Part shown: positions 1 to 64,000 of the stretch, in pieces | How the letters are laid out: each line of letters starts with the position of its first letter | Numbering within the stretch: the first letter of the stretch is position 1 | Origin: an uncultured Planctomycetia bacterium | GTDB lineage: Bacteria > Omnitrophota > Gorgyraeia > Tantalellales > Tantalellaceae | Reading direction: 5' to 3' | Assembly (NCBI GenBank): GCA_964572255.1 | Contig: CAZNEE010000001.1 | Coordinates: 267,587-331,586 of the forward strand | DNA: 64,000 bases | Position numbers and translations under genes: made by a program | Notes under the pieces: model-generated | The model's database searches: none | Seen by the model: the letters and a program-made list of their open reading frames with translations, nothing else | Told to the model about the DNA's origin: nothing

Positions 1-452
1 AGTTTCGCGAAGGAGATGGGAGTTCTTGGTCTCAGAACTCTTCTTATGGCACAAGTAAAGAGATTTCTGCCAAATATAGCGAAAAATGGAGAGAAGTTCT
101 GAATGAAGACCAAATAAAACTTATAGAGATGTTGTGTTGCCATGAAATGAAATTATTTGGATATGATCCTATTAATGAAGGTGTGGACATATTGTCAGAG
201 AAATATGTCTACGATCCTCTTATCGTTAAGCAGGAAGAACTAGCGGAATGGATCAAACAATATTCGGACACACGACCTATTTTTAATTTAATAGAAATGT
301 CTAAAGAATTAGTGAGAAATCGACTTATGCATATGGATGATAATGAGATAGTCCAACTAAAAGCCTCTAATGAAATTATTGAATCATTGTTCATTGATAG
401 ACAATATTTTAATTATGCTAGGAAATCTGTGTTTCAAGAGGAGAAGATATAG
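1..452 (+). CDS. 5'-truncated hypothetical protein; its C-terminal region resembles the C-terminus of sulfotransferase-family proteins
   Basis: The reading frame is open from the window edge to the stop at 450-452 (the ORF track starts at M129, but the upstream frame has no stop). The KWREVLNEDQIKLIEMLCCHEMKLFGY segment resembles sulfotransferase C-termini. Compared from memory only. Confidence 0.3.
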   Translation, partial: FREGDGSSWSQNSSYGTSKEISAKYSEKWREVLNEDQIKLIEMLCCHEMKLFGYDPINEGVDILSEKYVYDPLIVKQEELAEWIKQYSDTRPIFNLIEMSKELVRNRLMHMDDNEIVQLKASNEIIESLFIDRQYFNYARKSVFQEEKI

Positions 453-453
453 T

Positions 454-1746
454 ATGAAGATAATAAAGGAAAAGAATACCACCTTTGATGTAGATGGGAT
501 CAAAGAGTTTATCGAGAAATATGCGATGCTTAACCGAGTTGCTGTTTGTGACGAAACCAATGAGGTAGCCGAGGAGGTCGCCCAAAAACTTGGGGGAGAA
601 ATAATATCAATTCCGTCAGGCACAGAATGTCTTACATGGATTATCCCAAAACGCTGGCAAGTTAAAGAGGCGTATATTGAAACTATGGATGGTAAGAAAA
701 TCGTAGAATTTAAAGATAACCCCCTACATCTTTTTTCTTATTCAATTCCATTCGATGGGATCTTGACAAAAGAAGAGCTCGAAAACCATTTATTTTATGA
801 CAAAGAAAATCCAAAAAACATTCCTTATCATTATTCTTATCAATATGCTTTTGGACAGGAGGGTTGGGGATTTTGTCTTTCTTATGACGAATACAAACAA
901 ATGAATGATGAAAAGTATAGAGTTTTTATTGACAGTGACATTGATGACGGCGTTATGAAGATAACTGATTATTATATAAAAGGTGAGAGCGAAGAAACGA
1001 TATTAATAGCGGCACATAATTGCCATCCTGGATTAGTTAATGATGGCTTATCTTCTGTGGCAATTGCTTTGGAGCTATTTAAGTATTTAAAAACAAAAAA
1101 GAACAGATATTCCTATCGTTTGGTTATCGGACCGGAATTTTATGCGGCAGCAGGGTTTTTGGCTAGGGCACAGGATGTAGATAAAATCAAATATGGCATT
1201 TACCTTGATATGCTTGGCAACAATGAACATATGGGGCTTTCTCACTCATTTAAACAGGATACTTATATAGATAAAGTAATGAATAAGACAATTAGTGTTC
1301 ATGATAAAGGTTTTGTTAGTGCTTCTTATAGAGGGCTTAGCGGAAATGATGAGTTTTTTTACGATGGCCCAGATTTTTATATACCTATGGTTTGTTTAGG
1401 TAGATATGATTATTCAGAGTATCATTTAGATTCAGACAATATTGAAAATTGTGATTTTGTAGGACTTGAAAGACATTTTAACTTTTTAAAAGACGTGATC
1501 AGAGTTCTTGAGACTGACTTTGTGCCGGTTAGACAATATAAAGGACCTCTATATCTTAGTCGTTATGGTATCTCTAAGAATACTAAAGCTAATGTATCTC
1601 AAGCTATAGCTTTGGATAAGATACAGATATTAATGGATGGCAGACATTCATGTTTGGAAATAGCGGATAAGCTTGATGTGGAATATGATTTTGTTTATGG
1701 TTTTACGAAAAAACTTTTCGAAAAAGATTTGGTTAAAAAAATATAG
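454..1746 (+). CDS. DUF4910 / M28-peptidase-like domain protein of the kind found in polysaccharide loci
   Basis: The ORF track starts at 370 and overlaps the upstream gene; the in-frame ATG at 454 (MKIIKEK) follows the stop at 452. The AAHNCHPGLVNDGLSSVAIALE motif is typical of the DUF4910 aminopeptidase-like fold. A C-terminal winged-helix-like tail is present. Confidence 0.45.
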   Translation: MKIIKEKNTTFDVDGIKEFIEKYAMLNRVAVCDETNEVAEEVAQKLGGEIISIPSGTECLTWIIPKRWQVKEAYIETMDGKKIVEFKDNPLHLFSYSIPFDGILTKEELENHLFYDKENPKNIPYHYSYQYAFGQEGWGFCLSYDEYKQMNDEKYRVFIDSDIDDGVMKITDYYIKGESEETILIAAHNCHPGLVNDGLSSVAIALELFKYLKTKKNRYSYRLVIGPEFYAAAGFLARAQDVDKIKYGIYLDMLGNNEHMGLSHSFKQDTYIDKVMNKTISVHDKGFVSASYRGLSGNDEFFYDGPDFYIPMVCLGRYDYSEYHLDSDNIENCDFVGLERHFNFLKDVIRVLETDFVPVRQYKGPLYLSRYGISKNTKANVSQAIALDKIQILMDGRHSCLEIADKLDVEYDFVYGFTKKLFEKDLVKKI

Positions 1747-1762
1747 CAACAAAGAATAAAGT

Positions 1763-3238
1763 ATGATCGAAAAAAAGAAGACTATTTTAAAACACTTGCT
1801 TACTTATATGCCGGGTAGATATTTCTCTCAGTTTGTAGGATTTTTTATTGCGTTGTTCATGAAGAGATTTTTGGGGCCGTTTTACGCTGGGGTTTGGGCC
1901 CTATTGCGTGTCATTGAGAGGTATATTCGCTATCTGGAATTAGGGACTCCTGTTTCAGTTTTTTACAAACTTCCCTTTTTTATTGGGCAGGGCAAAAAAG
2001 AGGAAGCAGATGAAGTGAAGAATGTTGTTTTCAGTTTTCTCATGGTCGTTACTTTCATAGCAAGCTTGGGAGTCGCGTCTTATGCATTATGTTTTTCAAA
2101 ACACCTGTCGCATGAGATGTTCTGGGGATTGCTTGCAGTTTCAGTTATTTTAATATGCGAGAGGGTTTATAATTTTTATATTTTGCTTCTCAGGACAAAT
2201 AAAGATTATAACATACTTAGTAAATCGCTTTGCTTTGATGCAATTATCAATCTTTTACTAGTATTATTCGTTGTTAGTAGATTTAAACTATACGGGCTGT
2301 TCGTAGTTGTGATCATTCTTCCGATTTTGAATGTATTATTTATCAGACATTATGTTAAATACAATATTCGGTGGGTATTTAATTGGAGAAAAGCTTTTAC
2401 CTATGTTAAGTTCGGCCTGCCTATGTACTTATCCTCGATCTTATCTATGTTGTTAAATAGTGTAGACAGAATAATGGTGGTAAGTATGCTGGGATTTCAG
2501 CAGTTGGGATTTTATTCTATTGCGGTAATGGCAAAAAGTTATAGCGCACAATTGTCAACAAATTTCAGTCATGTGACAAGTCCTCATTTTATTGAAGATT
2601 TTGGGAAGGGTGACAAGAAAAGATTACCGTTATATGTTGTTGATGGTTCATTTTCAGTTTCTTGTTTTATGGCTATTATCTTAGGGGTTATATTTATATT
2701 TTCATTACCTATAATTAGATTGGTACTACCAGCCTTTGAACCGGGGTTAACGGCTTTAAGGATCTTTTTACTGACAAGTTTTTTTATGAGCCTGGCGTCA
2801 TTTCCTCAAGATTATATTGTAACCAGAGATAAGCAGATAATATTGTTACCTTTTATGTTTATAGCGTTAGCGATCAATGTTGCCTTAAATTATTATTTCA
2901 TTAAATCAGGCTTTGGAATAAACGGGGCAGCTACTGCGACAGCCATATCTTCCGGTTTTTATTTGTTATCCATATTTAGCTACGGCATGAGATATTTTGC
3001 AAATGTAAAGGGTATATTACAGTATATTTTTAAAATTTTTCTTCCATTAATATATCTATTAATAGTTGTTCTATTGCTAGAAAATTTCATAACTTATCCG
3101 GGTATTTGGTTAAATTCTTTTATAAAATCAGGCCTTTTCTTGATCGCGAGTATTGTTGTTGTGTTATTGCTGGAGAAGGAAACAGGGCTAGTCAGGATAT
3201 TAATAGGTTTACTTAAGGAAAAATTTAGTAGGAGCTGA
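1763..3238 (+). CDS. Wzx-like oligosaccharide/polysaccharide flippase (MOP superfamily membrane protein)
   Basis: 491 aa with roughly 12-14 hydrophobic helices. Size and topology match polysaccharide biosynthesis flippases, and the gene sits inside a glycan locus. Confidence 0.6.
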   Translation: MIEKKKTILKHLLTYMPGRYFSQFVGFFIALFMKRFLGPFYAGVWALLRVIERYIRYLELGTPVSVFYKLPFFIGQGKKEEADEVKNVVFSFLMVVTFIASLGVASYALCFSKHLSHEMFWGLLAVSVILICERVYNFYILLLRTNKDYNILSKSLCFDAIINLLLVLFVVSRFKLYGLFVVVIILPILNVLFIRHYVKYNIRWVFNWRKAFTYVKFGLPMYLSSILSMLLNSVDRIMVVSMLGFQQLGFYSIAVMAKSYSAQLSTNFSHVTSPHFIEDFGKGDKKRLPLYVVDGSFSVSCFMAIILGVIFIFSLPIIRLVLPAFEPGLTALRIFLLTSFFMSLASFPQDYIVTRDKQIILLPFMFIALAINVALNYYFIKSGFGINGAATATAISSGFYLLSIFSYGMRYFANVKGILQYIFKIFLPLIYLLIVVLLLENFITYPGIWLNSFIKSGLFLIASIVVVLLLEKETGLVRILIGLLKEKFSRS

Positions 3239-3239
3239 A

Positions 3240-4106
3240 ATGCTTCCCAATGTTTTAGTTATAGGAGCTCAAAAGGCGGCAACATCCTGGATCTATCAGT
3301 GTTTAAAGGAACATCCGGATGTATTTGTTCCTTTTGTCAAAGAACAACATTTTTTTGACCAGAATTATCATGAAGGATTGGAGTGGTATGAAAGGTATTT
3401 TAAAGGATATGGAAGTGAAAAAGCTATATGTGATGTAAGCCCGTCATATCTTAGTAGTGGTATTGCGCCTGAAAGAATAAAGAATGCTTTGGGAGATATA
3501 AAACTGATCGTGTGTTTAAGAAATCCGATTGATAGGGCTTTTTCCCAATATAAGATGCATTTGCGAAAAAAAACAGCTGATAAGCCTTTTGAAGAATTAT
3601 GGAGAAGGGATGAGAAAAGTGAATATGTGCAATTTGGTCGTTACTATACACATTTAGAACAATATTTAGAGTTTTTCCCCAAAGAAAATATATTAGTTTT
3701 AATATATGAAGATATACAAAATGATCCGATTAGCTTTATCCAAAGAATATATAGATTTATAGGCGTTGATGAAAACTTTAAGCCGAAAAGTGCGGATAAA
3801 ATTATTCCTCCCGAAAGCCTGGAATACGGATCATTTTATAAATTTGCAAAGAAATTAACATCTATTATCCGGAAATGGGGTATGGGCTCCCTAGTGGAAG
3901 CTGTTAAAAGATCAAAGGTCCAAGTTCTTTTAGATCGCATAATGATCAGATCTTCTCATGGTGAGAGAATCGATAACAAGGATCAAAAAGATGCAAAAAA
4001 AATGGAAATGGATCCCCAGACAAGGATTGAACTGCGGGAAGTTTTCAGCGATGAGATAAAAAAACTTTCAGAACTTATTGATAGAGACCTGAGTTTTTGG
4101 AAATAA
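3240..4106 (+). CDS. Sulfotransferase family protein (PAPS-dependent)
   Basis: The N-terminal 5'-PSB-like loop VIGAQKAATSW and the 3'-PB-like LRNPIDRAFSQY are present, with sulfotransferase-domain length. Confidence 0.7.
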   Translation: MLPNVLVIGAQKAATSWIYQCLKEHPDVFVPFVKEQHFFDQNYHEGLEWYERYFKGYGSEKAICDVSPSYLSSGIAPERIKNALGDIKLIVCLRNPIDRAFSQYKMHLRKKTADKPFEELWRRDEKSEYVQFGRYYTHLEQYLEFFPKENILVLIYEDIQNDPISFIQRIYRFIGVDENFKPKSADKIIPPESLEYGSFYKFAKKLTSIIRKWGMGSLVEAVKRSKVQVLLDRIMIRSSHGERIDNKDQKDAKKMEMDPQTRIELREVFSDEIKKLSELIDRDLSFWK

Positions 4107-4125
4107 AATGAAGCATGGAGGATAG

Positions 4126-4905
4126 GTGGAAGATATAAAAGAATTAAGAAAGATCTGCCAACTGCCGAGGAAGGCGTACGATACATGGTATGGTTTAAAT
4201 GTGTGCAGGAAAATTTCCATATACATAACAAGGGTTATACTTCCTTTTGGGGTTTCAGCTGATTTTGTTACTTTAATTTTCTTGGCAGTAGGTGTTTTAG
4301 CTTGTTTTTTCTTTGCAATAGGAACGAAGTTGTCTTTTTTAATTGGGATAATCGTTTTACAGCTATGGTACGTGTTGGATCACGTTGATGGAGAGGTTGC
4401 CAGGTACAGAAAATCTTCGTCTATTACCGGTGTATATTTTGATAAATTTGCTCATTACCTTGTACATCCGTCTGTTTTCTTCTGTCTGGGGTGGGGCGCA
4501 TATAAAAGTATGGGCATTCAATATGCTGTTATAGTTGGGTATATATCCGGGATCTCGAATATTTTAATATCTGCCACTGAGGATCTAAAGGAATCGACGA
4601 TTTTATCCAAGCTTATTAGAGATGGAAATACTGTGAATTTTGGTAAGGAAGAAGGGAAGAAGCCTGGCGAAGAAAAAAGTATTATCAAAATATTATTTTC
4701 AAGTATTCATAAGATATGTATTTTCCCGCAAGCGATGAACATAATTTCTTTAGCGGTTATACTTAATATATTAGGTTTCAAAAAAATTATTTTATGGGTT
4801 TTGTTTGTTTATGCGATACTCATGACATTGGTGTGGACTACCAGATTGATGCAGTTCGTACGCACAAAAAGGATAGATGCGGAATTGGGAGGATTATTAA
4901 AATGA
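4126..4905 (+). CDS. CDP-alcohol phosphatidyltransferase family membrane protein
   Basis: DHVDGEVAR...G...D matches the D-x2-D-G-x2-A-R core of the CDP-OH phosphotransferase motif. Several TM helices. RBS GGAGGATAGGTGG lies upstream. Confidence 0.55.
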   Translation: MEDIKELRKICQLPRKAYDTWYGLNVCRKISIYITRVILPFGVSADFVTLIFLAVGVLACFFFAIGTKLSFLIGIIVLQLWYVLDHVDGEVARYRKSSSITGVYFDKFAHYLVHPSVFFCLGWGAYKSMGIQYAVIVGYISGISNILISATEDLKESTILSKLIRDGNTVNFGKEEGKKPGEEKSIIKILFSSIHKICIFPQAMNIISLAVILNILGFKKIILWVLFVYAILMTLVWTTRLMQFVRTKRIDAELGGLLK

Positions 4906-5651
4906 TCATGCGCAGCAAGAGGGAAGAATTCTGGAAAACGCGGTCAAAAAATTATGAAAACCTGGAATGGGCAATAAAGGGCGGATATCTTCACGCTTTT
5001 CTGGATGCCGGGAGTTTCCATCCAGGGGATCATGTCCTGGATATAGGGACAGGTACGGGTATAATCAGCCATACAATTTCACCTTTCGTGGAAAAGGTTA
5101 TAGGAATAGATATTTCAGAGGATATGTTATCTCACGCTTTCGATCACAGGACTGACAATGAAGAGTTCTTAAAGATGGATGCTACTAATTTAGAATTTCA
5201 AGATGGGATTTTTTCCAAAGTAACAGCACGTATGGTTTTTCATCATATTCTCGATAATACGCAAAAAGCCATGGATGAATGTTACAGGGTTCTTAAACCC
5301 GGCGGTCAAATGATCTTTTCAGAAGGAGTGCCGCCGTCTGAAAATGTTAAACAGTTTTATACTGATATGTTCAAATTGAAGGAAGAGAGACTTACGTTCA
5401 TGGACAGCGATCTGATCGCGATCATGAGAAATGCCGGTTTTAAGAACATACAAGAAATCGTGTATTGGTCCAGAAAGTCAAGCATAAGAAATTGGCTGAT
5501 CAATTCCGGATTATCCGAAGACACGCAGGAAAACATTTTCAATATGCATCTTGAGCTTGAAGAAAAGGGTAAGCGCGATTATAACATGATCATTGAGAAC
5601 GGGGATTGTTTCATTGATATGAAATTTGTGATATTAGTTGGTGAAAAATGA
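4902..5651 (+). CDS. Class I SAM-dependent methyltransferase
   Basis: Start adjusted to the ATG that overlaps the upstream stop (ATGA). Motif I VLDIGTGTGIIS, plus LKPGG. Confidence 0.65.
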   Translation: MIMRSKREEFWKTRSKNYENLEWAIKGGYLHAFLDAGSFHPGDHVLDIGTGTGIISHTISPFVEKVIGIDISEDMLSHAFDHRTDNEEFLKMDATNLEFQDGIFSKVTARMVFHHILDNTQKAMDECYRVLKPGGQMIFSEGVPPSENVKQFYTDMFKLKEERLTFMDSDLIAIMRNAGFKNIQEIVYWSRKSSIRNWLINSGLSEDTQENIFNMHLELEEKGKRDYNMIIENGDCFIDMKFVILVGEK

Positions 5652-6550
5652 GAATAGAAATAATGGTGCTCAATTATAACGGCAAGGAGCTTTTAGCTGA
5701 ATGTTTGCCGAGTTTTGCTGAAGCGGTAAAAAACAGCAAAAACGAATGCACTTTATCCATAGTTGACAATAAAAGTGAGGATGGAAGTGTCGAGTTCTTA
5801 AAAGAGAAGTTCCCAGAATTTAATGTATATGTTACGGATGAGAATAGGGTACTATGTTCATTCAACGAAATGGTGGAGAATTCAAAAGCTGACATATTGA
5901 TCTTGATGAATAACGATATCAAGGTGGATAAGAACTTCATCGATCCGCTTGTTGAGCATTTTACAGATTCAAAAGTTTTTTATGCAGCGCCTAAGGTGCT
6001 TAATTTTGACGGTACGTTTAATGGGGGAAAGTCATACTTAAGCATGAAATATGGTATTATGAAAGTTAATATCGATAAAGAGACTTATGATGAACAGGGG
6101 ATCACTCACACAATAGGATGCGGTGCGTTCAGGAAAGATAATTTTCTAAAATTAGGCGGATACGATCCTATATATCTGCCGGGATACTGGGAAGATACTG
6201 ATATTTGTTACAGGGGATTAAAAGAGGGGTTAAAGGGGATATATGAGCCAAAAAGTATGATCTACCACAAGGAACATTCGAGTTTTTCAAAAAGCTTCTC
6301 ATGGTATAAAAAGATGTCGATAGTAGACAGGAACATGTTCATATTTATGTGGAAAAATATCAGCGATACTGCATTGTGGGCAAAACATATTATATTGGTT
6401 ATACCTCATGTGTTTGCTGCGGCCATTTGCGGAAGGTCACATTTACTTGTAGGATTTTTTAAGGCTTTATTTAAGATCCCTCAAATAATAAAAAGGCGCA
6501 AAGCAGCACAGAAAGTGTTTTCAGTGAAAGATAGAGATATTATTTCATAG
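5648..6550 (+). CDS. Glycosyltransferase family 2
   Basis: GT-A N-terminus (MVLNYNGKELLAECL...SIVDNKSEDGS) with an acidic motif region. ATGA overlap with the upstream gene. Confidence 0.65.
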   Translation: MRIEIMVLNYNGKELLAECLPSFAEAVKNSKNECTLSIVDNKSEDGSVEFLKEKFPEFNVYVTDENRVLCSFNEMVENSKADILILMNNDIKVDKNFIDPLVEHFTDSKVFYAAPKVLNFDGTFNGGKSYLSMKYGIMKVNIDKETYDEQGITHTIGCGAFRKDNFLKLGGYDPIYLPGYWEDTDICYRGLKEGLKGIYEPKSMIYHKEHSSFSKSFSWYKKMSIVDRNMFIFMWKNISDTALWAKHIILVIPHVFAAAICGRSHLLVGFFKALFKIPQIIKRRKAAQKVFSVKDRDIIS

Positions 6551-6564
6551 ATAAAGGGCTAAAA

Positions 6565-7680
6565 TTGAATATTTTATACATTACCAGGAAACATCCTCCT
6601 TCAATAGGGGGGATGCAGACTCAGAGTTATGATTTTTTTGAGGCTATTTCCAAAAAGTCAAACGCTTATATTATATCGTGGGGGCATTCACAGCTTTTTC
6701 TGCCGTTTTTCATGTTATATTGCATGATAAAAGCTGCTGTAATATTAAGCGGGAAAAGAATAGATGTTATTCAGTTAGGCGATTTAGTGCTTTCGCCTGC
6801 AGGGCTTATCCTGAAAACATTGTTTAAAAAGCCTGTGCTTACTGTGTCTCATGGAAAAGATTCAGCGTATAAGGGGTTTCTTTATGAACTTTTTGTTTTA
6901 AAACCTGCAAGAAAATTAGATAGAGTGATATGTGTAAGCGGTTATTTAAAATCAAGGCTATGCACAAGAAACTTTCCGGAAGAAAAGCTAACTGTTATAC
7001 CGAACGGGATATCTCAAGGGAAGAAGGATAGTATAGACATAAGCAAGCAAGGCGCAATAGCAGAACTTGAGTCCAGGTATGGAATTTCTCTTGAGAATAA
7101 AAAGATAATACTTTCCATTTCCAGGCTGGTAGCCAAAAAGGGCATAGAACAGTTCATTAGACAAGTGTTTATAAATATCATCAAGGAAGAAGAGAACGTT
7201 TTGTATTTAGTAGCAGGTGATGGTCCCGAAAAGACAAGTGTAATGAAAGCTGTTAATGATCTGAATCTACAGGAGAAGGTTTTTTTGACCGGATATATTG
7301 AACATAACTCCTATGCATATAAAGCTCTATTTAAGGCAGCTGACGTTTTTATTATGCCGAATATAAGAGTGAAGGGAGATGCCGAAGGATTTGGATTGAC
7401 AGCATTAGAAGCCGCCTCAGCCGTTTTACCTGTTATAGCATATAAGGTTGATGGCATAAGCGAAGCCATTTATACAGGGAAAAATGGCATTTTAATAGAT
7501 GAGGGGGATCACGGCCTGTTTGCCAGCACGCTGATATCCTTCCTGAAAGATACTCCACGGAGTCAGGATTTTGGCAAAGCGGCTCGAGATTATGTTTTTT
7601 CTCATTTTAATTGGAATAAAGTCGCGGATATGTATATTGATGAATATAATTTCATATTGAATAGGAGCAAAAATGTCTGA
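6565..7680 (+). CDS. Glycosyltransferase family 4 (GT-B, group 1)
   Basis: The EGFGLTALEAASAVLPVIA motif and E-x7-E region are typical of GT4. Confidence 0.7.
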   Translation: MNILYITRKHPPSIGGMQTQSYDFFEAISKKSNAYIISWGHSQLFLPFFMLYCMIKAAVILSGKRIDVIQLGDLVLSPAGLILKTLFKKPVLTVSHGKDSAYKGFLYELFVLKPARKLDRVICVSGYLKSRLCTRNFPEEKLTVIPNGISQGKKDSIDISKQGAIAELESRYGISLENKKIILSISRLVAKKGIEQFIRQVFINIIKEEENVLYLVAGDGPEKTSVMKAVNDLNLQEKVFLTGYIEHNSYAYKALFKAADVFIMPNIRVKGDAEGFGLTALEAASAVLPVIAYKVDGISEAIYTGKNGILIDEGDHGLFASTLISFLKDTPRSQDFGKAARDYVFSHFNWNKVADMYIDEYNFILNRSKNV

Positions 7681-9241
7681 AAGATCCAATAAGTATATAT
7701 TAGTTTTTGTGTTTTTTGCGGCTATCTTGAGCCTTTTTTCTACAGGACATTTCGGCGGCGATGGCTTAGCCAACTATTTGACCGCAAAAAGCATGATCGA
7801 GGATCATGATCTAGTTATATTTGATAAACCGTTTGGTGTGACTCAAATGAGATACCATACTCCTTATGAAACCAACAGGGGGACCCAAGGCAGGGAAGGT
7901 AAATATTATTCAAGCTATGGCATGGGTATGCCCATATTATTAATACCGTTTGTTTTTATGGGAAAAATTGTATCATCATTTATTAGCGGAATGGATAGCG
8001 AATATATCATGCAATTTTTCGCATCTTTTGCCAACCCGATTGCGTATTCGTTTATTGCGCTGCTGTTATTTATAATAGTCAAAAGGCTGGGGTATAACGA
8101 TATTATCAGTTTTTTAATTTCAATTATAACGATATTTTGCACCATCAACGTTATATATTCAAGAACCGGCTTTACGGAACCCGCACTTATGCTTTGTCTG
8201 GTCTTGTCTGCTTATTTTTTGTTACTTCATATAAGGAACAGCTCATGGATATATATGTTCTTATCCAGCATGTGTTTTTCTTATGCCTTTTTTATTAAAA
8301 AATATTATTTTATCTATGTTGTGTGCTATCTCATATATAGCTTCATATATTGCAGAGGCAAAAGAAAAACAGATCTTTTGGCCACCGTAGTTGCATTTGC
8401 TATTCCCGTTATTTTATTTATAGCCGCTATTTTATTTTTTAATTATATCAGATTCGGAGGACTTTTAAAAACGGAATACGGCACGATTTCCGAAGTTTTA
8501 CATAGAGCAAGCACCGGTAAGAGATATATAAAAGGTGTATATTATTACTTGTTCAGCAGCGGCAAGGGTTATTTATTCTTTAATGCTTCGCTTTTGTTGG
8601 CGCTTTTCACAATAAAAGACTTCATGAAGAAAAACAAGCTGTTCGGAACGTTCATTTTATCCGTAGTTTTAGTAACTCTTTCTTTTTGGGTCTTTAAATT
8701 CAGCAGAGGTTCATTATTTTCCTGGGGGACCAGATATATTCTTATCACAACTCCTTTTATGGGCATATTTTTGGCAGAATTTTTACACCAGGCAAAAGAC
8801 AAATTCAGGCGAGCCTCAATTATTGTTATTGCATTTTTAGGTTTTATCGTGCAGCTTCCGTGCCTGTTTGTAAATAGTTCCAGGTGGCTTCTTTTTGTTA
8901 AAGAAAAGCTCGCCCAGCAGGAATTCCTCATAAACTTTGTTCCAGACCTAAGCCCTATAAAAGGGTGCTGGGCGTTATTTATATCCATGCTGCACAGGAT
9001 CTTTTTAGGAGAAAGTCTGACTTATGTATATAACCCGGATTATGCTCACGTGCAAAGTATTGAAGCAAGTTTATCCGGATATGATATTTTAGATGTCTGG
9101 TGGGCGCATGTTATAAATCTGCATCAGGATCTCAGAATATTTGTCATAGCATCGGTATTGCTTATACTCAGCTTAATAGCATTTTTGTTATTCAGGATCA
9201 ATTTATGGCTTAAAAAATGCAGTTTGGAGCAGGACTTATAA
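7673..9241 (+). CDS. Polytopic membrane protein, possible GT-C-fold glycosyltransferase (ArnT/PMT-like)
   Basis: 522 aa with about 12 TM helices. The first periplasmic loop carries acidic residues (MIEDHD). It is located in the glycan cluster next to DPM1-like GT2 genes. Confidence 0.35.
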   Translation: MSERSNKYILVFVFFAAILSLFSTGHFGGDGLANYLTAKSMIEDHDLVIFDKPFGVTQMRYHTPYETNRGTQGREGKYYSSYGMGMPILLIPFVFMGKIVSSFISGMDSEYIMQFFASFANPIAYSFIALLLFIIVKRLGYNDIISFLISIITIFCTINVIYSRTGFTEPALMLCLVLSAYFLLLHIRNSSWIYMFLSSMCFSYAFFIKKYYFIYVVCYLIYSFIYCRGKRKTDLLATVVAFAIPVILFIAAILFFNYIRFGGLLKTEYGTISEVLHRASTGKRYIKGVYYYLFSSGKGYLFFNASLLLALFTIKDFMKKNKLFGTFILSVVLVTLSFWVFKFSRGSLFSWGTRYILITTPFMGIFLAEFLHQAKDKFRRASIIVIAFLGFIVQLPCLFVNSSRWLLFVKEKLAQQEFLINFVPDLSPIKGCWALFISMLHRIFLGESLTYVYNPDYAHVQSIEASLSGYDILDVWWAHVINLHQDLRIFVIASVLLILSLIAFLLFRINLWLKKCSLEQDL

Positions 9242-10005
9242 TGTCTGACCGTAATTACCAATATGGGTTTTCCAGTATGCATTCTGATTCAGTCTATGAT
9301 ACCGGCATGCGTAAACAAAAAGCACAAAAAATACTGTCTGTTCTGGACGATTATTATTCTGGCAATCTGGATAACTTGAACTTGATCGATATAGGATGCG
9401 CTTCAGGCATCATGTCGAACATATTAAGTGGCAGATTTGCAAATGTGACGGGTGTAGACATAGACAAAGAAGCCGTTGATTATGCTGTAAAGAATTTCCA
9501 GTCTGATAAACTGCGCTTTAAGATAGCAAGCGGGACAGATCTTGATTTTCCGGACTCATCAATGGATGTTGCTGTTTGCGCGCAGGTATATGAACATGTG
9601 CCTGATCCGGAGAAACTGTTTTCGGAAATATACAGAGTGCTTAAGCCCGGAGGCATATGCTATTTTGCCGCCTTGAACCGCCTGAGGGTAATGGAACCGC
9701 ATTATAGATTGCCCTTTTTGTCGCTTATTCCCAAGCCGGCAGCAGGATTTTATTTAAAAGCCCTTAAAAAGGGAGATTCGTATTACGAAAATCTTTTGAC
9801 CCTATGGCAACTGAAGAATTTAAGCAGGAAATTTGAAATTATAGATTATACGCGAGAGGTCATTAAGGATCCGGAAAAATATAACGCAACAGAGATGCTT
9901 AAACCCGGTTCATTTAAGCATAAACTGGCTGTTCAGGTTTCCCGAAACGCTTACTGGCTTTGCCCGACATATATTTGGCTATTGCGCAAGGGGAAGGCTG
10001 TATGA
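9241..10005 (+). CDS. Class I SAM-dependent methyltransferase
   Basis: Start taken as the ATG that overlaps the upstream stop (TAATG). Motif I LIDIGCASGIMS, plus VLKPGG. Confidence 0.65.
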   Translation: MSDRNYQYGFSSMHSDSVYDTGMRKQKAQKILSVLDDYYSGNLDNLNLIDIGCASGIMSNILSGRFANVTGVDIDKEAVDYAVKNFQSDKLRFKIASGTDLDFPDSSMDVAVCAQVYEHVPDPEKLFSEIYRVLKPGGICYFAALNRLRVMEPHYRLPFLSLIPKPAAGFYLKALKKGDSYYENLLTLWQLKNLSRKFEIIDYTREVIKDPEKYNATEMLKPGSFKHKLAVQVSRNAYWLCPTYIWLLRKGKAV

Positions 10006-10922
10006 TCAAAAAACCCACAGTTATAATTACTTCTTTAGGAAGAACTGGGACACTGTTTTTTGCCAGGTTTTTTAAAGATAGATTCAGTAATGTTGCAGCT
10101 TTCCATGAAGCGGGGAGGATCACATTACGTGAGATAAAGATGTCCGAGATCGTAGGTTCTATAAAGAATTTTGGGTTAAAAAAGTCAGTATTCAATAAGC
10201 TCTCAAGAGAAAGCGGGCTTATGAGTCTTTCTCATAAAAGAATGAGATCAGAGATATCAACTCAACAGGCGGCAGAAGGGATTATAGCTAATAGAAAATC
10301 ATTTATAGAGAAGGCCAAAGAGGATCTATATGTAGAATCTAATTACCAGTATTACGGGCTGATAGATGTATTGCCTTCTGTTTTTGAGAGATATAAGTTA
10401 GTGTACATAATCAGGGATCCCCGGGATTGGGTGGCATCATGCATTAATTCAAGACTGTTTTATCATCCTACCGATTTTCATACTTTGATCGGCGACAGGA
10501 TAACGCCGGCTCTTATAAAAGATGAGGAATATACTGATAAGTGGCGAAAGATGGATAGGTTTGAAAAACTTTGCTGGGCTTGGAATTATATAAATAATTA
10601 TGCCGTGAAAAGTGTAAAAAATAACCCTTATGCGAGCATATACAAGTTTGAAGAAATTTTCTTATCTGATGATAGAGCAGCAAAATTGATTGAATTGATA
10701 GAAATTATTCTAGATTTCGATGGATTAAGGATACAAAGACCGGGCAAAGAGGATGTCGCTGAATTTCTGGACAGAAAAATCAATAAATCAAAGATCCAAA
10801 ATTTTCCGAAATGGGATAAATGGCCCAAAGGACGCGCTAAGTTCCTGCATGAAATGTGCGGTTCGTTAATGCAGGAATTTAACTACGGAAAAGAAGAGAA
10901 GTGGCAGAGCTTGATATCTTAA
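10002..10922 (+). CDS. Sulfotransferase family protein
   Basis: ATGA overlap start. N-terminal TSLGRTGTLFF (5'-PSB-like) and IIRDPRDWVASC (3'-PB-like). Confidence 0.6.
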   Translation: MIKKPTVIITSLGRTGTLFFARFFKDRFSNVAAFHEAGRITLREIKMSEIVGSIKNFGLKKSVFNKLSRESGLMSLSHKRMRSEISTQQAAEGIIANRKSFIEKAKEDLYVESNYQYYGLIDVLPSVFERYKLVYIIRDPRDWVASCINSRLFYHPTDFHTLIGDRITPALIKDEEYTDKWRKMDRFEKLCWAWNYINNYAVKSVKNNPYASIYKFEEIFLSDDRAAKLIELIEIILDFDGLRIQRPGKEDVAEFLDRKINKSKIQNFPKWDKWPKGRAKFLHEMCGSLMQEFNYGKEEKWQSLIS

Positions 10923-10934
10923 GAGGAGCGGATA

Positions 10935-11648
10935 TTGAAAGATTTGTTATCAAAGTTTAAAAAAGACCCGTTGGGCTTCATTAAAAGGGCATTATATAAG
11001 ATCGTCATAGGTCCGTTGAAATACAACAAGGGCAATGATTATGACGCAGCTAACTATTGGAGGGATAGGTTCGAAAAGCACGGCCAAACGCTCAAGGGAG
11101 CAGGTGATGAAGGTCTTTCTGAAGAAGAGAATAAAGAGCATTATGAAAAAGCAGCGAAAGTATTTACATCTTTTTGCATGAAGGAAGGAATAGACTTTAA
11201 AAATTCGGATGTTTTGGAGATAGGAGTCGGGACAGGATTCTATACCCGGCTTCTTCATGACTTGGGAGTGAGAAAGTATACAGGCGTTGATATAACGGAT
11301 GTCTTTTTCAGTAAGCATAAAAACAATTTCCCCCAATTTAAATTTGTTAAGAAGGATATTACTGTGGATAAATTGGAAGGCAAATATGACCTGATTGTCA
11401 TGATAGATGTTATAGAGCACATAGTGAATGAAAAGAAGTTTGCGTCTGCCATGGAAAACGTCAGGAATTCTTTATCGGATGACGGTATTTTTGTTGTGGC
11501 TCCGGTGATGGATGAAGATAAAAAGCATCTTTTCTATCTGAGTTCGCATTCTTTGCAAGATATAAAGAATAAATTTCCGGGGTATAGATTTTCAGAACCC
11601 ATGCCCTTTAGGGATGGAAATATTATCGGTATTAAAAAATACACTTAG
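10935..11648 (+). CDS. Class I SAM-dependent methyltransferase
   Basis: The tool reports a TTG start after the RBS AAGAGGAGCGG. Motif I VLEIGVGTGFYTRLL. Confidence 0.55.
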   Translation: MKDLLSKFKKDPLGFIKRALYKIVIGPLKYNKGNDYDAANYWRDRFEKHGQTLKGAGDEGLSEEENKEHYEKAAKVFTSFCMKEGIDFKNSDVLEIGVGTGFYTRLLHDLGVRKYTGVDITDVFFSKHKNNFPQFKFVKKDITVDKLEGKYDLIVMIDVIEHIVNEKKFASAMENVRNSLSDDGIFVVAPVMDEDKKHLFYLSSHSLQDIKNKFPGYRFSEPMPFRDGNIIGIKKYT

Positions 11649-11649
11649 C

Positions 11650-12585
11650 ATGAAGAGAGTTATAATTATTTTAGTATGGGTTATAGTAGTTGCGGCTCTC
11701 ATTTTTTACCTCGTGTCGCACGCTGAAGACATAAAAAGGCTTTTAAGGCTTTCCCTATACGATATTGCCTTGCTTGCTGTTTTGAACATAATAACACAGT
11801 TCATAAATGCCTTGAAAATAATGTTTATTATAAGGAAAACCGGATTAAGGTTAGGGATAAAAGAATGTTTCAGCCTGGCTTCGGTGAACAGCGTGATAAA
11901 CTATCTGCCGTTTAAGGGCGGGGCGTTTGCTCTTGCTTTTTATTTCAAAGATAAACACAAACTTTCATATATGAATTTCATTAATATAATAGTTGCCAGC
12001 CATCTGATAATGATATCAACCGCCGCGTTATTTTCATCTGTTTTTATTGTATCCCATTATTTTTTTACTGGGATTTTTCTTGATAAATTTTTCTCCATAT
12101 TCAGCTTTCTGTTTATCATAACGGTTGCGGCAATATTTTTCTTAAAGAGATTTCGCGACAAACCTGCATCGGTCATTACAAAATGGGATAAGGTAAAAGA
12201 GGCGATAGCCGGGTTAAACATAATTTTTGCTGATAAGGTACTTTTATTTCAGCTGGTTCTTTTAAATTTTATTTCTGTAGTGATCATCGGAATGCGTTTT
12301 TCTGTTTGTTTCAGAATGGTTTCATTCAGCGCCCCGCTTTTACTATCGCTTCTTGCCGGGGGAGTGAAAATATTGGCTATGGCTCTAAGCATCATACCTT
12401 CAGGCTTGGGGATAGCAGAGCTATTTGCAGGCGGCATTTCAAATATGATGGATTCAGGGGCGAATATAGGAGTATACGCCGCATTTATAGACAGGATAGT
12501 GTCTGTAATAGTTTTACTGGCTGTAGGAACAGTATCGTTTGGATATCTTTATAAACATAGAAATGTTAAATCTACACAAACATAA
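11650..12585 (+). CDS. Lysylphosphatidylglycerol-synthase-TM-like (UPF0104/flippase-like) membrane protein
   Basis: In-frame ATG right after the upstream stop. About 8 TM helices. The N-terminal region resembles the LPG_synthase_TM family. Confidence 0.45.
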   Translation: MKRVIIILVWVIVVAALIFYLVSHAEDIKRLLRLSLYDIALLAVLNIITQFINALKIMFIIRKTGLRLGIKECFSLASVNSVINYLPFKGGAFALAFYFKDKHKLSYMNFINIIVASHLIMISTAALFSSVFIVSHYFFTGIFLDKFFSIFSFLFIITVAAIFFLKRFRDKPASVITKWDKVKEAIAGLNIIFADKVLLFQLVLLNFISVVIIGMRFSVCFRMVSFSAPLLLSLLAGGVKILAMALSIIPSGLGIAELFAGGISNMMDSGANIGVYAAFIDRIVSVIVLLAVGTVSFGYLYKHRNVKSTQT

Positions 12586-12591
12586 GAACAG

Positions 12592-13644
12592 ATGAAAGTA
12601 GCGTTTTATTCATATCCTTCAGCTTTTCAGAACCCAGGGGGTGGGGAGATCCAGCTTCTCAAGACAAAAGAACACCTGGAAAAGGCCGGGGTGGATGTTA
12701 AGTTCTTCGATCAGTGGCATGACAAGTTCGATGATTTCGACGTGCTTCATGTATTTGGTTCTGTTAAGGATTGCGTGGGGCTGATGCGAACTGCGAGGAA
12801 TAAGGGGGTGAAAGTCGCTATAAGTTCTATATTCTGGTCCAGTTTTAAAAGAGCTTTGCATGAGGGGGGAACGAGCGGGAAAAAACTCGAGCTTTTTGCA
12901 AGACATCTGACAAAACTGATATTTCCATATCTTCCTACGGGAAGAAGGAAGACCATGGCGCTTTCAGATATTATTTTTCCCAACGCTGAGGCGGAGGGAG
13001 AACAGCTTGTGCGTTTATTCGGCATATCACGCGAAAAAATCAAAGTTGTTCCCAACGGAATTGATGAAAGATTCATGTTTGCAAAGCCGGATCCTTTTAT
13101 TGAAAAATTCGGGATGAAGGATTTTGTTTTAGCTGTCGGCAGGATCGAACCCAGGAAAAATCAGCTCAATCTAATAAAAGCCCTTAATGATTCAGGTTTT
13201 AAATTGGTAATAGTAGGCGATCCTGTTTCGGATTACATGGATTACTATAAAAAATGCCGCAGCATTGCAAAACAAAATATTGTTTTTCTTGGGGGGATAC
13301 CTCACGAAGATGAACTTTTAGCTTCCGGTTATGCTGCGTGCAAGGTTTTTGCTGCACCCGGCTGGTTTGAGACTCCGGGATTAGCAGCTCTTGAAGCGGC
13401 GGCCGCAGGTGCAAGTATTGCTATCACAAAGTATGGATGCACGGAGGAGTATTTCGGGGATGAAGCGTCTTATTTTGACCCTTCAAACATAAAGCAAATA
13501 CGGGAAGCGGTGAAAGAAGCGTCAGATGTAAGCGAAGAAAAGAAAAAACTCCTAAAAGAGCGCATAAGAAATAATTACTTGTGGGAAAATGTAGCAAGGG
13601 AAACGCTCAGCGGGTACGAATCCATTCTAAAGGCGAACAAATGA
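12592..13644 (+). CDS. Glycosyltransferase family 4
   Basis: PGWFETPGLAALEAAAAGASIA GT-B C-terminal domain motif. Confidence 0.7.
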   Translation: MKVAFYSYPSAFQNPGGGEIQLLKTKEHLEKAGVDVKFFDQWHDKFDDFDVLHVFGSVKDCVGLMRTARNKGVKVAISSIFWSSFKRALHEGGTSGKKLELFARHLTKLIFPYLPTGRRKTMALSDIIFPNAEAEGEQLVRLFGISREKIKVVPNGIDERFMFAKPDPFIEKFGMKDFVLAVGRIEPRKNQLNLIKALNDSGFKLVIVGDPVSDYMDYYKKCRSIAKQNIVFLGGIPHEDELLASGYAACKVFAAPGWFETPGLAALEAAAAGASIAITKYGCTEEYFGDEASYFDPSNIKQIREAVKEASDVSEEKKKLLKERIRNNYLWENVARETLSGYESILKANK

Positions 13645-14756
13645 AAAAAAGAATCCTTTTCGTAGTAGGGACAAGACCGGAGATAATAAAGACAGCTTCC
13701 GTTGTGCAGGAACTCAAGAAGGATAAGTCTTTTCGGGTGGGGGTATGTTTAAGCGGACAGCATATTTCAATGGTCACCCAGATGCTTGAGGATTTCAATA
13801 TAAAGCCAGATCATGATCTTAAGATCATGAAGGACGCTCAATCCCTCATTACTATAAAGAAAAATCTTATACCCGTGTTAGATGAAGTTTATGATAATTT
13901 TAAGCCTGACCTGGTTTTTGTCCAGGGTGATACCACCACAGCCCTCATTGCCGCGCTTGTTGCCTTTTACAAAAAGATAAAGGTGGCGCATATAGAAGCA
14001 GGGCTTAGGACGTTTGACAGGAATTTCCCGTTTCCGGAGGAGATGAACCGCATCCTGATAACCAGGCTTACAGATCTTCATTTTGCCCCTACACGTGCGG
14101 CAAGATCAAATCTTGTAAGGGAAGGGGTAAGCAGGAGAAGTATTTTTGTAACAGGCAATACAGGCATAGATTCTTTAAAGTATATTATCGATAAGGAATA
14201 TGATTTCATTGATAAGCATCTCCAAAAAATGCAATGGGACAGGAAAATAATTCTTCTCACTGCGCATAGAAGGGAGAATTTCGGTAAGGGGCTTGCCGAT
14301 GTTTTTAAAGCGGCCAAAAAAATAGCATCAAAATATGAAGATATTTTGGTGATCTATCCCGTTCACCCTAATCCAAATGTACAAAAGCCCGCGAATCGAT
14401 TACTCTCCGGAGCTAAAAATGTGCTTTTGCTTAACAATTTGCATTATAGAGATCTGGTAAAACTGATGAAGGTGAGCCATGTAATACTTACAGATTCCGG
14501 GGGCATACAGGAAGAGGCCCCTTCTCTGGGAAAGCCGGTTTTGATCTTAAGGGATAAAACCGAAAGACCCGAAGTCGTAAGGGCCGGCTGTGCCAAGATC
14601 GTCGGCACTGACGGAGATGTTATTATTGATAATCTGGAAAAGCTGCTTTTTGATGAAAATTTATATAAAAAGATGTCAGTTCCGAGAGATATTTTCGGCA
14701 AAGGTATCGCTTCAAAGATAATAGCCAAGAAAGTAAAAGCTTTTTTGAAAGGATAA
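13641..14756 (+). CDS. wecB: UDP-N-acetylglucosamine 2-epimerase (non-hydrolysing)
   Basis: ILFVVGTRPEIIK at the N-terminus, DSGGIQEEAPSLGKPVLILRDKTERPE, and HIEAGLRT are diagnostic. ATGA overlap with the upstream gene. Confidence 0.85.
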   Translation: MKKRILFVVGTRPEIIKTASVVQELKKDKSFRVGVCLSGQHISMVTQMLEDFNIKPDHDLKIMKDAQSLITIKKNLIPVLDEVYDNFKPDLVFVQGDTTTALIAALVAFYKKIKVAHIEAGLRTFDRNFPFPEEMNRILITRLTDLHFAPTRAARSNLVREGVSRRSIFVTGNTGIDSLKYIIDKEYDFIDKHLQKMQWDRKIILLTAHRRENFGKGLADVFKAAKKIASKYEDILVIYPVHPNPNVQKPANRLLSGAKNVLLLNNLHYRDLVKLMKVSHVILTDSGGIQEEAPSLGKPVLILRDKTERPEVVRAGCAKIVGTDGDVIIDNLEKLLFDENLYKKMSVPRDIFGKGIASKIIAKKVKAFLKG

Positions 14757-14759
14757 AAA

Positions 14760-15446
14760 ATGAAAATCTCGATCCTGATGCCTGTTTATAATGAGATAAA
14801 AACGATCAAGGATGTCCTGCAGCTGGTGAAGGCGATAGAGCTCGATAAGGAGATAATACTGGTCGATGACTATTCGACTGACGGGACGAGGGAGCTTTTG
14901 AAAAAGGAATACGGTGACGGTTTCGGCGAGGTAAGGGTTTTTTATCATAAAAAAAATAAAGGCAAAGGAGCCGCCATAAGAACGGCTTTGGAGAACGCTA
15001 AGGGAGAATACGTTATCGTGCAGGATGCCGATATGGAATATTCACCGAATGATATGATCACCATGACGAAATTTGCCGAAGAAACAGGGGCGGAAGCGGT
15101 TTACGGGTCGCGCTTCCTCAAGACGTGGAGAACGACATCTTTCCCTCATTTTTTGGTGAATAAAACACTTACCGTGTTGACCAATATTTTATTCGGCGGT
15201 TCCTTGACCGATATGGAGACATGCTACAAGATGGTAAAGACCGATGTGATACGCAGCCTTAACATAAAGGCGGAAAGGTTCGAATTTGAACCGGAAGTAA
15301 GCGCAAAACTTCTCAAAAAAGGCGTAAAAATCAAAGAGATACCCGTGTCTTACCGCGGGCGCGGATACGATGAGGGCAAAAAGATCGGCTGGCGCGATGG
15401 GGTGGAAGCGGTAATGACGATATTTCGTTTAAAATTTTCTAAGTGA
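14760..15446 (+). CDS. GT2 polyprenol-phosphate glycosyltransferase (DPM1/ArnC/GtrB-like)
   Basis: ISILMPVYNE...ILVDDYSTDGT...VQDADMEY motifs match the dolichyl-phosphate mannose synthase-like family. Confidence 0.7.
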   Translation: MKISILMPVYNEIKTIKDVLQLVKAIELDKEIILVDDYSTDGTRELLKKEYGDGFGEVRVFYHKKNKGKGAAIRTALENAKGEYVIVQDADMEYSPNDMITMTKFAEETGAEAVYGSRFLKTWRTTSFPHFLVNKTLTVLTNILFGGSLTDMETCYKMVKTDVIRSLNIKAERFEFEPEVSAKLLKKGVKIKEIPVSYRGRGYDEGKKIGWRDGVEAVMTIFRLKFSK

Positions 15447-15475
15447 TTTTTAATATATAAGCTATCAAAAACACT

Positions 15476-16567
15476 ATGAGATATGTTTTTAAGAAAAAGA
15501 TCTATATAGTCCTTTTTTCTATTCTCGATACTGTTGGCAGCATCATTTTCTTTCCCATCAGGCTTTTTAGTTCAAAAAAGGATATTGACCCCAAAAGAAT
15601 ACTTCTTATAAGGGCAGATCATATAGGGGATGTTATTAATGCAACAGTAGCATTAAGGCCCTTGAAGGATAAATTCCCCAACTCACGACTTGATCTTCTT
15701 GTCCCTTCATGGGCGGTTGATCTGGTGAAGGGTGATCCTTCTATTGATAATGTTATGGATTTTGACGCACCTTGGTTTGACAGGAAAAAGCGCGGTATTT
15801 TGGATACTATTAAAGGTTTCTGCGATATGGTAAAAATTATACGCAGAGGAAATTACGATATCGCGATCGATCTAAGAGGGGATGCAAGACATATAGCCGC
15901 GATGTTTTTAGCGGGCGTTAAAAACAGAATAGGGTATGGGATCACAGGGGGAGGGTTTCTCCTTACTGATCAAGTGCGGTACAAGGGAAAAATGCATGAG
16001 GCCGAGCGGAATATAGCGCTTTTAGAATCTCTCGGGATAAAAGCGTTTACCCATGATGTGAAGCTGCATTTATCAGCGGATGAAGAAAATATATCTTTTT
16101 TAAAGAAAGAGTTTGGGGTCGAAGGCCCTTATGTAATATTGCATCCTGTTCCCGGACATTCTGCAAAAGAGTGGGATGATTCTCATTTTGCCCGTTTGGC
16201 AGAATACTTGTATAGGGAAAAGGGGTTTCTGCCGGTGTTTGTTGGAAGTTCACAAGACAGCGGAAGAATTAGCAAGATAAAAGAAGCTGTGAATATTGAT
16301 TTAGTGGATCTTTCCGGGAAGACAAGACTTGTTGAGTTGGGGAAGCTTTTGAAAGGCGCTTCTTTATTTATTGGGGTAGATTCAGGTCCCGCGCATATTG
16401 CGGCGGCAATGGGCGCTCCTACTATCATACTTTTTAGCGGCGCTAATGATCCCTCGCAATGGGCGCCTAAGGGCGAGAATGTAAAAATAATTTATCCCGG
16501 AAAAGGCAAAGATCTTTCCTTGATCAAGCCGGAAGATATTTTTAGTGTGGTGGATAAAATTATATGA
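15476..16567 (+). CDS. Glycosyltransferase family 9 (LPS heptosyltransferase-like)
   Basis: ILLIRADHIGDVINATVALRPLKDKFP at the N-terminus and GVDSGPAHIAAAMGAP at the C-terminus are GT9 hallmarks. Confidence 0.7.
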   Translation: MRYVFKKKIYIVLFSILDTVGSIIFFPIRLFSSKKDIDPKRILLIRADHIGDVINATVALRPLKDKFPNSRLDLLVPSWAVDLVKGDPSIDNVMDFDAPWFDRKKRGILDTIKGFCDMVKIIRRGNYDIAIDLRGDARHIAAMFLAGVKNRIGYGITGGGFLLTDQVRYKGKMHEAERNIALLESLGIKAFTHDVKLHLSADEENISFLKKEFGVEGPYVILHPVPGHSAKEWDDSHFARLAEYLYREKGFLPVFVGSSQDSGRISKIKEAVNIDLVDLSGKTRLVELGKLLKGASLFIGVDSGPAHIAAAMGAPTIILFSGANDPSQWAPKGENVKIIYPGKGKDLSLIKPEDIFSVVDKII

Positions 16568-16589
16568 AAAGTTTTGAAAGGATGAATAG

Positions 16590-17669
16590 ATGAGGATCGG
16601 ATTTGATGCAAGAATGATGACGCATCCGGGCATAGGCCGATATATTGGATGTCTTCTTAGAGAGATGATAAAGCAGGCGGGCAAGGATGAATTCCTGCTT
16701 TTTGGGGATCCGGAACATTTACAAGAGTTCAGGGATAATGAAAACGTGAAACTTATATCCTGGAAAGCGCCTGTTTATTCGATCAAAGAACAGATAACTT
16801 TACCATATAATGCGGAAAAAATAGACTTACTTCACGTGCCGCATTTTAATATACCGGTTTTCTATCGAGGGAAGATGGTTGTCACTACCCATGACCTTAT
16901 TTATCTTCTTTTTGCCGGGTCGGCTCCTTCAGCTTTAGCAAAATATTACGCACGATTTATGATAGGGACTGCCCTAAAGAAAGCAAAAGGCGTTATTGCT
17001 GTTTCAAAACATACTAGGGATGATCTTACAAAGGTTTTCGGGAGTGCTTATTCTGATAAAATAAAGGTCATCTATGAAGCAGCCGACAAAGCCTTTCATC
17101 AGGAGGATATAGCCATTACGGACCTTGTTCGCCGGAAATATCACCTGTCAGACAAGGTCATTTTGTACGCAGGCAGTGTGAAACCTCACAAAAATGTCGC
17201 GACCCTGCTTAAAGTGTATAAACTTTTGAAGAAATGGGGCGCTCCGCATCAGTTGGTCATAGTAGGGAAGTGGGATAAAAAAGAGAACTATCTTAAACCC
17301 ATGATGGCTGATGAAAATATCAGATATTTGGGTGAGGTCCCCTTTGAAGACTTGGAAGCTTTATATTGTCTTTCCGATGTTCTTGTTCACCTTTCACTAT
17401 ATGAAGGTTTCGGGCTCACGGTACTTGAGGCCATGCAATGCGGTACTCCGGTCGTTGTATCCGAGAAAACTTCTCTTCCTGAAGTAGCGGGTGAAGCCGC
17501 TCTTACTGTTCCGCCGCTTAACGTTGAACAGATAGCCGATTCTGTGTTTAATGTGCTTGTTAATAGCGAACTAAGAGCCGGAATGATAGGTGCCGGTCTT
17601 GAGCGCGCAAAGCAATTCTCATGGGAGAGGGCCGCCCGCGAAACACTCGAATTATATCGAAGTATCTAA
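16590..17669 (+). CDS. Glycosyltransferase family 4
   Basis: EGFGLTVLEAMQCGTPVVVS motif. Confidence 0.7.
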   Translation: MRIGFDARMMTHPGIGRYIGCLLREMIKQAGKDEFLLFGDPEHLQEFRDNENVKLISWKAPVYSIKEQITLPYNAEKIDLLHVPHFNIPVFYRGKMVVTTHDLIYLLFAGSAPSALAKYYARFMIGTALKKAKGVIAVSKHTRDDLTKVFGSAYSDKIKVIYEAADKAFHQEDIAITDLVRRKYHLSDKVILYAGSVKPHKNVATLLKVYKLLKKWGAPHQLVIVGKWDKKENYLKPMMADENIRYLGEVPFEDLEALYCLSDVLVHLSLYEGFGLTVLEAMQCGTPVVVSEKTSLPEVAGEAALTVPPLNVEQIADSVFNVLVNSELRAGMIGAGLERAKQFSWERAARETLELYRSI

Positions 17670-17687
17670 AAATATCTTACCAGGGGT

Positions 17688-17765
17688 AAGAATACAGTAT
17701 ATTTCCTACCAGGGCCCCTCCGCCCGGTGTGGATCCTCCCTGTACGGGAACATACTGTATTCTTA
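17688..17765 (+). other. 13-bp perfect inverted repeat (AAGAATACAGTAT / ATACTGTATTCTT) enclosing a GC-rich core of about 52 nt
   Basis: Read directly. Located in the 178-bp gap after the GT4 stop. The core contains a TACCAGGG repeat. No downstream T-run. Confidence 0.4.
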
Positions 17766-17810
17766 TACGCAGAACAAAATATTTTTATATGCGTCTAAAA
17801 CATTAACTAG

Positions 17811-17839
17811 TTTACGTGGCGGCCTTAAGTTTGTATAAT
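17811..17839 (+). promoter_or_regulatory. Candidate sigma70-type promoter (TTTACG-17-TATAAT) immediately upstream of the ATG at 17848
   Basis: Hexamers read from sequence. There is no Shine-Dalgarno between the -10 and the ATG, so the transcript would be leaderless or nearly so. Confidence 0.3.
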
Positions 17840-17847
17840 GTAATACT

Positions 17848-19005
17848 ATGAATAATATTAAAGTAGCTTTAGTGCACGATTGGCTTACCGGCATGAGGGG
17901 CGGGGAAAAATGCCTTGAGGTGTTTTGCGAACTTTTTCCTGAAGCGACGGTTTTTACCCTGATACATAAAAAAGGAAGTGTTTCTCCCACGATCGAAAAG
18001 ATGAAGATCCAAACGTCTTTTCTGCAGAATATTCCCGGCATTTTTAAAAATTATAGGAATTTTTTGCCTTTTTATCCTGCCGCGGTAGAAAATTTCAACT
18101 TGGGCGGATATGATCTTGTATTGAGCTCAAGCCATTGCGTGGCTAAAGGCGTCAATGCTCCTTCCAATGCTTTGCATATATGTTATTGTTATACCCCCAT
18201 GAGGTATGCCTGGAAGTTTTTTGACGAGTATTTTGCCGGTGAAAATAAGTTGAAAAGATGGGCGATCTCGGCTGCTGTTAAGTATTTGAAAAGATGGGAT
18301 TTACGATCCAACAAAAAAGTTGATTATTTTATAGCCATATCGGATAATGTTAAGAATCGAATCGGTGAATTTTACAAGCGGGAGGCGGATGTCATATATC
18401 CTCCCGCAGATATAGATGCTCATGCCAAATTGGGCAAGGATGAGGGATTTTATTTGATTGTTTCGGCCCTGGTTCCTTATAAAAAGGTCGACCTTGCCGT
18501 TAAGGTCTTTAACGAGAATGGGAAGCCTCTTATTGTAATAGGGAGCGGTCCGGAATTCTCCAGACTCCAAAAAGAGTCAAAGAGTAACATTTCTTTTCGG
18601 GGGTGGGCTTCAGACAGTGAGCTGAATGACTATTATGCTGATTGCAGTGCGCTCATATTTCCCGGGGAAGAGGATTTTGGTATAGTTCCGGTCGAGGCGC
18701 AATCTCACGGTAAACCGGTGATCGCGTATGCCAAGGGGGGAGCTCTTGAGACCATAATTCCCTTTAGTGAAGAACTGGGGATGGCCAGCGGTGCCAGTGC
18801 CACCGGGGTATTTTTTAAAGAACAGACCGCGGCTTCCCTGAAAGAGGCGATCGAGACTTTTGAGAAAAACCGAAGTGTTTTTGATCCGGATATCATAAGA
18901 GACAATGCTTTAAAGTTTAATCGCGGACGTTTTAAACGCGAAATACGCGAATACATTGATTCAAAATGGGAGTTTCACGTTAAAAAACAACTTGGTAAAG
19001 TATAG
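17848..19005 (+). CDS. Glycosyltransferase family 4-like
   Basis: The VALVHDWLTGMRGGEKCLE N-terminus and HGKPVIAYAKGGALE are typical of group-1 GTs. Confidence 0.6.
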   Translation: MNNIKVALVHDWLTGMRGGEKCLEVFCELFPEATVFTLIHKKGSVSPTIEKMKIQTSFLQNIPGIFKNYRNFLPFYPAAVENFNLGGYDLVLSSSHCVAKGVNAPSNALHICYCYTPMRYAWKFFDEYFAGENKLKRWAISAAVKYLKRWDLRSNKKVDYFIAISDNVKNRIGEFYKREADVIYPPADIDAHAKLGKDEGFYLIVSALVPYKKVDLAVKVFNENGKPLIVIGSGPEFSRLQKESKSNISFRGWASDSELNDYYADCSALIFPGEEDFGIVPVEAQSHGKPVIAYAKGGALETIIPFSEELGMASGASATGVFFKEQTAASLKEAIETFEKNRSVFDPDIIRDNALKFNRGRFKREIREYIDSKWEFHVKKQLGKV

Positions 19006-19026
19006 TTTACTTACCTTTTACTTAAA

Positions 19027-20421
19027 ATGAAGATACGCAATGATGTACGAATAGCCGCTGTTTTAATGGCGGGAGATATTCTTGCCATTAATCTGGGTTT
19101 TCTCTTTTCATATTGGCTCAGGTTCAACTCAGGCCTTTTTAAGGTTTTTTACGGGGTACCTCACGTGAGCAGTTACTATAAAGTTCTTCCCATCCTGACC
19201 GTTATTTTCATATTCCTTATGCGTTCTGAAAGGCTTTATTCTGTCAGGTCACGCCTTTCGATCGTTGATGAGTTCTTTACTATCGTTAAAACCGTGACAA
19301 TAGGCATATTGATCTTCATGGCAGCTACTTTTATATACCGTGAATTCAATTTTTCACGGGGGATGCTGTTAGTATCATGGGCTGTTTTGATCCTTTTTTT
19401 AAGCGGGTGGAGATTCCTGGTAAACAGGATGAGGTTTGTTTTAAGAGAGCGTAATGGGAAAAGCCGGAATCTTCTTATAATAGGTGACGGATCAATGGCG
19501 GAACGTTTAGTGCAGCACATATCGAATGATCCCCATTGGGACTATAACATCAAGGGTATTGTGCGGACAGAAAATAGTACTTCCGGGAATATAGCCAGTG
19601 CTCCGATCCTAGGAAGCCTGAATGAACTTTCAAGCGTTATCGATAAAAATAATATAAATGAGATCATTCTTACTGAAACCGAAATGCCCCGATCAAAAAT
19701 AATGGATATCATTTTTGAATGCGAAAAGCGCATGGTTGAATTCCGGTTGGTGGCGGACCTCTTGGGTTTAGTTACATCCCAGGTGGACATGAGAACGATT
19801 GACGGCGTGCCGCTTCTGAGCCTGAAAGAATCGCCCCTGGCAGAAGGGTATAATGTGTTTTTGAAGAGGTTCATGGATATTATCGTATCAGCAAGCGGGT
19901 TAATAATACTTTCGCCGGTTTTTCTCGTTATTGCGGCATTGGTTAAATTGGGTTCTCCGGGCCCCGTGTTTTATTTCCAGAAAAGAATAGGCGAAGACGG
20001 CCGGCGTTTCGCTATGATAAAGTTCCGTACGATGATCGAAAATGCGGAAAAAGGCGTGGGGCGTGTATGGGCTCAGGAAAATGACCCCAGAAGGACAAAA
20101 TTAGGAACATTTTTAAGAAGATGTAATCTCGATGAACTGCCTCAGCTCATAAATGTTTTAAAAGGAGAGATGAGCCTTGTCGGCCCCAGGCCGGAGAGGC
20201 CGCATTTTGTCGGGAAATTCAAGGAAGATATCCCGAGGTACATGGCTCGTCACAAAATAAAGTCCGGCATGACCGGGTGGGCGCAGGTTAACGGACTCAG
20301 GGGGAATACATCGATAGAAGAGCGCACCAAGTATGATCTTTACTATATCGAGAATTGGTCGCTTGCGTTCGATCTGAAAATACTTTTAATGTCGGTATTC
20401 GCGATGAAGAACGCGTATTAG
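19027..20421 (+). CDS. Undecaprenyl-phosphate hexose-1-phosphate transferase (WbaP/bacterial sugar transferase family), the initiating enzyme
   Basis: N-terminal TM helices plus the C-terminal catalytic domain: GPRPERPHFV, KSGMTGWAQVNGLRG, LYYIENWSL. Confidence 0.8.
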   Translation: MKIRNDVRIAAVLMAGDILAINLGFLFSYWLRFNSGLFKVFYGVPHVSSYYKVLPILTVIFIFLMRSERLYSVRSRLSIVDEFFTIVKTVTIGILIFMAATFIYREFNFSRGMLLVSWAVLILFLSGWRFLVNRMRFVLRERNGKSRNLLIIGDGSMAERLVQHISNDPHWDYNIKGIVRTENSTSGNIASAPILGSLNELSSVIDKNNINEIILTETEMPRSKIMDIIFECEKRMVEFRLVADLLGLVTSQVDMRTIDGVPLLSLKESPLAEGYNVFLKRFMDIIVSASGLIILSPVFLVIAALVKLGSPGPVFYFQKRIGEDGRRFAMIKFRTMIENAEKGVGRVWAQENDPRRTKLGTFLRRCNLDELPQLINVLKGEMSLVGPRPERPHFVGKFKEDIPRYMARHKIKSGMTGWAQVNGLRGNTSIEERTKYDLYYIENWSLAFDLKILLMSVFAMKNAY

Positions 20422-20433
20422 TTTGGCAAAATC

Positions 20434-21636
20434 ATGGCAAAAGAAAAAATAATAAGTACTTGCGATAAAATAATAGAGTGGTGCTTTTATGCTTTGATCA
20501 TAGCTGTGACATTTTCGACTTCTCTTGTCGAAGTGCTCTCAAGCTTGATGATCCTGGCATGGCTCATCAAGAAAAATTCTGATAGAGATTTCAGTCAGTT
20601 AAACTCGGTTCCCGTTAAACTCTTGGCTCTATTTCTCTTTTGGAATATACTTTCCTGCATTAATAGCGGATATTTCAAGGAAAGCTTCAGGGGCATTTTT
20701 AAGTGGCTGGAATATTCTCTTTTGTTTGTCATTGCCGCGACAAGTTTGGACAGGAAGCCTATCGCGAGAAGATCTTTTTATACCGTGATAGTTGCCGTTA
20801 CCATCACTTGTTTGAACGGTATTTATCAGTATTTTGCGGGAGTCGATCTTCTCAGGCATAGAACCCTTACTCCGCACGACTACCTGCGCAGAATATCTTC
20901 CTCTTTTGTTCATCCGAATGATCTGGGATCATATATTCTGATCGCAAGTGTTATTTTGATCGCTTTTATATTGCTCTGGAGAGTCCATCTAAAGAAAAGA
21001 CTTCTTTTACTGATCCCTTTTGTTATTTCAATGGCGGCTTTATATCTCACTAAATCACGGGGCGCGTGGATGGCGTTTATTGCGGCAGTGCTTACCTTAG
21101 GCGCATTGATAAATAAAAAGACCATTGCCGCTTTTCTTGCGATACTTCTTGTGGTCTTTATAATGCTTCCTTACAGCGTGCAGGAACACATATTTAGTTT
21201 AGCGGACGCGAAAAGCGGAACCACGTGGGAGCGATTGATGTTATGGAAGGGGACCATCAATATGATAAGGGAACATCCTCTCCTGGGGTTCGGAGTCAAT
21301 ACGTATAGCAGGAATTTCCCGAAATTCAAACCGCCCGAGTATCCGGATGTCAGATATACTCATAATTCATATCTTCACATGGCGGCGGAGATCGGTATCC
21401 CGGGAATTCTTCTTTATCTTATTTTTTTAGTTTCCGTACTGATGTTTTCCCTCGTGGGAATATACCGCATGGCTGATGATGACAGAAAAGTTCTTGCGAT
21501 CGGACTTTTCGCGGGCCTTGTAGGTTTTACGTTTAATTGTGTGGTTGATACTCATCTCTATTCAGTGAACCTTGCAGTATTATTTCACCTGCTGTTAGGA
21601 TTTTGTTTTGCCATAAGTTATCATGCCCAGAAATAA
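20434..21636 (+). CDS. O-antigen ligase/polymerase family membrane protein (Wzy_C domain)
   Basis: About 10 TM helices. LTKSRGAWMAF and a periplasmic loop with HNSYLHMAAEIG match the WaaL/O-antigen ligase family. Confidence 0.6.
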   Translation: MAKEKIISTCDKIIEWCFYALIIAVTFSTSLVEVLSSLMILAWLIKKNSDRDFSQLNSVPVKLLALFLFWNILSCINSGYFKESFRGIFKWLEYSLLFVIAATSLDRKPIARRSFYTVIVAVTITCLNGIYQYFAGVDLLRHRTLTPHDYLRRISSSFVHPNDLGSYILIASVILIAFILLWRVHLKKRLLLLIPFVISMAALYLTKSRGAWMAFIAAVLTLGALINKKTIAAFLAILLVVFIMLPYSVQEHIFSLADAKSGTTWERLMLWKGTINMIREHPLLGFGVNTYSRNFPKFKPPEYPDVRYTHNSYLHMAAEIGIPGILLYLIFLVSVLMFSLVGIYRMADDDRKVLAIGLFAGLVGFTFNCVVDTHLYSVNLAVLFHLLLGFCFAISYHAQK

Positions 21637-22669
21637 TAAACCCCAAAACATTGTTTTAATAAGAACTGACCGTATCGGCGAGGTGCTTCTTTCTACCGTT
21701 GCAGTGGATGTAATAAAGAAGAGATTCCCTAACGCAAAGTTCACTTTTATTACTTCCGGCTATTCAAGGCCTCTTCTTGAAGACAGGAAAGACATTGCCG
21801 AAGTTTTGACCTTTGAAACAATGAAAAAGGCAAATCCGGTTTTCAAGGCCTTTCAGCTTACCTCAATGCTCCGCAAAAGACATTTTGATATCGCTGTTGT
21901 GTTCAATCCGCATAAAGCGCTTCACATGGCATGTTTTCTGGCGGGCATCCCGATACGCGTGGGGTATGACAGAAAATGGGGGGTTTTCCTTAACAGAAAA
22001 ATAGAAGATGAGCGGGATAAGGGAGAGAAGCATGAGATCGAGTACACGATGGATCTCTTGCGGCTTTTAGGCATTGAAGAGACTTCCGCCTCGCCGAGTT
22101 TGCCTGTAAGTGAAGTTTCCGAAAAGGAATTAGAGAATATTACGGAAAAAATAGGGATGGAATTCAATAAACCTTTGATCATTATTCATCCCGGAAGCAG
22201 TAATGCGGTAAAAATATGGCCTATAGAGCGTTACGTGGAACTTATCCGGAGGATAAAACAAAAAACGACTTGTTATATTGTCCTGATCGGGAGCAGGGAG
22301 GAGAAAGATCTTTCGGCGAGAATGGCGTTTGAATCCGGGGTGAAGGTCATCAATCTTACAGGGGCTTTGGATCTTAAGCAATTAGCGGCGCTTTTAAAAA
22401 GGGCAAGCCTGTTTATCGGCAACGACTCCGGCCCCATGCACATGGCGGCAGCTTTGGATGTGCCCGTTATCGCTATTTTCGGAAGAAATATCCCGGGTGT
22501 GAGTCCGACAAGATGGCGCCCATGGGGGACGAAACACATTGTATTCCATGAAGATTCCGGCTGTTTCCCATGCTATGATGCGGAGTGCCCTTATGAATAT
22601 AAATGTATAAGGGCCGTTACGGTTGATGCCGTATTTGAAGCTGTGCAAAAAATAATGTCTGAAAAATGA
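21623..22669 (+). CDS. Glycosyltransferase family 9 (heptosyltransferase-like)
   Basis: IVLIRTDRIGEVLLSTVAVDVIKKRFP and GNDSGPMHMAAALDVP motifs. Confidence 0.7.
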   Translation: MPRNNKPQNIVLIRTDRIGEVLLSTVAVDVIKKRFPNAKFTFITSGYSRPLLEDRKDIAEVLTFETMKKANPVFKAFQLTSMLRKRHFDIAVVFNPHKALHMACFLAGIPIRVGYDRKWGVFLNRKIEDERDKGEKHEIEYTMDLLRLLGIEETSASPSLPVSEVSEKELENITEKIGMEFNKPLIIIHPGSSNAVKIWPIERYVELIRRIKQKTTCYIVLIGSREEKDLSARMAFESGVKVINLTGALDLKQLAALLKRASLFIGNDSGPMHMAAALDVPVIAIFGRNIPGVSPTRWRPWGTKHIVFHEDSGCFPCYDAECPYEYKCIRAVTVDAVFEAVQKIMSEK

Positions 22670-23745
22670 AAAGAATCCTGATCGCGAACATATTCGGTAT
22701 AGGGGACGTGCTTTTTACCACGCCTTTGATCGCAAACCTCAAAAGGGCAGATGAGGGAGCGGAGGTCGGTTTTCTATGCAATGCCAGAGCTAAGGCGGTT
22801 TTAGAGAACAATCCCGATATAGATGAGATCTTTGTTTACGAAAAAGACGAGTTCGTGAAGTTATGGAAAGAATCAAAGATCAAGTGTTTGAAAGCGCTGA
22901 ATAATTTGTTTTCCGCGATAAGGAAGATGAAATATGATACAGTTTTTGATTTTACATTATCAAGAGAATTCGGTTTAGCTTTCCTGCTTGCGGGAATACC
23001 TAAAAGAATAGGACTGAATTACAAAAACAGAGGCTTTTTTCTCACCCGTAAATTGCCTCTTACCGGTTTTGCGAACCGGCATGTTATTGAACATTATCTG
23101 GATCTGTTAAAATTTGCGGGCGTAAATTCATTGGTAAGAGAGATGCGGCTGGATCCGAGCGGGGATGCTTTATTATGGGCAGCCGATTATTTGAGGGATA
23201 AGGGCATGAATGAGAGGCCCAGAATAGCCGTTATTCCGGGAGGAGGGGCAAGCTGGGGGGAACAAGCAGCCCGCAAAAGATGGGATGCCTCGGGTTTTGC
23301 CGGATGCGCGGATCTTCTTGCTATTGAAGGTTTTGATGTTTTGATACTCGGCGATAGTTCGGAGAAAGAACTTTGCGCGGAAGTTGCCGGAAAAATGAAT
23401 GAGGGATCTAAGGTTGTGGAAAACGGCCTGGAACTCGATAAATATATCGCGTTATTAGCTAGATGTGATCTTGTATTGTGCAATGATGGGGGCCCCTTAC
23501 ATATCGCGGTTGCCTTGGGCCGGAAAACAGTGTCTATTTTCGGTCCTGTTGATGACAGGGTTTACGGCCCTTATCCGTTATCATGGAAGCATAAAGTGAT
23601 AACTGCGGAGGAGACCCCTTGCAGGCCTTGTTACGACCGGTTTAAACTCCCGGAATGTGAGAATGAAAACAGGTGCCTTACCGATATTGATCCCGGAAGA
23701 GTCGCGGATGCCTGTTTGGGATTATTAAGCAAAAAGGAAAAATAA
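22666..23745 (+). CDS. Glycosyltransferase family 9 (heptosyltransferase-like)
   Basis: ILIANIFGIGDVLFTTPLIANLKR and CNDGGPLHIAVALG motifs. ATGA overlap. Confidence 0.7.
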   Translation: MKRILIANIFGIGDVLFTTPLIANLKRADEGAEVGFLCNARAKAVLENNPDIDEIFVYEKDEFVKLWKESKIKCLKALNNLFSAIRKMKYDTVFDFTLSREFGLAFLLAGIPKRIGLNYKNRGFFLTRKLPLTGFANRHVIEHYLDLLKFAGVNSLVREMRLDPSGDALLWAADYLRDKGMNERPRIAVIPGGGASWGEQAARKRWDASGFAGCADLLAIEGFDVLILGDSSEKELCAEVAGKMNEGSKVVENGLELDKYIALLARCDLVLCNDGGPLHIAVALGRKTVSIFGPVDDRVYGPYPLSWKHKVITAEETPCRPCYDRFKLPECENENRCLTDIDPGRVADACLGLLSKKEK

Positions 23746-25326
23746 ATGGCAAAGCCTCTGGTTAGCGCTGTCATAATAACAAAAAATGAGGAAGAAAATA
23801 TAGCCGATTGTCTTGAAAGTGTCTCCTGGGCCGGAGAGATCATTCTTGTCGATGATAACAGTACTGACAAGACAAGAGAGATCGCGAAGAAGTATACCGA
23901 TAAGATCTTTATCCGGAAGATGGAGAATGAAGGCAGACACAGGAACCGGGCATATGCACAGGCTTCCAATGATTGGATCTTAAGCGTAGACGCGGATGAA
24001 AGGGTGACGCCGGAACTTGCGCAGGAAATAACGGAGCTATTGAAAGGAAGACCGGAATATAAGGCGTATGCTATCCCGAGAAGGAATTGTATTGGCGATC
24101 ATTGGCTGAAATATGGAGGTGAATATCCCGCGCCCCAGACAAGATTATTCTTAAAAGATGAATTCAGGTACGAGGAGGCGGAGGTGCACCCCCGGGCACT
24201 CATGGAAGGGGATACGGGATATCTTAAAGGGGACCTTATTCACTATTCCCATCGGGATATTGAGGACTATGTCCGGAGCCTTGAAGGACATACGACACTT
24301 GAAGCTAAAAAATGGCATTCAAGCGGGCGAGAAATGAGTTTAGGGCGTGCGGTCTGGCGTGCTTTTGATAGGTGTTTTTACAGGCGTCTTTTGCGGAAAA
24401 AAGCGTATAAAGACGGGGTGTATGGCATAGTAGTTGCGGTGTTTAGTGGTATGTATCAGATATTGAGCTACGCTAAGTACTGGGCTAAGAAAAATAATCT
24501 GGAAGGGTTGAACGAGAAAGGACATCCCGCAAGGGAAGATAAACTGCCGCCTGAAGGCCGCAAGAAATTATCCGTAGTTATCATCGCTAAGAACGAGGAA
24601 GATAAAATACGGAATTGCCTCGAAAGTATCAAGTGGGTGGATGAGGTGGTGATCGTCGATGGCTTCAGCACTGATAAGACGGTAGAGATATGCGAAGAGT
24701 ATGGTGCCAAGGTCATTCAGCATAGATTTGAGGGGGATTTCGGCTTAGAGCGTAATATAGGAAACGAAAACTCATCAGGTGACTGGATCTTGCAGCTTGA
24801 CGCTGACGAAGTAGTTACGCAAGGTTTTAAGGATAAAATGGCAGAGATCCTTAAGGATGGGGATGAGTTTGCATCATATAAATTCCTTCGCAAAAACTCT
24901 TTTTTCGGGCATTTTATGATGCGGGGAGGATGGTACCATTATTCACATCATCTTTTCAAAAAGGGTTTTGCTCATTATGACGGGAAGGTACACCACCAGC
25001 TTATAGTAAACGGTAAAACAGGGTTATTGAAAGCTGATGTGGAACATTATCCTTTTCAGACTTTCAGTCAGCTCATCTCAAGACATAACCGTTATACAAC
25101 CCTTGAAGCCAAGGAGATCTTTGATCTGAGAGGCAGGATCAGTGAAAAAGAAGTACTGTATAACATAAAAGTGAAGCCTCTTAAACTTTTTTGGAAATTC
25201 TATGTCAAAAAGAAGGGCTTTACAGAAGGTACGCATGGAATCATCTTTTCAATATTTTTTGCTTGGGTGCATTTTCTGAAATGGGCGAAATATTGGGAAC
25301 TTTTGCAGGGGAAGAATGAAAGCTAA
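23746..25326 (+). CDS. Tandem double-domain glycosyltransferase family 2
   Basis: Two repeated GT-A modules: VSAVIITKNEEENIADCLESVSWAGEIILVDDNSTDKT and LSVVIIAKNEEDKIRNCLESIKWVDEVVIVDGFSTDKT. Confidence 0.7.
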   Translation: MAKPLVSAVIITKNEEENIADCLESVSWAGEIILVDDNSTDKTREIAKKYTDKIFIRKMENEGRHRNRAYAQASNDWILSVDADERVTPELAQEITELLKGRPEYKAYAIPRRNCIGDHWLKYGGEYPAPQTRLFLKDEFRYEEAEVHPRALMEGDTGYLKGDLIHYSHRDIEDYVRSLEGHTTLEAKKWHSSGREMSLGRAVWRAFDRCFYRRLLRKKAYKDGVYGIVVAVFSGMYQILSYAKYWAKKNNLEGLNEKGHPAREDKLPPEGRKKLSVVIIAKNEEDKIRNCLESIKWVDEVVIVDGFSTDKTVEICEEYGAKVIQHRFEGDFGLERNIGNENSSGDWILQLDADEVVTQGFKDKMAEILKDGDEFASYKFLRKNSFFGHFMMRGGWYHYSHHLFKKGFAHYDGKVHHQLIVNGKTGLLKADVEHYPFQTFSQLISRHNRYTTLEAKEIFDLRGRISEKEVLYNIKVKPLKLFWKFYVKKKGFTEGTHGIIFSIFFAWVHFLKWAKYWELLQGKNES

Positions 25327-26479
25327 ATGCGACATAATATTGCTTAGTTATGAAAGCCCGGAGCTTCTTAAAGAATGCGTTAAGAGCGTTCTTGAAAAGA
25401 CCAACGTTAATTCGCGGCTTATAATCGTGGACAACGCAAGCCGTGATCCTGAAGTCGCCAGGTATCTTCGCGAGGTTCACGGGAATGATACTGTTCAGAT
25501 CGAAAAAGTCTTCAGCGAAAGAAATGCGGGTTTTGCGGGAGGCATGAACAAGGGCATCAGGCTTTCCGATGCGCCTTATGTGTGTCTATTGAACAATGAT
25601 TGTGTCGTTACGAACGGATGGCTCAGGGAGATGATAAATATCGCTAAGTCGAGGAAGGACATAGGATTGGTTAACCCCCAGAGCAATACTTTTGGTTCAA
25701 AACCCAGAGAGGGCGTTTCTTTAGAAAAGCATGCTGAGACGCTTTCGGGAAGAAAAGGAAAGTTCGTTGAGCTCGGTCATGCGATCGGCTTTGCGTGTCT
25801 TGTAAAAAGAGAGGTAATAGACAAGATCGGGTATTTAGACGAAGCATACGAAGGCGTGTGTTATGAGGATACCGATTTTTCTGTCCGGGCCCAAAAGGTC
25901 GGGTATATTGCAGTCGCGGCCGAAGGGTCGTATGTTTTTCATCATGAACAATCTTCCAGAAAAGGCCTTAAGGGCAAAGAAATGATCTATAAGAAAAACA
26001 GAGAACTATTTGAAAAAAGATGGGGGAAGCTGTTAAGGGTTTTCTTCTTTGCCGATAGCTCTGTAAGCATGACCAATGGGGGCATCCTCGAATATTATGA
26101 GAATTTAAAAGACCTGGCCCGCCAAAGGGTCTTTATCGATCTATGGATAGAAAAGGATGAAACTGACAGGAACCTGTTCTTGGAGAAAGATTTCAAACCT
26201 GAAGTCAGCCATGCCGATATAGGGGTATATTTATTCGTAAACAAATGGATGTTTTTATCCGTATTATGGCGCGTTCTCACAAAAAAGAAAAAGTACGATG
26301 CGGTTATTCTTAAAGAGGGCAGACTTGCCGCTTTTTTAAGATTCTTGAGACCGATACACAGAGCGCAACTTTTTACCTTTGATGAAGGGACACGTCTCCA
26401 TGATCAGAAAGGGGAAAGGTTCGACCTTAAAGATCCCCTGGCATTGGCCGGTCACTTGAGAAAAATAAAGAAAAAATGA
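25316..26479 (+). CDS. Glycosyltransferase family 2
   Basis: DIILLSYESPELLKECVKSV...IIVDNASRD and CYEDTDFSVR motifs. Confidence 0.65.
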   Translation: MKAKCDIILLSYESPELLKECVKSVLEKTNVNSRLIIVDNASRDPEVARYLREVHGNDTVQIEKVFSERNAGFAGGMNKGIRLSDAPYVCLLNNDCVVTNGWLREMINIAKSRKDIGLVNPQSNTFGSKPREGVSLEKHAETLSGRKGKFVELGHAIGFACLVKREVIDKIGYLDEAYEGVCYEDTDFSVRAQKVGYIAVAAEGSYVFHHEQSSRKGLKGKEMIYKKNRELFEKRWGKLLRVFFFADSSVSMTNGGILEYYENLKDLARQRVFIDLWIEKDETDRNLFLEKDFKPEVSHADIGVYLFVNKWMFLSVLWRVLTKKKKYDAVILKEGRLAAFLRFLRPIHRAQLFTFDEGTRLHDQKGERFDLKDPLALAGHLRKIKKK

Positions 26480-26889
26480 AAAAGCAGCTTATATTTAAAA
26501 TAATACTTTCTGTATGGATCGTTCTTTGGATATTTTTCCTTGCACGGGAAGATAAGGACGGTCAATACAGGATGCTTAAATATTTTTATACGCATGATCC
26601 TCAAGAAAGGATACAGTATTTATTGGGGGATGATTTACATGATTTTCTTGTTTTTTGTAAAGCAAATATTTCTCATGGAGATGAATATGAGTTAATTGAT
26701 TTTGAGAATTCTTCGATAACACATGTAAGAGCAAGATATTTTTTATGGCCGCTGAAGAACCTTAAGGGAAATTCTGACTACAAGATTGTGTTGGACAAAA
26801 AGAATGTTGATATTCCAGGATACAGGGTTGTTAAACCAAAATCTGCTCTGCCCGGTTTATTGTTGATTAAAGAGGAGACAGGTAGATGA
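26476..26889 (+). CDS. Hypothetical protein with an N-terminal membrane anchor
   Basis: 137 aa with one N-terminal TM helix. ATGA-coupled to both neighbours. No recognisable domain. Confidence 0.4.
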   Translation: MKKQLIFKIILSVWIVLWIFFLAREDKDGQYRMLKYFYTHDPQERIQYLLGDDLHDFLVFCKANISHGDEYELIDFENSSITHVRARYFLWPLKNLKGNSDYKIVLDKKNVDIPGYRVVKPKSALPGLLLIKEETGR

Positions 26890-28271
26890 GCTTTATTCTT
26901 TCATTGTTTTTATTGTGGATAACCGGCGCTTTTCTTGTACTTTTTTTCGTAAAACGCCAACGCTACTGCTGCTCAATGTCAGAATTTTTGTCATTATCAT
27001 TTTTTCTGGGAACAGGCATAACGGTATATTATATGTTCATTTTCGGTCTTTTAGGGGTTAGTTATTGCATAAAAAATCTTTCCATCATCCCGGCAGCACT
27101 ATCTGTATTAATTTTGTCAAGGTACCTATTTAAGACGGGAAGAATCAGTGAGCCCGGCACAAGAGGTGTTCATAGTGAGCCCTGGAATTTAACAGAGAAA
27201 TTGCTGTTGACTGGAATAATCTTTCAGTTTTTATGGGTCATTTTTCTGGCTTTTCCAGTGCCTGTGCAGGCACACGATGCTGTTGCTAATTACGCTCTTA
27301 AGGCTAAGATTCTTTTCACTTTAAAAGGAAACTTTACCGAGATGTTTAGTCTAAGCGAAGATGCTGCGGGACACTTTGTTCATCCGCTATGGCTATCTGT
27401 GATTGTCAGCTGGGTAAATACTTTTACAGGAGGGGATGAATTTCTTGCTAACATGATAATGCCAACCATATATATTATGTTCGGAATTCTTCTATATTCT
27501 TTATTTAGGAAAATTTTTAACCGCGCTTATTCGCTGCTTCTATTGTTTGCATTTATTACAATTCATCAAATTTCAAATTATTCGGGGATAATTTATGCAG
27601 ACTTGCCGTTAACCGCATTTACAACATGCGCTTTCGTGTATTTCATACTTTATATTAAGAATGAGAACGAGACGCAAATGTTAATTTCATCTATACTGTT
27701 TGGGTTTTCATTGCTGATAAAGAACGAGGCGCTGATTTTTGTCGGCGGGTATTTATTTCTGTTTTTTATTTATGCCATAAAAAATAACGGGTTGAAGAGA
27801 AAGCTGATTTTCAGAAATTTAATTAGCGCAATTGCTGTAATATTGGCTATAAATGTTCCGTGGCTTATCATAAAAATAGTGCATGGCATCAGCAATCAAT
27901 ATATAGGGCTTACGGGATTAACCGCAGATAAATTTTTTGAGAACGTAAGACACATTCCGGTTCTCTTGAATTCGTTTCAACAAGAAGTTTTTGGTCCCAA
28001 AAAGTGGAATATCTTCTGGATACTTGTAATAGCAGGGGGGATATGGAAGAGGAGAATGCTGTGGAAGGACGAAATTTTCTACATAACATTATATTTAGTT
28101 ATTCTGATGGCTGGGTATGTCGCGGGATATATGGTTGTTAAAGTTCATAATTTATATTTTTACATAAACACGACTCTATCGCGGTTTATGATACATTTTT
28201 CAGGGATAACTTTGCTGCTTTTAGCTTTTTTATCAGCCAAGGACATTCGCGAACTTGAAAGTTTCAAATGA
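26886..28271 (+). CDS. Polytopic membrane protein, candidate GT-C-fold glycosyltransferase
   Basis: 461 aa with 11-13 TM helices. Sits immediately upstream of a GtrB/ArnC-like GT2. Confidence 0.35.
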   Translation: MSFILSLFLLWITGAFLVLFFVKRQRYCCSMSEFLSLSFFLGTGITVYYMFIFGLLGVSYCIKNLSIIPAALSVLILSRYLFKTGRISEPGTRGVHSEPWNLTEKLLLTGIIFQFLWVIFLAFPVPVQAHDAVANYALKAKILFTLKGNFTEMFSLSEDAAGHFVHPLWLSVIVSWVNTFTGGDEFLANMIMPTIYIMFGILLYSLFRKIFNRAYSLLLLFAFITIHQISNYSGIIYADLPLTAFTTCAFVYFILYIKNENETQMLISSILFGFSLLIKNEALIFVGGYLFLFFIYAIKNNGLKRKLIFRNLISAIAVILAINVPWLIIKIVHGISNQYIGLTGLTADKFFENVRHIPVLLNSFQQEVFGPKKWNIFWILVIAGGIWKRRMLWKDEIFYITLYLVILMAGYVAGYMVVKVHNLYFYINTTLSRFMIHFSGITLLLLAFLSAKDIRELESFK

Positions 28272-28341
28272 TTAAATTGATGTTTTTTTGGCGAAAATGC
28301 GGAAGTTATGTTTGCCAAAATAAAAGGAAAGGAGAGGCAGA

Positions 28342-29715
28342 GTGAAGCTCTCAGTGGTAATGCCGGTATATAATGAGGTTAATACTTTTCTTGAGATCTT
28401 CAGGCAGGTAAAAGAATACCCTATGGAGAAAGAAATAATTATTGTTGACGATTTCTCCACTGACGGAACAAGGGAGATCTTGGAAAAGGTTAATGACGAT
28501 AATGTGCAGATATTGTTTAATGAAAAAAATTATGGAAAGGGATTTTGTGTCCGAAGAGGTTTTGATCTGGCAAAAGGCGATATTGTTATTATCCAGGATA
28601 CAGACCTTGAATATTATCCCTCCGAGTATTCGATCTTAATAAAAAGAATATTAGAAGGTAAAGCCGATGTGGTATATGGAACGAGATTTTTAGGGGAACA
28701 TAGAGTGTTCTTTTTCTCTCATTTTTTGGGAAATTTTATATTAAATAATATCGCAAACATTCTTTACAATACTAATTTGACCGATCTCATGACTGGCTAT
28801 AAGGTATTTACAAGGGACGCAATCGATAAACTTAATTTGCATGCAAACGGATTTGGCGTAGAAGCGGAGATAACCGCTCAAGTTTTTAAACATAATCTAA
28901 GGGTTTATGAGGTGCCGATTTCTTACAATGGAAGAAATTATGATGAGGGGAAGAAAATAACGTGGAAGGATTTCTTCCGTTCGTTATACTGGCTGTTTAG
29001 ATGCAGATTTGCCAGTTATGACATTGGCAAGGATACTTTGTCCAGGATGCGGGTTATGAAGAATAACAATAGATGGCTTTTTAACCAGATAAAACCGTAC
29101 ATAGGCGACCGCGTTCTGGAGATAGGTTCCGGTATCGGCAATATTTCAGCTTTACTTTCCAGCCTTAAAAAGAAATTAATCTTAACAGAGATAAATGAAC
29201 ATTACGTGGATTATTTAAGGCAGAGATTTATTGGAAATCCTTCTATAGAAGTTTTCCGAAAGGATGTAACATCGAATGATTTTCTCGATCTAAGAAATTT
29301 TAACACTGATACCGCGGTATGCATAAACGTATTAGAGCATATCAAGGACGATAACAAAGCATTAGAAAATATATATCACACAATAGAATTAGATGGAAAA
29401 CTTATATTAGTTGTTCCTGCGCTTAAACCTCTCTATGGCTCAATTGATAAAGGGTTGGATCATTTTAGAAGGTATAGCAGAACAGACTTGAAGGATAAGT
29501 TGGAATCCAAGGGATTTATTGTAGAAGAAATGTTTTATCATAATTTTCTATCCGCTATTGGATGGTTTGTTAACGGTAGAATTTTAAAGAAAAAGATCAT
29601 TTCAAGTGTTCAAGTAAAAATATTGGATTTATTCATCCCAATTATTGCAGCAATAGAGAGAAGGATAAAAGTCCCTCTTGGCTTATCCCTGATTGTTGTT
29701 TGTAGAAAAAAATAA
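28342..29715 (+). CDS. Fusion protein: GT2 polyprenol-phosphate glycosyltransferase (DPM1/GtrB-like) at the N-terminus and a class I SAM methyltransferase at the C-terminus
   Basis: GTG start after the RBS AAGGAAAGGAGAGG. LSVVMPVYNE...IIVDDFSTDGT...IQDTDLEY at the N-terminus. VLEIGSGIGNIS and a LILVVP segment at the C-terminus. Confidence 0.65.
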   Translation: MKLSVVMPVYNEVNTFLEIFRQVKEYPMEKEIIIVDDFSTDGTREILEKVNDDNVQILFNEKNYGKGFCVRRGFDLAKGDIVIIQDTDLEYYPSEYSILIKRILEGKADVVYGTRFLGEHRVFFFSHFLGNFILNNIANILYNTNLTDLMTGYKVFTRDAIDKLNLHANGFGVEAEITAQVFKHNLRVYEVPISYNGRNYDEGKKITWKDFFRSLYWLFRCRFASYDIGKDTLSRMRVMKNNNRWLFNQIKPYIGDRVLEIGSGIGNISALLSSLKKKLILTEINEHYVDYLRQRFIGNPSIEVFRKDVTSNDFLDLRNFNTDTAVCINVLEHIKDDNKALENIYHTIELDGKLILVVPALKPLYGSIDKGLDHFRRYSRTDLKDKLESKGFIVEEMFYHNFLSAIGWFVNGRILKKKIISSVQVKILDLFIPIIAAIERRIKVPLGLSLIVVCRKK

Positions 29716-29767
29716 TTATTAGCAATTTATTGATTATTAAAAATCAGAAGCGAGGTAAAGGGCTGGT

Positions 29768-30331
29768 ATGAAGCAGAAATATATATTTCTTGATCGTGAC
29801 GGAGTGATAAATAAAGACGGTGAGTTCATAACCGAACACGGGTACATAACACGCTGGGAGGATTTTCAGTTCCTTCCCGGGGTTTTGGAAGGCATAAAGA
29901 GACTTACAGAAGAAGGATATAAGGTCATAGTCATATCAAATCAGAAATGTGTCGGAAAAGGCATCATGTCCGAGGAAGAGCTGAAAAGTTTAACGGAAGA
30001 GTTTTCTAAAGCTGTTGAAAAGAGCGGCGGGAAGATAGAGAAGGTCTATTATTGCCTTCATGTGGACGAAGATAAATGCGACTGCCGTAAACCCGAAGCG
30101 GGTTTGTTCCATAAGGCACAGGAGGAATTTAATATAGATACTTTTGAGAATAAATTTTTTATTGGTGACAGCCAGCGCGACATGCAGGCCGGACAAAGAG
30201 TAGGCCTTAAGACCGTGCTTGTCTTGTCCGGAAAATCTTCAAGGAAAGATGCCGAAGCCTGGCAGTACAAGCCGGATCACATATGCGAAACTTTCCGGGA
30301 TGTGGTGGATCTCGTTTTAAAGGGAGCGTAA
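29768..30331 (+). CDS. gmhB: D-glycero-D-manno-heptose 1,7-bisphosphate 7-phosphatase (HAD-IIIA)
   Basis: FLDRDGVIN HAD motif I and VISNQ, plus the Zn-binding C-x-H...C-x-C (CLHVDEDKCDCRKP) typical of GmhB. Confidence 0.8.
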   Translation: MKQKYIFLDRDGVINKDGEFITEHGYITRWEDFQFLPGVLEGIKRLTEEGYKVIVISNQKCVGKGIMSEEELKSLTEEFSKAVEKSGGKIEKVYYCLHVDEDKCDCRKPEAGLFHKAQEEFNIDTFENKFFIGDSQRDMQAGQRVGLKTVLVLSGKSSRKDAEAWQYKPDHICETFRDVVDLVLKGA

Positions 30332-30336
30332 AGTAC

Positions 30337-31488
30337 ATGGCAACAAAGAAGAAAAAAAAGATCATTATTCTTTATTCGACCGGCGGCTTGGGGCACAAGA
30401 AAGCGGCTGATGCTATCTTCGATGCGTTCGGTAAGAGAAAAAAAGACGCCGCGGTCGAGATGATCGATGTCATTGAATACGCCAACCGGTTCTACAAATT
30501 CATATATAAGGATTTTTATGTATTTCTCATGTCGAAAGGGAAATTGTTCTGGGGGTTCTTATATTATTTTTCCAATTTGGCCTTCATGGATGCGCTCACC
30601 CGCAAAATACGCCAGATCATAGACCTGAGAAGTCTCGGCGGGCTGAAAGACATGCTGGTTCAAAAGGCCCCCGATGCGATCGTTACCACGCATTTCCTTC
30701 TGCCGAGCATAGCCGGCGTCCTGAAAAAAGACAAAACGTTCCATGCCAGGTTATATACCGTTATAACTGATTACGGGCCCCATGCTTTCTGGCTCACAAA
30801 ATACATGGATAAGTTTTTTGTAGGCACGGAGTCAGTTATACGCGAGATGAAAAAAAGAAAGATCCCCGAGAGCAAGATCTCGGCAACTGGTATTCCCGCG
30901 ATGAAAGAATTCAGTAAGAAATTCAGTGTAAGCAGGCTGCAAAAAGAATATGGACTCGATAAAAAGAGGAAAACGGTCCTCGTTCTAAGCGGGGGATTCG
31001 GAGTGGGGCCTTTAGAGAAGATACTTTTTTCGCTCAATGCGTGCACTGCTGACATTCAGGTAATTACTGTATGCGGGCATAACAAGGCCGCATATAATGA
31101 TATAAACGCTATTAGAGATAAATTAAATTATCCCGTGATCCTTTTTGGGTTTACTGATGAGGTCGCTCAGCTCATGTCGGTTTCTGATCTCATAATAACA
31201 AAAGCCGGAGGGATAAGCGTGACGGAAGCTTTGGATTCAAGTCTTCCCATGATACTTTTCGCGTCCATACCCGGACAGGAAACGTGGAATGAGAACCTTC
31301 TTTTGGATGCGGGGGCGGCGGAGAAGGCGCATTCCGTCAAGGAGATACCGGTTATTGCCAACCGGATACTTTTGTCGGAAGATGTTTATGAAGCTTTGAA
31401 AGAAGGGATAGAAAAGGTGCGTAAGCCCGATGCGGCCGGGAGGATAGTTGATATTGTTCTGGAAGAGATAAAAGAAGCGGGAAAATGA
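30337..31488 (+). CDS. GT28 MGDG-synthase-like diacylglycerol glycosyltransferase family protein
   Basis: Start adjusted to the ATG after the gmhB stop, with RBS AAAGGGAGCG. IIILYSTGGLGHKKAADAI matches the MGDG_synth N-terminal region. MurG-like C-terminal half. Confidence 0.55.
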   Translation: MATKKKKKIIILYSTGGLGHKKAADAIFDAFGKRKKDAAVEMIDVIEYANRFYKFIYKDFYVFLMSKGKLFWGFLYYFSNLAFMDALTRKIRQIIDLRSLGGLKDMLVQKAPDAIVTTHFLLPSIAGVLKKDKTFHARLYTVITDYGPHAFWLTKYMDKFFVGTESVIREMKKRKIPESKISATGIPAMKEFSKKFSVSRLQKEYGLDKKRKTVLVLSGGFGVGPLEKILFSLNACTADIQVITVCGHNKAAYNDINAIRDKLNYPVILFGFTDEVAQLMSVSDLIITKAGGISVTEALDSSLPMILFASIPGQETWNENLLLDAGAAEKAHSVKEIPVIANRILLSEDVYEALKEGIEKVRKPDAAGRIVDIVLEEIKEAGK

Positions 31489-32207
31489 TGAAAAAAGAAG
31501 AGCTTAAGAATTTCATTAAAAATGTTATAGAATCCGAAAAACTTGCTGGAGTGAGTGAGATCTATTTGACCGATAAAGATCTTAGAAAGAGGGCGAAGGG
31601 GGAAGAGAGATCAAAGGAAAAGAGTGATATAACCTTGAATAATTTCAGGGAAAAAGTTTCGGTTTGCCGGCTTTGCCCGCTTTCAAAAACAAGGACAACA
31701 GTTGTTTTCGGCGAAGGCGATCCTAAAGCTGATCTCATGTTTATCGGTGAAGCTCCGGGGTATGATGAAGATCAGAAGGGCAGGCCCTTTGTAGGCCGTG
31801 CCGGTCAGCTTCTTACAAAGATAATAGAATCCATAGGGTTCAAGAGAGAAAATGTGTATATTGCCAATATATTAAAATGCCGTCCTCCGGGCAACAGGAA
31901 TCCTCTCCCTTCGGAAATAGCTAAATGCTCGCCATACTTATTAAAGCAGATAGAGCTTATAAAGCCTAAAGTCATTTGCGCGCTGGGAAAGTTCGCGGCA
32001 CAGACGCTTCTGAACACGGAAACGCCTATCAGCAAATTACGCGGCAGTTTTCATGATTACAGGGGCATTAAGTTAATGCCCACGTATCATCCGGCATACC
32101 TTTTAAGGAACCCCGCGGGAAAAAGAGAAGTCTGGCTGGACATGAAAAAAATCGCTAAAGAACTCGGGCTTGAGATCACCTCAAGAAGAAAAAAGACAAA
32201 AAAATAA
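31485..32207 (+). CDS. udg: Uracil-DNA glycosylase, family 4
   Basis: CRLCPLSKTRT...GEAPGYDEDQKGRPFVGRAGQLL and HPAYLLRNP motifs. ATGA overlap. Confidence 0.8.
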   Translation: MMKKEELKNFIKNVIESEKLAGVSEIYLTDKDLRKRAKGEERSKEKSDITLNNFREKVSVCRLCPLSKTRTTVVFGEGDPKADLMFIGEAPGYDEDQKGRPFVGRAGQLLTKIIESIGFKRENVYIANILKCRPPGNRNPLPSEIAKCSPYLLKQIELIKPKVICALGKFAAQTLLNTETPISKLRGSFHDYRGIKLMPTYHPAYLLRNPAGKREVWLDMKKIAKELGLEITSRRKKTKK

Positions 32208-32216
32208 AATTCAAAA

Positions 32217-33134
32217 ATGAACAATAAATTTCCGTATTACATACCTTTCCATTACCGGTTATTTCTGAAGCTGCGGAAGGCTTATCGTCAGACAACGGTT
32301 CGTTTGATGGAAAGAAGCGCCAGAAGAAACGGCCCCGCAGGGATAGTCCCTGATGGTGAGGCTTTCTGGCCTTCAGGAAAAGAGAACTTATTGTTCAATC
32401 CGGAAAACGCTATTAATAAAGCCGGGTTCTGGTTCGAACAGGATCTAGAAAAAAAACAATTGCAGGCTTTAGCTAAGCAAATCGAGGAGCTGAAGGAAAA
32501 GCTCAAGGCAAGAAAACTGTATTTTGCCAATACCGCGGGCACTTTTCTTCAAGGCATAGCGGACATTGATACCGAACGGAGAAAAGTTTGGGAAAATGTC
32601 TGGACGATCTATCATTCCGGGGTAAAACCGGAGCACCGTGTGCTGGATATAGGCGGCGCTTCCACCATATTTTCTTTTTATCTTGCGAGTATCGGCTGTT
32701 CCGTAAGTGTTGTTGATAATGATTGGGGCAATTGCGGAACGATATATAACGCCAATTATGTCGCGAAACAAATGGACTGGGATTTAAAGGCTTATGACCG
32801 GGATGCCGCGCAAACTTTACCTTTTCCGGACGGCCATTTTGGCCGTGTTTTCTCGATCTGCACTCTTGAACATCTTACTTCAGAGGCCCGCAGGTCACTG
32901 ATGAGAGAGGTCGGCAGGGTGTTAAAACCGGACGGCATAGCCGCGCTTACGATAGATTATTGTCATGACCGGCAAATGCTTATAAGCGATAAAGGACTTA
33001 GATTTGCTTATAAAAGGAAGCTTGAAGAAGATGTAATAGCTCCTTCGGGACTCGATATTTTCGGGAATGAGGATCTAAAGGATATATCTTCGGAAAAGAA
33101 TTTTCTCGGAGCTCTCTTTTTGAAAAAACCTTAA
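32217..33134 (+). CDS. Class I SAM-dependent methyltransferase
   Basis: VLDIGGASTIFSFYLASIGCSVSVVD motif I, plus VLKPDG. Confidence 0.6.
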   Translation: MNNKFPYYIPFHYRLFLKLRKAYRQTTVRLMERSARRNGPAGIVPDGEAFWPSGKENLLFNPENAINKAGFWFEQDLEKKQLQALAKQIEELKEKLKARKLYFANTAGTFLQGIADIDTERRKVWENVWTIYHSGVKPEHRVLDIGGASTIFSFYLASIGCSVSVVDNDWGNCGTIYNANYVAKQMDWDLKAYDRDAAQTLPFPDGHFGRVFSICTLEHLTSEARRSLMREVGRVLKPDGIAALTIDYCHDRQMLISDKGLRFAYKRKLEEDVIAPSGLDIFGNEDLKDISSEKNFLGALFLKKP

Positions 33135-33147
33135 ATATTTTAAAACT

Positions 33148-35139
33148 ATGGCACAATTTGTTGAAGTCATAACCAGCTTACCGATCGACCGTACGTTCCA
33201 GTACAGGGTTGCGGGAGGGGAGAGTTTTTCTCCGGAGGTCGGTAAACGGGTATTCATTCCGTTCCGCAGCGTGAAACGTGTGGGCTATATCGTGAAGATG
33301 GAAGAGGAGGCGATAGTTTCAAGCCCCAGGTCGCTTATTGATATCATCGATGAGGAACCGATCTTCACGAAAGAGATGATCGATCTGGCCAGATGGATAA
33401 AAGATTATTATTTTTGCTCATGGGGGGAAGCGCTTGAAGCGATGATACCCGGCGCGCTTAAACACGGTAAAGTTTCCATGGTGCCCAGAATAAAAGAGAG
33501 CAAAAATACTGTGGAACCGACCTCGCCGCATGTCCCGAACCCCGAACAGCAAATAGTGCTGGACGATATAGCGAAGTGCCTCGATGAGGGGAGACATGAG
33601 GTATTCCTCCTTCACGGTATCACCGGAAGCGGCAAGACCGAAATATATCTTCAGGCGATGGAGAGAGTCCTGGGTAAAGGCAAGTCAGGCGTAATGCTTG
33701 TTCCCGAGATATCCCTTACACCGCAGACCGTTGAAAGGTTCATGTCCAGGTTCGGGGACAAAGTGGCGGTTTTTCATTCGAAGATGACCCAGGGACAGAA
33801 GTTTGTGGAATGGCAAAGAATAAGGAGGGGGGAGGCCCGTGTTGTTGTGGGCCCTCGTTCGGCGGTTTTCAGTCCTTTTAAGGATCCGGGCCTATTCATT
33901 GTTGATGAAGAGCACGAACCCACATATAAACAGGAGGATGTGCCAAGGTATCATGCCAGAGAAGTGGCCATAAAAAGAGCGGAGATGGCAAGTGTACCGG
34001 TTATATTGGGCAGCGCGACGCCCGCTCTTGAATCTTACCATAAAGCGATAAACGGCGAATATAAACTCGTAGAGCTCACGCAGAGAATAAAAGAAAAAGA
34101 GCTTCCTCGAGTCAAGCTTGTTGATATGAGGATGGAACTTGAAACGAGATCCGGGAGGGAAGTTATATCAAGCGTAATGGTCGAAAGCTTGCGGAAGGAT
34201 CTCTCCAAGAAACAGCAGGCGCTTATATTTCTTAATAGAAGGGGTTTTTCGACTTTTGTGATGTGCCGTAAATGCGGCTATGTGATAAAATGCCCGAAAT
34301 GTGATTCCCCCATGGTTTTTCATCAGGAGAAGAATGAACTTATATGCCATTACTGCAGTATGAGGATGTATCCGCCTGAAATATGCCCTGACTGCAACAG
34401 CGATTATCTGATGTACAGGGGAACGGGCACTCAAAAAGTTGAATCGGAATTAAAGAAACTGTTTCCTGAGACAAATATCACGCGCATGGATTCGGATACG
34501 ATGACAAAAAGGGGCGCTCATGATAAACTGTTGGAAAAGTTCAAAAAGCATGAAATAGATGTTATAGTCGGTACGCAGATGATAGCCAAAGGGTTTGATT
34601 TTCCTAAAGTGACGTTAGTGGGGGTTGTCTCTGCCGATGCCAATCTGAACCTTCCGGATTTTAGGTCCGGGGAAAGGACTTTTAACCTGATAACACAGGT
34701 TGCCGGAAGGGCAGGAAGAGGTGATCTGGGCGGCGAAGTTATCGTTCAGACATATACGCCGGATCATTATGCCATTAAACTGGCGGCAAAACATGACTAC
34801 AACGGGTTTTATGCTAAAGAGATCGAAGCAAGGCGCCAGTTATTTTTTCCTCCGTTCGTTCATTTTGTAAAGATAGTCGTAAGATCGAAAAAAGAGGAAA
34901 ATGTCGTCAAGTCGATAGAAAAACTTGCGAAACACTTAAAGAGAAATATCAGCGGGCTGGAGTATATAGGCCCCGCGCCGGCGCCTATGGCGAAGGTCAG
35001 AGGTTTTTACAGGTGGAATATCATAATAAGGACAAAAGATAGAGACGGTACTTTAAGGAGTTTAAGGAAAGCTTTGAAAGGGTTTCGCAAGGGATCAGGC
35101 GTATTCATGGCTGTGGATGTCGACCCGATGACCATGTAG
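33148..35139 (+). CDS. priA: Primosomal protein N' (replication restart helicase)
   Basis: Walker A GITGSGKT, DEEH box, and zinc-binding CRKCGY...CPKCD...CHYC...CPDC. Confidence 0.9.
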   Translation: MAQFVEVITSLPIDRTFQYRVAGGESFSPEVGKRVFIPFRSVKRVGYIVKMEEEAIVSSPRSLIDIIDEEPIFTKEMIDLARWIKDYYFCSWGEALEAMIPGALKHGKVSMVPRIKESKNTVEPTSPHVPNPEQQIVLDDIAKCLDEGRHEVFLLHGITGSGKTEIYLQAMERVLGKGKSGVMLVPEISLTPQTVERFMSRFGDKVAVFHSKMTQGQKFVEWQRIRRGEARVVVGPRSAVFSPFKDPGLFIVDEEHEPTYKQEDVPRYHAREVAIKRAEMASVPVILGSATPALESYHKAINGEYKLVELTQRIKEKELPRVKLVDMRMELETRSGREVISSVMVESLRKDLSKKQQALIFLNRRGFSTFVMCRKCGYVIKCPKCDSPMVFHQEKNELICHYCSMRMYPPEICPDCNSDYLMYRGTGTQKVESELKKLFPETNITRMDSDTMTKRGAHDKLLEKFKKHEIDVIVGTQMIAKGFDFPKVTLVGVVSADANLNLPDFRSGERTFNLITQVAGRAGRGDLGGEVIVQTYTPDHYAIKLAAKHDYNGFYAKEIEARRQLFFPPFVHFVKIVVRSKKEENVVKSIEKLAKHLKRNISGLEYIGPAPAPMAKVRGFYRWNIIIRTKDRDGTLRSLRKALKGFRKGSGVFMAVDVDPMTM

Positions 35140-35168
35140 CGGGGACGCCCCATTTGGCGACACCCCGC
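35140..35168 (+). repeat. REP-like palindromic intergenic element, copy 1 (GCGGGGACGCCCCATTTGGCGACACCCCGC)
   Basis: Read directly. Imperfect palindrome immediately after the priA stop. Related copies occur at about 41280 and about 42344 (inverted). Confidence 0.5.
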
Positions 35169-35206
35169 AAGGTAAAACACAACAAAAAATACTGGATAGG
35201 AGATAG

Positions 35207-36139
35207 ATGAGACTTATTTTTTTCGGGACAGGCAAATTCGGCGTACCGACTTTAAAGAAGCTGTTTTCAAGCGGACATGAAATAGCGGCGGTTGTTTCCC
35301 AGCCTGACAAGCCGAAAGGCAGGGGGTGGAATGTCCAGCCGACAGCGATAAAAGCCGTTACGGAAAAACTTTCTCCGGGATTAGATATACTCCAGCCCGA
35401 AAATACGTCCGACAACGATTTTATGAAATATCTGAAAGGCAAGGATCCTGACCTGTTCGTAGTTATTGATTATGGGAAGTTCTTGAAGAAGGAACTTCTT
35501 GATATCCCTCGAAAATATTGCATAAATCTTCATCCTTCACTTTTACCTAAATATAGAGGAGCAGCCCCTATAAATTGGGCGATACTTAACGGGGAGCAGG
35601 AAACAGGCGCGACGGTAATAAAAATGAACGAGAGGATGGATGCGGGAAATATGATAACACAGGAAAAACTAGATATAGGGGGAAATGATACCGCGGAGGA
35701 TCTTTCCATCAAACTTTCTCAGCTTGGGGCTGATCTTGTATTGAAAGCTCTGAAATTGATCGAAGAGGACGAAGAGAGTTTCATCGAACAGGATGAAAAA
35801 GAAGTTTCATATGCGCCTAAGCTTAATAAGGAACAGGGAAAAATAGATTGGACAAAATCGGCGCTTGAGGTAACAAGAAAAGTGCGGGGTATGCAGCCCT
35901 GGCCGGGAGCGTTTACGGTCCTTGAAGGTAAAACATTAAAGATCAAGAAAGCAAGCATTGCAGAGCCGGAGGATAAGGGTTATCCTCCCGGTACGATCTG
36001 CGATGAGAAAAAATTCATAATTACTGCCGGTGAAGGCGCGATCCAGGTGCAGGAACTTCAGCTTGAAGGCAAGAAAACAATGCAAGTACATGAATTCCTG
36101 CGGGGACATTCTATCAAAAGAGGCGCCAGTCTTTCTTAA
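35207..36139 (+). CDS. fmt: Methionyl-tRNA formyltransferase
   Basis: MRLIFFGTGKFGVPTL, HPSLLPKYRGAAPINWAI. Confidence 0.9.
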   Translation: MRLIFFGTGKFGVPTLKKLFSSGHEIAAVVSQPDKPKGRGWNVQPTAIKAVTEKLSPGLDILQPENTSDNDFMKYLKGKDPDLFVVIDYGKFLKKELLDIPRKYCINLHPSLLPKYRGAAPINWAILNGEQETGATVIKMNERMDAGNMITQEKLDIGGNDTAEDLSIKLSQLGADLVLKALKLIEEDEESFIEQDEKEVSYAPKLNKEQGKIDWTKSALEVTRKVRGMQPWPGAFTVLEGKTLKIKKASIAEPEDKGYPPGTICDEKKFIITAGEGAIQVQELQLEGKKTMQVHEFLRGHSIKRGASLS

Positions 36140-36146
36140 AAAACTC

Positions 36147-36175
36147 TTGAATCATACACCCCTTAATTGTATAAT
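36147..36175 (+). promoter_or_regulatory. Candidate sigma70 promoter TTGAAT-17-TATAAT upstream of gap
   Basis: Hexamers and spacer read from sequence. The strong RBS AGAAGGAGGA lies 8 nt before the ATG. Confidence 0.45.
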
Positions 36176-36231
36176 GTCCCCTTAATAATTCGGTATATTT
36201 TTAAGAGTTATATAAAAAGTTTAAAAACTAG

Positions 36232-37242
<1,011 letters not shown>

Positions 37243-37252
37243 GGTTGGAGAT

Positions 37253-38431
37253 ATGAAGAAGACTGTCGCTGATGTTGACCTAAAAGGTAAAAGGGTTTTA
37301 ATGCGCGCGGATTTCAATGTGCCTCTTGACGGAAACCGCAATATCACGGATGATAACAGAATCGTGGCGGCCATGCCGACAATAAAATATGTGTTGGATA
37401 ACGGCGGCAAACTTGTGCTCATGAGCCATCTCGGCCGTCCAAAAGGTGAAGTTAAAAATGAGTTTTCTCTTACGCCTGTTGCTGACAGACTTTCCGCTTT
37501 ACTCAAGAAAAATGTAAGCAAAACGGATGACTGCATAGGGGAAGACGTTGAGGATGCAGTTTCGCAGATGAAGGGCGGCGATGTCATACTTCTTGAGAAC
37601 CTCAGATTCCATAAGGAAGAAACAAAAAATGATCCTGACTTCGCGAAAAAGCTCGCATCCCTTGGAGAAGTATTTGTCGAAGATGCCTTCGGAACATGCC
37701 ACAGGGCGCATGCTTCGACTGTCGGGGTTCCGGAGAACCTGCCCGGCGTAGCCGGGTTTCTTGTGCAGAAAGAGGTCGAATATTTTGAAAAGGTGACCAA
37801 ACAGCCAGAAAAACCGTTTTGTCTCGTTCTGGGCGGCGCAAAAGTAGCTGACAAGATCCCGGTCATCGAGAATATGCTGGATAAAGTGGATTATATCTTG
37901 ATCGGCGGGGCCATGGCATACACGTTCTTAAAATCCAGGCTTAAAGGTATAGGAGCTTCAAGGCTTGAAGAAGAGATGATGGATACCGTGAATGATATTT
38001 TCGTGAAAGCAGGCCAGAAAAATGTAAGCATATTCCTTCCCAAAGACCATGTTGTCGCGAAAGAAATGAAAGAGAACGCAAGAAGAAAAGTGGTTAAAGA
38101 AAATATCCCTGACGGCTGGATCGGCCTGGATATAGGGCCGGAAACGATAAAGAGCTATAAGGCTGTTTTAAAGGAATCAAAGACGATCGTCTGGAACGGG
38201 CCAATGGGCCTCTTTGAGATGAAGCCGTTCGCAAAAGGTACGGTCGAGCTGGCAAAATTCATGGCCAATCTTAACGCTACGACAGTTATAGGCGGGGGAG
38301 ATACCGCCGCGGCCGTGAATCAGCTGAAACTGTCTAACAGGATGTCTCATATTTCTACGGGCGGCGGGGCTTCACTTGAATATCTTGAAGGAAAAGTTCT
38401 GCCCGGTATTGCTGTTTTACAGGACAAATAG
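37253..38431 (+). CDS. pgk: Phosphoglycerate kinase
   Basis: Start adjusted to M15 of the ORF (RBS GAGGTTGGAG). RADFNVP and GGGAS motifs. Confidence 0.95.
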   Translation: MKKTVADVDLKGKRVLMRADFNVPLDGNRNITDDNRIVAAMPTIKYVLDNGGKLVLMSHLGRPKGEVKNEFSLTPVADRLSALLKKNVSKTDDCIGEDVEDAVSQMKGGDVILLENLRFHKEETKNDPDFAKKLASLGEVFVEDAFGTCHRAHASTVGVPENLPGVAGFLVQKEVEYFEKVTKQPEKPFCLVLGGAKVADKIPVIENMLDKVDYILIGGAMAYTFLKSRLKGIGASRLEEEMMDTVNDIFVKAGQKNVSIFLPKDHVVAKEMKENARRKVVKENIPDGWIGLDIGPETIKSYKAVLKESKTIVWNGPMGLFEMKPFAKGTVELAKFMANLNATTVIGGGDTAAAVNQLKLSNRMSHISTGGGASLEYLEGKVLPGIAVLQDK

Positions 38432-38440
38432 GAGTTTATA

Positions 38441-39229
38441 ATGAGAAAACCGATCATTGCGGGAAACTGGAAGATGTACAAGAACGTGAACGAGGCTATT
38501 GAATTCGTGAACGAGGTCAAACGTTCCGTTTATGACGTGGAAAATATCGAAATTGTTGTTTGCCCTCCGTTCACAAATTTAAGCGATGTTGGTGAAATGC
38601 TGATAGAGAGTAATATTGATTTCGGGGCGCAGAATTGTTACTGGGAAGCGGAAGGCGCTTTCACGGGCGAAATCTCGGTCGGCATGCTGAAGAGCGTGGG
38701 ATGTAAGTACGTGATCATAGGGCATTCGGAACGCAGAAAATATTTCGGTGAAACGGATGAAACAGTGAACAAGAGAATAAAAGCGGCCATTGACGGCGGG
38801 CTCATCCCGATATTCTGTGTCGGTGAAACGCTGGAAGAAAGAGAAGCGGGAAAAACCTTGGATGTAGTAAAAACTCAAGTGACCGGGGGGCTGAAAGGTT
38901 TTGATGAAGCTTATATTTCGTCTCTGGTTATTGCGTACGAACCTGTTTGGGCTATAGGGACCGGCAAAACCGCAACTCCCGATCAGGCTCAGGAAGTCCA
39001 TGCAATGATAAGGGAGCTCTTGAAAGACATGTATTCGGAATCTCTTTCTAATTCAATGAGAATACTTTACGGTGGAAGCGTCAAGCCGGATAATATCGAG
39101 GACCTCATGAGGGAAGAAGATATAGACGGAGGCCTTATAGGCGGCGCGAGCTTGAAAACCGATAGCTTTGTTGATATAATCAAGAAAACTTCGCAGCTTT
39201 ACGCAGAGAAGGGCGCTGCGATCAAATAA
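38441..39229 (+). CDS. tpiA: Triosephosphate isomerase
   Basis: AYEPVWAIGTGKTATP and GGSVKPDN motifs. Confidence 0.95.
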   Translation: MRKPIIAGNWKMYKNVNEAIEFVNEVKRSVYDVENIEIVVCPPFTNLSDVGEMLIESNIDFGAQNCYWEAEGAFTGEISVGMLKSVGCKYVIIGHSERRKYFGETDETVNKRIKAAIDGGLIPIFCVGETLEEREAGKTLDVVKTQVTGGLKGFDEAYISSLVIAYEPVWAIGTGKTATPDQAQEVHAMIRELLKDMYSESLSNSMRILYGGSVKPDNIEDLMREEDIDGGLIGGASLKTDSFVDIIKKTSQLYAEKGAAIK

Positions 39230-39253
39230 GGAAAATCTCAAAAAAGGAAAAAA

Positions 39254-39619
39254 ATGATATATATCTTGCTGATAATTTTACACGTAATTGCTTGTCTGGT
39301 GCTTATTTCCGTTATTTTGCTTCAGGCGGGAAGAGGCGGCGGATTCGGTGCTGTTTTCGGAACAGAAACCGCCCAGTCGCTTTTAGGTACCCAGGCTCCG
39401 GCATTGCTTAAAAAAGCCACCACAATAAGCGCTATAGCGTTTCTTATGACATCGCTTCTTTTGGGTATGATCACCGCACGTCAGGGAAAATCACTTTTTC
39501 AGCGAATGAAAATGCCTGCTATGCCGGCGGCAGTTCCTCAAGCAGGTGAAGCAGCACCGCAGGTACCGGCAGATGCTCCTTCCGGCGAGGCGGAAACCAA
39601 GGCGCCGGAAGCTGAATAA
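39254..39619 (+). CDS. secG: Preprotein translocase subunit SecG, with a low-complexity A/P/E-rich C-terminal tail
   Basis: LLQAGRGGGFGAVFG SecG signature and two TM helices. The tail is roughly 45 aa. Confidence 0.8.
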   Translation: MIYILLIILHVIACLVLISVILLQAGRGGGFGAVFGTETAQSLLGTQAPALLKKATTISAIAFLMTSLLLGMITARQGKSLFQRMKMPAMPAAVPQAGEAAPQVPADAPSGEAETKAPEAE

Positions 39620-39653
39620 TATTTTCATAAAATCCGACGGTCTCGTCGTTATC

Positions 39654-41279
39654 GTGAAATATATTAAAAACGTATTTAAAAGATCACCGTTAAAATTAGT
39701 AGCGGTGATCTTTTTTTTATGTTTATTTTTACCGGCAGGGTACTCTCAGGAAGAATGGGTCCCGCGGGATGCTTATGTAAGCGCAAGTATAGGCGAGCCG
39801 AGGGTCCTGGTGCCTTTTCTTGCTGACGATACTTCTTCAAGTTCCATATGTTCACTTGTTTACAACGGCCTTACAAAGGTCGATAAAGATCTTAATATTG
39901 TCGGCAGTCTCGCTAAAAAATGGGATATAACCGATGAAGGTCTTACAATAACCTTTTACCTGCATGAAGGGGTGAAATGGCATGATGGCGAGCCTTTTAC
40001 GGCAGACGATGTCCTTTTTACTTACAGGGCAATGCTTGATCCTAAAGTGGGATGTCCTTATATATCAAATTTCATTGATATAAAGGATATCGTTGTGGTC
40101 GACCCTTATACGATCCAATTCAAGTACAAGCGTCCATACGCTCCGGCACTACTCAAGTTCGGCATGGGGATAATCCCCAAACATTTATTTAAAGACATAA
40201 AAGATATTCGAAAATCCGTTTATGCCAGGTCGCCGATAGGGACAGGCCCATATACATTTTCGATTTGGAAAAGCGGTCAGTATATTATCCTTGAGGCAAA
40301 CCCTGATTATTTTGAACATGCTCCCGGGGTAGAACGTTACGTGTTCAGGATAATCCCTGATCAGGCGGTACAATTCCTTGAGCTTGTATCCGAAGGTATT
40401 GATGCGATGGATCTCAACCCTTATCAGTTCCGCATAAGAAGTAATACTAAAGAGTTCGCCGAAAGAATAGAAAAATACAGCTACCTTGCGCATGCGTACA
40501 CTTATATCGGATTTAACATGAAAGATCCGCTCTTCAAAGATAAGAAGGTCAGGCAGGCATTGAACTACGCTATAGACAGGAAAGAGATCATTGATGCAGT
40601 GCTTTTGGGGTTGGGAGAAGTCTGCACGGGTCCGTTCCTTAAAGGCTCACCTTATTATGATGATGAGATCGCCGGATATGAATACGATCCACAGAAAGCG
40701 GCGCTCTTTTTACGCAATGCGGGATGGAAAGATTCCGACGGAGACGGTATATTGGAAAAAGGCGGCGAGAAATTTATCATCAAACTCGTAACAAACCAGG
40801 GGAATCAAGTAAGAGAAGATGTTGCTACGATAGTTCAAAGGCAGTGGGCAAAACTCGGCATAAAGGTGGATATTCAGGTGGTCGCCTGGGCCGCTTTTCT
40901 GGACCAATTTGTGAATAAAAAGAACTTTCAGGCGGTTATCCTGGGTTGGACTTTGCCGATAGATCCGGATTCTTATACGGTATGGCATTCGGATTCCACC
41001 AGAGAGGGCGGGCTTAATTTTATCTCATATTCGGACGCGAGGGTTGATGAATTGATAGAACTTGGCCGGAGGGAGTTTGATATAGATAAACGAAAGAGAA
41101 TATATCGCCAGATCCATGCGATAATTTCGGAAGACGCGCCTTACGCGTTTTTATTTTTTCCGTATGCTACGCCGGCTATAAACAAAAGGTTCAAAGGCAT
41201 TGAACCCGCTCCCGCGGGGATAGGATATAATTTTATTGACTGGTACGTGCCGGAAGACGAAGTAAAATACAGGTTTTGA
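39654..41279 (+). CDS. ABC transporter substrate-binding protein, family 5 (oligopeptide/dipeptide/nickel type)
   Basis: The ORF-track start at 39546 overlaps secG. An in-frame GTG at about 39654 gives a signal peptide (VKYIKNVFKRSPLKLVAVIFFLCLF). SBP_bac_5 architecture. The exact start is uncertain. Confidence 0.7.
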   Translation: MKYIKNVFKRSPLKLVAVIFFLCLFLPAGYSQEEWVPRDAYVSASIGEPRVLVPFLADDTSSSSICSLVYNGLTKVDKDLNIVGSLAKKWDITDEGLTITFYLHEGVKWHDGEPFTADDVLFTYRAMLDPKVGCPYISNFIDIKDIVVVDPYTIQFKYKRPYAPALLKFGMGIIPKHLFKDIKDIRKSVYARSPIGTGPYTFSIWKSGQYIILEANPDYFEHAPGVERYVFRIIPDQAVQFLELVSEGIDAMDLNPYQFRIRSNTKEFAERIEKYSYLAHAYTYIGFNMKDPLFKDKKVRQALNYAIDRKEIIDAVLLGLGEVCTGPFLKGSPYYDDEIAGYEYDPQKAALFLRNAGWKDSDGDGILEKGGEKFIIKLVTNQGNQVREDVATIVQRQWAKLGIKVDIQVVAWAAFLDQFVNKKNFQAVILGWTLPIDPDSYTVWHSDSTREGGLNFISYSDARVDELIELGRREFDIDKRKRIYRQIHAIISEDAPYAFLFFPYATPAINKRFKGIEPAPAGIGYNFIDWYVPEDEVKYRF

Positions 41280-41308
41280 GGGGACGTCCCATTCGGGGAC
41301 ACCCCGCC
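41280..41308 (+). repeat. REP-like palindromic element, copy 2 (GGGGGACGTCCCATTCGGGGACACCCCGCC)
   Basis: Read directly after the substrate-binding protein stop. Confidence 0.5.
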
Positions 41309-41330
41309 GATATAAAATGGATCAAAAAAG

Positions 41331-42311
41331 ATGAAAAGATATGTCATAAAACGTTTACTCTTTATTATCCCGATGCTCATAGGGATATCCCTGATCCTTT
41401 TTGTGATCATGCATTTTGCTCCAGGAGATCCGACAAGTTTAAGGTACGGATTAAACCCCGAGGTTTCTCAAAGCGCCAGGCAGAATTTTGACAAGATGTA
41501 TGGCCTGGACAAACCTCTCTTCATGCAATATGCGCTTTGGATGAAACGTTTTGTATTGCTTGATTTCGGAAGGTCTTTCATCGATGATAAACCGGTTATC
41601 GGAAAGATAGCGTCACGCCTTCCGGCGACATTGCTTCTTCAGATAAGTTCCCTTATCGTGATATTTATTATTGCGCTGCCGATAGGGATAATAAGCGCGG
41701 TTAAAAGAAATTCTGTTTTTGACCGCATCATGACAGTGGTGGTATTTATAGGTTACGCGATGCCGACTTTCTGGCTGGCGCTTCTTTTGATATTCCTGCT
41801 CGGTTTTAAACTTGAATGGTTCCCGATATCAGGCATGAGCCCGTGGTACACGGCATACCTCGACGGATTCGGTAAGTTCAAGGATCTCATCTGGCATCTT
41901 GTGCTTCCCGTCGCGACTACCGCTTTCGGCGGGCTTGCGGCGCTTTCAAGATATTCACGCTCAAGCATGATAGAAACCCTACAGGAGCAGTATATCCTGA
42001 CCGCAAGGGCTAAAGGGCTTCCCGAAAGACGCGTTATCATGGTGCATGCTTTGAAAAATGCGCTTCTTCCTATAATAACGATACTCGGGCTTACACTGCC
42101 GGGGCTGATCTCGGGAAGTTTTATTTTCGAGACGATATTCGCCTGGCCGGGGATGGGGCGTTTAGGTTATGAAGCGATAATGAGTTATGATTATCCGGTA
42201 GTTATGGGAGTGGGAGCGATAGCAACATTTTTGACGTTATTGGGTATTTTTATTTCTGATGTATTGTATGCGGTCGTGGATCCGCGCATAAGGTTCGAAA
42301 AACATAGATAA
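41331..42311 (+). CDS. ABC transporter permease (OppB/DppB-like)
   Basis: Six TM helices and the EAA-like motif region (ARAKGLPERRVIMVHALKNA). Confidence 0.85.
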   Translation: MKRYVIKRLLFIIPMLIGISLILFVIMHFAPGDPTSLRYGLNPEVSQSARQNFDKMYGLDKPLFMQYALWMKRFVLLDFGRSFIDDKPVIGKIASRLPATLLLQISSLIVIFIIALPIGIISAVKRNSVFDRIMTVVVFIGYAMPTFWLALLLIFLLGFKLEWFPISGMSPWYTAYLDGFGKFKDLIWHLVLPVATTAFGGLAALSRYSRSSMIETLQEQYILTARAKGLPERRVIMVHALKNALLPIITILGLTLPGLISGSFIFETIFAWPGMGRLGYEAIMSYDYPVVMGVGAIATFLTLLGIFISDVLYAVVDPRIRFEKHR

Positions 42312-42343
42312 AAGTGCAAAATTTTGATCAGTTTTAAGTATAT

Positions 42344-42372
42344 GGCGTGTCACCAAATGGAGCGTCCCTGAA
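42344..42372 (-). repeat. REP-like palindromic element, copy 3 (inverted orientation)
   Basis: The reverse complement of GGCGTGTCACCAAATGGAGCGTCCCTG matches copies 1 and 2. It abuts the start of the next permease gene. Coordinates approximate. Confidence 0.45.
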
Positions 42373-43181
42373 TGCGGTTAATATTCGGTATAACGATCAT
42401 AACAATAATGATGCTTGGCGCTGTTTTTGCGCCTCTTGTGGCAAGGTATGATCCGCTTGGCATGGATCTTTCACCTGAGGCACGATTGCAGGCGCCTTCA
42501 CGCGAGCATATTTTCGGGACGGATAATCTTGGCCGGGATGTTTTCAGCCGCATGGTTTACGGGGCCCGCGTATCCTTGAGTGTAGGATTTATAGCGGTTT
42601 TTATATCGCTTTCGATCGGTATCTTTCTGGGAGGGCTTAGCGGATATTACGGAGGGAAAGTGGATGCCGTCATAATGAGGCTGGTTGAAGTGATGTACTG
42701 CTTCCCGACGATATTTCTCATAATGATGGTGATAACATTCCTGGGCCCGAGTATTATCAATGTCATGATAGTTATAGGCCTTACAAGCTGGCCCGGGCTA
42801 TGCCGACTTGTACGTGCGGAATTTCTGACTTTAAGGGAAAGAGATTTCGTGTACGCGGCCAAGGTCCAGGGGGTTTCGGATCTTAGATTAATTTTCCGGC
42901 ACATACTTCCTAATGCCATGGCGCCCGTGTATGTAAGCGCTACGCTCAGTGTCGGTGCGGCCATTTTGATCGAAAGCGCTCTCAGCTTTTTGGGATTAGG
43001 CGTCCAGATACCGACACCAAGCTGGGGAAACATATTAACAGCCGGGAAGAATTATATTGATTATGCCTGGTGGCTGACCTTTTTCCCGGGTTTTTCTATT
43101 TTACTTACGGTATTGGGTTTTAATCTTATAGGCGAGAGTTTAAGGGAAAGATTGGATCCCAGACTGAAGGAAAGAAAATAA
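42372..43181 (+). CDS. ABC transporter permease (OppC/DppC-like)
   Basis: Six TM helices and the binding-protein-dependent transport motif (VYAAKVQGVSDLRLIFRHILPNA). Confidence 0.85.
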   Translation: MRLIFGITIITIMMLGAVFAPLVARYDPLGMDLSPEARLQAPSREHIFGTDNLGRDVFSRMVYGARVSLSVGFIAVFISLSIGIFLGGLSGYYGGKVDAVIMRLVEVMYCFPTIFLIMMVITFLGPSIINVMIVIGLTSWPGLCRLVRAEFLTLRERDFVYAAKVQGVSDLRLIFRHILPNAMAPVYVSATLSVGAAILIESALSFLGLGVQIPTPSWGNILTAGKNYIDYAWWLTFFPGFSILLTVLGFNLIGESLRERLDPRLKERK

Positions 43182-43182
43182 A

Positions 43183-43983
43183 ATGGAATCAGATAAAATT
43201 CTCGAGATAAAAGACCTGACAATAGCTTTCGGCAAAAGACGCGTCGTTGATGGAGTCAATCTATCTTTGGGTAATGGCAAGATCACGGCGCTTGTAGGCG
43301 AATCCGGAAGCGGCAAGACAATAACGGCACTATCGATATTGGATCTATTGCCGGCTGCGGCAGAGCGCACCAAAGGCGAAATATTGTTCAAGGGGAAAAA
43401 CATTTTTGATCTAAGATCTGAAGAATTAAGAAGTACAAGAGGTAAAGATATCGGCATTGTTTTTCAGGAACCTTTTACCGCGCTGAATCCCGTCATTCGT
43501 ATAGGGGAACAGATCCGGGAGACAATAGAAGCCCATGAAAGATATCCTGATAATGAGATCTCCGGCCGCATAAACGAGCTTTTACATACGGTAAAACTTA
43601 CGCAGGATGTTGTACTGCAGTATCCTCACGAGCTTTCGGGAGGAATGCGTCAAAGGGTAATGCTTGCCATAGCGCTTTCATGTGATCCGGATCTCTTGAT
43701 CCTTGATGAACCCACGACAGCTTTGGATGTTTCCGTGCAGAAACATATTCTTGACCTGATAAAAAGGATCCAGGGCGAAAGACATTTAGCTGTTTTCTTC
43801 ATTACGCATGATTTTTCTGTTGTGAACATGATAGCGGATGAAGTAAGCGTGATGAAAGAGGGGATTCTTGTGGAAAGCGGACCCAAAGATATGGTACTCA
43901 AGACCCCGCAGCATGAATATACGAAAAAATTAATAGGGTGCATACCCAGACTCGGAGATAAAAGAGAGAGGCTCCCGGCGTAA
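43183..43983 (+). CDS. ABC transporter ATP-binding protein (OppD/DppD-like)
   Basis: Walker A GESGSGKT, signature LSGGMRQR, Walker B LLILDEPT. Confidence 0.9.
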   Translation: MESDKILEIKDLTIAFGKRRVVDGVNLSLGNGKITALVGESGSGKTITALSILDLLPAAAERTKGEILFKGKNIFDLRSEELRSTRGKDIGIVFQEPFTALNPVIRIGEQIRETIEAHERYPDNEISGRINELLHTVKLTQDVVLQYPHELSGGMRQRVMLAIALSCDPDLLILDEPTTALDVSVQKHILDLIKRIQGERHLAVFFITHDFSVVNMIADEVSVMKEGILVESGPKDMVLKTPQHEYTKKLIGCIPRLGDKRERLPA

Positions 43984-43985
43984 AA

Positions 43986-44714
43986 ATGGTAGAAGTCAAA
44001 GATCTCAGAAAATATTTCATAAAAAGAAAAGCTTTCTTTGGGACCAAAGCGGAACCCGTAAAAGCGGTGGATGGCGTTAGTTTTTCTGTTGAAAAAGGCA
44101 AAACGTTCGGTCTGGTCGGCGAATCAGGCTGCGGAAAATCCACGGTCGCTAAACTCTTGGTCGGCATACTCGAACCGGATTCAGGCAGTATAGTTATAGA
44201 CGGGGATAAGGACATAGTATTCCAGGATCCTTTCAGTTCGCTGAATCCCCGCATGACGGTAAGAAGCATAGTCACCGAAGCGTTACGTATCCGCGGCGCG
44301 AGTAAAGAAGAGATGGATCGGCGTCTTGACCAGACGCTGAGCCTGGTGAGGCTCAATGAACCCGGCACTTCCGATAAATATCCGCATCAGTTCTCAGGCG
44401 GAGAAAGGCAAAGGATCGCTATCGCAAGGGCCATTATACGCAGGCCCAAAGTACTTGTCCTTGATGAGCCGGTATCAAGTCTTGATGTTTCTATTCAGGC
44501 AAGCATCCTTAATCTCTTAAAAGACTTACAGCAGGAACTTGGCATGACATATATATTTATTTCACATGATCTCAGGATAGTCGAGTTCATGTCAGACACC
44601 GTGGGGGTGATGACCGAAGGCAGATTTGTCGAAGTAGCTGACCGCGAGAAGATCTATTCCGATCCTCAGAACGAATATACCCGCCGTTTACTTGAGGCGA
44701 TCCCGAAAATATAG
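43986..44714 (+). CDS. ABC transporter ATP-binding protein (OppF/DppF-like)
   Basis: Walker A GESGCGKST, signature FSGGERQR, Walker B VLVLDEP. Confidence 0.9.
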   Translation: MVEVKDLRKYFIKRKAFFGTKAEPVKAVDGVSFSVEKGKTFGLVGESGCGKSTVAKLLVGILEPDSGSIVIDGDKDIVFQDPFSSLNPRMTVRSIVTEALRIRGASKEEMDRRLDQTLSLVRLNEPGTSDKYPHQFSGGERQRIAIARAIIRRPKVLVLDEPVSSLDVSIQASILNLLKDLQQELGMTYIFISHDLRIVEFMSDTVGVMTEGRFVEVADREKIYSDPQNEYTRRLLEAIPKI

Positions 44715-44727
44715 CCGAAGTTAGCCA

Positions 44728-44756
44728 TTGATTTTAATATAAAAATTTGGTAAACT
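44728..44756 (+). promoter_or_regulatory. Candidate promoter TTGATT-17-TAAACT upstream of leuC
   Basis: Read from sequence in an AT-rich 100-bp gap. Weak -10. Confidence 0.25.
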
Positions 44757-44814
44757 GGCTTTTCTAGATTATATATAATTAGTTATTTATGACCCATTAA
44801 ACTAGAGGTGATAA

Positions 44815-46095
44815 ATGGGATATACAGTTTCAGAAAAGATACTTCTTTCTCACGCGATAGGCAAAAAGAATATAGCTCCGGGAGATTTCATACGGGCAAA
44901 GATAGATCTTTGCATGGGTAATGACATAACTTCTCCGATAGCGATAAAGGAGTTCCGTGAACTGGGAAAGAAGAAGGTCTTTAACCAGAAAAGGGTCATT
45001 TTAGTCCCGGATCATTTCATCCCGGCAAAGGACATGAAAAGCGCCAACCAGGCGGCTATTCTGAAAGAGTTTGCCGAAGATTTCGGTATAACCAATTATT
45101 TTGAATTGGGTGAGATGGGCGTTGAGCATGCCCTGGTTCCCGAAAGAGGATTGGTCCTTCCGGGAGACCTTATGATAGGCGCAGATTCCCATACCTGCAC
45201 ACACGGCGCGCTCGGAGCTTTTACAACGGGCGTGGGAAGCACTGATCTCGCTTACGCCATGGCTTTCGGCGAGTGCTGGTTCAAGGTCCCCGAGACGATA
45301 AAGATCGTTTTCACCGGCAAGACCAAAAAATGGGTGGGAGGCAAGGATCTTATACTGCATGCCATCAGTGATCTGGGGGTATCAGGCGCTCTATATAAAA
45401 CATTGGAATTTACCGGAGATACTATCGATACTCTTTCTATGGATGACAGGTTCACCATATGCAACATGGCCATAGAAGCCGGGGCAAAAAACGGGATAAT
45501 CGCGCCGGATAAGATAACCGAGCAATATGTTAAAGCTGCCATAAGAAAATACAAGCCTCAGCGTAAAGCTATAAAAAAAGTTAAAAGCGATAAAGACGCG
45601 GTTTATACCGAAGTCAGAGAATATAACGTATCAAAACTTGAACCCGTAGTCGCGGCGCCGCACCTGCCGTCCAACGGTAAGCCGGTAAGCGAGTTCAAGG
45701 ACATCAAGGTCGATCAGGTGTTTATCGGTTCATGTACGAACGGGAGGATATCCGATCTAAAGCAGGCCGCGGCGGTCCTCAGGAACAGGAAAGTCAATCC
45801 TGATGTGCGGCTGGTGGTTATTCCCGCTACACAGGAAATATATAAGCAGGCTATAAAAGAAGGATACACTGAGATCATCGTAAAAGCCGGAGGAGTCATG
45901 TGTACGCCTAATTGCGGGCCGTGTCTTGGCGGCCACATGGGAATATTATCCGAAGGCGAAGTGGCGGTCTCTACGACAAACAGGAATTTTGTAGGGCGAA
46001 TGGGACATCCGAAAAGTTTTGTTTATCTGGCAAACCCGGCGGTTGCGGCTGCGTCCGCGATAAAGGGCAAGATAACCTGTCCGCACATGTTATAA
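44815..46095 (+). CDS. leuC: 3-isopropylmalate dehydratase large subunit (short type-2 LeuC/HACN family)
   Basis: Aconitase-family [4Fe-4S] cysteines (CTNGR, CGPCLG). About 420 aa. Followed by leuD and leuB. Confidence 0.85.
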   Translation: MGYTVSEKILLSHAIGKKNIAPGDFIRAKIDLCMGNDITSPIAIKEFRELGKKKVFNQKRVILVPDHFIPAKDMKSANQAAILKEFAEDFGITNYFELGEMGVEHALVPERGLVLPGDLMIGADSHTCTHGALGAFTTGVGSTDLAYAMAFGECWFKVPETIKIVFTGKTKKWVGGKDLILHAISDLGVSGALYKTLEFTGDTIDTLSMDDRFTICNMAIEAGAKNGIIAPDKITEQYVKAAIRKYKPQRKAIKKVKSDKDAVYTEVREYNVSKLEPVVAAPHLPSNGKPVSEFKDIKVDQVFIGSCTNGRISDLKQAAAVLRNRKVNPDVRLVVIPATQEIYKQAIKEGYTEIIVKAGGVMCTPNCGPCLGGHMGILSEGEVAVSTTNRNFVGRMGHPKSFVYLANPAVAAASAIKGKITCPHML

Positions 46096-46107
46096 AAAGA
46101 GGTATAT

Positions 46108-46602
46108 ATGAAATTAAAAGGAAAAGTCCATAAATTCGGTAATAATATCAATACGGATGAGATAATACCGGCGCGGTATCTGAGTACCTCGATCCCCGAA
46201 GAGCTTGCAAAACATTGCATGGAAGACGCGGATCCTAAATTCGCAAAAAAGGTGAAAAAAGGTGATTTGATCGTAGCCGGTGAAAATTTCGGATGCGGTT
46301 CCAGCAGGGAACACGCGCCGATCGCCATAAAAGCGGCCGGTGTATCCTGCGTGGTAGCAAAAAGTTTTGCCAGGATTTTTTACAGGAACGCCATAAATAT
46401 AGGCCTCCCGATATTTACAAGCAGCGACGCGGCAAAAACCCTTAAATCGGGGGATAGCGTGGAAGTGGATCTTAATAAGGGAAAGATAACCAAAAGCGGC
46501 AGAAAACACGAATTCGAAGTTGAAGTGTTTCCCGGTTTTATCAAGGAGATAATAACCAGCGGCGGCCTTATGGCCTACGCTAAAGGTAAAAGGAAGAAGT
46601 AG
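46108..46602 (+). CDS. leuD: 3-isopropylmalate dehydratase small subunit
   Basis: GENFGCGSSREHAP swivel-domain motif. 164 aa. Confidence 0.85.
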   Translation: MKLKGKVHKFGNNINTDEIIPARYLSTSIPEELAKHCMEDADPKFAKKVKKGDLIVAGENFGCGSSREHAPIAIKAAGVSCVVAKSFARIFYRNAINIGLPIFTSSDAAKTLKSGDSVEVDLNKGKITKSGRKHEFEVEVFPGFIKEIITSGGLMAYAKGKRKK

Positions 46603-46610
46603 GAGGCGAG

Positions 46611-47663
46611 ATGTACAAAATAGCAGTTTTACCCGGAGATGGCACAGGCCCGGAGGTTGTGAACGAGGGGTTAAAGGTACTGGACGCGGTAGCCAAGAAG
46701 GCGAATTTCAAATATGAAAAGATCATGTATGATCTCGGAGGAGAACGCTACAAGAAAACAGGCGAGATCCTTCCTGACAGCGTTCTTGATGAGCTTCGCA
46801 CGGTCGATGCCATATATCTCGGGGCTATAGGACATCCGGACGTTAAGCCCGGCATACTTGAAAAAGGCCTTTTGTTGGCATTAAGGTTTGCTTTGGATCA
46901 GTATATCAACCTTCGTCCCGTTAAGCTTTATCCGGGAGTCGATACTCCGCTAAAAGATAAAGGGCCGGAAGATATTGATTTTGTTGTTGTGCGTGAGAAT
47001 ACGGAAGGCTTGTATACAGGCACCGGGGGCTTCCTGAAATATGACACAACAGATGAGGTCGCTCTTCAGACTTCCGTGAATACTTATAAAGGAGTGGAAA
47101 GATGTCTTCGTTACGCTTATGAATACACAAAAAGACGCAACAAGAACAATACTTTGACTTTGGTCGGCAAGACCAATGTTCTCACTTATGCGTTCGATCT
47201 TTGGGAAAGAACCTTTAACAAGATGTCCAAAGATTATCCGGGCATTAAAACGGATTATGCTCATGTTGACGCTACATGCATGTGGATGGTAAAAAATCCC
47301 GAATGGTTTGACGTGATCGTAACGGATAACATGTTCGGCGATATCATCACTGATCTTGGCGCCATGATCCAGGGCGGTATGGGTGTAGCCGCGGGCGGCA
47401 ACATCAACCCTGAAGGCGTCTCGATGTTCGAGCCTATCGGCGGATCAGCTCCGAAATATACCGGAAAGAACGTTATCAACCCGTTGGCTGCGATATGCGC
47501 CGGGGGCATGATGCTGGACGAGCTTGGCGAGACCGAAGCGGCGAACATGGTCGAGAAAGCCGTAATGGAAGTTACGGGTACAAAGTTAAAAAGTCTTTCA
47601 GCGGGCAAGATGGGTTATTCTACGACTGAAGTCGGAGACTTGGTAGTAAAAGCACTAAAGTAA
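46611..47663 (+). CDS. leuB: 3-isopropylmalate dehydrogenase
   Basis: IAVLPGDGTGPEV and NMFGDIITDL motifs. Context with leuCD. Confidence 0.85.
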   Translation: MYKIAVLPGDGTGPEVVNEGLKVLDAVAKKANFKYEKIMYDLGGERYKKTGEILPDSVLDELRTVDAIYLGAIGHPDVKPGILEKGLLLALRFALDQYINLRPVKLYPGVDTPLKDKGPEDIDFVVVRENTEGLYTGTGGFLKYDTTDEVALQTSVNTYKGVERCLRYAYEYTKRRNKNNTLTLVGKTNVLTYAFDLWERTFNKMSKDYPGIKTDYAHVDATCMWMVKNPEWFDVIVTDNMFGDIITDLGAMIQGGMGVAAGGNINPEGVSMFEPIGGSAPKYTGKNVINPLAAICAGGMMLDELGETEAANMVEKAVMEVTGTKLKSLSAGKMGYSTTEVGDLVVKALK

Positions 47664-47675
47664 GAGGAAATTTAT

Positions 47676-48728
47676 ATGCTGAAGAAAAAAGATAAGTATA
47701 ATGTAGCGGTGATGGGCGCGACCGGCGCTGTAGGCGCTCAGTTTATGTCCATACTTGCTGAAAGGGATTTTCCGATCGATGAGCTAAGGCTTCTCGCAAG
47801 CGAAAGGTCTAAAGGCAGGAAGCTTACCTATAAAGGAGAAGAACTTCCGGTGCAAGTTCTTACCAAAGATTCTTTTGGGGGCATAGACATCGTGCTTGCT
47901 TCAGCGGGCGCATCACGCAGTAAGGAGTTTCTGCCTTCAGCGGTTAAAGCCGGGGCTGTATGCGTGGATAACTCCAGCGCTTTTCGTATGGATAAAGATG
48001 TTCCTTTGGTAGTTCCTGAAGTCAACCCGCATGCGATTAAGAAGCATAAAGGCATAATCGCCAATCCGAATTGCTCGACCATCCAGATGATGCTCCCCCT
48101 ATGCGCGATAAAAAAAGCGGCCGGGCTTAAGCGCATAGTTGCAAGCACCTTTCAGTCCGTGTCAGGCGCGGGCCAGGGGAATATACTCGAGATGGAAAAA
48201 CAGGTCATGGAGCTTAGCAGGAAAGAATCGCATTACGGGATAGGCGAGCATAACGTGCCTGAGGGTATGGTAGAAAATTTTTCTCATCAGATAGCATATA
48301 ACCTTATACCTCATATAGATGTTTTCCTGGAGAATCAGTACACCAAGGAAGAGATGAAGATGGTCAATGAAAGCCGCAAGATACTGGAGATGCCGCGTCT
48401 GGCGGTTACCGCAACCTGCGTGAGAGTACCTGTTTATTACGCGCATTCCGAAAGTGTGAACATAGAAACCGAGAAGAAACTCACCCGAGAGGAAGCAATA
48501 GATATCCTAAAAGATTTTCCCGGAATTACCGTTATTGATGAGCCTTCCGAGAACAAGTACCCCATGCCTATAGATGTAGAGGGCAAGGACGATGTATATG
48601 TAGGCCGAGTAAGGGAAGACGAATCAGCCGAAAACGGTATAAACATGTGGATCGTCGCCGATAATCTCCGCAAGGGTGCCGCGCTGAACGCTATCCAGAT
48701 CGCGGAACACCTTATCGCCAATCAATAG
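47676..48728 (+). CDS. asd: Aspartate-semialdehyde dehydrogenase
   Basis: VMGATGAVG at the N-terminus and active site NPNCSTIQMM. Confidence 0.9.
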   Translation: MLKKKDKYNVAVMGATGAVGAQFMSILAERDFPIDELRLLASERSKGRKLTYKGEELPVQVLTKDSFGGIDIVLASAGASRSKEFLPSAVKAGAVCVDNSSAFRMDKDVPLVVPEVNPHAIKKHKGIIANPNCSTIQMMLPLCAIKKAAGLKRIVASTFQSVSGAGQGNILEMEKQVMELSRKESHYGIGEHNVPEGMVENFSHQIAYNLIPHIDVFLENQYTKEEMKMVNESRKILEMPRLAVTATCVRVPVYYAHSESVNIETEKKLTREEAIDILKDFPGITVIDEPSENKYPMPIDVEGKDDVYVGRVREDESAENGINMWIVADNLRKGAALNAIQIAEHLIANQ

Positions 48729-48730
48729 AC

Positions 48731-49489
48731 ATGGCAAGATCACAAGTCACCAGATCCCTTAACATCAAACTCACCATTGCTTACGACGGCACTCACTTTA
48801 AAGGCTGGCAGAGACAGGCCAACGGTAAGACTATCCAGGGAGAGATCGAAAAAGCTATAGAAAAAGTCTTTGGCAAGCATCATGTTCTTTATGGCGCAAG
48901 CCGTACCGATTCCGGTGTCCATGCCAAAGCTCAAGCCGCGAATTTTAAAATAAATTCTTCCATCCCTACAAGTAAGATCCCTACAGCTTTAAATGCCTGT
49001 CTTTCCGAAGACATAGCCATAATAAAAGCGGAGGAAGCCGGGGCGGATTTTCATTCCCGTTTTGACGCTAAAATAAAACATTACAGGTACTTTATCTTGA
49101 ACAGTCGCAATAGAGACCCTTTTAATGAAAAATATTCATGGAGAGTTCCTTACAAGTTAAACGTGCCTCTTGTGCGAAAAGAAGCAAAAGTTTTGATAGG
49201 CAAGCACGATTTCAAGTCATTCCAGGCGACCGATAAGATAGAAAGGTCTTCGGTGAGAAAAATATCCCGCCTTAGCATAAAAAAAGAGAAGAACCAGTTA
49301 ATCGTTGATATTGAAGCTGACGGTTTTCTGTACAACATGGTAAGGAACATCGTCGGTACTCTTGTAGATATAGGAAGGGGATATCTTCCTGAAGGAAGCA
49401 TGAAAAAGATCTTAAAGGCAAAAGACCGCACAAAAGCCGGCCCCACAGCTCCCGCCAAGGGACTGTTTCTCGTAGAAGCGAAATATTAA
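48731..49489 (+). CDS. truA: tRNA pseudouridine(38-40) synthase
   Basis: IAYDGTHFKGWQ and the catalytic-Asp region GASRTDSGVHA. Confidence 0.9.
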   Translation: MARSQVTRSLNIKLTIAYDGTHFKGWQRQANGKTIQGEIEKAIEKVFGKHHVLYGASRTDSGVHAKAQAANFKINSSIPTSKIPTALNACLSEDIAIIKAEEAGADFHSRFDAKIKHYRYFILNSRNRDPFNEKYSWRVPYKLNVPLVRKEAKVLIGKHDFKSFQATDKIERSSVRKISRLSIKKEKNQLIVDIEADGFLYNMVRNIVGTLVDIGRGYLPEGSMKKILKAKDRTKAGPTAPAKGLFLVEAKY

Positions 49490-49537
49490 AAAGTTAACAA
49501 ATTCTGTCTTATAATTTTTCTAAAAAAATTTGATAAA

Positions 49538-49645
49538 AAATAGTAAACCATTCGGAAGGATGGGGCACAAAGCCAGAGGGGGCTAAAGAGGGGAAAGGCC
49601 CAGCCGGCTGCCGTTTGGAGCACTACCGTAAAAAGTGTGAAAAAA
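49538..49645 (+). promoter_or_regulatory. c-di-GMP-I (GEMM) riboswitch aptamer, copy 1
   Basis: GUAAACCAUUCGGAAGGAUGGGGCACAAAGCCAGAGGGG...CCAGCCGG matches the GEMM core: a P2 hairpin with a GNRA-type loop (CCAUUC-GGAA-GGAUGG), the conserved (A)CGCAAAGCC-like junction, and a P3 with GCC...GGC. Compared from memory with V. cholerae Vc2. Confidence 0.65.
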
Positions 49646-49660
49646 CAGGTTTATTGTGCA

Positions 49661-49692
49661 GACCCAACCTTTTCAATGGTTGGGTTTTTTGT
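49661..49692 (+). terminator. Intrinsic terminator (riboswitch expression platform): ACCCAACC-TTTTCAA-TGGTTGGGT followed by TTTTTTGT
   Basis: An 8-9 bp stem followed by a T-run, read directly. Lies 35 nt upstream of the RBS AAGTGAGGTG. Confidence 0.6.
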
Positions 49693-49726
49693 CCTGAAAA
49701 TCTAAAAAGAAAGTGAGGTGATTTAA

Positions 49727-50290
49727 ATGAAGAAATTATTAATTGTAGCTGGTATTTTGATAATGATATTTTTAGCAGCAGAATCTTCTAAAGCAGACGA
49801 ATGGGATTCTGTTTCGATAACAGGGATAGATGAAAGGTCTGCACAACTTGAGGTTGAAGGGTCTGACGCGTCCGGGAATTACGACCCAGAAAGTGTTACC
49901 AGATCATCGCCTGAAGGTTTCGTAATAGAATATGACGCTTTTTTTTCGTGGCCCGATGGTAACCCGCCCCCGACCACAGTAGGTGTTGTCAGAATGGCCA
50001 TGGTTGGTTATCCTGAAGTAGCCGAAGTTCCTATTGCTGGAGTTGTGTTCGTTGAAACACCCCCTGGCAGCGATATTTACAAAGGTACATATACCACCAC
50101 ACATTATGATGGGACGGGGACATGGATAGTAGAAATTGAATTTCAGATTAACGATCATACTTTTCCAGCTGATAATGAATATTATGCTACTGTAAAAGGA
50201 ACATTTATACCTGAACCAACAACAATCATATCGCTCCTATTAGGCGGATTAGGTTTGGCGGTAAGAAAAAGATTTAAGTTTTGGGGATAA
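49727..50290 (+). CDS. PEP-CTERM sorting-domain protein (secreted, acidic), predicted exosortase substrate
   Basis: Signal peptide. C-terminal IPEPTTIISLLLGGLGLAVRKRFKF is a PEP motif plus TM plus a basic tail. Confidence 0.7.
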   Translation: MKKLLIVAGILIMIFLAAESSKADEWDSVSITGIDERSAQLEVEGSDASGNYDPESVTRSSPEGFVIEYDAFFSWPDGNPPPTTVGVVRMAMVGYPEVAEVPIAGVVFVETPPGSDIYKGTYTTTHYDGTGTWIVEIEFQINDHTFPADNEYYATVKGTFIPEPTTIISLLLGGLGLAVRKRFKFWG

Positions 50291-50462
50291 GATAACATAA
50301 AAGGTCATTTTAGATGAAAAAGTTCATAAAAAAGAACTTAAAATTCTTTAATGGGTTTTTTGTCTAAGTCATTTCAAAAAAACCACATAGAACACTTCTA
50401 AGAAAACACATCGAATACTTCAAAACTTAACAAATTTTGTTAAGTTATTATTAATAGAAAAT

Positions 50463-50491
50463 TTGCGATTATTATAATTATATGGTATACT
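50463..50491 (+). promoter_or_regulatory. Candidate sigma70 promoter TTGCGA-17-TATACT driving riboswitch copy 2
   Basis: Read from sequence. The TSS would lie about 40 nt before the aptamer. Confidence 0.4.
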
Positions 50492-50537
50492 TTAAGTGAA
50501 AGTAAAGTGAGAAGTTTTTTGACAATCTATTTATTAA

Positions 50538-50645
50538 AATAGTAAACCATTCGAAAGGATGGGACACAAAGCCAGAGGGGCCGAAACAGTTTGAGTGGAG
50601 GCCAGCCGGTTATCGTTTAAAAGCACTATCGTAAAAGTGCGGAAG
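50538..50645 (+). promoter_or_regulatory. c-di-GMP-I (GEMM) riboswitch aptamer, copy 2
   Basis: AGUAAACCAUUCGAAAGGAUGGGACACAAAGCCAGAGGGGCC...GGCCAGCCGG. The P2 loop is GAAA (GGAA in copy 1). The 5' half is near-identical to copy 1. Confidence 0.65.
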
Positions 50646-50662
50646 AACTTAACCTCTGTTAG

Positions 50663-50697
50663 AGACCCGACCTTTCGATGGTCGGGTTTTTTGTTTT
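50663..50697 (+). terminator. Intrinsic terminator (riboswitch expression platform): GACCCGACC-TTTCGA-TGGTCGGGT followed by TTTTTTGTTTT
   Basis: Stem plus T-run read directly. Lies 5 nt before the RBS AAAGGAGGTG. The stem base pairs covary with the copy 1 terminator (A·T in copy 1, G·C here). Confidence 0.6.
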
Positions 50698-50712
50698 AAA
50701 AGGAGGTGTGTG

Positions 50713-51552
50713 ATGAGGAAGATTGCTATTATTTTTGTGTTATTTCTTATTTTTGGTTTTATGATTTCTTTATCTTCAGACGCCAGGATTATTTTGGATG
50801 CAAATTACCCAAAATACGGCGGCGCAAACTATTACCTGGAAGATGTGGATGCCCCGGTAACAGAAGAGGATGTGGACGATTGGTATACTTCTGGATTTAT
50901 TCCCGACGGCACTCCGCCGGTACCTGTATGGGTGGATGAGTATCAATATGTGATCACCGATGAACCGTACGAGTATGAACAGTATTTCAGCGGATGGATG
51001 TGGGCTTTTGATCAACATATGGATTATCCTCCTTGGGAAGAGTATGTAAATAATTATAATCACATGTATCCGGATTACACTCCGGATAATTCACTCTACA
51101 ACGGTGTTGATGGAGATCTGATCTTCGATTTCGTTGTATTCATGGATGATGGATATTACGGCGGATTACTTGAAGTCCAGCTGTGGGCTTATAATTTGAT
51201 GGAGCCCTGGACAGAGCCTGAGATGGTAGCGTTCGAATGGTTTGGGGCTATACCGGAAGAGCTTATGGGCGAACCATACGCCCATCATTATCCAATAGAA
51301 GCTGAGGGCGAATGGGTATGGTATTGGTATCAAGTGCATATGGATATACCATACAATCTGGCCGGATATGAGTGTTGGCTGCAGATAGCGCAGATAGGAG
51401 GAATAGGCGCACCTTATGGAGCTACGGTATACGGCGTATTCGGCGATGAACCTGCTTGGTTGAACGGAGGTGAACCGGTACCCGAACCGGCAACGATAAT
51501 TTCTCTGCTTTTTGCGGGTCTTGGGTTGGCAATAAAAAGGAAATGGTTTTAA
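50713..51552 (+). CDS. PEP-CTERM sorting-domain protein, extremely acidic and Trp/Tyr-rich
   Basis: Start taken as the ATG 5 nt after AGGAGGTG (the ORF-track GTG at 50710 is also possible). Signal peptide. C-terminal VPEPATIISLLFAGLGLAIKRKWF. No known domain. Confidence 0.7.
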   Translation: MRKIAIIFVLFLIFGFMISLSSDARIILDANYPKYGGANYYLEDVDAPVTEEDVDDWYTSGFIPDGTPPVPVWVDEYQYVITDEPYEYEQYFSGWMWAFDQHMDYPPWEEYVNNYNHMYPDYTPDNSLYNGVDGDLIFDFVVFMDDGYYGGLLEVQLWAYNLMEPWTEPEMVAFEWFGAIPEELMGEPYAHHYPIEAEGEWVWYWYQVHMDIPYNLAGYECWLQIAQIGGIGAPYGATVYGVFGDEPAWLNGGEPVPEPATIISLLFAGLGLAIKRKWF

Positions 51553-51586
51553 ATATATAGGAGGCGATTCGGGAAGGAGGTCCGGT

Positions 51587-52222
51587 ATGAAGAATTTAAT
51601 TTTGGGACTTATAGTTATTTTTATTTTAGCTGCAGTTTCCCATCTTTGCGCGGAAGCTGCTGTAGTAGGCATTGACGCTTTTAATGCCGGCGGAAACCTG
51701 TTTTTTGGAAATCTGACAGATCCTGAAGAAGGCTGGTATATTGAAACGGTAGGAGGTACTCCAGTCGCCGGTGTTGTTGATCTTGAAGGCATGCCTATAA
51801 TGAGATTTTACAACTCAGGCATAGTTGTTTATCACGATGGCGGAGGGTACCTGGGCCCAGGGGATGAAGTTCTGTTTAACGGGTATGTCAATAACGAGAA
51901 TGCAGGTCTGGCTTTTGCATTAGTTGAACCATACACTGGCGGAGTTGTCGCTACGTACCCGGCAGATTATAACTTTTTAGGGCCGGGTGAACATATCATT
52001 ACCGGACAAAAGATGCAAGTTCCGCTGGACTGGGTAGATCCATATGGGAGCCCTGAATCGTATTTCTACGTAGGTCTTTTAGGCGACGTCGGCACCTATG
52101 CGCAAGGTAGATATGGGTCTTTGGGAGGCGATGTAATCCCCGAACCGGCAGCGGTGCTTACCATGATATTTGTGGGATTTGGATTGTGCAAAAAGAAGCT
52201 CTTGAGCATATTGAACTTATAA
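51587..52222 (+). CDS. PEP-CTERM sorting-domain protein (Gly-rich)
   Basis: Signal peptide. C-terminal VIPEPAAVLTMIFVGFGLCKKKL. RBS GGGAAGGAGG. Only 34 nt after the previous gene, so probably co-transcribed. Confidence 0.7.
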   Translation: MKNLILGLIVIFILAAVSHLCAEAAVVGIDAFNAGGNLFFGNLTDPEEGWYIETVGGTPVAGVVDLEGMPIMRFYNSGIVVYHDGGGYLGPGDEVLFNGYVNNENAGLAFALVEPYTGGVVATYPADYNFLGPGEHIITGQKMQVPLDWVDPYGSPESYFYVGLLGDVGTYAQGRYGSLGGDVIPEPAAVLTMIFVGFGLCKKKLLSILNL

Positions 52223-52246
52223 GATAAATAAGTTTTTCAAATATTC

Positions 52247-52275
52247 TTGACAAACCCTGCCAAATGTGTTATTTT
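52247..52275 (+). promoter_or_regulatory. Candidate promoter TTGACA-17-TATTTT with an extended -10 TG, upstream of rplM
   Basis: Read from sequence. Confidence 0.35.
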
Positions 52276-52346
52276 CTACACTCTATGAATCACTCCAGAT
52301 CAGATGGTTTGGAGTGGTTTATTTTAGTCTATAGGAGTCAGATCTT

Positions 52347-52778
52347 ATGTTCAAGACACAGATGAAAAAACAGAATGAAACTGTCCACGAGTGGTATGTA
52401 GTGGATGTTGACGGTAAAGTGCTCGGAAGGGCGGCGACTAAAATAGCTACGCTTTTAAAAGGCAAGCATAAAGCGGATTTTACGCCTAATGTGGATAACG
52501 GTTCGGGTGTTATCGTTCTAAACTGCGGCAGGATAAGGGTTACAGGCAATAAGGCCCAGCAGAAGGTTTATAAAAGTTATTCCGGATATCCAAGCGGGCA
52601 GAAAGAGGTCGTTTATAAAGAAATGGCCGCTAAAAATCCGATATATGTTTTAAGGCACGCTGTTAAGGGCATGCTTCCAAAGAGCAAGCTTGGCGCGAAG
52701 ATGCTTAAAAGGTTAAAAGTGTACAAGGGCGCGGAACATCCGCATACAGCTCAGATACCGAAACAAATAGAAGTATAA
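52347..52778 (+). CDS. rplM: 50S ribosomal protein L13
   Basis: [32 protein letters not shown] is highly conserved in L13. Confidence 0.95.
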
Positions 52779-52791
52779 GAGGAAAAATATA

Positions 52792-53187
52792 ATGGCAGAG
52801 AAAAAATATATACAGGCTACAGGAAGGCGCAAAGAGTCGACCGCCAGGGTTCGTATCAGCTCCGGAGAGGGCAGGATACGTATTAATAATCAGAATTTTG
52901 AAGAGTATTTTCCGAGGGAAACCCACAGGCTCGTGATCATGCAGCCTTTTGAAGTTACAGGCACTGTGGGAAAATATAATATTTTCGGCAATATTACCGG
53001 CGGGGGTTTGAGCGGCCAGGCAGGCGCTTTCAGGCATGGTATAGCCAGGGCGCTTGTTAAAGAGAATGAGACTTTAAGACCTGCATTAAAGAAAGCCGGC
53101 TTTCTTACACGTGATCCCAGAGGAAAGGAAAGAAAAAAGTACGGCAGAAAACGCGCAAGGAGGAGCTTCCAGTTCTCTAAACGTTAA
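52792..53187 (+). CDS. rpsI: 30S ribosomal protein S9
   Basis: [12 protein letters not shown] and the C-terminal [16 protein letters not shown]. Confidence 0.95.
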
Positions 53188-53213
53188 ACTAAAATTTTAC
53201 ATATTGAAATTAG

Positions 53214-53250
53214 AAGCCCTGAATCGCGCGATTCAGGGCTTTTTTTATTT
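53214..53250 (+). terminator. Intrinsic terminator after rplM-rpsI (AAGCCCTGAATCG-CG-CGATTCAGGGCTT followed by TTTTTTATTT)
   Basis: Perfect 12-13 bp stem plus T-run, read directly. Confidence 0.75.
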
Positions 53251-53353
53251 AAGCAAATATTGGATCGAGCGCATTTTATGCTTTGAAATTTAATATATTA
53301 ATAATATAATATGCGGTATATTATTTATATAATTCAAAACAAGAGGTGAAATC

Positions 53354-54367
53354 ATGATGAAGGTGAGTGTTGTAGGAGCTACCGGATATACGGGCGAAGA
53401 ACTTGTGGATGTCGTAGCTTCACATCCGGAGGTGGAACTTACTTCTTTATCCGCGCTTGTGGAAAAGGAAGCGGATTTTTCGGAACTTTATCCGCGTTTT
53501 AAGAATAAGGTATCTCTTGTGTGCAAGAATCTGGACATAAAAGAGGTAAATTCAAAAAGTGACCTGGTGTTTCTTGCGCTTCCTCATACTGTATCGATGA
53601 AGATAGCGCCCGAGTTCCTTAAAGCGGGGAAAAAAGTTATCGATCTGAGCGCGGATTATCGCTTGCCGGCCGATGAGTACGAGCAGTGGTACGGGACAGC
53701 TCATACGGATATGGAAAATATAGCCAGGGCTGTATATGGCCTTCCGGAACTTAATAGGGGCAAAATAAAGAAAGCTGATTTTATTGCGAATCCGGGATGT
53801 TATCCGACAAGCGTGATATTGGGCCTTTTGCCGATAATAAAACAGGTAGCGGGCGCGGAACTTGATGTAATTGTTGATTCAAAAAGCGGAGCGACAGGAG
53901 CCGGCAGGAAAGCATCCATTCCTTTATCTTTCGGGGAAGTGGATGAGAACCTTAAATGTTACAAGGCGAATGCCCATCAGCATATACCTGAGATGGAGCA
54001 TGTATTGACCCAGGCGGCGGATGAGCAGGTTAAGATAAATTTTACGCCGCACCTTCTTCCGATCAGGAGGGGCATTCTTTCGACAATTTATATGTCAGCT
54101 AAAGATCTGCCGGGCGTTGAAGAGGTCCAGGACATGTTCGTTGAGCATTACAAGGATGAACCTTTTGTAAGGGTACGCAAACTCGGGGAATTCCCGCAGA
54201 TACAGGACGTTGTTAATACTTCCTTTTGCGATATAGGAATTACTTCGTCGCGGGGATTACTCGTTATTGTTACGGTCATAGATAATCTTCTTAAAGGAGC
54301 AAGCGGCCAGGCCGTGCAGAACATGAACATCATGTGCGGTTTTGATGAAAAAACGGGGCTGGTATGA
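53354..54367 (+). CDS. argC: N-acetyl-gamma-glutamyl-phosphate reductase
   Basis: VSVVGATGYTGEEL NAD motif and catalytic Cys region PGCYPTS. Confidence 0.9.
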   Translation: MMKVSVVGATGYTGEELVDVVASHPEVELTSLSALVEKEADFSELYPRFKNKVSLVCKNLDIKEVNSKSDLVFLALPHTVSMKIAPEFLKAGKKVIDLSADYRLPADEYEQWYGTAHTDMENIARAVYGLPELNRGKIKKADFIANPGCYPTSVILGLLPIIKQVAGAELDVIVDSKSGATGAGRKASIPLSFGEVDENLKCYKANAHQHIPEMEHVLTQAADEQVKINFTPHLLPIRRGILSTIYMSAKDLPGVEEVQDMFVEHYKDEPFVRVRKLGEFPQIQDVVNTSFCDIGITSSRGLLVIVTVIDNLLKGASGQAVQNMNIMCGFDEKTGLV

Positions 54368-55548
54368 CAAAGCATAAACTCCCAAAAGGTTTTTTAACAA
54401 GCGGCATACATTGCGGCGCGAAAAAGAAAAGAAAGGATCTTTCTCTTTTCTTTTCGAAAAAGCCGTGCAGGATCGCCGCGCTTTTCACTAAGAATAAAGT
54501 GAAAGCCGCACCGGTTTTGTTGGCGCAGGAGCAGCTTGCGAAAACAAAGACCGTACATGCGGTTTTAGTTAATAGCGGTAACGCTAATTGCATGACCGGC
54601 AGGCGCGGCATGCAAGATGCCAAAAGAATGGTTCAGGCGGCGGCGCGGAAGCTAAAGGTGTCGGAGAAGGAAGTCCTTGTTTCGTCGACCGGCGTTATAG
54701 GGCAGTTCATGCCGATGAATCCTATCCTTAAAGGTATTCCAAGGCTGGTTTCGCATCTTTCGGAACACGGGCTTATAGACGCGGCGGACGGCATTTTAAC
54801 GACTGACAAGTTCCATAAAATAGCGTGCAAGACTTTTACTCTTGGAGGAAAAGACATAACATTGACCGGCGTGGCCAAAGGCGCGGGTATGATCGATCCT
54901 AACATGGCTACAATGCTTTGCTATATACTTACGGATGTGAATATCTCCCCCGGAGCGCTTAAAAAAGCATTGAAGGCAGGCAACGAAATTTCGTTTAACG
55001 CGATAACCGTAGACGGTGATATGAGCACGAATGATACTGTCATGATAATGTCTAACGGCGAGTCCGGCAACAAAATGGTTAAAGGCCGCGGCAAGGATTA
55101 TGAGGTTTTCCTGGAGAATCTTAACGAGGTCATGAATAAACTCGCCGGGATGATCGTTCATGATGGTGAAGGCGCGACCAAGTTTGTCCAGATCAAGGTA
55201 AAAGGCGCAAAGACGAAAAAGGATGCTAAGCTTGCAGCTGAAGCTATAGCGAATTCTCTTCTTACAAAATGCGCGGTGCATGGAGGGGATCCCAATTGGG
55301 GAAGAGTGGCTTCTTCGGTCGGTTCCAGCGGGGCGGCGGTTGATCCGGATAAGATAGAGATAAAACTTGATGGTTTAGTATTCTTTGCGAACGGTACGGC
55401 AAAGATGCCTTCCGGGAAAGAAACAGTGTTTAAAAGTAAGAACGTGGGAATAGAAGTTAACCTGCATCTCGGCAGGGCTGAAGCGACAGTTTATACATGT
55501 GATATTTCGAAGAAATATATTACGTTGAACGCGCATTATACAACGTAG
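54364..55548 (+). CDS. argJ: Bifunctional ornithine acetyltransferase / N-acetylglutamate synthase
   Basis: Autoproteolytic ATML site (NMATMLCYILTD) and ArgJ fold length. Confidence 0.9.
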   Translation: MTKHKLPKGFLTSGIHCGAKKKRKDLSLFFSKKPCRIAALFTKNKVKAAPVLLAQEQLAKTKTVHAVLVNSGNANCMTGRRGMQDAKRMVQAAARKLKVSEKEVLVSSTGVIGQFMPMNPILKGIPRLVSHLSEHGLIDAADGILTTDKFHKIACKTFTLGGKDITLTGVAKGAGMIDPNMATMLCYILTDVNISPGALKKALKAGNEISFNAITVDGDMSTNDTVMIMSNGESGNKMVKGRGKDYEVFLENLNEVMNKLAGMIVHDGEGATKFVQIKVKGAKTKKDAKLAAEAIANSLLTKCAVHGGDPNWGRVASSVGSSGAAVDPDKIEIKLDGLVFFANGTAKMPSGKETVFKSKNVGIEVNLHLGRAEATVYTCDISKKYITLNAHYTT

Positions 55549-55562
55549 CAAAGGGAGATTGA

Positions 55563-56420
55563 ATGGAAGAGGCGATCAAGAAAAGTAAAGTTCTTATAGA
55601 GGCGCTGCCGTATATAAAGAAATTTTTCGGCAAGGTTATTGTAATAAAGTACGGCGGCAGTTCTCTCCATAACCTTGAGGTCCGCAAAAGCGTTCTTCAG
55701 GATATCGTGTTCATGCGCTATGCGGGCATGAAGCCCGTGATCGTTCACGGCGGCGGCCCCAATATTTCCGAGAAGCTTAAAGAAGCCGATATAGAGACAA
55801 AATTTATTAACGGGCTCAGGGTGACATGCGAGAAGTCCATGCAGGTCGTGGATTCGGTCCTTATGGAAGTGAACAAAGAACTTGTCGATGAGATCAATCA
55901 TCTCGGAGGCGAAGCGTTCGGCTTGAGCGGCAAAGAGAACAACATGATCCAGGCTGAGAAAGTTCCATCTTCGGATGACTTGGGATATGTCGGGACGGTT
56001 TCGGCGATCGACACGACGATATTACACCGTCTTTTGGATACGAATATCATTCCCGTTATTTGTCCGGTCGGGAAAGGCAAGGATAATAAGCTGTATAACA
56101 TTAACGCCGATGAAGCGGCAAGCAATATCGCGGTAGCGCTGGATGCAGAAAAATTCGTCATCCTGACTAACGTGAGGGGTGTTTTGGAGAAAAAGGATGA
56201 TCCGCAAAGCTTGTTCCATTCTTTGACTTTTGAAACAGCTCAGCACCTGATCGATACGGAAATTATTGCCGGGGGGATGCTTCCCAAGACAAAGGCTTGT
56301 CTAAGGTCTCTTAAAGGGGGCGTACGTAAAGCTCACATTGTCGAAGCGGATCTTCCTCACGCGCTTCTTCTGGAAATATTCACCGATAAAGGTATCGGTA
56401 CTGAAATTATAAAAGGATAA
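55563..56420 (+). CDS. argB: Acetylglutamate kinase
   Basis: VIKYGGSS, VHGGGP, and amino-acid-kinase family length. Confidence 0.9.
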   Translation: MEEAIKKSKVLIEALPYIKKFFGKVIVIKYGGSSLHNLEVRKSVLQDIVFMRYAGMKPVIVHGGGPNISEKLKEADIETKFINGLRVTCEKSMQVVDSVLMEVNKELVDEINHLGGEAFGLSGKENNMIQAEKVPSSDDLGYVGTVSAIDTTILHRLLDTNIIPVICPVGKGKDNKLYNINADEAASNIAVALDAEKFVILTNVRGVLEKKDDPQSLFHSLTFETAQHLIDTEIIAGGMLPKTKACLRSLKGGVRKAHIVEADLPHALLLEIFTDKGIGTEIIKG

Positions 56421-56438
56421 AACAAGGAGCGGAAAAAA

Positions 56439-57620
56439 GTGAATATAGGCGAGATCAAAAAGCTTTATGATGAATATGTTCTCTCAACATACACCAGGCA
56501 GAATCTTTGTATAGTCCAGGGTGACGGTATATGGGTGGAGGATATTGAAGGCAAAAAGTACCTGGATTTTTTCCCGGGCTGGGCGGTAAGCGGTATAGGG
56601 CACAGGCATCCGGACGTTATTCGCAGGATGCACCAGCAGCTGGATAAGATCCTGCATGTTTCCAACAATTTTTATAATGAGCTTCAGCCTTTGCTTGCCA
56701 AGAAGATAATCGAAAGTTCTTTTCCGGGAAAGGTATTTTTCGCCAACAGCGGGGCGGAAGCGAATGAAGGCGCTATCAAGCTCGCGCGCAGGTACGGTTA
56801 TCCAAAAAGGTACGAGATAATAACCATGGAGAAATCTTTTCACGGCAGGACGCTTGCCACGTTGACGGCAACAGGCCAGGAGAAGGTCAAAAAAGGGTTC
56901 GATCCGCTGCCGAAAGGGTTTAAACATGTTCCGTTCAATGACATTAAAGCGTTAAAAAAAGCGGTAACCGGCAAAACAGTAGCGGTTATCATTGAACCGA
57001 TCCAGGGTGAAGGCGGTATCAATGTAGCAAGCGAAAAATACATAAAAGAACTAAGCAGTATGTGCAAGAAAAAAGATATTTTACTGATATTTGATGAAGT
57101 ACAGACCTGCATGGGCCGGACCGGCAAGATGTTCGCTTATCAGCATTATGATATAGAGCCCGATGCGATAACGCTTGCCAAATCTCTTGGAGGAGGTATG
57201 CCCATCGGCGCTCTTGTCGTGAACAATAAGCATAAGGATGTTCTGCCCGCGGGGTCACATGCGTCCACTTTTGGCGGAAGCCCTATAGTGTGCGCTGCAG
57301 CTCTCGGCGTTTTTGAAGCGATCGAGAAGGAGAATCTCTTGGAGAATGTCTCGAGGATGGGCGAATATCTTGTTTCCAAGATATTGATCTTGAAAGACAA
57401 GTACCCCGTTATTAAATCCGTAAAGGGGAGGGGCCTCATGATCGGAGTGAAACTTGGCACCAAAGACGCGACAGCGGTTATTGATGAATGCATAAAAGAA
57501 GGCCTTTTGATAAATTGTACGCAGAAGAATATTTTGCGGATCATGCCGCCGGTAAACGTCACTAAAGGCGATATTGATGAAGCGATCAAAAAATTAGCGA
57601 GCGCATTGGAGAAGATATGA
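56439..57620 (+). CDS. argD: Acetylornithine aminotransferase
   Basis: GTG start after the RBS AAGGAGCGG. Class III aminotransferase: PLP-Lys region DEVQTCMGRTGKMFA. Confidence 0.85.
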   Translation: MNIGEIKKLYDEYVLSTYTRQNLCIVQGDGIWVEDIEGKKYLDFFPGWAVSGIGHRHPDVIRRMHQQLDKILHVSNNFYNELQPLLAKKIIESSFPGKVFFANSGAEANEGAIKLARRYGYPKRYEIITMEKSFHGRTLATLTATGQEKVKKGFDPLPKGFKHVPFNDIKALKKAVTGKTVAVIIEPIQGEGGINVASEKYIKELSSMCKKKDILLIFDEVQTCMGRTGKMFAYQHYDIEPDAITLAKSLGGGMPIGALVVNNKHKDVLPAGSHASTFGGSPIVCAAALGVFEAIEKENLLENVSRMGEYLVSKILILKDKYPVIKSVKGRGLMIGVKLGTKDATAVIDECIKEGLLINCTQKNILRIMPPVNVTKGDIDEAIKKLASALEKI

Positions 57621-58528
57621 AGAAAGACCTATTAAGCGTGCGGGATCTTAGCACTAAAGAAATTTTTGATATATTGAAACTTGCGTGGAAACTGAAAAAA
57701 GCGCCTTTGGCGAAAAAAGGCGTGTTCAAAGACAAAACACTGGCGCTTCTTTTTCAGAAACCATCCAACAGGACCCGCATATCCTTTGAGGTAGCCATGG
57801 TCCATCTCGGAGGGTATGTTTTGTACCTTAGCCCGAGGGAGATAAGCATGGGGGCAAGGGAATCGGTTAAGGATGTTGCCTGTGTTGTTTCAAGGTATGT
57901 CGACGGTATTGTGGCGCGGGTCTTTTCGCATAAAGATGTGGTGGAGCTTGCCAGGTACTCGGATGTCTCCGTTATAAACGGCCTTTCGGACCTGTTGCAT
58001 CCGTGTCAGGCGCTCAGCGATATTTTTACGATAAAAGAGAAGTTCAGGAATCTGAAGAAAGTCACGCTTGCTTATGTCGGTGACGGCAACAATGTTCTTA
58101 ATTCACTGCTTTTTGCTTCGGCTAAGACGGGTATCAACATCAAAGTAGCGACCCCTGAAGGGTATAAACCGGATCAGGAGATACTGGATGAGGCTATGGA
58201 TCTAGCGGGTTCTTCGAATGCGAGCATAGAGCTTTTTTCCGACCCGTATAAAGCCGTGAAGGATGCGGATGTTGTTTATACGGATGTCTGGGTAAGCATG
58301 GGGCAGGAGGATGAAAAAGAAAAACGGCTGAAAGATTTTCAGCCTTTTCAGATTAACGAGCAGCTCATGAAAGCCGCGAAGAAAAATGCGCTTATCATGC
58401 ACTGTCTGCCCGCTCACAGGGGCGAAGAGATCACAGATGTCATAGACAGCAAGAATTCCATTGTTTATGATCAGGCGGAGAACAGGATGCATGTGCAGAA
58501 AGCGATCCTTTTAAAGACGCTGAAATAA
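57617..58528 (+). CDS. argF: Ornithine carbamoyltransferase
   Basis: PSNRTRISFE (STRTR motif) and HCLPAHRGEE. Confidence 0.85.
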   Translation: MKKDLLSVRDLSTKEIFDILKLAWKLKKAPLAKKGVFKDKTLALLFQKPSNRTRISFEVAMVHLGGYVLYLSPREISMGARESVKDVACVVSRYVDGIVARVFSHKDVVELARYSDVSVINGLSDLLHPCQALSDIFTIKEKFRNLKKVTLAYVGDGNNVLNSLLFASAKTGINIKVATPEGYKPDQEILDEAMDLAGSSNASIELFSDPYKAVKDADVVYTDVWVSMGQEDEKEKRLKDFQPFQINEQLMKAAKKNALIMHCLPAHRGEEITDVIDSKNSIVYDQAENRMHVQKAILLKTLK

Positions 58529-58555
58529 AACAAAGCTTGAAAGAGGAGATTTAAA

Positions 58556-59734
58556 ATGGCGAAGAAGAAAAAAGTGGTACTGGCATATTCAGGAGGGCTT
58601 GATACTTCCGTTGCGATAAAGTGGTTCATGGACCGCGGGTATGAAGTCGTGTGTTTTATGGCGGATGTAGGACAGGGCGAAGAGACCAAAACCGCCCGGG
58701 AACGCGCCATTAAGATCGGTGCGAAAAAATGTATCGTTGCGGACCTGAAAAAGAAGTTCGCAGCCGACTATGCTTTTAAGGCACTGAAGGCCGGCGCGCT
58801 TTACCAGGGGAAATATAATCTGGCTACGGCGTTGTCGCGTCCCTTGATCGCGGAAGCGATGATAGATGTCGCGAAAAAAGAAAAGGCTACCGCGGTCGCG
58901 CATGGCTGTACGGGCAAAGGTAATGATCAGGTAAGGTTCGAAGTAACGTTCCACTTGAAAGCGCCTAAGTTGAAGGTCTTTGCGCCCGTACGGGAATGGG
59001 AGTTAAAGACGCGTGAAGAAGAAATAAAATACGCGAAGAAACACAAACTGCCCATAGAGCAAAGTAAGAAAAAGATATACAGTATTGATAAGAATCTGTG
59101 GGGTGTCAGCATAGAAAGTGGAGTGCTGGAAAACCCGTGGAAAGAGCCTCCGGCGGATACTTATATTACGACTAAGAGGCCTGAGAAAGCGCCTTCAAAA
59201 GCCGGTTACGTAACCGTTGAATTCGCGAAGGGCGTACCTGTTTCGTTGAATAAGAAGAAGTATGACCCTGTAAAGCTCATCGCCAAACTGAACCAGATAG
59301 GCGGTCTGCATGGTGTCGGCAGGGTGGACATGATAGAAGATCGTCTCGTAGGCATAAAGTCACGCGAAGTGTACGAAGCTCCCGCTTCAACGATGCTTTA
59401 CGCGGCGCATACTTCTCTTGAAGAACTTGTATTGGATAGGGAAACAAGGCGTTATTTGAAAGGGATATCCGAAAGGTATTCCGAAATGATCTATTATGGC
59501 TTGTGGTTCACGCCTCTCAAGGAAGCTCTTGATGCGTTCATAGACAAAACGCAGGAGAGGGTGACGGGCGAGGTAAAACTTAAGCTTTTCAAGGGAAGCG
59601 TTACTGCGACAAGCAGGAAGAGTCCGCATTCCCGATACAAGGTGGAATTGGCTACCTATGGGAAAGGCGATGTATTTGACCAGTCATTGGCCAAAGGTTT
59701 TATAGATCTTTGGGCGATGCCGTACAAAAAATAG
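58556..59734 (+). CDS. argG: Argininosuccinate synthase
   Basis: VLAYSGGLDTS PP-loop, GCTGKGNDQVRFE. Confidence 0.95.
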   Translation: MAKKKKVVLAYSGGLDTSVAIKWFMDRGYEVVCFMADVGQGEETKTARERAIKIGAKKCIVADLKKKFAADYAFKALKAGALYQGKYNLATALSRPLIAEAMIDVAKKEKATAVAHGCTGKGNDQVRFEVTFHLKAPKLKVFAPVREWELKTREEEIKYAKKHKLPIEQSKKKIYSIDKNLWGVSIESGVLENPWKEPPADTYITTKRPEKAPSKAGYVTVEFAKGVPVSLNKKKYDPVKLIAKLNQIGGLHGVGRVDMIEDRLVGIKSREVYEAPASTMLYAAHTSLEELVLDRETRRYLKGISERYSEMIYYGLWFTPLKEALDAFIDKTQERVTGEVKLKLFKGSVTATSRKSPHSRYKVELATYGKGDVFDQSLAKGFIDLWAMPYKK

Positions 59735-59746
59735 CGAGGAGAGATC

Positions 59747-61123
59747 ATGACAAAACTATGGGGCGGAAGGTTTTCCGGGAAGGAAATGGTTCCTTTTGTT
59801 TTGGAGTTCACCTCAAGTCTTGGAGTTGACAAGGTGCTTGCAGAATATGACTGTAAGGGAACCATGGCTCATGTGGAGATGCTCCACAAATGCGGATTTA
59901 TTCAATCAGGCGATAAAAAGGAGCTTATGAAAGCTTTAAAAGGACTGCTCGCTGAGATAGAGAAACCTTCATGGAAGCCGGGCAAGGCCGAGGATATACA
60001 TTCTTATGTCCAGAATCATGTGGAAAAAGAAGCGCCGAAAGCCGCAAAAAAGATGCACACTGCAAGGTCCCGGAACGAGCAGGTAGTAAATGATGTAAGG
60101 ATGTATTGCAAGGATAAGGCGAGTGAACTCGTTGGACTTGCGCAAGATATGCAGCGGGCTCTTGTGAATTTAGCCGCCAAGACAACATCGGTTATAGTTC
60201 CCGGTTATACACATCTTAATCATGCTCAGCCGGTTGTTTTTGCTCATCTTGTTCTGGCTTATGTTGAGATGCTCCAGAGGGATAAAGAGCGTATTGAAGA
60301 TGCCCTCAAAAGGTGCGATGTATCCGTTATGGGTTCGGGAGCTATCGCCGGATCGTCTCTAAAGATAAACCGCAAGTTTATCGCGAACAAACTGGGATTC
60401 AAAAAAGTCTCCGCAAACAGTATTGATGCGGTCAGTGACAGGGATTTTATGGCGGAACTGTTATTTTCGCTCAGCATGGTTGCGGTGCATCTCTCACGCA
60501 TAAGCGAGGACCTTATCCTTTACAGTATACCCGAGTTCGGGTTTGTGGAAATATCTGAAGAATACTGCACGGGAAGTTCGCTTATGCCGCAGAAGAAAAA
60601 TCCAGATGTGCTGGAACTGGTAAGGGGGAAGTCTGCCCAGGTGATCAGCAGCTTGAATTCACTGCTTGTGCTTTTAAAAGGCCTCCCTCATTCATATAAC
60701 AGGGATCTCCAGGAAGATAAAAAGCCTTTGTTCGAATCGGTCGAACTTATAAGTGCGGAACTTAAGATAATGACGGATCTTATTAAAAAGATCAAGGTTA
60801 AGAAGGACGGGGGCAGGAAGGCGCTTGAAAATGAGTTTATTTACGCGACTGACCTGGCCGAGTATCTTGTCTCGAAAGGCGTTGCCTTTAAGGATGCGCA
60901 TGATACGATCGGCAAGATAGTAAAACATTGCACGGAAAAGGGTGTAAATATATCCGATCTTTCTCTCAGCGAGCTTGAGCATTTTTCAAAAGAATTGGGG
61001 AAAGATGTTTACGCATTTCTGGATCCGGAACATTCCGTGAACATGAAAAAAACTATAGGAAGCACTAATCCCAAGTTCGTAAAAAAAGAAGTAGCAAATT
61101 GGAAAAAGAAAGTAGGGAGATAG
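59747..61123 (+). CDS. argH: Argininosuccinate lyase
   Basis: Fumarate-lyase signature GSSLMPQKKNPD. Confidence 0.95.
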   Translation: MTKLWGGRFSGKEMVPFVLEFTSSLGVDKVLAEYDCKGTMAHVEMLHKCGFIQSGDKKELMKALKGLLAEIEKPSWKPGKAEDIHSYVQNHVEKEAPKAAKKMHTARSRNEQVVNDVRMYCKDKASELVGLAQDMQRALVNLAAKTTSVIVPGYTHLNHAQPVVFAHLVLAYVEMLQRDKERIEDALKRCDVSVMGSGAIAGSSLKINRKFIANKLGFKKVSANSIDAVSDRDFMAELLFSLSMVAVHLSRISEDLILYSIPEFGFVEISEEYCTGSSLMPQKKNPDVLELVRGKSAQVISSLNSLLVLLKGLPHSYNRDLQEDKKPLFESVELISAELKIMTDLIKKIKVKKDGGRKALENEFIYATDLAEYLVSKGVAFKDAHDTIGKIVKHCTEKGVNISDLSLSELEHFSKELGKDVYAFLDPEHSVNMKKTIGSTNPKFVKKEVANWKKKVGR

Positions 61124-61124
61124 C

Positions 61125-62375
61125 ATGCATGAATTTGGATATATAAACGGGGCGCTTCACTGCGAAGACGTTCCCATCAGTGATATTATAAAAGAATATC
61201 AAACGCCTTTTTACCTTTACAGCTACAATACGCTGATAGACCATTACAGGAAGATAAAAGAGGCTTTCAGGGAAGTATCTCCGCTTATTTGCTTTTCCAT
61301 GAAATCAAATTCGAACCTTAATTTATGCAAAGCGCTTGTTAATGAAGGAGCGGGGCTTGATATCGTATCAGGCGGAGAACTTTTCAAGGCCATGAAAGTA
61401 GGCTGCCCCCCGAAGAAGATAGTTTATGCAAGCGTCGGCAAGACAGAAGAGGAGATAGGATCCGCGATCAAGGAAGGGATACTCTTTTTCAATGTTGAAT
61501 CCGTACCGGAGCTTATAATGATCGACAGTGTAGCGAAACGGCTTAAGAAGAAGCCGAAGATAGCACTGCGTCTTAATCCGGACGTCAAGGCCGATACGCA
61601 CGATTATATTACAACCGGCACAAAGGAGAAAAAGTTCGGCATAGATTTCAAGACCGCGGAGGATGTTTTTGACAACGCTAACAAGTATTCGAACGTAAGT
61701 CTGAAAGGTATCCACCTGCACATAGGTTCACAGATAACCGACATTAAACCTTTCGTCACAACGATAAAAAAGGCTTTGGAATTTATCGAGAAAAGCCGCA
61801 TTAAAATAGAATATTTTAATATCGGAGGGGGATTCGGTATCAACTATAAAGATGAGAAAGCAAAGACCGCGCAGCAATTTGCTGACAAGATCGTGCCGCT
61901 CATCAAAAAGAGATCTTATAAACTTATCCTTGAGCCGGGGCGTTTCATAGCCGGGAACAGCGGGATACTGGTGACAAAGGTGATCTATGTAAAAACAGGC
62001 GCTACCGGTAAAAAGTTCGCCATAGTGGATGCCGGCATGAATGATCTCATCAGGCCCAGTTTATATAATGCCTATCATGAAGTTTTGCCGGTTGTTGAAA
62101 GAAAAGCTAAAAAAGAAAAATATGATGTAGTCGGTCCAATATGCGAGAGCGGCGATTACCTGGCATTAGGCAGAGAACTCCCCGAACTTGTGGCTGAAGA
62201 TCATCTTGCGGTCATGAGCGCGGGTGCTTATGGATACGTCATGGCCTCGAATTATAACTCCAGGCCCAGGCCGGCTGAATTATTGGTCATGAACGGTTCA
62301 ACTAAGGTGATCCGCCCGGCGGAGACCTACCGCGACCTGGTAAGCGGTGAAAAAATAATAAGAGAGCTGAAATGA
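61125..62375 (+). CDS. lysA: Diaminopimelate decarboxylase
   Basis: Orn/DAP/Arg decarboxylase family: FSMKSN PLP-Lys region, GGGFGI, CESGD. Confidence 0.9.
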   Translation: MHEFGYINGALHCEDVPISDIIKEYQTPFYLYSYNTLIDHYRKIKEAFREVSPLICFSMKSNSNLNLCKALVNEGAGLDIVSGGELFKAMKVGCPPKKIVYASVGKTEEEIGSAIKEGILFFNVESVPELIMIDSVAKRLKKKPKIALRLNPDVKADTHDYITTGTKEKKFGIDFKTAEDVFDNANKYSNVSLKGIHLHIGSQITDIKPFVTTIKKALEFIEKSRIKIEYFNIGGGFGINYKDEKAKTAQQFADKIVPLIKKRSYKLILEPGRFIAGNSGILVTKVIYVKTGATGKKFAIVDAGMNDLIRPSLYNAYHEVLPVVERKAKKEKYDVVGPICESGDYLALGRELPELVAEDHLAVMSAGAYGYVMASNYNSRPRPAELLVMNGSTKVIRPAETYRDLVSGEKIIRELK

Positions 62376-63193
62376 TGAAAAGAAAATATAATCTTTGTTT
62401 TACAAAAGCCGTGGCGAGCGGCAACGATTTTATCATTATAGATAACAAGGCGGGAGAGCTTGATTCAAGGCAGCTGGATTATTCCGAGATCGCGCGTGAT
62501 ATCTGCTCAAGACGGCATTCCATAGGAGCCGACGGGCTTCTTGTCCTGGAGGCAACGGAAAAAGCTAATTACCGCATGAGGATAATAAATCCCGACGGAT
62601 CGGAAGTTACCATGTGCGGTAACGGCATAAGATGCAGTTCTCTTTATGCCTCCGAGAGCGGCTGGGGAGATACTCTTAGCGTAGAGACGGGCGCGGGGAT
62701 ATTAAACACCGAAGTTAAAGAGAATAACGTAAAAATAAAGATGAGCGACCCGACGGATCTTAAACTTGATATTAACCTGGGTATCGGGTCTAATCTGATG
62801 AAAGTACATTATATTAATACCGGTGTGCCGCATGTAGTGCATATAGTTGAAGATCTTGATAATTATCCGGTTACTGATATCGGACGCCAGATCAGGGAGC
62901 ATCCCTTATTTGAGCCGGAAGGCACAAACGCGAACTTTGTAGCGGATGTGGAAGGAAATAAAGCGTCTTTACGTACGTATGAACGCGGGGTTGAAGATGA
63001 GACATTGGCTTGCGGGACAGGAACAACGGCTTCGGCCATAATCTTAGGGCTTTTGGATTTCGTTACTTCACCCGTGAAAATTAAGACCCGGGGCGGAGAA
63101 GAACTGACAGTATATTTCACCAGATCCGGAAGGAAAGTCACGGACGTTTATCTTGAAGGCGCGGCTTCGCTTATTTATGAAGGTAAAATATAA
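62372..63193 (+). CDS. dapF: Diaminopimelate epimerase
   Basis: Two catalytic Cys regions (NPDGSEVTMCGNG and LACGTGTTAS). ATGA overlap. Confidence 0.9.
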   Translation: MMKRKYNLCFTKAVASGNDFIIIDNKAGELDSRQLDYSEIARDICSRRHSIGADGLLVLEATEKANYRMRIINPDGSEVTMCGNGIRCSSLYASESGWGDTLSVETGAGILNTEVKENNVKIKMSDPTDLKLDINLGIGSNLMKVHYINTGVPHVVHIVEDLDNYPVTDIGRQIREHPLFEPEGTNANFVADVEGNKASLRTYERGVEDETLACGTGTTASAIILGLLDFVTSPVKIKTRGGEELTVYFTRSGRKVTDVYLEGAASLIYEGKI

Positions 63194-63248
63194 TTGATCC
63201 CGCAACTCGCGCGCATTGAGCAAGTTGTGAACAGGAAGGAGTAGTACC

Positions 63249-64000
63249 ATGTTTAAAGGTTCATTTGTTGCTTTAGTGACACCATTTAAGAACGGTAAGC
63301 CGGATGAAAAGACATACCGTAAATTGATCGAGTATCATATTGATAACGGGACGGATGGTCTTGTGCCATGCGGATGCACCGGTGAAGCGGCTACGCTTAA
63401 TATGGAAGAGCAGAAGCGTTTAATAAAGATAGCTGTTGAAACCTGTGATAAACGCATACCGGTTGTTGCGGGAACAGGTTCCAATTCAACTGAGGAAGCG
63501 ATAGAGCTTACAATTTCCGCGAAAAAAGCGGGTTGTGACGGAGCTCTCATAATCACACCGTACTACAACAAGCCGACTCCCGAAGGCCAGTACAGGCATT
63601 ATTCCCAGATCGCCAAGGCCGCCGATATACCCATTATGTTGTATAACGTACCGTCGAGGACAGGCATATCGCTTTTGCCCGCAACGGTTGCCCGCCTGTC
63701 AAAGGTCGATAACATTGTCGCCATAAAGGAGGCCGCGGGGAGCGTGCAGCAGGTAACCGAAATTTTAGCGCGCTGCGATATTACCGTTATGAGCGGCGAT
63801 GATTCGATGACTTTACCGTTCATGTCAGTCGGGGCAACGGGAGTTGTAAGTGTTGTAGCGAATATTATTCCCGGCAAAGTGCATGATTTGGTGCAGACGT
63901 TCTCGGACGGAAAGATCGACGAAAGCCGTAATATCCATTTTGAGATACTCGAGCTTTGCCATGCGATGTTCATCGAGACCAATCCGATACCGGTTAAAAC
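63249..64000 (+). CDS. dapA: 4-hydroxy-tetrahydrodipicolinate synthase, 3'-truncated at the window edge
   Basis: Not in the ORF track because there is no stop before the window ends. Manual translation from the ATG at 63249 (RBS CAGGAAGGAG) gives MFKGSFVALVTPFKNG...GTDGLVPCGCTGEAATL, typical DapA. Confidence 0.85.
   Translation, partial: MFKGSFVALVTPFKNGKPDEKTYRKLIEYHIDNGTDGLVPCGCTGEAATLNMEEQKRLIKIAVETCDKRIPVVAGTGSNSTEEAIELTISAKKAGCDGALIITPYYNKPTPEGQYRHYSQIAKAADIPIMLYNVPSRTGISLLPATVARLSKVDNIVAIKEAAGSVQQVTEILARCDITVMSGDDSMTLPFMSVGATGVVSVVANIIPGKVHDLVQTFSDGKIDESRNIHFEILELCHAMFIETNPIPVK

Follow-up and report, generated by a model that had tools for sequence, protein, structure and literature searches.

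Polysaccharide loci that carry sulfotransferases have been described in Vibrio sp. KMM 8419 (PMC11641403), in Synechocystis, at the xss locus (PMC8205485), and in Sinorhizobium, where the sulfotransferase is LpsS (PMC12445080). For the Omnitrophota, a preprint describes an O-antigen/capsule cassette that is hyper-variable and includes heptosyltransferase II as well as an O-antigen ligase (10.64898/2026.05.20.726742). Given the Vibrio, Synechocystis and Sinorhizobium loci, together with the large families to which two of the sulfotransferases described here belong, the remark in a first-pass annotation of the present DNA that bacterial glycan sulfation is rare was too strong.

The stretch analysed here (64 kb; hereafter the window) comes from an uncultured Candidatus Omnitrophota bacterium, whose PriA is 66-78% identical to those of ~25 Omnitrophota MAGs. 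Positions 1-31488 contain 31 co-directional genes for glycan assembly, with all annotated ORFs of at least 120 aa on the + strand; since the + orientation, with positive GC skew, holds for the entire window, a shared gene direction does not set the locus apart. Gene families were assigned by HMM searches with Pfam and NCBIfam, using GA and curated cutoffs as pass marks (Table 1). Nearly every gene call behind the earlier description of a very large co-directional glycan or LPS-like locus was confirmed in this way, among them those of Wzx, the WbaP-type initiator, the Wzy_C/O-antigen-ligase family protein, WecB, GmhB and the three GT9 proteins. The cluster does continue upstream of the window, by at least 19 kb, via further GT-C genes, giving a supercluster of >50 kb whose minimum extent is window -19 kb to +31.5 kb. 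These analyses support a very large surface-glycan locus of the LPS type.

Several of the original counts required revision. There are four GT4 proteins (GT4_a to GT4_d) rather than five, the supposed fifth being the GT28/MGDG-synthase-like protein; five proteins with GT2 domains rather than four (GT2_a, GT2_b, GT2_c, the tandem protein and the methyltransferase fusion); and, in place of five or six SAM methyltransferases, four within positions 1-31488 (MT_a, MT_b, MT_c and the fusion) and a fifth just outside.

Table 1. Features of the glycan locus, with positions in the window and the main supporting evidence.
Feature	Position	Strand	Evidence
ST0, C-terminal 149 codons	3-452	+	full sulfotransferase 402 aa, start 756 bp upstream of window
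DUF4910/DUF2172/M28 aminopeptidase-like protein	454-1746	+	Pfam 2.8e-50, 1.4e-31
Wzx-type lipid-linked oligosaccharide flippase	1763-3238	+	Polysacc_synt_3 2.5e-12
ST1, carbohydrate-type PAPS sulfotransferase	3240-4106	+	Sulfotransfer_1 8.9e-28, 97.8 bits vs GA 22
CDP-alcohol phosphotransferase-like membrane protein	4126-4905	+	CDP-OH_P_transf 7e-08, 33.4 bits vs GA 22
MT_a, class I SAM methyltransferase (start from public gene call)	4902-5651	+	Methyltransf_11 2.6e-22
GT2_a	5648-6550	+	Glycos_transf_2 3.8e-13
GT4_a	6565-7680	+	Glycos_transf_1 2.3e-33
GTC_a, GT-C-like polytopic membrane glycosyltransferase	7673-9241	+	PMT 2.1e-4, under GA
MT_b, class I SAM methyltransferase	9241-10005	+	Methyltransf_11 6e-27
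ST2, divergent sulfotransferase-fold protein	10002-10922	+	motifs, family alignment, predicted fold
MT_c, class I SAM methyltransferase	10935-11648	+	Methyltransf_12 4.6e-13, NodS 9.8e-9
LPG_synthase_TM flippase-like membrane protein	11614-12585	+	PF03706 4.4e-23
GT4_b	12592-13644	+	Glycos_transf_1 5.2e-18
WecB, non-hydrolysing UDP-GlcNAc 2-epimerase, UDP-ManNAc supply	13641-14756	+	Epimerase_2 1.2e-107
GT2_b, short GT2	14760-15446	+	Glycos_transf_2 3.3e-33
GT9_a	15476-16567	+	Glyco_transf_9 1.2e-33
GT4_c	16590-17669	+	Glycos_transf_1 2.1e-31
GT4_d	17848-19005	+	Glycos_transf_1 3.6e-21
Initiating polyprenyl-phosphate hexose-1-phosphate transferase (WbaP/WcaJ type)	19027-20421	+	Bac_transf 7.5e-71 + CoA_binding_3
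Wzy_C-family membrane protein	20434-21636	+	Wzy_C 3.3e-28
GT9_b, heptosyltransferase II (WaaF)-like	21623-22669	+	Glyco_transf_9 4.9e-43
GT9_c, second core GT9	22666-23745	+	Glyco_transf_9 3.9e-27
Tandem double GT2	23746-25326	+	Glycos_transf_2 1.5e-45 across two stretches
GT2_c	25316-26479	+	Glycos_transf_2 1.1e-21
137-aa protein	26476-26889	+	one N-terminal hydrophobic segment
PMT_2-type GT-C membrane glycosyltransferase (ArnT/PMT superfamily)	26886-28271	+	PMT_2 2.3e-8, 34.9 bits vs GA 26.1
GT2-methyltransferase fusion	28342-29715	+	Glycos_transf_2 9.8e-31 + Methyltransf_12/11
GmhB, D-glycero-beta-D-manno-heptose 1,7-bisphosphate 7-phosphatase	29768-30331	+	NF006506 178.9 bits vs cutoff 178
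GT28/MGDG-synthase-like, diglucosyl-DAG-synthase-like	30283-31488	+	MGDG_synth 1.6e-26, Glyco_tran_28_C 1.7e-9
Class I methyltransferase just past 31488	32217-33134	+	methyltransferase matches weak only

By composition the locus falls into two parts. A low-GC island of ~24 kb (window -11.4 kb to +12.6 kb; GC 0.31-0.39) holds ST0, ST1, ST2, Wzx, five methyltransferases and a pseudaminic acid pathway, together with GT2, GT4 and GT-C glycosyltransferases, the flippase-like protein and the CDP-alcohol phosphotransferase-like protein. It is followed by a block of normal GC (~12.6-32 kb; 0.41-0.45) that includes all three GT9 genes and those for GmhB and the Wzy_C protein, with GT4_b, WecB, GT2_b, GT9_a, GT4_c, GT4_d and the initiator likewise at backbone GC. 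Gene GC averages 0.352 over 24 genes of the island against 0.436 over 19 of the backbone (Mann-Whitney p=4e-8), and the right edge of the island is marked by the flippase-like gene, at 0.36 versus 0.435 in the next gene. By analogy, the island looks like a strain-variable O-antigen/capsule-type cassette, a variability drawn from its composition and that analogy, with the relatives' priA loci spanning 10-kb flanks that stop short of the island.

Three mutually unrelated sulfotransferases (sharing 25% identity at best, over part of their length) are encoded in the locus. None has a hydrophobic segment, or, in the case of ST1, a TM segment, and such soluble proteins fit cytoplasmic action with PAPS. 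The possible third enzyme suspected at the window start proved real, as the C-terminus of ST0. The full ST0 protein, read from L006:8791-9999, scores 70.4 bits against Sulfotransfer_3 (GA 27) and 52.6 bits against Sulfotransfer_1 (GA 22), carries the motifs GMFRSGTTLL (5'-PSB) and IIRDPRAVCAS (3'-PB), and gives weak PDB matches to TPST and CurM/OLS sulfotransferases. Of the two sulfotransferases that had been called clear, ST1 is so by HMM. It matches 3rnl (2e-30) in the PDB, as well as heparan sulfate 3-O-sulfotransferases (~6e-24), and retains both the lysine and threonine in the 5'-PSB loop (IGAQKAATS) and the 3'-PB R...S (LRNPIDRAFS); its family has >400 relatives in databases. One homologue, 60% identical, adjoins both a Wzx, as here, and a NeuB-type synthase in another locus.

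ST2, the other of the two, falls under the Pfam gathering threshold (Sulfotransfer_3 20.9 bits versus GA 27), leaving ST0 and ST1 as the two of three that pass the Sulfotransfer models, and has no phmmer match in the PDB. It does carry the motifs SLGRTGT and IIRDPRDWVAS, and S11, G13-T17, H35, E36, R138 and S146 are invariant in an alignment of 39 homologues. The best PDB matches of the family profile are all sulfotransferases, but weak. Foldseek searches with an AF2 model (pLDDT 89.3) returned TPST2 first (6.9e-6), then 3rnl and the CurM ST, with TM-scores against solved sulfotransferases of only ~0.5. Conserved PAPS-binding motifs and predicted fold thus support ST2 as a putative sulfotransferase. 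Its family comprises 299 clusters at 50% identity (E<=1e-30). ST2 homologues always have GT2 and GT4 gene neighbours, often extra sulfotransferases and a Wzx, and, in three loci, a gene of the LPG_synthase_TM family; loci with several sulfotransferases recur in metagenomes. With credible PAPS-type sulfotransferases and several SAM methyltransferases encoded together, the product is best predicted to be a glycan that carries sulfate and O-methyl groups.

The pseudaminic acid genes lie just upstream of the window. PseG (157.8 versus a cutoff of 153.55), PseH (153.4 versus 93.1) and PseI (477.5 versus 340.25) all pass their models, and a PseB-like protein (Polysacc_synt_2 4e-102), a DegT aminotransferase (PseC-like) and an SpsF-type cytidylyltransferase (SpsF/PseF-like) are present as well. 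This pathway was absent from the first-pass annotation, as were both tabulated GT-C proteins, the flippase-like protein (TIGR00374 flippase-like domain, under cutoff), the CDP-alcohol phosphotransferase-like protein and the aminopeptidase-like protein, which matches the 'putative peptidase' 3k9t in the PDB (1.1e-53). The CDP-alcohol phosphotransferase-like protein, whose NCBIfam matches are weak, could possibly transfer a phospho-alcohol substituent. GTC_a has ~10 hydrophobic segments and matches the LA_3751/LA_3752 family (7.2e-15, under cutoff), and Wzx has ~9 such segments.

When the window's proteins were compared by tblastn with the priA loci of relatives, the segment from the Wzy_C and GT9 genes to priA (~20.4-32 kb) was found to be syntenic in many Omnitrophota. 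Conserved in order, at 38-72% identity, are Wzy_C, GT2_b, GT9_b, GT9_c, the double GT2, GT2_c, the 137-aa protein, PMT_2, GmhB, the GT28-like gene, UDG and priA, with UDG, priA, fmt and gap as anchoring neighbours. GT9_b and GT2_b (63-72% identity) adjoin one another in three relatives, the double GT2 is found in three, GT2_c (54-62%) and GT9_c (55-64%) each in nine, the GT28-like gene (50-61%) in 18, and GmhB lies beside the latter in 16. The 137-aa protein, which has no match in Pfam or NCBIfam, has counterparts of 41-54% identity in 10 relatives, invariably followed by the PMT_2 gene (38-47% identity; ~11 hydrophobic segments in its product). In every relative compared, the GT2-methyltransferase fusion is missing between PMT_2 and GmhB; at GC 0.348, it is a strain-specific low-GC insertion. 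The methyltransferase just past 31488 has homologues between the GT28-like gene and UDG in only two relatives, and is thus an optional member.

This conserved segment looks like a heptose-using LPS inner-core/ligase region. GT9_b passes the heptosyltransferase II model TIGR02195 (161.3 bits versus 134.6), with E. coli WaaF as its best PDB match (1psw, 2e-20), and GmhB passes its equivalog model by a narrow margin. GT9_a, whose best NCBIfam match is heptosyltransferase III/RfaQ, and GT9_c fall under every curated heptosyltransferase cutoff, as does the GT28-like protein under its own (NF010135, 211 bits). The Wzy_C protein (~10 hydrophobic segments; no match among PDB sequences) is most likely a WaaL-type ligase: its gene lies directly 5' of a GT9 gene here and in two relatives, an adjacency that resembles the enterobacterial waaF-waaC-waaL arrangement. 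It may instead be a polymerase or O-oligosaccharyltransferase; it is the only Wzy_C protein in the ~92 kb inspected, in which Wzz, Wzc and Wza are absent. The initiator scores above cutoff with TIGR03025 (470.8 bits versus 295.55) and the WcaJ-type TIGR03023 (458.6 versus 410.75), and WecB with TIGR00236 (436.5 versus 210.15). GT2_b resembles polyprenyl-phosphate sugar synthases (best NCBIfam matches AglJ, PpgS, dolichyl-P hexose transferase and ArnC, all under cutoff), as does the N-terminal half of the fusion (AglJ, PpgS, ArnC).

The first-pass annotation had proposed a sulfated, O-methylated, heptose-containing glycan. The sulfation and methylation genes are present, but heptose and sulfate do not form one pathway: with GT9, GmhB and Wzy_C in normal-GC DNA and the sulfotransferases in the low-GC island, they are juxtaposed modules rather than a single dedicated chemistry. 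Genes for PAPS synthesis (ATP sulfurylase, APS kinase) are absent across ~92 kb (window -19 kb to +73 kb), in contrast to Vibrio sp. KMM 8419, where cysNDC lies inside the sulfated-polysaccharide locus (PMC11641403). Together with the Pfam outcome for ST0, ST1 and ST2, this gives a mixed result for the refutation tests set out in the first-pass annotation. The same ~92 kb also lacks gmhA, hldE, hldD, Kdo transferase and lipid A genes, and both absences weigh against the reading offered below.

In the scheme we infer, including its acceptors, step order and LPS as the product, a WcaJ-type transferase would start the repeat unit on polyprenyl phosphate, and GT4 and GT2 enzymes would extend it from donors including WecB-derived UDP-ManNAc and CMP-pseudaminic acid. 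Still facing the cytoplasm, the unit would be O-sulfated by ST0, ST1 and ST2 using PAPS and O-methylated with SAM. Wzx would then flip it, after which the Wzy_C protein would link it to a heptose-containing core, and on the outer face GT-C enzymes and GT2-made polyprenyl-phosphate sugars may add more sugars.

On balance, we favour the view that the region is a real, composite cell-envelope glycan supercluster, made of two parts of different evolutionary status, whose outer glycan is predicted to be sulfated, methylated and pseudaminic-acid-bearing. What the data show directly are gene content, family memberships, the motif and fold support, the composition of the island and the conserved gene order of the proximal block. 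The locus is an unusual example of an already known kind of surface-sugar locus, not a new kind, and its product is probably characterised as much by pseudaminic acid, an acidic sugar, as by sulfate.

The ORF listing gives a series of plus-strand genes that is unbroken across positions 1-31488, in agreement with the large co-directional glycan locus described in the first-pass annotation. Since every annotated gene of the 64-kb window lies on this strand, however, co-directionality does not by itself delimit the locus. GC skew is positive throughout positions 1-64000 and cumulative skew climbs monotonically; together with the strand bias this fits a long leading-strand stretch. Gene families were called by Pfam and NCBIfam scans, which upheld the earlier assignments of a flippase, an initiating transferase, a Wzy_C-domain protein, WecB, GmhB, three GT9 proteins and a tandem GT2 protein (see table). 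The counts needed adjustment: there are four GT4 proteins rather than five, plus one GT28/MGDG-synthase-like enzyme; five GT2-domain proteins rather than four; and four methyltransferases (including one GT2 fusion) in place of five or six, with a fifth lying outside the range at 32217-33134. A start at 370 for the DUF4910/M28-like ORF (370-1746) was dropped, as it is not on record and the public gene call begins further downstream.

Features of the glycan locus and its upstream extension (bit scores are followed by the model cutoff; negative positions lie upstream of the window start)
Feature	Position	Strand	Evidence or remark
Three PMT/PMT_2-type GT-C genes, a YfhO-family gene and a GT2 gene	L061:1-7441 (window ~-19.2 to -11.8 kb)		Outside the island, upstream
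636-aa ORF between PseI and ST0	L006:6884-8794 (window ~-2663 to -753)		
ST0, sulfotransferase (C-terminus)	3-452	+	
DUF4910/M28 peptidase-like protein	454-1746	+	Absent from first-pass annotation
Wzx-type flippase	1763-3238	+	Polysacc_synt_3 47.1 bits vs GA 23; polytopic
ST1, sulfotransferase	3240-4106	+	
CDP-alcohol phosphotransferase-like protein	4126-4905	+	Absent from first-pass annotation
GT2_a	5648-6550	+	
GT4_a	6565-7680	+	
GT-C (PMT-like) membrane glycosyltransferase	7673-9241	+	Absent from first-pass annotation
MT_b, methyltransferase	9241-10005	+	
ST2, sulfotransferase	10002-10922	+	
LPG_synthase_TM flippase-like protein	11614-12585	+	Absent from first-pass annotation
WecB	13641-14756	+	TIGR00236 436.5 vs 210.15
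GT2_b	14760-15446	+	
GT9_a	15476-16567	+	Pfam/NCBIfam
WbaP/WcaJ-type initiating transferase	19027-20421	+	TIGR03025 470.8 vs 295.55; TIGR03023 458.6 vs 410.75 bits
Wzy_C protein	20434-21636	+	Pfam/NCBIfam
GT9_b	21623-22669	+	Pfam/NCBIfam
GT9_c	22666-23745	+	Pfam/NCBIfam
Tandem double GT2	23746-25326	+	Pfam/NCBIfam
GT2_c	25316-26479	+	
PMT_2, GT-C (PMT-like) membrane glycosyltransferase	26886-28271	+	Absent from first-pass annotation
GmhB	29768-30331	+	NF006506 178.9 vs cutoff 178, barely passing

Downstream of the locus lie genes for housekeeping and biosynthesis, including priA, fmt, gap, pgk, tpi, secG and an Opp/Nik-type ABC transporter, followed further on by leuCDB, asd, truA, rplM, rpsI, argCJBDFGH, lysA and dapF. 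The truA-rplM interval holds two c-di-GMP-I riboswitch aptamers (RF01051; 49532-49615 and 50531-50617, plus strand; 48.7 and 57.5 bits against 35), each followed by a small ORF (49727-50290 and 50710-51552) with a PEP-CTERM-like C-terminus (19.8 and 18.5 bits against the Pfam score of 20.7), which suggests that these ORFs encode c-di-GMP-controlled exosortase substrates. A Y1_Tnp (IS200/IS605-type) transposase gene was also noted on the opposite strand (L064:16801-17391), amid biosynthetic genes ~6.8 kb past the window end.

The first-pass annotation had held that the locus continues upstream, and this proved correct. The upstream DNA was reached via identical proteins, one of them matching ST1, on the 526,884-bp metagenome contig of ENA ERZ27256770, which occurs in JGI 3300029267 and in Logan assemblies as well, extending the cluster to a span of at least -19 kb to +31.5 kb relative to the window start. 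From distal to proximal, the added genes code for a PMT-type GT-C enzyme (cut where the locus ends), YfhO, a second PMT-type GT-C enzyme, a GT2 protein and a third PMT-type GT-C enzyme; then for an HTH_17 protein, a PseB-like dehydratase, a DegT aminotransferase, an SpsF-type cytidylyltransferase, a methyltransferase and PseG; and finally for a second methyltransferase, WbqC, a PIG-L deacetylase, PseH, PseI, a 636-aa ORF and the sulfotransferase ST0. Three of these pass NCBIfam equivalog cutoffs on the upstream stretches L006 and L061 (PseG, 157.8 against 153.55; PseH, 153.4 against 93.1; PseI, 477.5 against 340.25). Matches for the first two enzymes are to family-level models, the PseB-like dehydratase matching Polysacc_synt_2 (4e-102) and the DegT family protein fitting PseC, while the cytidylyltransferase resembles SpsF and KdsB and scores 25.6 against 205.7 with the PseF model. 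Judged by these gene assignments, a pseudaminic acid pathway is part of the cluster, the first-pass annotation having covered the window only, and the interleaved methyltransferase, WbqC and PIG-L deacetylase genes suggest that its product is a modified pseudaminic acid derivative. In total, this supercluster combines three sulfotransferases and the pseudaminic acid genes with no fewer than seven methyltransferase domains and six or more GT-C-type enzymes, a count that includes YfhO (two in the window; three plus YfhO upstream).

No pseudaminic acid transferase could be recognised. The 636-aa ORF, which has no match in Pfam, NCBIfam or the PDB, is a candidate for transferring the pseudaminic acid derivative by its position only. 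The idea that it is a pseudaminic acid transferase in common with L062, a context of an ST1 homologue, was rejected, as the 576-aa ORF that occupies the corresponding place there is not similar to it.

The cluster codes for three sulfotransferases, and the earlier expectation that they would hit Pfam sulfotransferase models held for two of them, ST0 and ST1, which exceed the gathering thresholds, but not for ST2. ST1 matches Sulfotransfer_1 with 97.8 bits against 22 (E = 8.9e-28), and in the PDB it matches a bacterial sulfotransferase (3rnl, 2e-30) and heparan sulfate 3-O-sulfotransferases (~6e-24). The lysine and threonine of its 5'-phosphosulfate-binding loop (IGAQKAATS) and its 3'-phosphate-binding R...S (LRNPIDRAFS) align with the 3-OST motifs, so that ST1 is, by family, unambiguously a sulfotransferase. 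The possible third sulfotransferase flagged at the window start is also real, in that the ORF there is the C-terminus of a 402-aa protein, ST0, complete on the source contig, which exceeds both Pfam models (Sulfotransfer_3, 70.4 against 27; Sulfotransfer_1, 52.6 bits against 22) and carries a 5' motif (GMFRSGTTLL) and a 3' motif (IIRDPRAVCAS).

ST2 falls below the Pfam gathering scores (20.9 against 27 for Sulfotransfer_3; 17.2 against 22 for Sulfotransfer_1), and phmmer found no match for it in the PDB. It does, however, carry the motifs SLGRTGT and IIRDPRDWVAS, and in an alignment of 39 homologues S11, G13-T17, R138, S146 and the H35-E36 pair are invariant. When a profile of the family was compared with the PDB, the top matches, though weak, were all sulfotransferases, and E36 fell on the TPST stretch that holds that enzyme's catalytic glutamate. 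An AlphaFold (AF2) model of ST2 (pLDDT 89.3) was compared with the PDB using Foldseek, and 17 of the 18 matches at E<=1e-3 were sulfotransferases (best E 6.9e-6), including TPST1/2, 3rnl, CurM ST, OLS ST and a schistosome ST, with TM-scores of ~0.4-0.55. The model thus supports ST2 being a divergent member with a predicted sulfotransferase fold. Among 1.84 billion representatives, its family numbers 299 clusters (50% identity) at E<=1e-30 and 1553 at E<=1e-10. Since pairwise identity between the three proteins is at most 25% over partial lengths, they represent three subfamilies (3-OST-like, TPST/CurM-like and one divergent family) rather than recent duplicates. None of the three contains a hydrophobic segment.

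Base composition divides the cluster. From the PseB-like gene (~-11.4 kb) to the end of the flippase-like gene at 12585, GC per gene is 0.31-0.39, with MT_b (0.417) as the sole exception in this low-GC island, and the genes from 12592 on have 0.41-0.47. The 24 island genes average 0.352 and 19 backbone genes 0.436 (Mann-Whitney p=4e-8). The island holds all three sulfotransferase genes, the Wzx gene, the pseudaminic acid genes and five methyltransferase genes, as well as GT2_a, GT4_a, the first GT-C gene of the window and the genes for the CDP-alcohol transferase-like and flippase-like proteins. GC is at the backbone level in all three GT9 genes and in GmhB, WecB, the initiator and the Wzy_C gene. 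A second, short low-GC patch (26476-29715) comprises the genes for a 137-aa protein, PMT_2 and a GT2-methyltransferase fusion. The possibility that GT2_c, the 137-aa protein and PMT_2 make up a trio of the GtrB/GtrA/GtrC kind was rejected, as the 137-aa protein has one hydrophobic segment as against four in GtrA, and GT2_c has none. Exactly at the left edge of the island there is a 79-aa HTH_17 (excisionase/MerR-type) gene (L061:7585-7824, ~-11.6 kb) with a backbone GC of 0.446; no integrase or tRNA gene was seen near it. The window contains no tRNA genes, and the island is thus without a tRNA-type integration site on the window side.

The division was also apparent in relatives. PriA is 66-78% identical to that of ~25 Candidatus Omnitrophota MAGs, including Ca. 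Tantalella remota, and window proteins were compared by tblastn with the priA loci of such Omnitrophota relatives, over flanks reaching 10 kb upstream of priA. In many MAGs this revealed an ordered block, at 38-72% identity, of Wzy_C, GT2_b, GT9_b, GT9_c, the double GT2, GT2_c, the 137-aa protein, PMT_2, GmhB, the GT28-like gene, UDG, priA, fmt and gap. No sulfotransferase homologue was found within these 10 kb upstream of priA. The GT2-methyltransferase fusion (28342-29715), which joins an AglJ/PpgS/ArnC-like GT2 half to a class I methyltransferase and sits here between PMT_2 and GmhB, is missing in all the relatives compared. The synteny supports a split of the cluster into two modules. Of the GT9 proteins, GT9_b passes the heptosyltransferase II model (TIGR02195, 161.3 against 134.6), with E. 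coli WaaF as its best solved relative (PDB 1psw, 2e-20), and GT9_a (134.5 against 170.2) and GT9_c (110 against 134.6) fall under every curated cutoff. The enterobacterial LPS core region carries a waaF-waaC-waaL arrangement, which the Wzy_C-GT9-GT9 order, with GmhB nearby, resembles. The locus can still be read as a sulfated and methylated LPS-type locus, but the heptose and sulfate functions, which lie in separate GC segments, no longer read as one chemistry; what the first-pass annotation observed is confirmed, and its interpretation stands only in part.

We propose the following route. A WcaJ-type enzyme would begin a repeat unit on polyprenyl phosphate, to be lengthened by GT4 and GT2 enzymes with sugars that include ManNAc (via WecB) and a derivative of pseudaminic acid. 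The soluble sulfotransferases, like the methyltransferases, would modify the unit while it faces the cytoplasm, the compartment that supplies PAPS and SAM, before Wzx flips the decorated unit. The Wzy_C protein would then ligate it onto a heptose-containing core made by the conserved GT9 enzymes or, less likely, polymerise it or transfer it to protein. GT2 proteins resembling polyprenyl-phosphate-sugar synthases (GT2_b and the N-terminal half of the fusion), together with the GT-C enzymes, may add further residues outside the cytoplasm.

It is also conceivable, if unlikely in our judgement, that the product is not an O-antigen but a capsule, an exopolysaccharide or a protein-linked O-glycan, with the Wzy_C protein acting as a polymerase or PglL-type O-oligosaccharyltransferase and PEP-CTERM or S-layer-type surface proteins as possible acceptors. 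The Wzy_C domain is common to ligases, polymerases and O-oligosaccharyltransferases, which neither model nor structure matches separate here; the protein's best NCBIfam matches, both below cutoff, are the IctB family and ‘O-glycosylation ligase, exosortase A system-associated’, and the initiator also matches an XrtA/PEP-CTERM-system transferase family, again below cutoff (302 bits). In Campylobacter and Helicobacter, proteins are classically glycosylated with pseudaminic acid; the cluster is rich in PMT-type GT-C enzymes, and two window ORFs behind c-di-GMP riboswitches end in PEP-CTERM-like motifs. These motifs, however, score below the Pfam gathering threshold and lie 18 kb from the locus. 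Moreover, the Wzy_C gene adjoins WaaF-like GT9 genes and GmhB, here and in relatives, in what is a conserved LPS-core pattern, and no match to the Wza, Wzc or Wzz export families was found from -19 kb to +32 kb, a region with a single Wzy_C protein. Wzz, Wzc and Wza may be encoded elsewhere in the genome, or the glycan may be unpolymerised.

Homologues of ST1 and ST2 occur in several other gene contexts. In L062, a 60%-identical ST1 homologue directly follows Wzx, with genes for PIG-L, a methyltransferase and a NeuB-type synthase upstream, an arrangement that shows the association of Wzx, ST1 and nonulosonate genes to recur. Close to another ST1 homologue (42% identity; L056:1-502), a GT4 protein of 639 aa matches Sulfotransfer_3 faintly and may be a glycosyltransferase-sulfotransferase fusion. 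ST2 homologues always lie amid GT2 and GT4 genes (six contexts, including the window). Two of these contexts, L059 (an Anaerolineales MAG) and L060, each hold about five sulfotransferase-like genes plus Wzx, adjoining GT2 and GT4 genes, and indicate that multi-sulfotransferase glycan loci are recurrent in uncultured bacteria. In these two loci (ST2 homologues P0192 and P0175), one sulfotransferase-family gene codes for an 870-aa GT2 protein with a faint Sulfotransfer_1 match.

An LPG_synthase_TM gene lies near the ST2 family member in four of the six contexts (window, L057, L058 and L063), a PMT-type GT-C gene is in the same run as ST2 in the window and in L057, and the locus retains a conserved glycolipid-type enzyme of the GT28/MGDG-synthase-like kind. 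These associations could mean that at least one sulfotransferase, especially ST2, acts on a lipid-anchored sugar (a glycolipid or polyprenyl-phosphate sugar) rather than on a Wzx-dependent unit, giving a sulfoglycolipid or a sulfated side-branch delivered by a GT-C enzyme. We think this improbable: tblastn detected no orthology between the neighbours of ST2 across contexts, so that the association, and with it a module of ST2, flippase-like protein and GT4/GT2 that we had considered, holds at family level only, and to our knowledge the sulfation of polyprenyl-phosphate sugars is without precedent. We would put equally little weight on a broader conjecture, in which the island makes a strain-variable, strongly anionic outer glycan (three sulfations, pseudaminic acid, O-methyl groups) for attachment to host or prey or for phage evasion, with part of the sulfate entering along a so far undescribed route, via an ST2-sulfated lipid-phosphate sugar that is translocated by the LPG_synthase_TM protein and transferred outside by a GT-C enzyme.

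The earlier interpretation, a single dedicated pathway to a heavily sulfated, O-methylated heptose-based glycan or glycolipid in which the sulfotransferases act on heptose-containing structures, has in its favour contiguous and co-directional genes, three GT9 enzymes with GmhB, and the position of GT9_a amid GT4 genes and the initiator, apart from the syntenic block, which makes a heptose-like transfer into the outer glycan possible, but it is hardly probable given that base composition sets the segments with the sulfotransferase genes apart from those with the GT9/GmhB genes, that many relatives have the GT9_b/GT9_c/GmhB block with no sulfotransferase detected in the 10 kb upstream of priA, that GT9 genes do not accompany the ST1 and ST2 homologues found elsewhere, and that co-directionality covers the entire window.

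Several expected partner genes were looked for in the region from -19 kb to +73 kb. It contains no ATP sulfurylase or APS kinase gene (cysN, cysD and cysC are absent from the cluster and from ~40 kb downstream of it), no gmhA, hldE or hldD, which leaves GmhB as its sole ADP-heptose pathway gene, no lipid A or Kdo genes (LpxA-D, KdsA/B, WaaA and Lpt are all missing from the window and its flanks), and no gene for Wzz, Wzc or Wza.

Compared with the enterobacterial waa operon (gmhD-waaF-waaC-waaL) and the adjacent rfb cluster, the locus is alike in its GT9 pair (one WaaF-like), Wzy_C protein and heptose gene GmhB, and in a low-GC, presumably variable cassette with Wzx, initiating transferase, sugar-nucleotide genes and decorating enzymes. 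It differs in that core and variable parts form one tract of >50 kb, that the span read contains no gene for a Kdo transferase, HldD/HldE or Wzz, and that the tract includes several GT-C enzymes and one of GT28-like type; its membership of the LPS type is predicted from genes. A close parallel is the 80-gene CPS/O-antigen locus of Vibrio sp. KMM 8419, which has three sulfotransferases amid glycosyltransferases, one of them beside Wzx and predicted to sulfate the O-antigen, and its own cysNDC for PAPS; its authors suspect horizontal acquisition and regard sulfotransferase and PAPS genes together as a hallmark of such loci (PMC11641403). That locus has a Kps ABC-transporter capsule route and a solved product structure, whereas the Omnitrophota locus is known from its genes and has no Kps genes, and no PAPS genes in the ~92 kb read. 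The xss (synechan) cluster of Synechocystis sp. PCC 6803 is of Wzx/Wzy type and encodes eight glycosyltransferases along with two sulfotransferases, each from a different subfamily (PMC8205485). There, as proposed here, sulfotransferases work with cytoplasmic repeat-unit assembly, and the cluster is likewise without PAPS genes. It is, however, plasmid-borne, with its own regulators, Wzy and PCP, yields a free exopolysaccharide, and lacks the GT9, heptose, pseudaminic acid and methyltransferase genes of the Omnitrophota locus. Sinorhizobium meliloti LpsS, cited in PMC12445080 as an LPS sulfotransferase that sulfates LPS directly, provides a precedent for a soluble PAPS-dependent enzyme doing so, but its lone gene, of the Stf0 family, does not lie in a glycan cluster, and ST0, ST1 and ST2 belong to other subfamilies. 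Of the PseB-C-H-G-I-F pathway of Campylobacter/Helicobacter flagellin, which also serves O-antigens and capsules, PseG, PseH, PseI, PseB/PseC-like proteins and a cytidylyltransferase are encoded contiguously here, the last differing in being SpsF-type and far under the PseF model. Finally, for Omnitrophota themselves, a preprint reports an O-antigen/capsule cassette that is hyper-variable and includes an O-antigen ligase and heptosyltransferase II (10.64898/2026.05.20.726742). The locus thus reveals no new kind of system; it is a new, rich example, from a poorly known phylum, of a kind of locus already known.

Omnitrophota are uncultured and mostly ultra-small, and many are thought to depend on a host or prey (PMC10066038); a literature search on the phylum and sulfotransferases or lipopolysaccharide turned up no paper that deals with the chemistry of its envelope glycans or connects it with sulfotransferases. 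The three sulfotransferase subfamilies join a short list of candidate bacterial polysaccharide sulfotransferases, which are of biotechnological interest too, and the ST2 family is invisible to Pfam thresholds despite its many clusters. For at least one lineage, the locus predicts an LPS-core-like heptose region, conserved across relatives, together with an exchangeable cassette whose product, an outer glycan, would be highly anionic and carry sulfate, pseudaminic acid and methyl groups, and these predictions give targets for lectin or antibody probes, 35S labelling and metagenomic analysis of strain variation.

Follow-up and report, generated by a model that had tools for sequence, protein, structure and literature searches.

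Paired GEMM-I-class riboswitch cassettes ahead of genes for PEP-CTERM-tailed proteins in an uncultured organism

Described riboswitches most similar to the locus

The association of riboswitches with PEP-CTERM genes is already known, from the gammaproteobacterium Methylophaga nitratireducenticrescens GP59, in which c-di-GMP riboswitches are located ahead of PEP-CTERM / VPLPA-CTERM genes (PMC12530212, Table 4). The locus presented here, part of a 64 kb stretch of DNA (the window), resembles that system in that several riboswitches of the c-di-GMP type lie close together, each before a gene for a PEP-CTERM-domain protein, and near polysaccharide genes. The proteins, however, are unrelated, and the Methylophaga elements are described at the level of annotation and transcripts, with neither ligand pocket nor expression platform analyzed. 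Another example is presented by the sortase substrates CD2831 and CD3246 of Clostridioides difficile, which are under positive c-di-GMP riboswitch control (PMC4591827). There, too, a cyclic-dinucleotide riboswitch gates proteins that are sorted, through a signal at the C-terminus, by a dedicated enzyme of transpeptidase-like nature, but the host is Gram-positive and the enzyme an LPXTG-type sortase, whereas the window genes are of the PEP-CTERM and presumed exosortase type.

In terms of mechanism, the c-di-GMP-I riboswitch Cd1, upstream of flgB in C. difficile, is an experimentally established transcriptional OFF switch (PMC9262584). Cd1 and the two units in the window belong to the same Rfam family, combine an aptamer with a separate intrinsic terminator able to coexist with it, and share, in the window by prediction, an antiterminator built from aptamer nucleotides that competes with the terminator. 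They differ in the strand employed, the terminator 5' strand pairing with the aptamer 3' (P1) strand in Cd1 and, as predicted, with the P2 tetraloop, P2 3' arm and J2/3 in the window units; in addition, Cd1 possesses G20 and controls flagellar genes, while the window units possess A20 and precede PEP-CTERM genes. The GEMM-Ib 3',3'-cGAMP riboswitches of Geobacter (Gs1761/pgcA, Gmet_0970 and pilM) are distinguished by an A at the equivalent of Vc2 G20, which is A14 in Gs1761 (PMC6140456, PMC6456294), and such an A is present in both window units and in a third, paralogous unit, L126. The likeness includes the fold, control of extracellular or surface proteins and the presence of several copies per genome. 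The Geobacter elements, however, are ON switches from another lineage, with terminators overlapping the aptamer and with measured selectivity, whereas the window units are known from their sequence. Finally, unit 2 naturally carries both substitutions (A20, U92) of the engineered Vc2 G20A/C92U double mutant (PDB 3MUV) that binds c-di-AMP (PMC7288161, PMC9049102); the latter is a laboratory construct, and the likeness of unit 2 is one of sequence only.

Thus, the locus is a fairly ordinary further example of a known regulator class, with an unusual ligand pocket, and represents no new kind of regulator. It does provide a clean, internally replicated case of cyclic-dinucleotide riboswitches that would directly gate PEP-CTERM (exosortase-type) cargo in an uncultured organism, a link previously noted in annotation tables only. 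Our explanation as a whole, of separate cassettes, each equipped with an OFF switch operating by P2 invasion, responding to a cyclic dinucleotide and controlling PEP-CTERM cargo, has, in our estimate, a probability of about 0.6.

Two duplicated cassettes and their genes

The locus consists of two independent cassettes, with the third paralogue (L126) elsewhere in the same community, on a different metagenome contig. Within each, a promoter is followed by an aptamer of the GEMM-I cyclic-dinucleotide class, an intrinsic terminator distinct from it, a Shine-Dalgarno site and a gene; those of the window all lie on the plus strand. The aptamer of unit 1 (49532..49615) scores 48.7 bits (E 1.8e-6) against RF01051 and that of unit 2 (50531..50617) 57.5 bits (E 1.3e-8), with the gathering score at 35; the L126 aptamer scores 51.7 bits, and an Rfam scan of the 64 kb window produced no matches besides the two RF01051 aptamers. 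The P2 helices (49548-49563 in unit 1 and 50547-50562 in unit 2) carry GNRA tetraloops that differ among the three units (GGAA, GAAA and, in L126, GUAA), and one P3 pair is represented by G-C, C-G and U-A across the three, a compensatory change. The leaders of units 1 and 2 share 81% column identity, with the duplication reaching into the promoter region (repeat families D1, D2, D4, D8-D10).

Gene 1 (49727..50290; ribosome-binding site GTGAGGTGA) encodes a secreted orphan protein of 187 aa with the PEP-CTERM tail IPEPTTIISLLLGGLGLAVRKRFKFWG, and gene 2 (50713..51552; ribosome-binding site AAGGAGGTG) an acidic, aromatic-rich secreted orphan of 279 aa, also with a PEP-CTERM tail. Gene 3 (51587..52222) encodes a secreted orphan of 211 aa whose PEP-CTERM-like tail, IPEPAAVLTMIFVGFGLCKKK followed by LLSILNL, is degenerate, and is probably co-transcribed with gene 2; unit 1 would thus control gene 1, and unit 2 genes 2 and 3. 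Against TIGR02595 (cutoff 16), the gene 1 and gene 2 products score 25.1 and 21.5 bits, and against PF07589 (cutoff 20.7) they fall slightly short, at 19.8 and 18.5 bits; the L126 gene passes the PEP_CTERM HMM. The complete gene 3 protein matches neither model, and its trimmed tail reaches 13.3 bits with TIGR02595, under the cutoff, while aligning to the tails of gene 1 (E 4e-5) and gene 2 (E 3e-6). As read from the translations, all three proteins end in a PEP motif followed by a hydrophobic helix and a cluster of basic residues (IPEP...RKRFKFWG, VPEP...IKRKWF and IPEP...CKKKLLSILNL, the last with 7 extra residues), and all three N-termini are basic and then hydrophobic, as judged by eye for a signal peptide.

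The preliminary description of the locus had proposed, for each unit, a GEMM-I aptamer followed by an intrinsic terminator, a ribosome-binding site and a PEP-CTERM-tailed gene, the leaders being diverged duplicates, and this core reading is borne out by the Rfam scores, the leader identity and the TIGR02595 matches of genes 1 and 2; neither of the outcomes that the description had named as refuting it was obtained. The aptamer junction given as ACGCAAAGCC was misread and is actually GCACAAAGCC / ACACAAAGCC, and of the third PEP-CTERM gene placed 34 nt on, the spacing is right (51552 to 51587) but the tail falls short of the model. The window had also been described as devoid of both an exosortase and an EPS partner; indeed, no exosortase (EpsH/Xrt) is encoded in the 64 kb or in the 10 kb downstream, but a large cluster for surface-glycan biosynthesis occupies approximately 1-30 kb of the window.

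Homologue searches returned only gene 1 itself for gene 1, only gene 2 itself among 5.8 billion proteins for gene 2, and no matches for gene 3; in exhaustive HMMER searching with gene 2 over 1.84 billion representatives, nothing was matched beyond the tail and low-complexity sequence. The gene products appear to be lineage-specific secreted proteins and are presumed to be exosortase cargo, since they carry PEP-CTERM-type sorting tails.

The ligand pocket and candidate ligands

In the GEMM-I fold, G20 recognizes G-alpha of c-di-GMP and C92 forms a Watson-Crick pair with G-beta, and these two positions set the specificity for c-di-GMP versus cGAMP versus c-di-AMP (PMC6140456, PMC6456294, PMC7288161). 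The G20 position is occupied by A in unit 1 (49542), unit 2 (50541) and L126, while among 66 aligned aptamers G is found there in 54 and A in 11; A is also found in 16 of 122 pattern matches. The C92 position is C in unit 1 (49611) and U in unit 2 (50613), the latter confirmed by the presence of GGTTATCG in four independent assemblies, and the combination of A20 with U92 is encountered in unit 2 only among the 66. The intercalating A47 and the C44 that forms a tertiary pair with G83, assessed at model positions 38 and 35, are A and C in both units (A47 equivalents at 49569 and 50568) as well as in 66/66 of the aligned aptamers. This assumes an offset of 9 between model positions and Vc2 numbering, which agrees for G20, A47 and C92.

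Of the earlier assignment to c-di-GMP, the GEMM-I class stands, but c-di-GMP specifically is not secure, because of A20 in both aptamers and U92 in unit 2. The ligand would be some cyclic dinucleotide, and, given A20, recognition of 3',3'-cGAMP, or of both c-di-GMP and cGAMP, appears as likely as recognition of c-di-GMP alone. We would give somewhat less than even odds to the reading that the switches sense cGAMP, or cGAMP along with c-di-GMP, and so represent the GEMM-Ib type outside Geobacter. It is favored by the occurrence of the uncommon A20 in all three units: A at this position distinguishes cGAMP riboswitches, and the A20G change turns Gmet_0970 c-di-GMP-selective (PMC6456294), while Vc2 G20A binds both ligands (Kd 53 and 120 nM), and bispecificity is also known from a number of natural switches with A20 (PMC6140456). 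The same natural examples, however, indicate that cGAMP selectivity requires A20 but is not ensured by it (PMC6140456), and within the Rfam clan canonical RF01051 still matches the window aptamers best. A cGAMP synthase would be a Hypr GGDEF or a CD-NTase, and no gene for a GGDEF protein or a CD-NTase is present in the 64 kb window or in the 10 kb downstream.

It is also conceivable, if improbable, that the two units have parted in specificity, unit 2 sensing c-di-AMP, or else cGAMP in a different register, and unit 1 sensing cGAMP or c-di-GMP. If so, one recent tandem duplication would have resulted in two adjacent switches through which sister genes for surface proteins answer to different cyclic dinucleotides, a natural snapshot of the evolution of riboswitch specificity, and the GEMM-I fold might have gained a new class of natural ligand. 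As they stand, A20/C92 beside A20/U92 present natural test cases for discrimination among c-di-GMP, cGAMP and c-di-AMP.

Terminators, predicted switching and upstream elements

The unit 1 terminator (49660..49693; -15.4 kcal/mol) is made up of a hairpin at 49660-49687, with stem AGACCCAACC, loop UUUUCAAU and GGUUGGGUUU, and a U-run to 49693, and the unit 2 terminator (50661..50697; -17.0 kcal/mol) of a hairpin at 50661-50691, with stem AGAGACCCGACC, loop UUUCGAU and GGUCGGGUUUUU, and a U-run to 50697. A run of 6 U follows each stem, the stems being 10 and 12 bp long, and the ribosome-binding site is 3' of the U-run in both units. The covariation in the stem that had been pointed out before holds, in the form of one compensatory pair (CCCAACC/GGTTGGG in unit 1 versus CCCGACC/GGTCGGG in unit 2), A-U in unit 1 and L126 and G-C in unit 2. 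The complete hairpins are positioned 45 nt 3' of the aptamers, and therefore aptamer and terminator can coexist.

A rival reading is that the aptamers are decaying relics and the hairpins constitutive attenuators or terminators free of ligand control. The receptor-like distal P3 and tetraloop receptor fit the Rfam consensus poorly (non-canonical marks), P1 is weak (short, A/U-rich and, on direct reading, without clear conservation), and a collapsed leader with a terminator remnant at 50317-50364 (D5, D7) indicates that such cassettes do decay at this locus. However, the aptamer scores exceed the gathering threshold by 14-22 bits, compensatory substitutions are found in P3 and in the terminator across three paralogues, the conserved core is intact except for positions 20 and 92, and the leader is unchanged in a diverged strain, and we consider decay very unlikely.

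The preliminary description had considered P1 as a competitor for the terminator 5' arm; folding instead implicates the tetraloop of P2 together with its 3' arm. In unit 1, a predicted antiterminator segment (49553..49571) covering the P2 tetraloop, P2 3' arm and J2/3 pairs with 49653-49677 (inverted repeat I2; duplex energy -19.4 kcal/mol), and in the transcript ending at 49677 this antiterminator is the MFE structure (-40.7 kcal/mol, against -37.2 kcal/mol when P2 is imposed). In unit 2, the predicted partner of the segment UCGAAAGGAUGGG (50551..50563) is the 5' arm and loop of the terminator at 50666-50678 (inverted repeat I6; -17.6 kcal/mol), and their pairing gives the MFE structure when the transcript ends at 50679 (-41.2 kcal/mol, against -34.5 kcal/mol when P2 is imposed). 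Only the segment from the P2 loop to J2/3 competes strongly for the 5' arm of the terminator (-19.4, -17.6 and -16.7 kcal/mol), the linker (-3 to -9 kcal/mol) and the aptamer 3' half (-7 to -10 kcal/mol) being weaker partners; P2 by itself contributes only -6.0 kcal/mol.

While the terminator is being transcribed, its 5' arm and loop would invade the P2 hairpin from the GNRA tetraloop, forming the antiterminator and allowing read-through. With the dinucleotide bound, P2 and J2/3 would be locked within the folded aptamer, the terminator 5' arm would pair with its own 3' arm, and transcription would stop. Read-through would depend on kinetics, because P2 forms first and needs to be invaded and, once the terminator 3' arm emerges, the MFE structure is P2 plus terminator. 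From thermodynamic folding and by analogy with Cd1, a terminator that stands apart from the aptamer, with a 5' arm and loop able to pair with the tetraloop and 3' arm of P2, thus predicts an OFF switch, high ligand resulting in less PEP-CTERM protein.

In a set of 65 terminator-bearing GEMM-I leaders, which are not phylogenetically independent, P2 and terminator are more complementary when cognate (mean -11.49) than when permuted (mean -10.48, sd 0.28), and none of 5000 permutations reached so low a value. An expression platform apparently relying on P2 invasion through the tetraloop recurs with compensating sequence in the Omnitrophota leaders L101 (GUAA:UUAC), L091 (GAGA:UCUC) and L084, in which tetraloops or P2 arms differ and the terminator complements match. 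When P2 sequences from other leaders are compared on a window terminator, the cognate P2 ranks at only 0.11-0.25, and in L126 complementarity to the tetraloop is lost, with AAGGAUGGG:CCCAACCUU and CACAAA:UUUGUG remaining.

An OFF response to c-di-GMP is counter-intuitive, at odds with the expectation for matrix-associated proteins. The opposite logic, in which the ligand prevents termination and high dinucleotide induces the PEP-CTERM proteins, would suit the usual link of c-di-GMP with matrix and biofilm formation, expected for EPS-associated PEP-CTERM proteins. The Geobacter GEMM-Ib switches with A20 are likewise ON (PMC6456294, PMC9262584), and most riboswitch-led PEP-CTERM transcripts of Methylophaga are higher in biofilm (PMC12530212). 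However, ON switches of the pilM kind have a terminator that overlaps the aptamer, so that only one of the two can fold at a time (PMC9262584), while the window terminators are self-contained. In addition, neither arm of the terminator has a complement in the linker (-3 to -9 kcal/mol), and therefore the ligand-bound aptamer offers nothing able to block the terminator. We thus regard ON logic as unlikely, and OFF logic as the better prediction.

Upstream of unit 1, a consensus scan matches a promoter-like site at 49486..49515 (TTAAAA, 18 nt spacer, TATAAT), within a segment duplicated 5' of unit 2 (D2, 70% identity). The same type of scan places the unit 2 site at 50463..50491 (TTGCGA, 17 nt spacer, TG-extended TATACT), with a -10 context, TGGTATACTTT, that recurs in L126 as well as in L033 and L076, both leaders from Omnitrophota. 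Directly 5' of the latter promoter is a perfect palindrome with 11-nt arms (50424..50446; AACTTAACAAA-T-TTTGTTAAGTT; I11, D2), a candidate operator, to which AAGTTAACAAATT at 49491-49503, ahead of unit 1, is related. In the strain variant, leader, promoter and palindrome are 100% identical, and the 14 nt immediately upstream of the palindrome contain 6 substitutions.

Two paralogous riboswitch cassettes and their duplication

The preliminary description placed a GEMM aptamer, a terminator, a ribosome-binding site and a gene in each of two diverged duplicate units, with a covarying terminator pair, and this is right in substance. When all 64 kb of the window were scanned with Rfam at the gathering threshold, RF01051 (c-di-GMP-I) matched on the + strand at 49532-49615 in unit 1 (48.7 bits, E 1.8e-6) and at 50531-50617 in unit 2 (57.5 bits, E 1.3e-8, with the same result on rescanning the sub-region), both above the gathering score of 35, and there was no other Rfam match and no tRNA in the window. 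By score and architecture, these aptamers are members of RF01051. Each is followed by a terminator-like hairpin with a U-run, about 45 nt 3' of the aptamer (49660-49687 in unit 1 and 50661-50691 in unit 2, both on the + strand), then by a Shine-Dalgarno sequence and an ORF. The two leaders share 81% column identity, their terminator stems are a single compensatory pair apart (CCCAACC/GGTTGGG in unit 1, CCCGACC/GGTCGGG in unit 2), and the duplication reaches the upstream promoter-like region (direct repeat family D2, 49479-49532 versus 50412-50465).

A perfect palindrome, AACTTAACAAA-T-TTTGTTAAGTT, is found at 50424-50446, directly 5' of the promoter-like site of unit 2, and a related sequence, AAGTTAACAAATT (49491-49503), overlaps the -35 region of unit 1. 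The palindrome may be an operator, bound by a dimeric regulator that would add a layer of control to the riboswitches. As no convincing terminator was found after gene 1 (fold z-score -1.84), transcriptional read-through from unit 1 into unit 2 is conceivable.

A scan of metagenomes with the sub-family pattern returned a single further locus, L126 (Ga0180437_10065373), a third paralogous cassette, which has a different gene neighbourhood, with a glycogen phosphorylase fragment upstream of it. Its layout matches that of units 1 and 2, with a TGGTATACT promoter-like element, an aptamer (RF01051, 51.7 bits), a terminator, a ribosome-binding site and a gene for a 177-aa protein that passes TIGR02595 at 22.4 bits. 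Covariation in this exact sub-family rests on these three units: one P3 pair is G-C in unit 1, C-G in unit 2 and U-A in L126 (GGGC..GCCC, GGCC..GGCC and GGUC..GACC, respectively), and the terminator pair is A-U, G-C and A-U. In a strain variant, L004, the 313-nt upstream region of unit 2 carries six substitutions, all within the 14 nt directly 5' of the palindrome, with the palindrome, promoter, aptamer and terminator identical to those of unit 2. The compensatory changes in P3 and the terminator, together with the conservation in L004, argue for selection on the RNA structures and for duplication of the cassette as a unit. The same is suggested by a collapsed leader copy at 50317-50364 (direct repeat families D5 and D7). 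Its first part, AAAAAGTTCATAAAAAA, shares 88% identity with 49524-49540, and its second, TGGGTTTTTTGTC, is an exact copy of the unit 1 terminator's 3' end; this looks like a cassette that has lost its aptamer.

A predicted expression platform involving P2

As to the expression platform, the terminator hairpins are self-contained and are positioned well 3' of the aptamers (-15.4 kcal/mol in unit 1 and -17.0 kcal/mol in unit 2). The terminator 5' arm and loop have a single strong partner, a segment that begins at the P2 tetraloop and continues along the P2 3' arm to J2/3, with duplex energies of -19.4, -17.6 and -16.7 kcal/mol in unit 1, unit 2 and L126, respectively, the P2 hairpin alone being worth -6.0 kcal/mol; the same complementarity was found independently in a repeat search, as inverted repeat families I2 and I6. 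Two other competitors were considered and rejected because of their weak pairing with the terminator. One is the 3' strand of P1, which, stabilised by the ligand, had been proposed to compete with the terminator 5' arm; the aptamer 3' half contributes only -7 to -10 kcal/mol (-9.8, -10.0 and -7.4 in the same order). Another is the linker, with -3 to -9 kcal/mol (-7.3, -8.8 and -3.2), whose action as an antiterminator would result in an ON switch, an outcome that we regard as unlikely.

In transcripts ending in the terminator loop, the antiterminator is the predicted minimum free energy fold in both unit 1 (-40.7 versus -37.2 with P2 forced) and unit 2 (-41.2 versus -34.5), and once the terminator 3' arm is added, P2 plus terminator becomes the favoured fold in both. 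The A to G change in the terminator 5' arm of unit 2 preserves the pairing with its own 3' arm, through a compensating U to C change, and also the pairing with the U of GGAUGGG (U-A to U·G). Across 65 GEMM-I leaders with a terminator, which are not phylogenetically independent, the cognate P2/terminator complementarity was -11.49, versus -10.48 ± 0.28 when permuted, with none of 5000 permutations as low. With their own P2 segments, the terminators of the window fall in the top 1.6-3%. The cognate P2 has a modest rank (0.11-0.25) when different P2 sequences are compared on one terminator, and the tetraloop part of the complementarity is lost in L126. Three leaders from Omnitrophota in which the tetraloop or the P2 arms differ possess matching terminator complements (GUAA:UUAC in L101, GAGA:UCUC in L091, and also L084).

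Co-transcriptional folding has been studied for two switches of the GEMM-I type (PMC9262584). In Cd1, an OFF switch, the aptamer can be present alongside the terminator, with which an antiterminator competes; in pilM, an ON switch, folding of the aptamer excludes the terminator and vice versa. Units 1 and 2 share with Cd1 the self-contained terminator well downstream of the aptamer, and the transiently stable antiterminator described for Cd1 is reproduced in the folds predicted here. Given the separate terminators, the pairing with the P2 segment, the minimum free energy folds and the comparative complementarity, we propose, on thermodynamic and comparative grounds, that both units are probably OFF switches (a probability of about 0.6). 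The free P2 tetraloop would serve as a toehold from which the terminator 5' arm and loop would invade P2, and the ligand-folded aptamer would block this invasion, letting the terminator form. Such a P2-invasion platform is worth following up.

A different, very compact OFF design may be present in six GEMM-I leaders from Omnitrophota MAGs (L033, L056, L076, L082, L096, and L109). These possess a long P1 (GCCGAUAAAG ... CUUUAUCGGC) with a U-run directly after it, and it looks as if the ligand-stabilised P1 itself were the terminator stem.

The ligand pocket

We take position 11 of the RF01051 model, the conserved G immediately 5' of the helix closing P2, to be G20 of the GEMM-I riboswitch Vc2; the same offset of 9 would equate positions 38 and 83 with A47 and C92, and the assignment is consistent at all three pocket positions. 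In the covariance-model alignments, the G20 equivalent is A in unit 1, unit 2 and L126. Of 66 aptamers from the genome scan aligned with MAFFT, 54 have G here, 11 have A and one has C; for 122 raw pattern hits the corresponding numbers are 103, 16 and 3. Unit 2 in addition has U at the C92 position (50613, GGUUAUCG), and this base is present in four independent assemblies. As read from the aligned columns, five of the 66 aptamers have U92, and A20 and U92 occur together in unit 2 alone. Both units therefore lack the G20 feature, unit 2 lacks C92 as well, and both carry A20, the single sequence criterion for GEMM-Ib, the 3',3'-cGAMP riboswitches.

G20 recognises G-alpha of c-di-GMP, and cGAMP riboswitches carry A there; the G20A mutant of Vc2 binds both ligands, and some natural A20 switches are bispecific (PMC6140456). 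The reverse mutation, A20G in Gmet_0970, shifts selectivity from cGAMP to c-di-GMP (PMC6456294), and an engineered Vc2 G20A/C92U binds c-di-AMP (PMC7288161, PMC9049102), the same two bases being natural in unit 2. Thus, while the riboswitch family named in the preliminary description stands, c-di-GMP as the ligand is an assumption, because of A20 in both units and U92 in unit 2, at bases that set specificity. The safest statement is that the switches would sense a cyclic dinucleotide. That unit 2 senses a different one from unit 1 we consider very improbable, but the A20/C92 and A20/U92 pockets in adjacent paralogues are worth following. A further pocket variant, G20 with U92 (CUGUCG or UUGUCG), whose ligand is not obvious, is found in natural GEMM-I aptamers at L066 (in a MAG of an uncultured delta proteobacterium), at L125 (in a Geobacter MAG) and at L071 and L087 (in two Nitrospirota-lineage MAGs).

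The proteins, their neighbourhood and related systems

Three PEP-CTERM genes had been described, and two of these carry bona fide tails: gene 1 (49727-50290, + strand, 187 aa) and gene 2 (50713-51552, + strand, 279 aa) score 25.1 and 21.5 bits with TIGR02595 (PEP_CTERM, NCBIfam, cutoff 16) and 19.8 and 18.5 bits with PF07589 (Pfam), slightly below the cutoff of 20.7. The tail of gene 3 (51587-52222, + strand, 211 aa, starting 34 nt after gene 2) is degenerate: the whole protein does not match TIGR02595, and it reaches 13.3 bits, versus the cutoff of 16, once 7 extra C-terminal residues are trimmed, although the tail, IPEPAAVLTMIFVGFGLCKKK, aligns to the other two in pairwise BLASTP (E 4e-5 and 3e-6). 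Outside the tails, pairwise BLASTP found no similarity among the three proteins. A search of 5.8 billion proteins returned the query alone for each of them, and gene 2, searched exhaustively with HMMER against 1.84 billion representatives, gave tail or low-complexity matches only; the cargo thus consists of species-specific secreted orphans. The AlphaFold2 model of the gene 2 protein, built without an alignment, has a pLDDT of 45.5, too low to use.

Every gene in the window is encoded on the + strand. The module lies 3' of asd-truA and 5' of rplM-rpsI-argC, after which come genes for the biosynthesis of arginine and lysine. The preliminary description saw neither an exosortase nor an EPS partner in the window; the former holds, as neither the window nor the next 10 kb downstream contains an exosortase, GGDEF or EAL gene, but positions 1-30000 are occupied by a large surface-glycan cluster of lower G+C (0.34-0.38 at the ends). 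This encodes a Polysacc_synt_3 flippase, two or three sulfotransferases, methyltransferases, many GT2, GT4 and GT9 glycosyltransferases, a Bac_transf priming transferase, PMT-like proteins and a Wzy_C protein, which shows weak similarity to the model for the exosortase-A-associated O-glycosylation ligase, at 55.8 bits where the cutoff is 188. A highly stable hairpin of 17 bp (52285-52322, -27.4 kcal/mol, z-score -4.65) separates a promoter-like site (52247-52275) from the start codon of rplM. It is followed by AUUUUAG, has no Rfam match, and could terminate the gene 2-3 operon, serve as an autoregulatory leader for L13 (rplM), or do both. The same sequence occurs on contigs of JGI 3300018080, 3300017963 and 3300029267, Logan SRR14699969 and ENA ERZ27256783, and similar promoters and leaders are present at five Omnitrophota loci (L033, L076, L084, L091, and L101), a slight hint of an Omnitrophota affiliation.

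The association of such riboswitches with PEP-CTERM genes is real but uncommon. One example is Methylophaga nitratireducenticrescens GP59, in which serial c-di-GMP riboswitches precede PEP-CTERM/VPLPA-CTERM genes, near polysaccharide genes (PMC12530212). The genome scan supplied 119 other GEMM-I loci, a pattern-biased sample, and by regex none of them has a PEP-CTERM-type tail in the 2.5 kb downstream, and so the association is not general in that sample. In C. difficile, sortase substrates, which are surface proteins sorted through their C-termini, are known to be under riboswitch control (PMC4591827). This arrangement is echoed at three clostridial loci (L012, L029, and L090), where a sortase-type signal closes the first ORF after the GEMM-I aptamer, with PKTGD or a similar motif, a hydrophobic helix and a basic tail.

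Follow-up and report, generated by a model that had tools for sequence, protein, structure and literature searches.

A tandem gene cassette between truA and rplM

The window, a stretch of 64,000 nucleotides from a Candidatus Omnitrophota MAG, carries three PEP-CTERM genes in tandem, designated here A, B, and C, the last with a degenerate tail. Positions are those of the window unless a contig is named, and all window features given with coordinates lie on the plus strand. Gene B, the focus of this analysis, is an open reading frame of 279 amino acids running from an ATG at 50713 to a stop codon ending at 51552, with an alternative GTG start at 50710 and a Shine-Dalgarno sequence, AGGAGG, read directly from the sequence at 50701 to 50706. 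Inspection of the translation identified a Sec-type signal peptide (residues 1–24; 50713–50784) that opens with MRK, continues in a hydrophobic core of 17 residues, and ends at the junction SSDA/R. The N-terminal half of the remaining protein (residues 25–133; 50785–51111) is rich in Asp, Glu, Tyr, Pro, and Trp and is mostly predicted coil, followed by a β-rich half (residues 134–245; 51112–51447) for which low-confidence AlphaFold2 (AF2) models predict six long strands. This acidic mature region contains neither a hydrophobic stretch nor an internal transmembrane segment.

The protein ends in a PEP-CTERM sorting signal (residues 255–279 and the stop codon; 51475–51552) composed of VPEPAT, IISLLFAGLGLAI, and KRKWF, so that a Pro-Glu-Pro motif, a hydrophobic helix, and a basic cluster immediately precede the stop codon. 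The signal scored 21.5 bits against TIGR02595 over residues 256–277, above the cut-off of 16, as the earlier note had proposed from the motif; the score against Pfam PF07589 (18.5 bits) fell narrowly below its cut-off of 20.7.

Gene A (49727–50290) encodes an acidic orphan PEP-CTERM protein of 187 amino acids (pI 4.36; TIGR02595 25.1 bits), and gene C (51587–52222) encodes a glycine-rich acidic orphan of 211 amino acids (pI 4.23) with a degenerate PEP-CTERM-like tail. Both were free of Pfam and NCBIfam domains, in agreement with the earlier note, and neither recovered homologs when used as search bait. The gene C tail was missed by the HMMs, yet it is homologous to the gene B tail (E 3e-6), and the two are 69% identical over 75 nt of DNA. 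Gene C starts 34 nt past gene B with its own ribosome-binding site, and a terminator scan of the space between them was empty; co-transcription with B is therefore presumed. A fourth PEP-CTERM gene, D, preceded by a like leader, was found on contig L021, possibly of the same genome, from a metagenome in which the B locus is also present, and this was the only extra locus recovered in a metagenome scan with the shared aptamer core.

The DNA similarity between these units is confined to their two ends, the leader (69–79%) and the tail (65–69%). The shared leader of about 200 nt consists of a promoter, a GEMM-I aptamer, and a terminator, and the gene B tail resembles those of A, C, and D in both DNA and protein. 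BLASTP comparison of gene B with A, C, and D outside the tail uncovered no hidden similarity. In another strain, slot A holds a different sequence before the PEP motif and an identical tail. On these alignments, A, B plus C, and D are a small modular family in which a conserved leader and sorting tail surround unrelated mature regions. The locus thereby offers a compact example of diversification of a surface-protein repertoire, with leader and tail fixed and mature regions varying by paralog and strain.

The gene order leuB-asd-truA-[gap]-rplM-rpsI-argC-argJ is kept in Omnitrophota MAGs, and the three-gene cassette occupies the variable gap between truA and rplM. In relatives, this gap contains unrelated genes, and no riboswitch was found at the syntenic site. 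A foreign origin of the cassette was rejected, as its GC content (0.41–0.45) matches that of the genome (0.42).

Leader architecture and predicted switching

Leader A contains a promoter-like site (TTAAAA-18-TATAAT; 49486–49515) located 17 nt upstream of a GEMM-I aptamer (49532–49615; RF01051, 48.7 bits), which is followed by an intrinsic terminator with a 10-bp stem and a U-tract (49660–49695). In leader B, promoter-like sites shared with leader D (TTAATA-16-TATAAT and TTGCGA-17-TATACT, extended TG; 50451–50491) precede a GEMM-I aptamer (50531–50617) that is predicted to control genes B and C, and the intrinsic terminator has a 12-bp stem and a U-tract (50661–50697). Of the three aptamers, that of B scored best in the covariance model (57.5 bits against RF01051), and that of D scored 51.7 bits; the gathering score of the family is 35 bits. 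Between aptamer and terminator, leaders A and B share a spacer hairpin, GCACU...AGUGC (50623–50640 in leader B), and leader D has another hairpin. The P2 tetraloops of the three paralogous aptamers read GAAA, GGAA, and GUAA, and one P3 position is occupied by three different Watson-Crick pairs (GC, CG, and UA).

A putative antiterminator was identified in leader B, where the 5′ arm and loop of the terminator are complementary to the P2 tetraloop and 3′ arm of the aptamer. The predicted duplex, at −17.8 kcal/mol, ranks among the strongest 0.1% when set against 25,590 background windows; the corresponding complementarity in leaders A and D is unremarkable, in the top 7–8% of background. The antiterminator pairing was seen in all three of the truncated leader folds. 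In leader A, forcing the aptamer raised the probability of the terminator from 0.057 to 0.985, and in the full-length folds of leaders B and D, the terminator pair probability was approximately 1.0 (0.994–0.999) with or without the forced aptamer. A search by eye for a closing P1 helix or an ON-type antiterminator gave nothing convincing.

From these features, leader B would combine a σ70-like promoter, a cyclic-dinucleotide aptamer of the GEMM-I fold, and an intrinsic terminator to gate genes B and C by transcription attenuation. As long as no ligand is bound, the terminator's newly transcribed 5′ arm and loop would pair with the GNRA loop and 3′ arm of aptamer P2, allowing read-through; with ligand bound, the aptamer would be locked, the terminator would form, and transcription would stop. 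As a ligand-locked aptamer would go with a formed terminator, the folding models predict a switch that is OFF with ligand. The predicted antiterminator uses P2 and, in the thermodynamic folds, excludes the aptamer fold, the opposite of the pgcA-type ON switch of Geobacter; the characterized Geobacter GEMM-Ib switches are ON (PMC6456294).

Binding-site residues and the candidate ligands

The earlier note placed gene B under c-di-GMP control. A riboswitch of the GEMM-I class does lie upstream, but c-di-GMP is not a safe assignment for its ligand. In the mapped binding site, G20 makes the Hoogsteen contact to G-alpha and C92 the Watson-Crick contact to G-beta (PMC6140456, PMC5888326, PMC7288161). 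The ligand-contacting G20 is replaced by A in all three aptamers (49542 in A, 50541 in B, and L021:2499 in D), and C92 is kept in A (49611) and D and replaced by U in B alone (50613). The standard c-di-GMP-I contact pair G20/C92 is thus absent from all three, and the GEMM-Ib pair, A20 with C92/C75, is present in leaders A and D and absent from leader B. On the basis of A20/A47/C92, the A and D aptamers appear GEMM-Ib-like, and the AAUA context of the A at G20 matches A11-A12-U13-A14 of Gs1761. Given A20 throughout and U92 in B, the ligand may be 3′,3′-cGAMP, c-di-AMP, or a mixture, and judging from these contact bases, plain c-di-GMP is improbable. Among A20 aptamers found in nature, selectivity extends from roughly 1000-fold down to bispecific binding (PMC6140456, PMC6456294).

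A competing explanation, which we regard as a real possibility though not a likely one, is that the three aptamers all function as sensors of c-di-GMP, possibly bispecific ones, that tolerate A20 and U92 and let high c-di-GMP control matrix proteins. The top Rfam family is c-di-GMP-I. Vc2 with the G20A mutation still bound c-di-GMP at 53 nM, and Cbe 1-2, which has A20 naturally, is bispecific (PMC6140456). In addition, Methylophaga nitratireducenticrescens GP59 has clustered riboswitches of the c-di-GMP class, each before a PEP-CTERM or VPLPA-CTERM gene (PMC12530212). However, the guanines of c-di-GMP are read directly by two bases, G20 and C92, A20 defines the cGAMP-sensing GEMM-Ib type and A20G reverts the selectivity (PMC6456294), C92U greatly impairs the c-di-GMP-dependent function of Vc2 (bioRxiv 10.1101/617340), and the B aptamer carries both changes. 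Automatic “c-di-GMP-I” annotations in general need reading at the level of the binding site before a c-di-GMP regulon is inferred.

The present locus resembles that of Methylophaga GP59 in its tandem units of a GEMM-I riboswitch and a small PEP-CTERM gene, in a genome with polysaccharide genes. It differs in phylum and in the demonstrated modularity of its units, each of which frames an unrelated mature region with the common leader and tail. The aptamers here carry A20, joined in B by U92.

As far as they are described in PMC6140456 and PMC6456294, which report on Kellenberger 2015 and Nelson 2015, the Geobacter GEMM-Ib riboswitches Gs1761 and Gm0970 share with the present leaders the GEMM-I fold, A20, terminator-based expression platforms, and extracellular or surface protein targets, and the G-beta-pairing C is likewise retained in leaders A and D. 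Within the same descriptions, the Geobacter switches differ in being ON with ligand, where the Omnitrophota leaders are predicted to be OFF, and in having C75 where leader B has U. The same two pocket substitutions relative to canonical c-di-GMP-I occur in leader B and in a c-di-AMP-binding variant of Vc2, the engineered double mutant G20A/C92U (PDB 3MUV; PMC7288161). Unlike that mutant, the B aptamer occurs naturally, and on a different scaffold; the likeness is one of sequence.

This combination leads us to a tentative and rather doubtful proposal, that the B aptamer (A20/A47/U92, with the A47 equivalent at 50568) has a new GEMM-I specificity, reading c-di-AMP or cGAMP in a new register, and that A and D sense cGAMP, giving two specificities in one cell. 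In the B aptamer, U92 is accompanied by a covarying G-to-A substitution at 50564, and U92 might therefore serve an alternative helix rather than ligand choice. If the B aptamer does bind c-di-AMP or read cGAMP differently, it would add a new natural specificity to the GEMM-I fold and give a first hint of which cyclic dinucleotides control the cell surface of uncultured Omnitrophota. Two specificities, switching different members of the family, would make the cassette a recombining, hypervariable surface repertoire addressed by second messengers, in a phylum whose presumed lifestyle is attachment to other cells.

It is unlikely that the B aptamer is instead a decaying copy that no longer binds, with U92 disabling and the leader acting as a constitutive attenuator or regulated otherwise. 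U92 does break a near-invariant ligand contact, and in the thermodynamic folds, the B terminator forms whatever the state of the aptamer. On the other hand, this aptamer has the best covariance-model score of the three, retains every helix (with a compensatory pair in P3) as well as A47 and its GNRA loop, and has the strongest antiterminator complementarity. It is also identical in five independent assemblies, against 22 differences in the DNA 120–240 nt upstream.

Composition, fold, and possible role of the gene B protein

The motifs that the earlier note quoted for gene B are all present, and the composition and pI that it proposed to check were computed for mature residues 25–253. This region contains 42 Asp and Glu (18.3%) and only 2 Lys and Arg (0.9%), along with 13 Trp and 27 Tyr (17.5% together); Ser, Thr, and Asn make up 1.3%, 3.1%, and 4.4% (sum 8.8%) and Cys 0.4%. 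The net charge is approximately −40 at pH 7, and the pI approximately 4.05. The mean values for the remaining 56 genes of the window are a pI of 8.43 ± 1.55, 14.0 ± 3.0% Lys and Arg, and 4.6 ± 1.7% Trp and Tyr, which makes gene B an outlier by about 4 sd for Lys and Arg and about 6 sd for Trp and Tyr. Its description as rich in Trp and Tyr was thus borne out. The label hyper-acidic was right about net charge but not about acidic content, as Asp and Glu in the full protein (16.1%) are within the range of the window (maximum 18.2%); the strong negative charge arises because Lys and Arg are nearly absent. The acidic residues are scattered among aromatic ones, with no poly-acidic runs.

Much of this agrees with the PEP-CTERM class as defined by Haft 2006 (PMC1569441), whose members have little or no homology outside the tail, depleted basic residues, and a layout of Pro-Glu-Pro motif, hydrophobic helix of about 14 residues, and basic cluster at the extreme C terminus. 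Among these substrates of exosortase (EpsH, Xrt), a named NCBIfam example is the flocculation protein PepA (NF033554). Gene B has the signal peptide, PEP motif, helix, and basic cluster, few basic residues, and almost no Cys. Several paralogs (A, B, and C in the window and D on L021) are similar only in their tails, which are closer within species than between species, and the genes form single-gene or short operons after long intergenic regions. Gene B departs from the Haft cohort, which has very low Cys and is enriched in Ser, Thr, and Asn, in its Ser, Thr, and Asn content of 8.8% compared with approximately 23%, a class tendency rather than a membership criterion, and in its Trp and Tyr content. 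The suggestion that the composition is unusual even among PEP-CTERM proteins accordingly stands for the aromatic richness and the poverty in Ser, Thr, and Asn, but not for the scarcity of basic residues, which is the class norm. Control by riboswitch also differs from the σ54/PrsK-PrsR control in Proteobacteria. In contrast to the described PEP-CTERM hosts, the phylum is Omnitrophota, and a search for an exosortase found none among the approximately 60 genes of the 64-kb window or in the adjoining 10 kb at either end.

Gene B is otherwise a sequence orphan, as the earlier note had held. No domain was assigned to the mature part by Pfam or NCBIfam, and a word-indexed search of 5.8 billion proteins matched gene B only to itself. 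Exhaustive phmmer against 1.84 billion representatives returned gene B and two further matches, both rejected as homologs: P0005 is a Cys-rich repeat protein of 901 amino acids in which only an 11-residue motif, YGVLGDCPAWL (present 11 times), matches, and P0006 is a 75-residue fragment that matches the tail alone. A PDB sequence search at E ≤ 10 gave zero matches, and a GTDB genome scan using B peptides recovered no relative. AF2 models of the full-length and mature-only proteins reached pLDDT values of 45.6 and 47.4. In both models, the N-terminal half was mostly below 50 with sparse secondary structure, and the six-strand pattern of the second half recurred in these two independent, low-confidence, single-sequence runs. 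Foldseek searches of the PDB with these models gave 0 matches at E ≤ 1e-3 and TM values of at most 0.26, so the confident structural or profile match that would have made the protein ordinary did not appear. The insignificant Foldseek matches to Ig-, CBM-, and TNF-like β-sandwiches were a generic mix and were not counted as evidence. The models nevertheless suggest that the N-terminal 110 or so residues are probably extended and that about 110 C-terminal residues may be β-rich. Residues 95–106 and 201–213 both match the motif W-x-W-x-[FW]-x-Q-(x)-HMD-x-P; an internal duplication was rejected, as alignment of one half with the other was not significant (z = 2.1; 21 of 500 shuffles scored equally).

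Under the family model of Haft 2006, the gene B protein would be exported by Sec through its signal peptide, anchored for a short time in the inner membrane by the C-terminal helix, its PEP motif facing the periplasm, and then cleaved or transferred by an exosortase into a cell-surface glycan or matrix layer. Our best guess is that it serves as a surface-coat or adhesive protein. Its exposed aromatic side chains could bind glycans, either the cell's own polysaccharide, encoded in the window, or that of a partner cell, and its approximately 40 excess carboxylates could carry or bridge divalent cations. Heavy glycosylation is unlikely given the depletion of Ser, Thr, and Asn. Binding of carbohydrate, metal, or mineral, as the earlier note had suggested, is speculation, and for mineral in particular we found no support.

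A specialized metal- or mineral-binding protein of the biomineralization type, whose carboxylates nucleate or coat a mineral phase, appears improbable. It would suit the net charge and near-absence of basic residues, and some Omnitrophota are magnetotactic (PMC7449369). Yet no magnetosome or other mineralization genes were found in the window or its flanks, the acidic residues are dispersed between aromatics rather than poly-acidic, and all four unrelated PEP-CTERM paralogs are acidic (pI 4.05–4.47), low basic content being general to the class (PMC1569441). That same shared acidity of four exported proteins could instead be taken as adaptation to habitat, such as high salt acting on everything extracellular, and as devoid of functional meaning. 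We consider this quite improbable, as the window also encodes an exported solute-binding protein of family 5 with a pI of 8.69, which argues against salt adaptation as the cause, the encoded proteins are basic on average, and salt leaves the 17.5% Trp and Tyr unexplained. The acidity is specific to the PEP-CTERM set. That gene B is no real gene is hardly credible: no homolog was found anywhere searched, but the 840-nt frame, in a genome of 42% GC, has a consensus ribosome-binding site, encodes a signal peptide and a sorting tail, and directly follows a riboswitch and its terminator, and it is conserved in the five assemblies, with a single synonymous change in the mature region.

Overall, the reading we consider likely is that gene B encodes a lineage-specific PEP-CTERM protein within a modular, attenuation-gated cassette whose ligand is probably other than plain c-di-GMP. 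On its own, the protein is of modest interest as one more unclassifiable PEP-CTERM protein, an ordinary kind lying behind a potentially interesting riboswitch variant. The polysaccharide gene cluster noted above occupies the first 30 kb of the window, and its glycan is possibly sulfated or contains nonulosonic acid.

The protein encoded by gene B

The open reading frame described in the earlier note is real: gene B runs on the plus strand from an ATG at 50713 to a stop at 51552 (279 aa), behind an AGGAGG Shine-Dalgarno sequence at 50701–50706. Its N-terminus, consisting of MRK, a 17-residue hydrophobic core and SSDA|R, reads as a probable Sec signal peptide, and its C-terminus has the form VPEPAT-IISLLFAGLGLAI-KRKWF. 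The proposed PEP-CTERM sorting signal scores 21.5 bits with TIGR02595, the model of NCBIfam, and so clears its cut-off of 16, but with the Pfam model it falls narrowly short (18.5 versus 20.7 bits). The mature region (residues 25–253) contains 42 D+E, 2 K+R, 13 W and 27 Y residues, with a pI of ~4.05 and a net charge of ~−40, in line with its description as hyper-acidic and Trp/Tyr-rich. This composition is a strong outlier in the window, since the 56 other genes average pI 8.43, 14.0% K+R and 4.6% W+Y, and the source of the acidity is scarcity of K/R more than surplus of D/E. Acidity as a general trait of the organism's exported proteins was ruled out, because the exported family-5 solute-binding protein of the window has a pI of 8.69. 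Against the markedly basic proteome encoded in the window as a whole (mean pI 8.4, with pI >9 for many proteins), the acidity of the four PEP-CTERM proteins is all the more conspicuous.

B conforms to the PEP-CTERM traits described by Haft et al., among them tails more alike within than between species and common single-gene operons behind long intergenic regions. It departs from that cohort in its Ser+Thr+Asn content (8.8% versus about 23%) and in being very rich in W and Y. The aromatic richness is thus the unusual part of B, whereas the acidity and orphan status are expected for the class.

Pfam and NCBIfam identified no domain in B apart from the tail. No homolog of the mature region was found in a word-indexed search of 5.8 billion proteins, by exhaustive phmmer against 1.84 billion cluster representatives, among PDB sequences up to an E value of 10 or in GTDB species genomes, in agreement with the original description. 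The phmmer pass returned two extra matches, a tail-only fragment and an 11-residue repeat motif. The latter belongs to P0005, a 901-aa Cys-rich protein from outside the window with about 11 tandem ~55-aa repeats, each carrying the motif PAYGVLGDCPAWL, which resembles B residues 238–254 (YGVFGDEPAWL); the likeness is short and was put down to chance or convergence. AlphaFold2, run on single sequences of the whole protein and of the mature part, gave low confidence (pLDDT 45.6 and 47.4, respectively), and both low-confidence models placed six long β-strands in residues ~134–245 and little structure in residues 25–133. A Foldseek search against the PDB gave zero matches at E ≤ 1e-3 (TM ≤ 0.26), so the view of B as lying outside well-characterised families stands. 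The motif W-x-W-x-[FW]-x-Q-(x)-HMD-x-P occurs twice in B and hints at a trace of internal duplication, which was not significant when tested by alignment (z = 2.1). Taken alone, B is a moderately ordinary protein, a new and compositionally odd member of a notoriously diverse known class. The surrounding system is of more interest than the earlier note recognised, with modular, strain-variable cassettes and a ligand pocket at odds with the "c-di-GMP" label.

Riboswitch leaders and their ligand pocket

GEMM-I aptamers matching RF01051 were present in the leaders upstream of gene A (49727–50290, +; 48.7 bits), gene B (57.5 bits) and gene D, a PEP-CTERM gene on metagenome contig L021 (51.7 bits). 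Each leader also carries a sigma-70-like promoter and an intrinsic terminator. The promoters lie on the plus strand at 49486–49515 (leader A) and 50451–50491 (leader B), and the plus-strand terminators lie directly before the RBS at 49660–49695 and 50661–50697, respectively. Because the P2 tetraloop is GNRA in all three paralogs (GGAA, GAAA and GUAA) and one base pair of P3 changes from GC to CG to UA between them, sequence comparison argues that the aptamers are under structural selection. Clustered c-di-GMP-class riboswitches, one before each PEP-CTERM gene, in Methylophaga nitratireducenticrescens GP59 provide a precedent for this architecture (PMC12530212).

To examine polarity, each leader was folded up to the terminator loop, with the 3′ arm still absent. 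In the lowest-energy structure of all three truncated leaders, the terminator 5′ arm and loop pair with the aptamer P2 tetraloop and 3′ arm, and this structure lies 6–11 kcal/mol below the fold constrained to form the aptamer. The predicted antiterminator and the aptamer fold are mutually exclusive. The antiterminator duplex of leader B (8+4 bp) has an energy of −17.8 kcal/mol, which ranks in the top 0.1% of the background of 25,590 windows, and the duplexes of leaders A and D rank only in the top 7–8%. Forcing the aptamer in leader A raised the terminator probability from 0.06 to 0.99; in full-length folds of leaders B and D the terminator forms with or without the forced aptamer. Since a forced aptamer restores the terminator and the antiterminator excludes the aptamer fold, the architecture is predicted on thermodynamic grounds to be of the classical OFF type, in contrast to the GEMM-Ib riboswitches characterised in Geobacter, which switch ON (PMC6456294). 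The folds also suggest that the toehold for strand invasion is hidden once ligand makes the GNRA loop dock. In the minimum-energy fold of leader B only, CCUCU at 50654–50658, shortly before the terminator, can pair with the GGAGG of the Shine-Dalgarno sequence (50702–50706); this pairing is not conserved in leader A and may form an extra translational layer.

In Vc2, the two guanines of c-di-GMP are recognised by the Hoogsteen edge of G20 and by pairing with C92, respectively; cGAMP-sensing GEMM-Ib aptamers have an A in place of G20 (A14 of Gs1761), and their C75, in the contact triplet G74-C75-C76, pairs with G-beta (PMC6140456, PMC5888326, PMC7288161). With the A20G change, a GEMM-Ib aptamer again selects c-di-GMP (PMC6456294), and A20 aptamers are still able to bind c-di-GMP (PMC6140456). 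Reading the contact positions from the cmscan alignment columns, we found A at position 20 in all three leaders (49542 in A, 50541 in B and L021:2499 in D), within the same AAUA context as in Gs1761. Position 92 is C (GCC) in leaders A (49611) and D (L021:2571), which therefore resemble GEMM-Ib and could be selective or bispecific. In leader B it is U (AUC, 50613). C92U alone cripples c-di-GMP-dependent Vc2 function (bioRxiv 10.1101/617340), and the A20/U92 pair of leader B resembles G20A/C92U, a c-di-AMP-binding double mutant engineered from Vc2 (PDB 3MUV; PMC7288161). The c-di-GMP control proposed for B thus holds as regards an RF01051 aptamer upstream, but the bases at positions 20 and 92 contradict the ligand label, and this conflict is strongest for the copy controlling gene B. 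The U92 of leader B goes along with a second substitution, G to A, in the P2 internal loop (50564): columns 34 and 83 of alignment A3 read G...C in leaders A and D but A...U in leader B. The two columns are paired by RNAalifold (GRCA with URYC), and the covariation could be accidental or could mark a tertiary contact or a helix of the apo state.

Gene C (51587–52222, +) starts 34 nt after B with its own RBS, and because of this spacing and the lack of a scan-detected terminator between them, B and C presumably share one transcript. Overall, we consider B probably a surface or matrix protein of the Omnitrophota cell that is exported by Sec and sorted by an exosortase. A cyclic-dinucleotide riboswitch would gate the transcript from which B and C are both made; the switch is predicted to be OFF with ligand, cGAMP or c-di-AMP being likelier ligands than c-di-GMP. 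As to function, our best guess from composition, and a doubtful one, is surface coating or adhesion through aromatic–glycan stacking and carboxylate–cation bridging.

A modular and strain-variable cassette family

A metagenome scan using the core common to both window aptamers identified one further locus, L021 (Ga0180437_10065373), from JGI metagenome 3300017963, which also contains a B-locus contig. This fourth unit (L021:2489–3225) consists of the leader followed by gene D, a 174–177-aa acidic PEP-CTERM orphan (TIGR02595, 22.4 bits); genes for a small membrane protein and a glycogen phosphorylase lie upstream of it. When the units were compared in pairs by BLASTN, they aligned in the leader, with promoter, aptamer and terminator (69–79% over 100–266 nt), and in the sorting tail (65–69% over 75–92 nt), with no similarity outside them, and the mature regions showed no likeness in DNA or protein comparison.

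Contig L004 (positions 1–120, window 50172–50293), from a different sample, carries an identical slot-A gene tail, LLLGGLGLAVRKRFKFWG, preceded by VYFEMSSLSGYTV as against NEYYATVKGTFI in the window, indicating that the slot-A mature region varies between strains. The intergenic stretch between gene A and promoter B (50299–50419) differs by 22 substitutions in 120 nt, and the downstream promoter, aptamer, terminator and gene B are identical in L004 and the window. Mature B and its aptamer are invariant across five assemblies except for one synonymous change. L027, corresponding to window 51531–51622, has 11 differences running from inside the B tail (I274M, R276K) across the B–C spacer into gene C, which suggests a recombination breakpoint in the PEP-CTERM tail. 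The simplest reading is that leader and tail are conserved modules flanking fast-changing or swappable mature regions, and they are likely recombination anchors.

Genomic neighbourhood

The proteins matching the flanking TruA, at no more than 72% identity, come from Candidatus Omnitrophota MAGs, some labelled "Planctomycetia", and the order leuB-asd-truA-[gap]-rplM-rpsI-argC-argJ is kept in Omnitrophota relatives. In these relatives the truA–rplM gap is variable; its occupants include genes for an SNF-type transporter, an ankyrin protein and a multihaem protein, and it contains no riboswitch. The cassette at 49490–52222, whose GC content matches that of the genome, is therefore lineage-specific. 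Genes A (187 aa) and C (211 aa), noted earlier as domain-less like B, are both orphans and also acidic. No exosortase was found in the 64-kb window or 10 kb either side, which says little about the remaining genome. A surface-glycan cluster of ~40 kb, all on one strand, spans window 1–30,000 and the 10 kb upstream (L024:1–10000). It encodes a Polysacc_synt_3 flippase, three sulfotransferases, the nonulosonic-acid synthase NeuB, PIG-L, WbqC, a CDP-alcohol phosphatidyltransferase, many GT1/GT2/GT4/GT9 enzymes, the initiating sugar transferase Bac_transf and Wzy_C, and its product is possibly a sulfated, sialic-like polysaccharide. An IS200/IS605-type Y1 transposase (PF01797) at L022:16801–17391, ~6 kb past the window end, is the sole minus-strand gene in a long plus-strand biosynthetic run. 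The region 52247–52346 matched no Rfam family; between a promoter-like site in it (TTGACA-17-TATTTT) and the start of rplM, a hairpin of 17 bp with trailing Us (52285–52322) may be an rplM-rpsI leader or attenuator.
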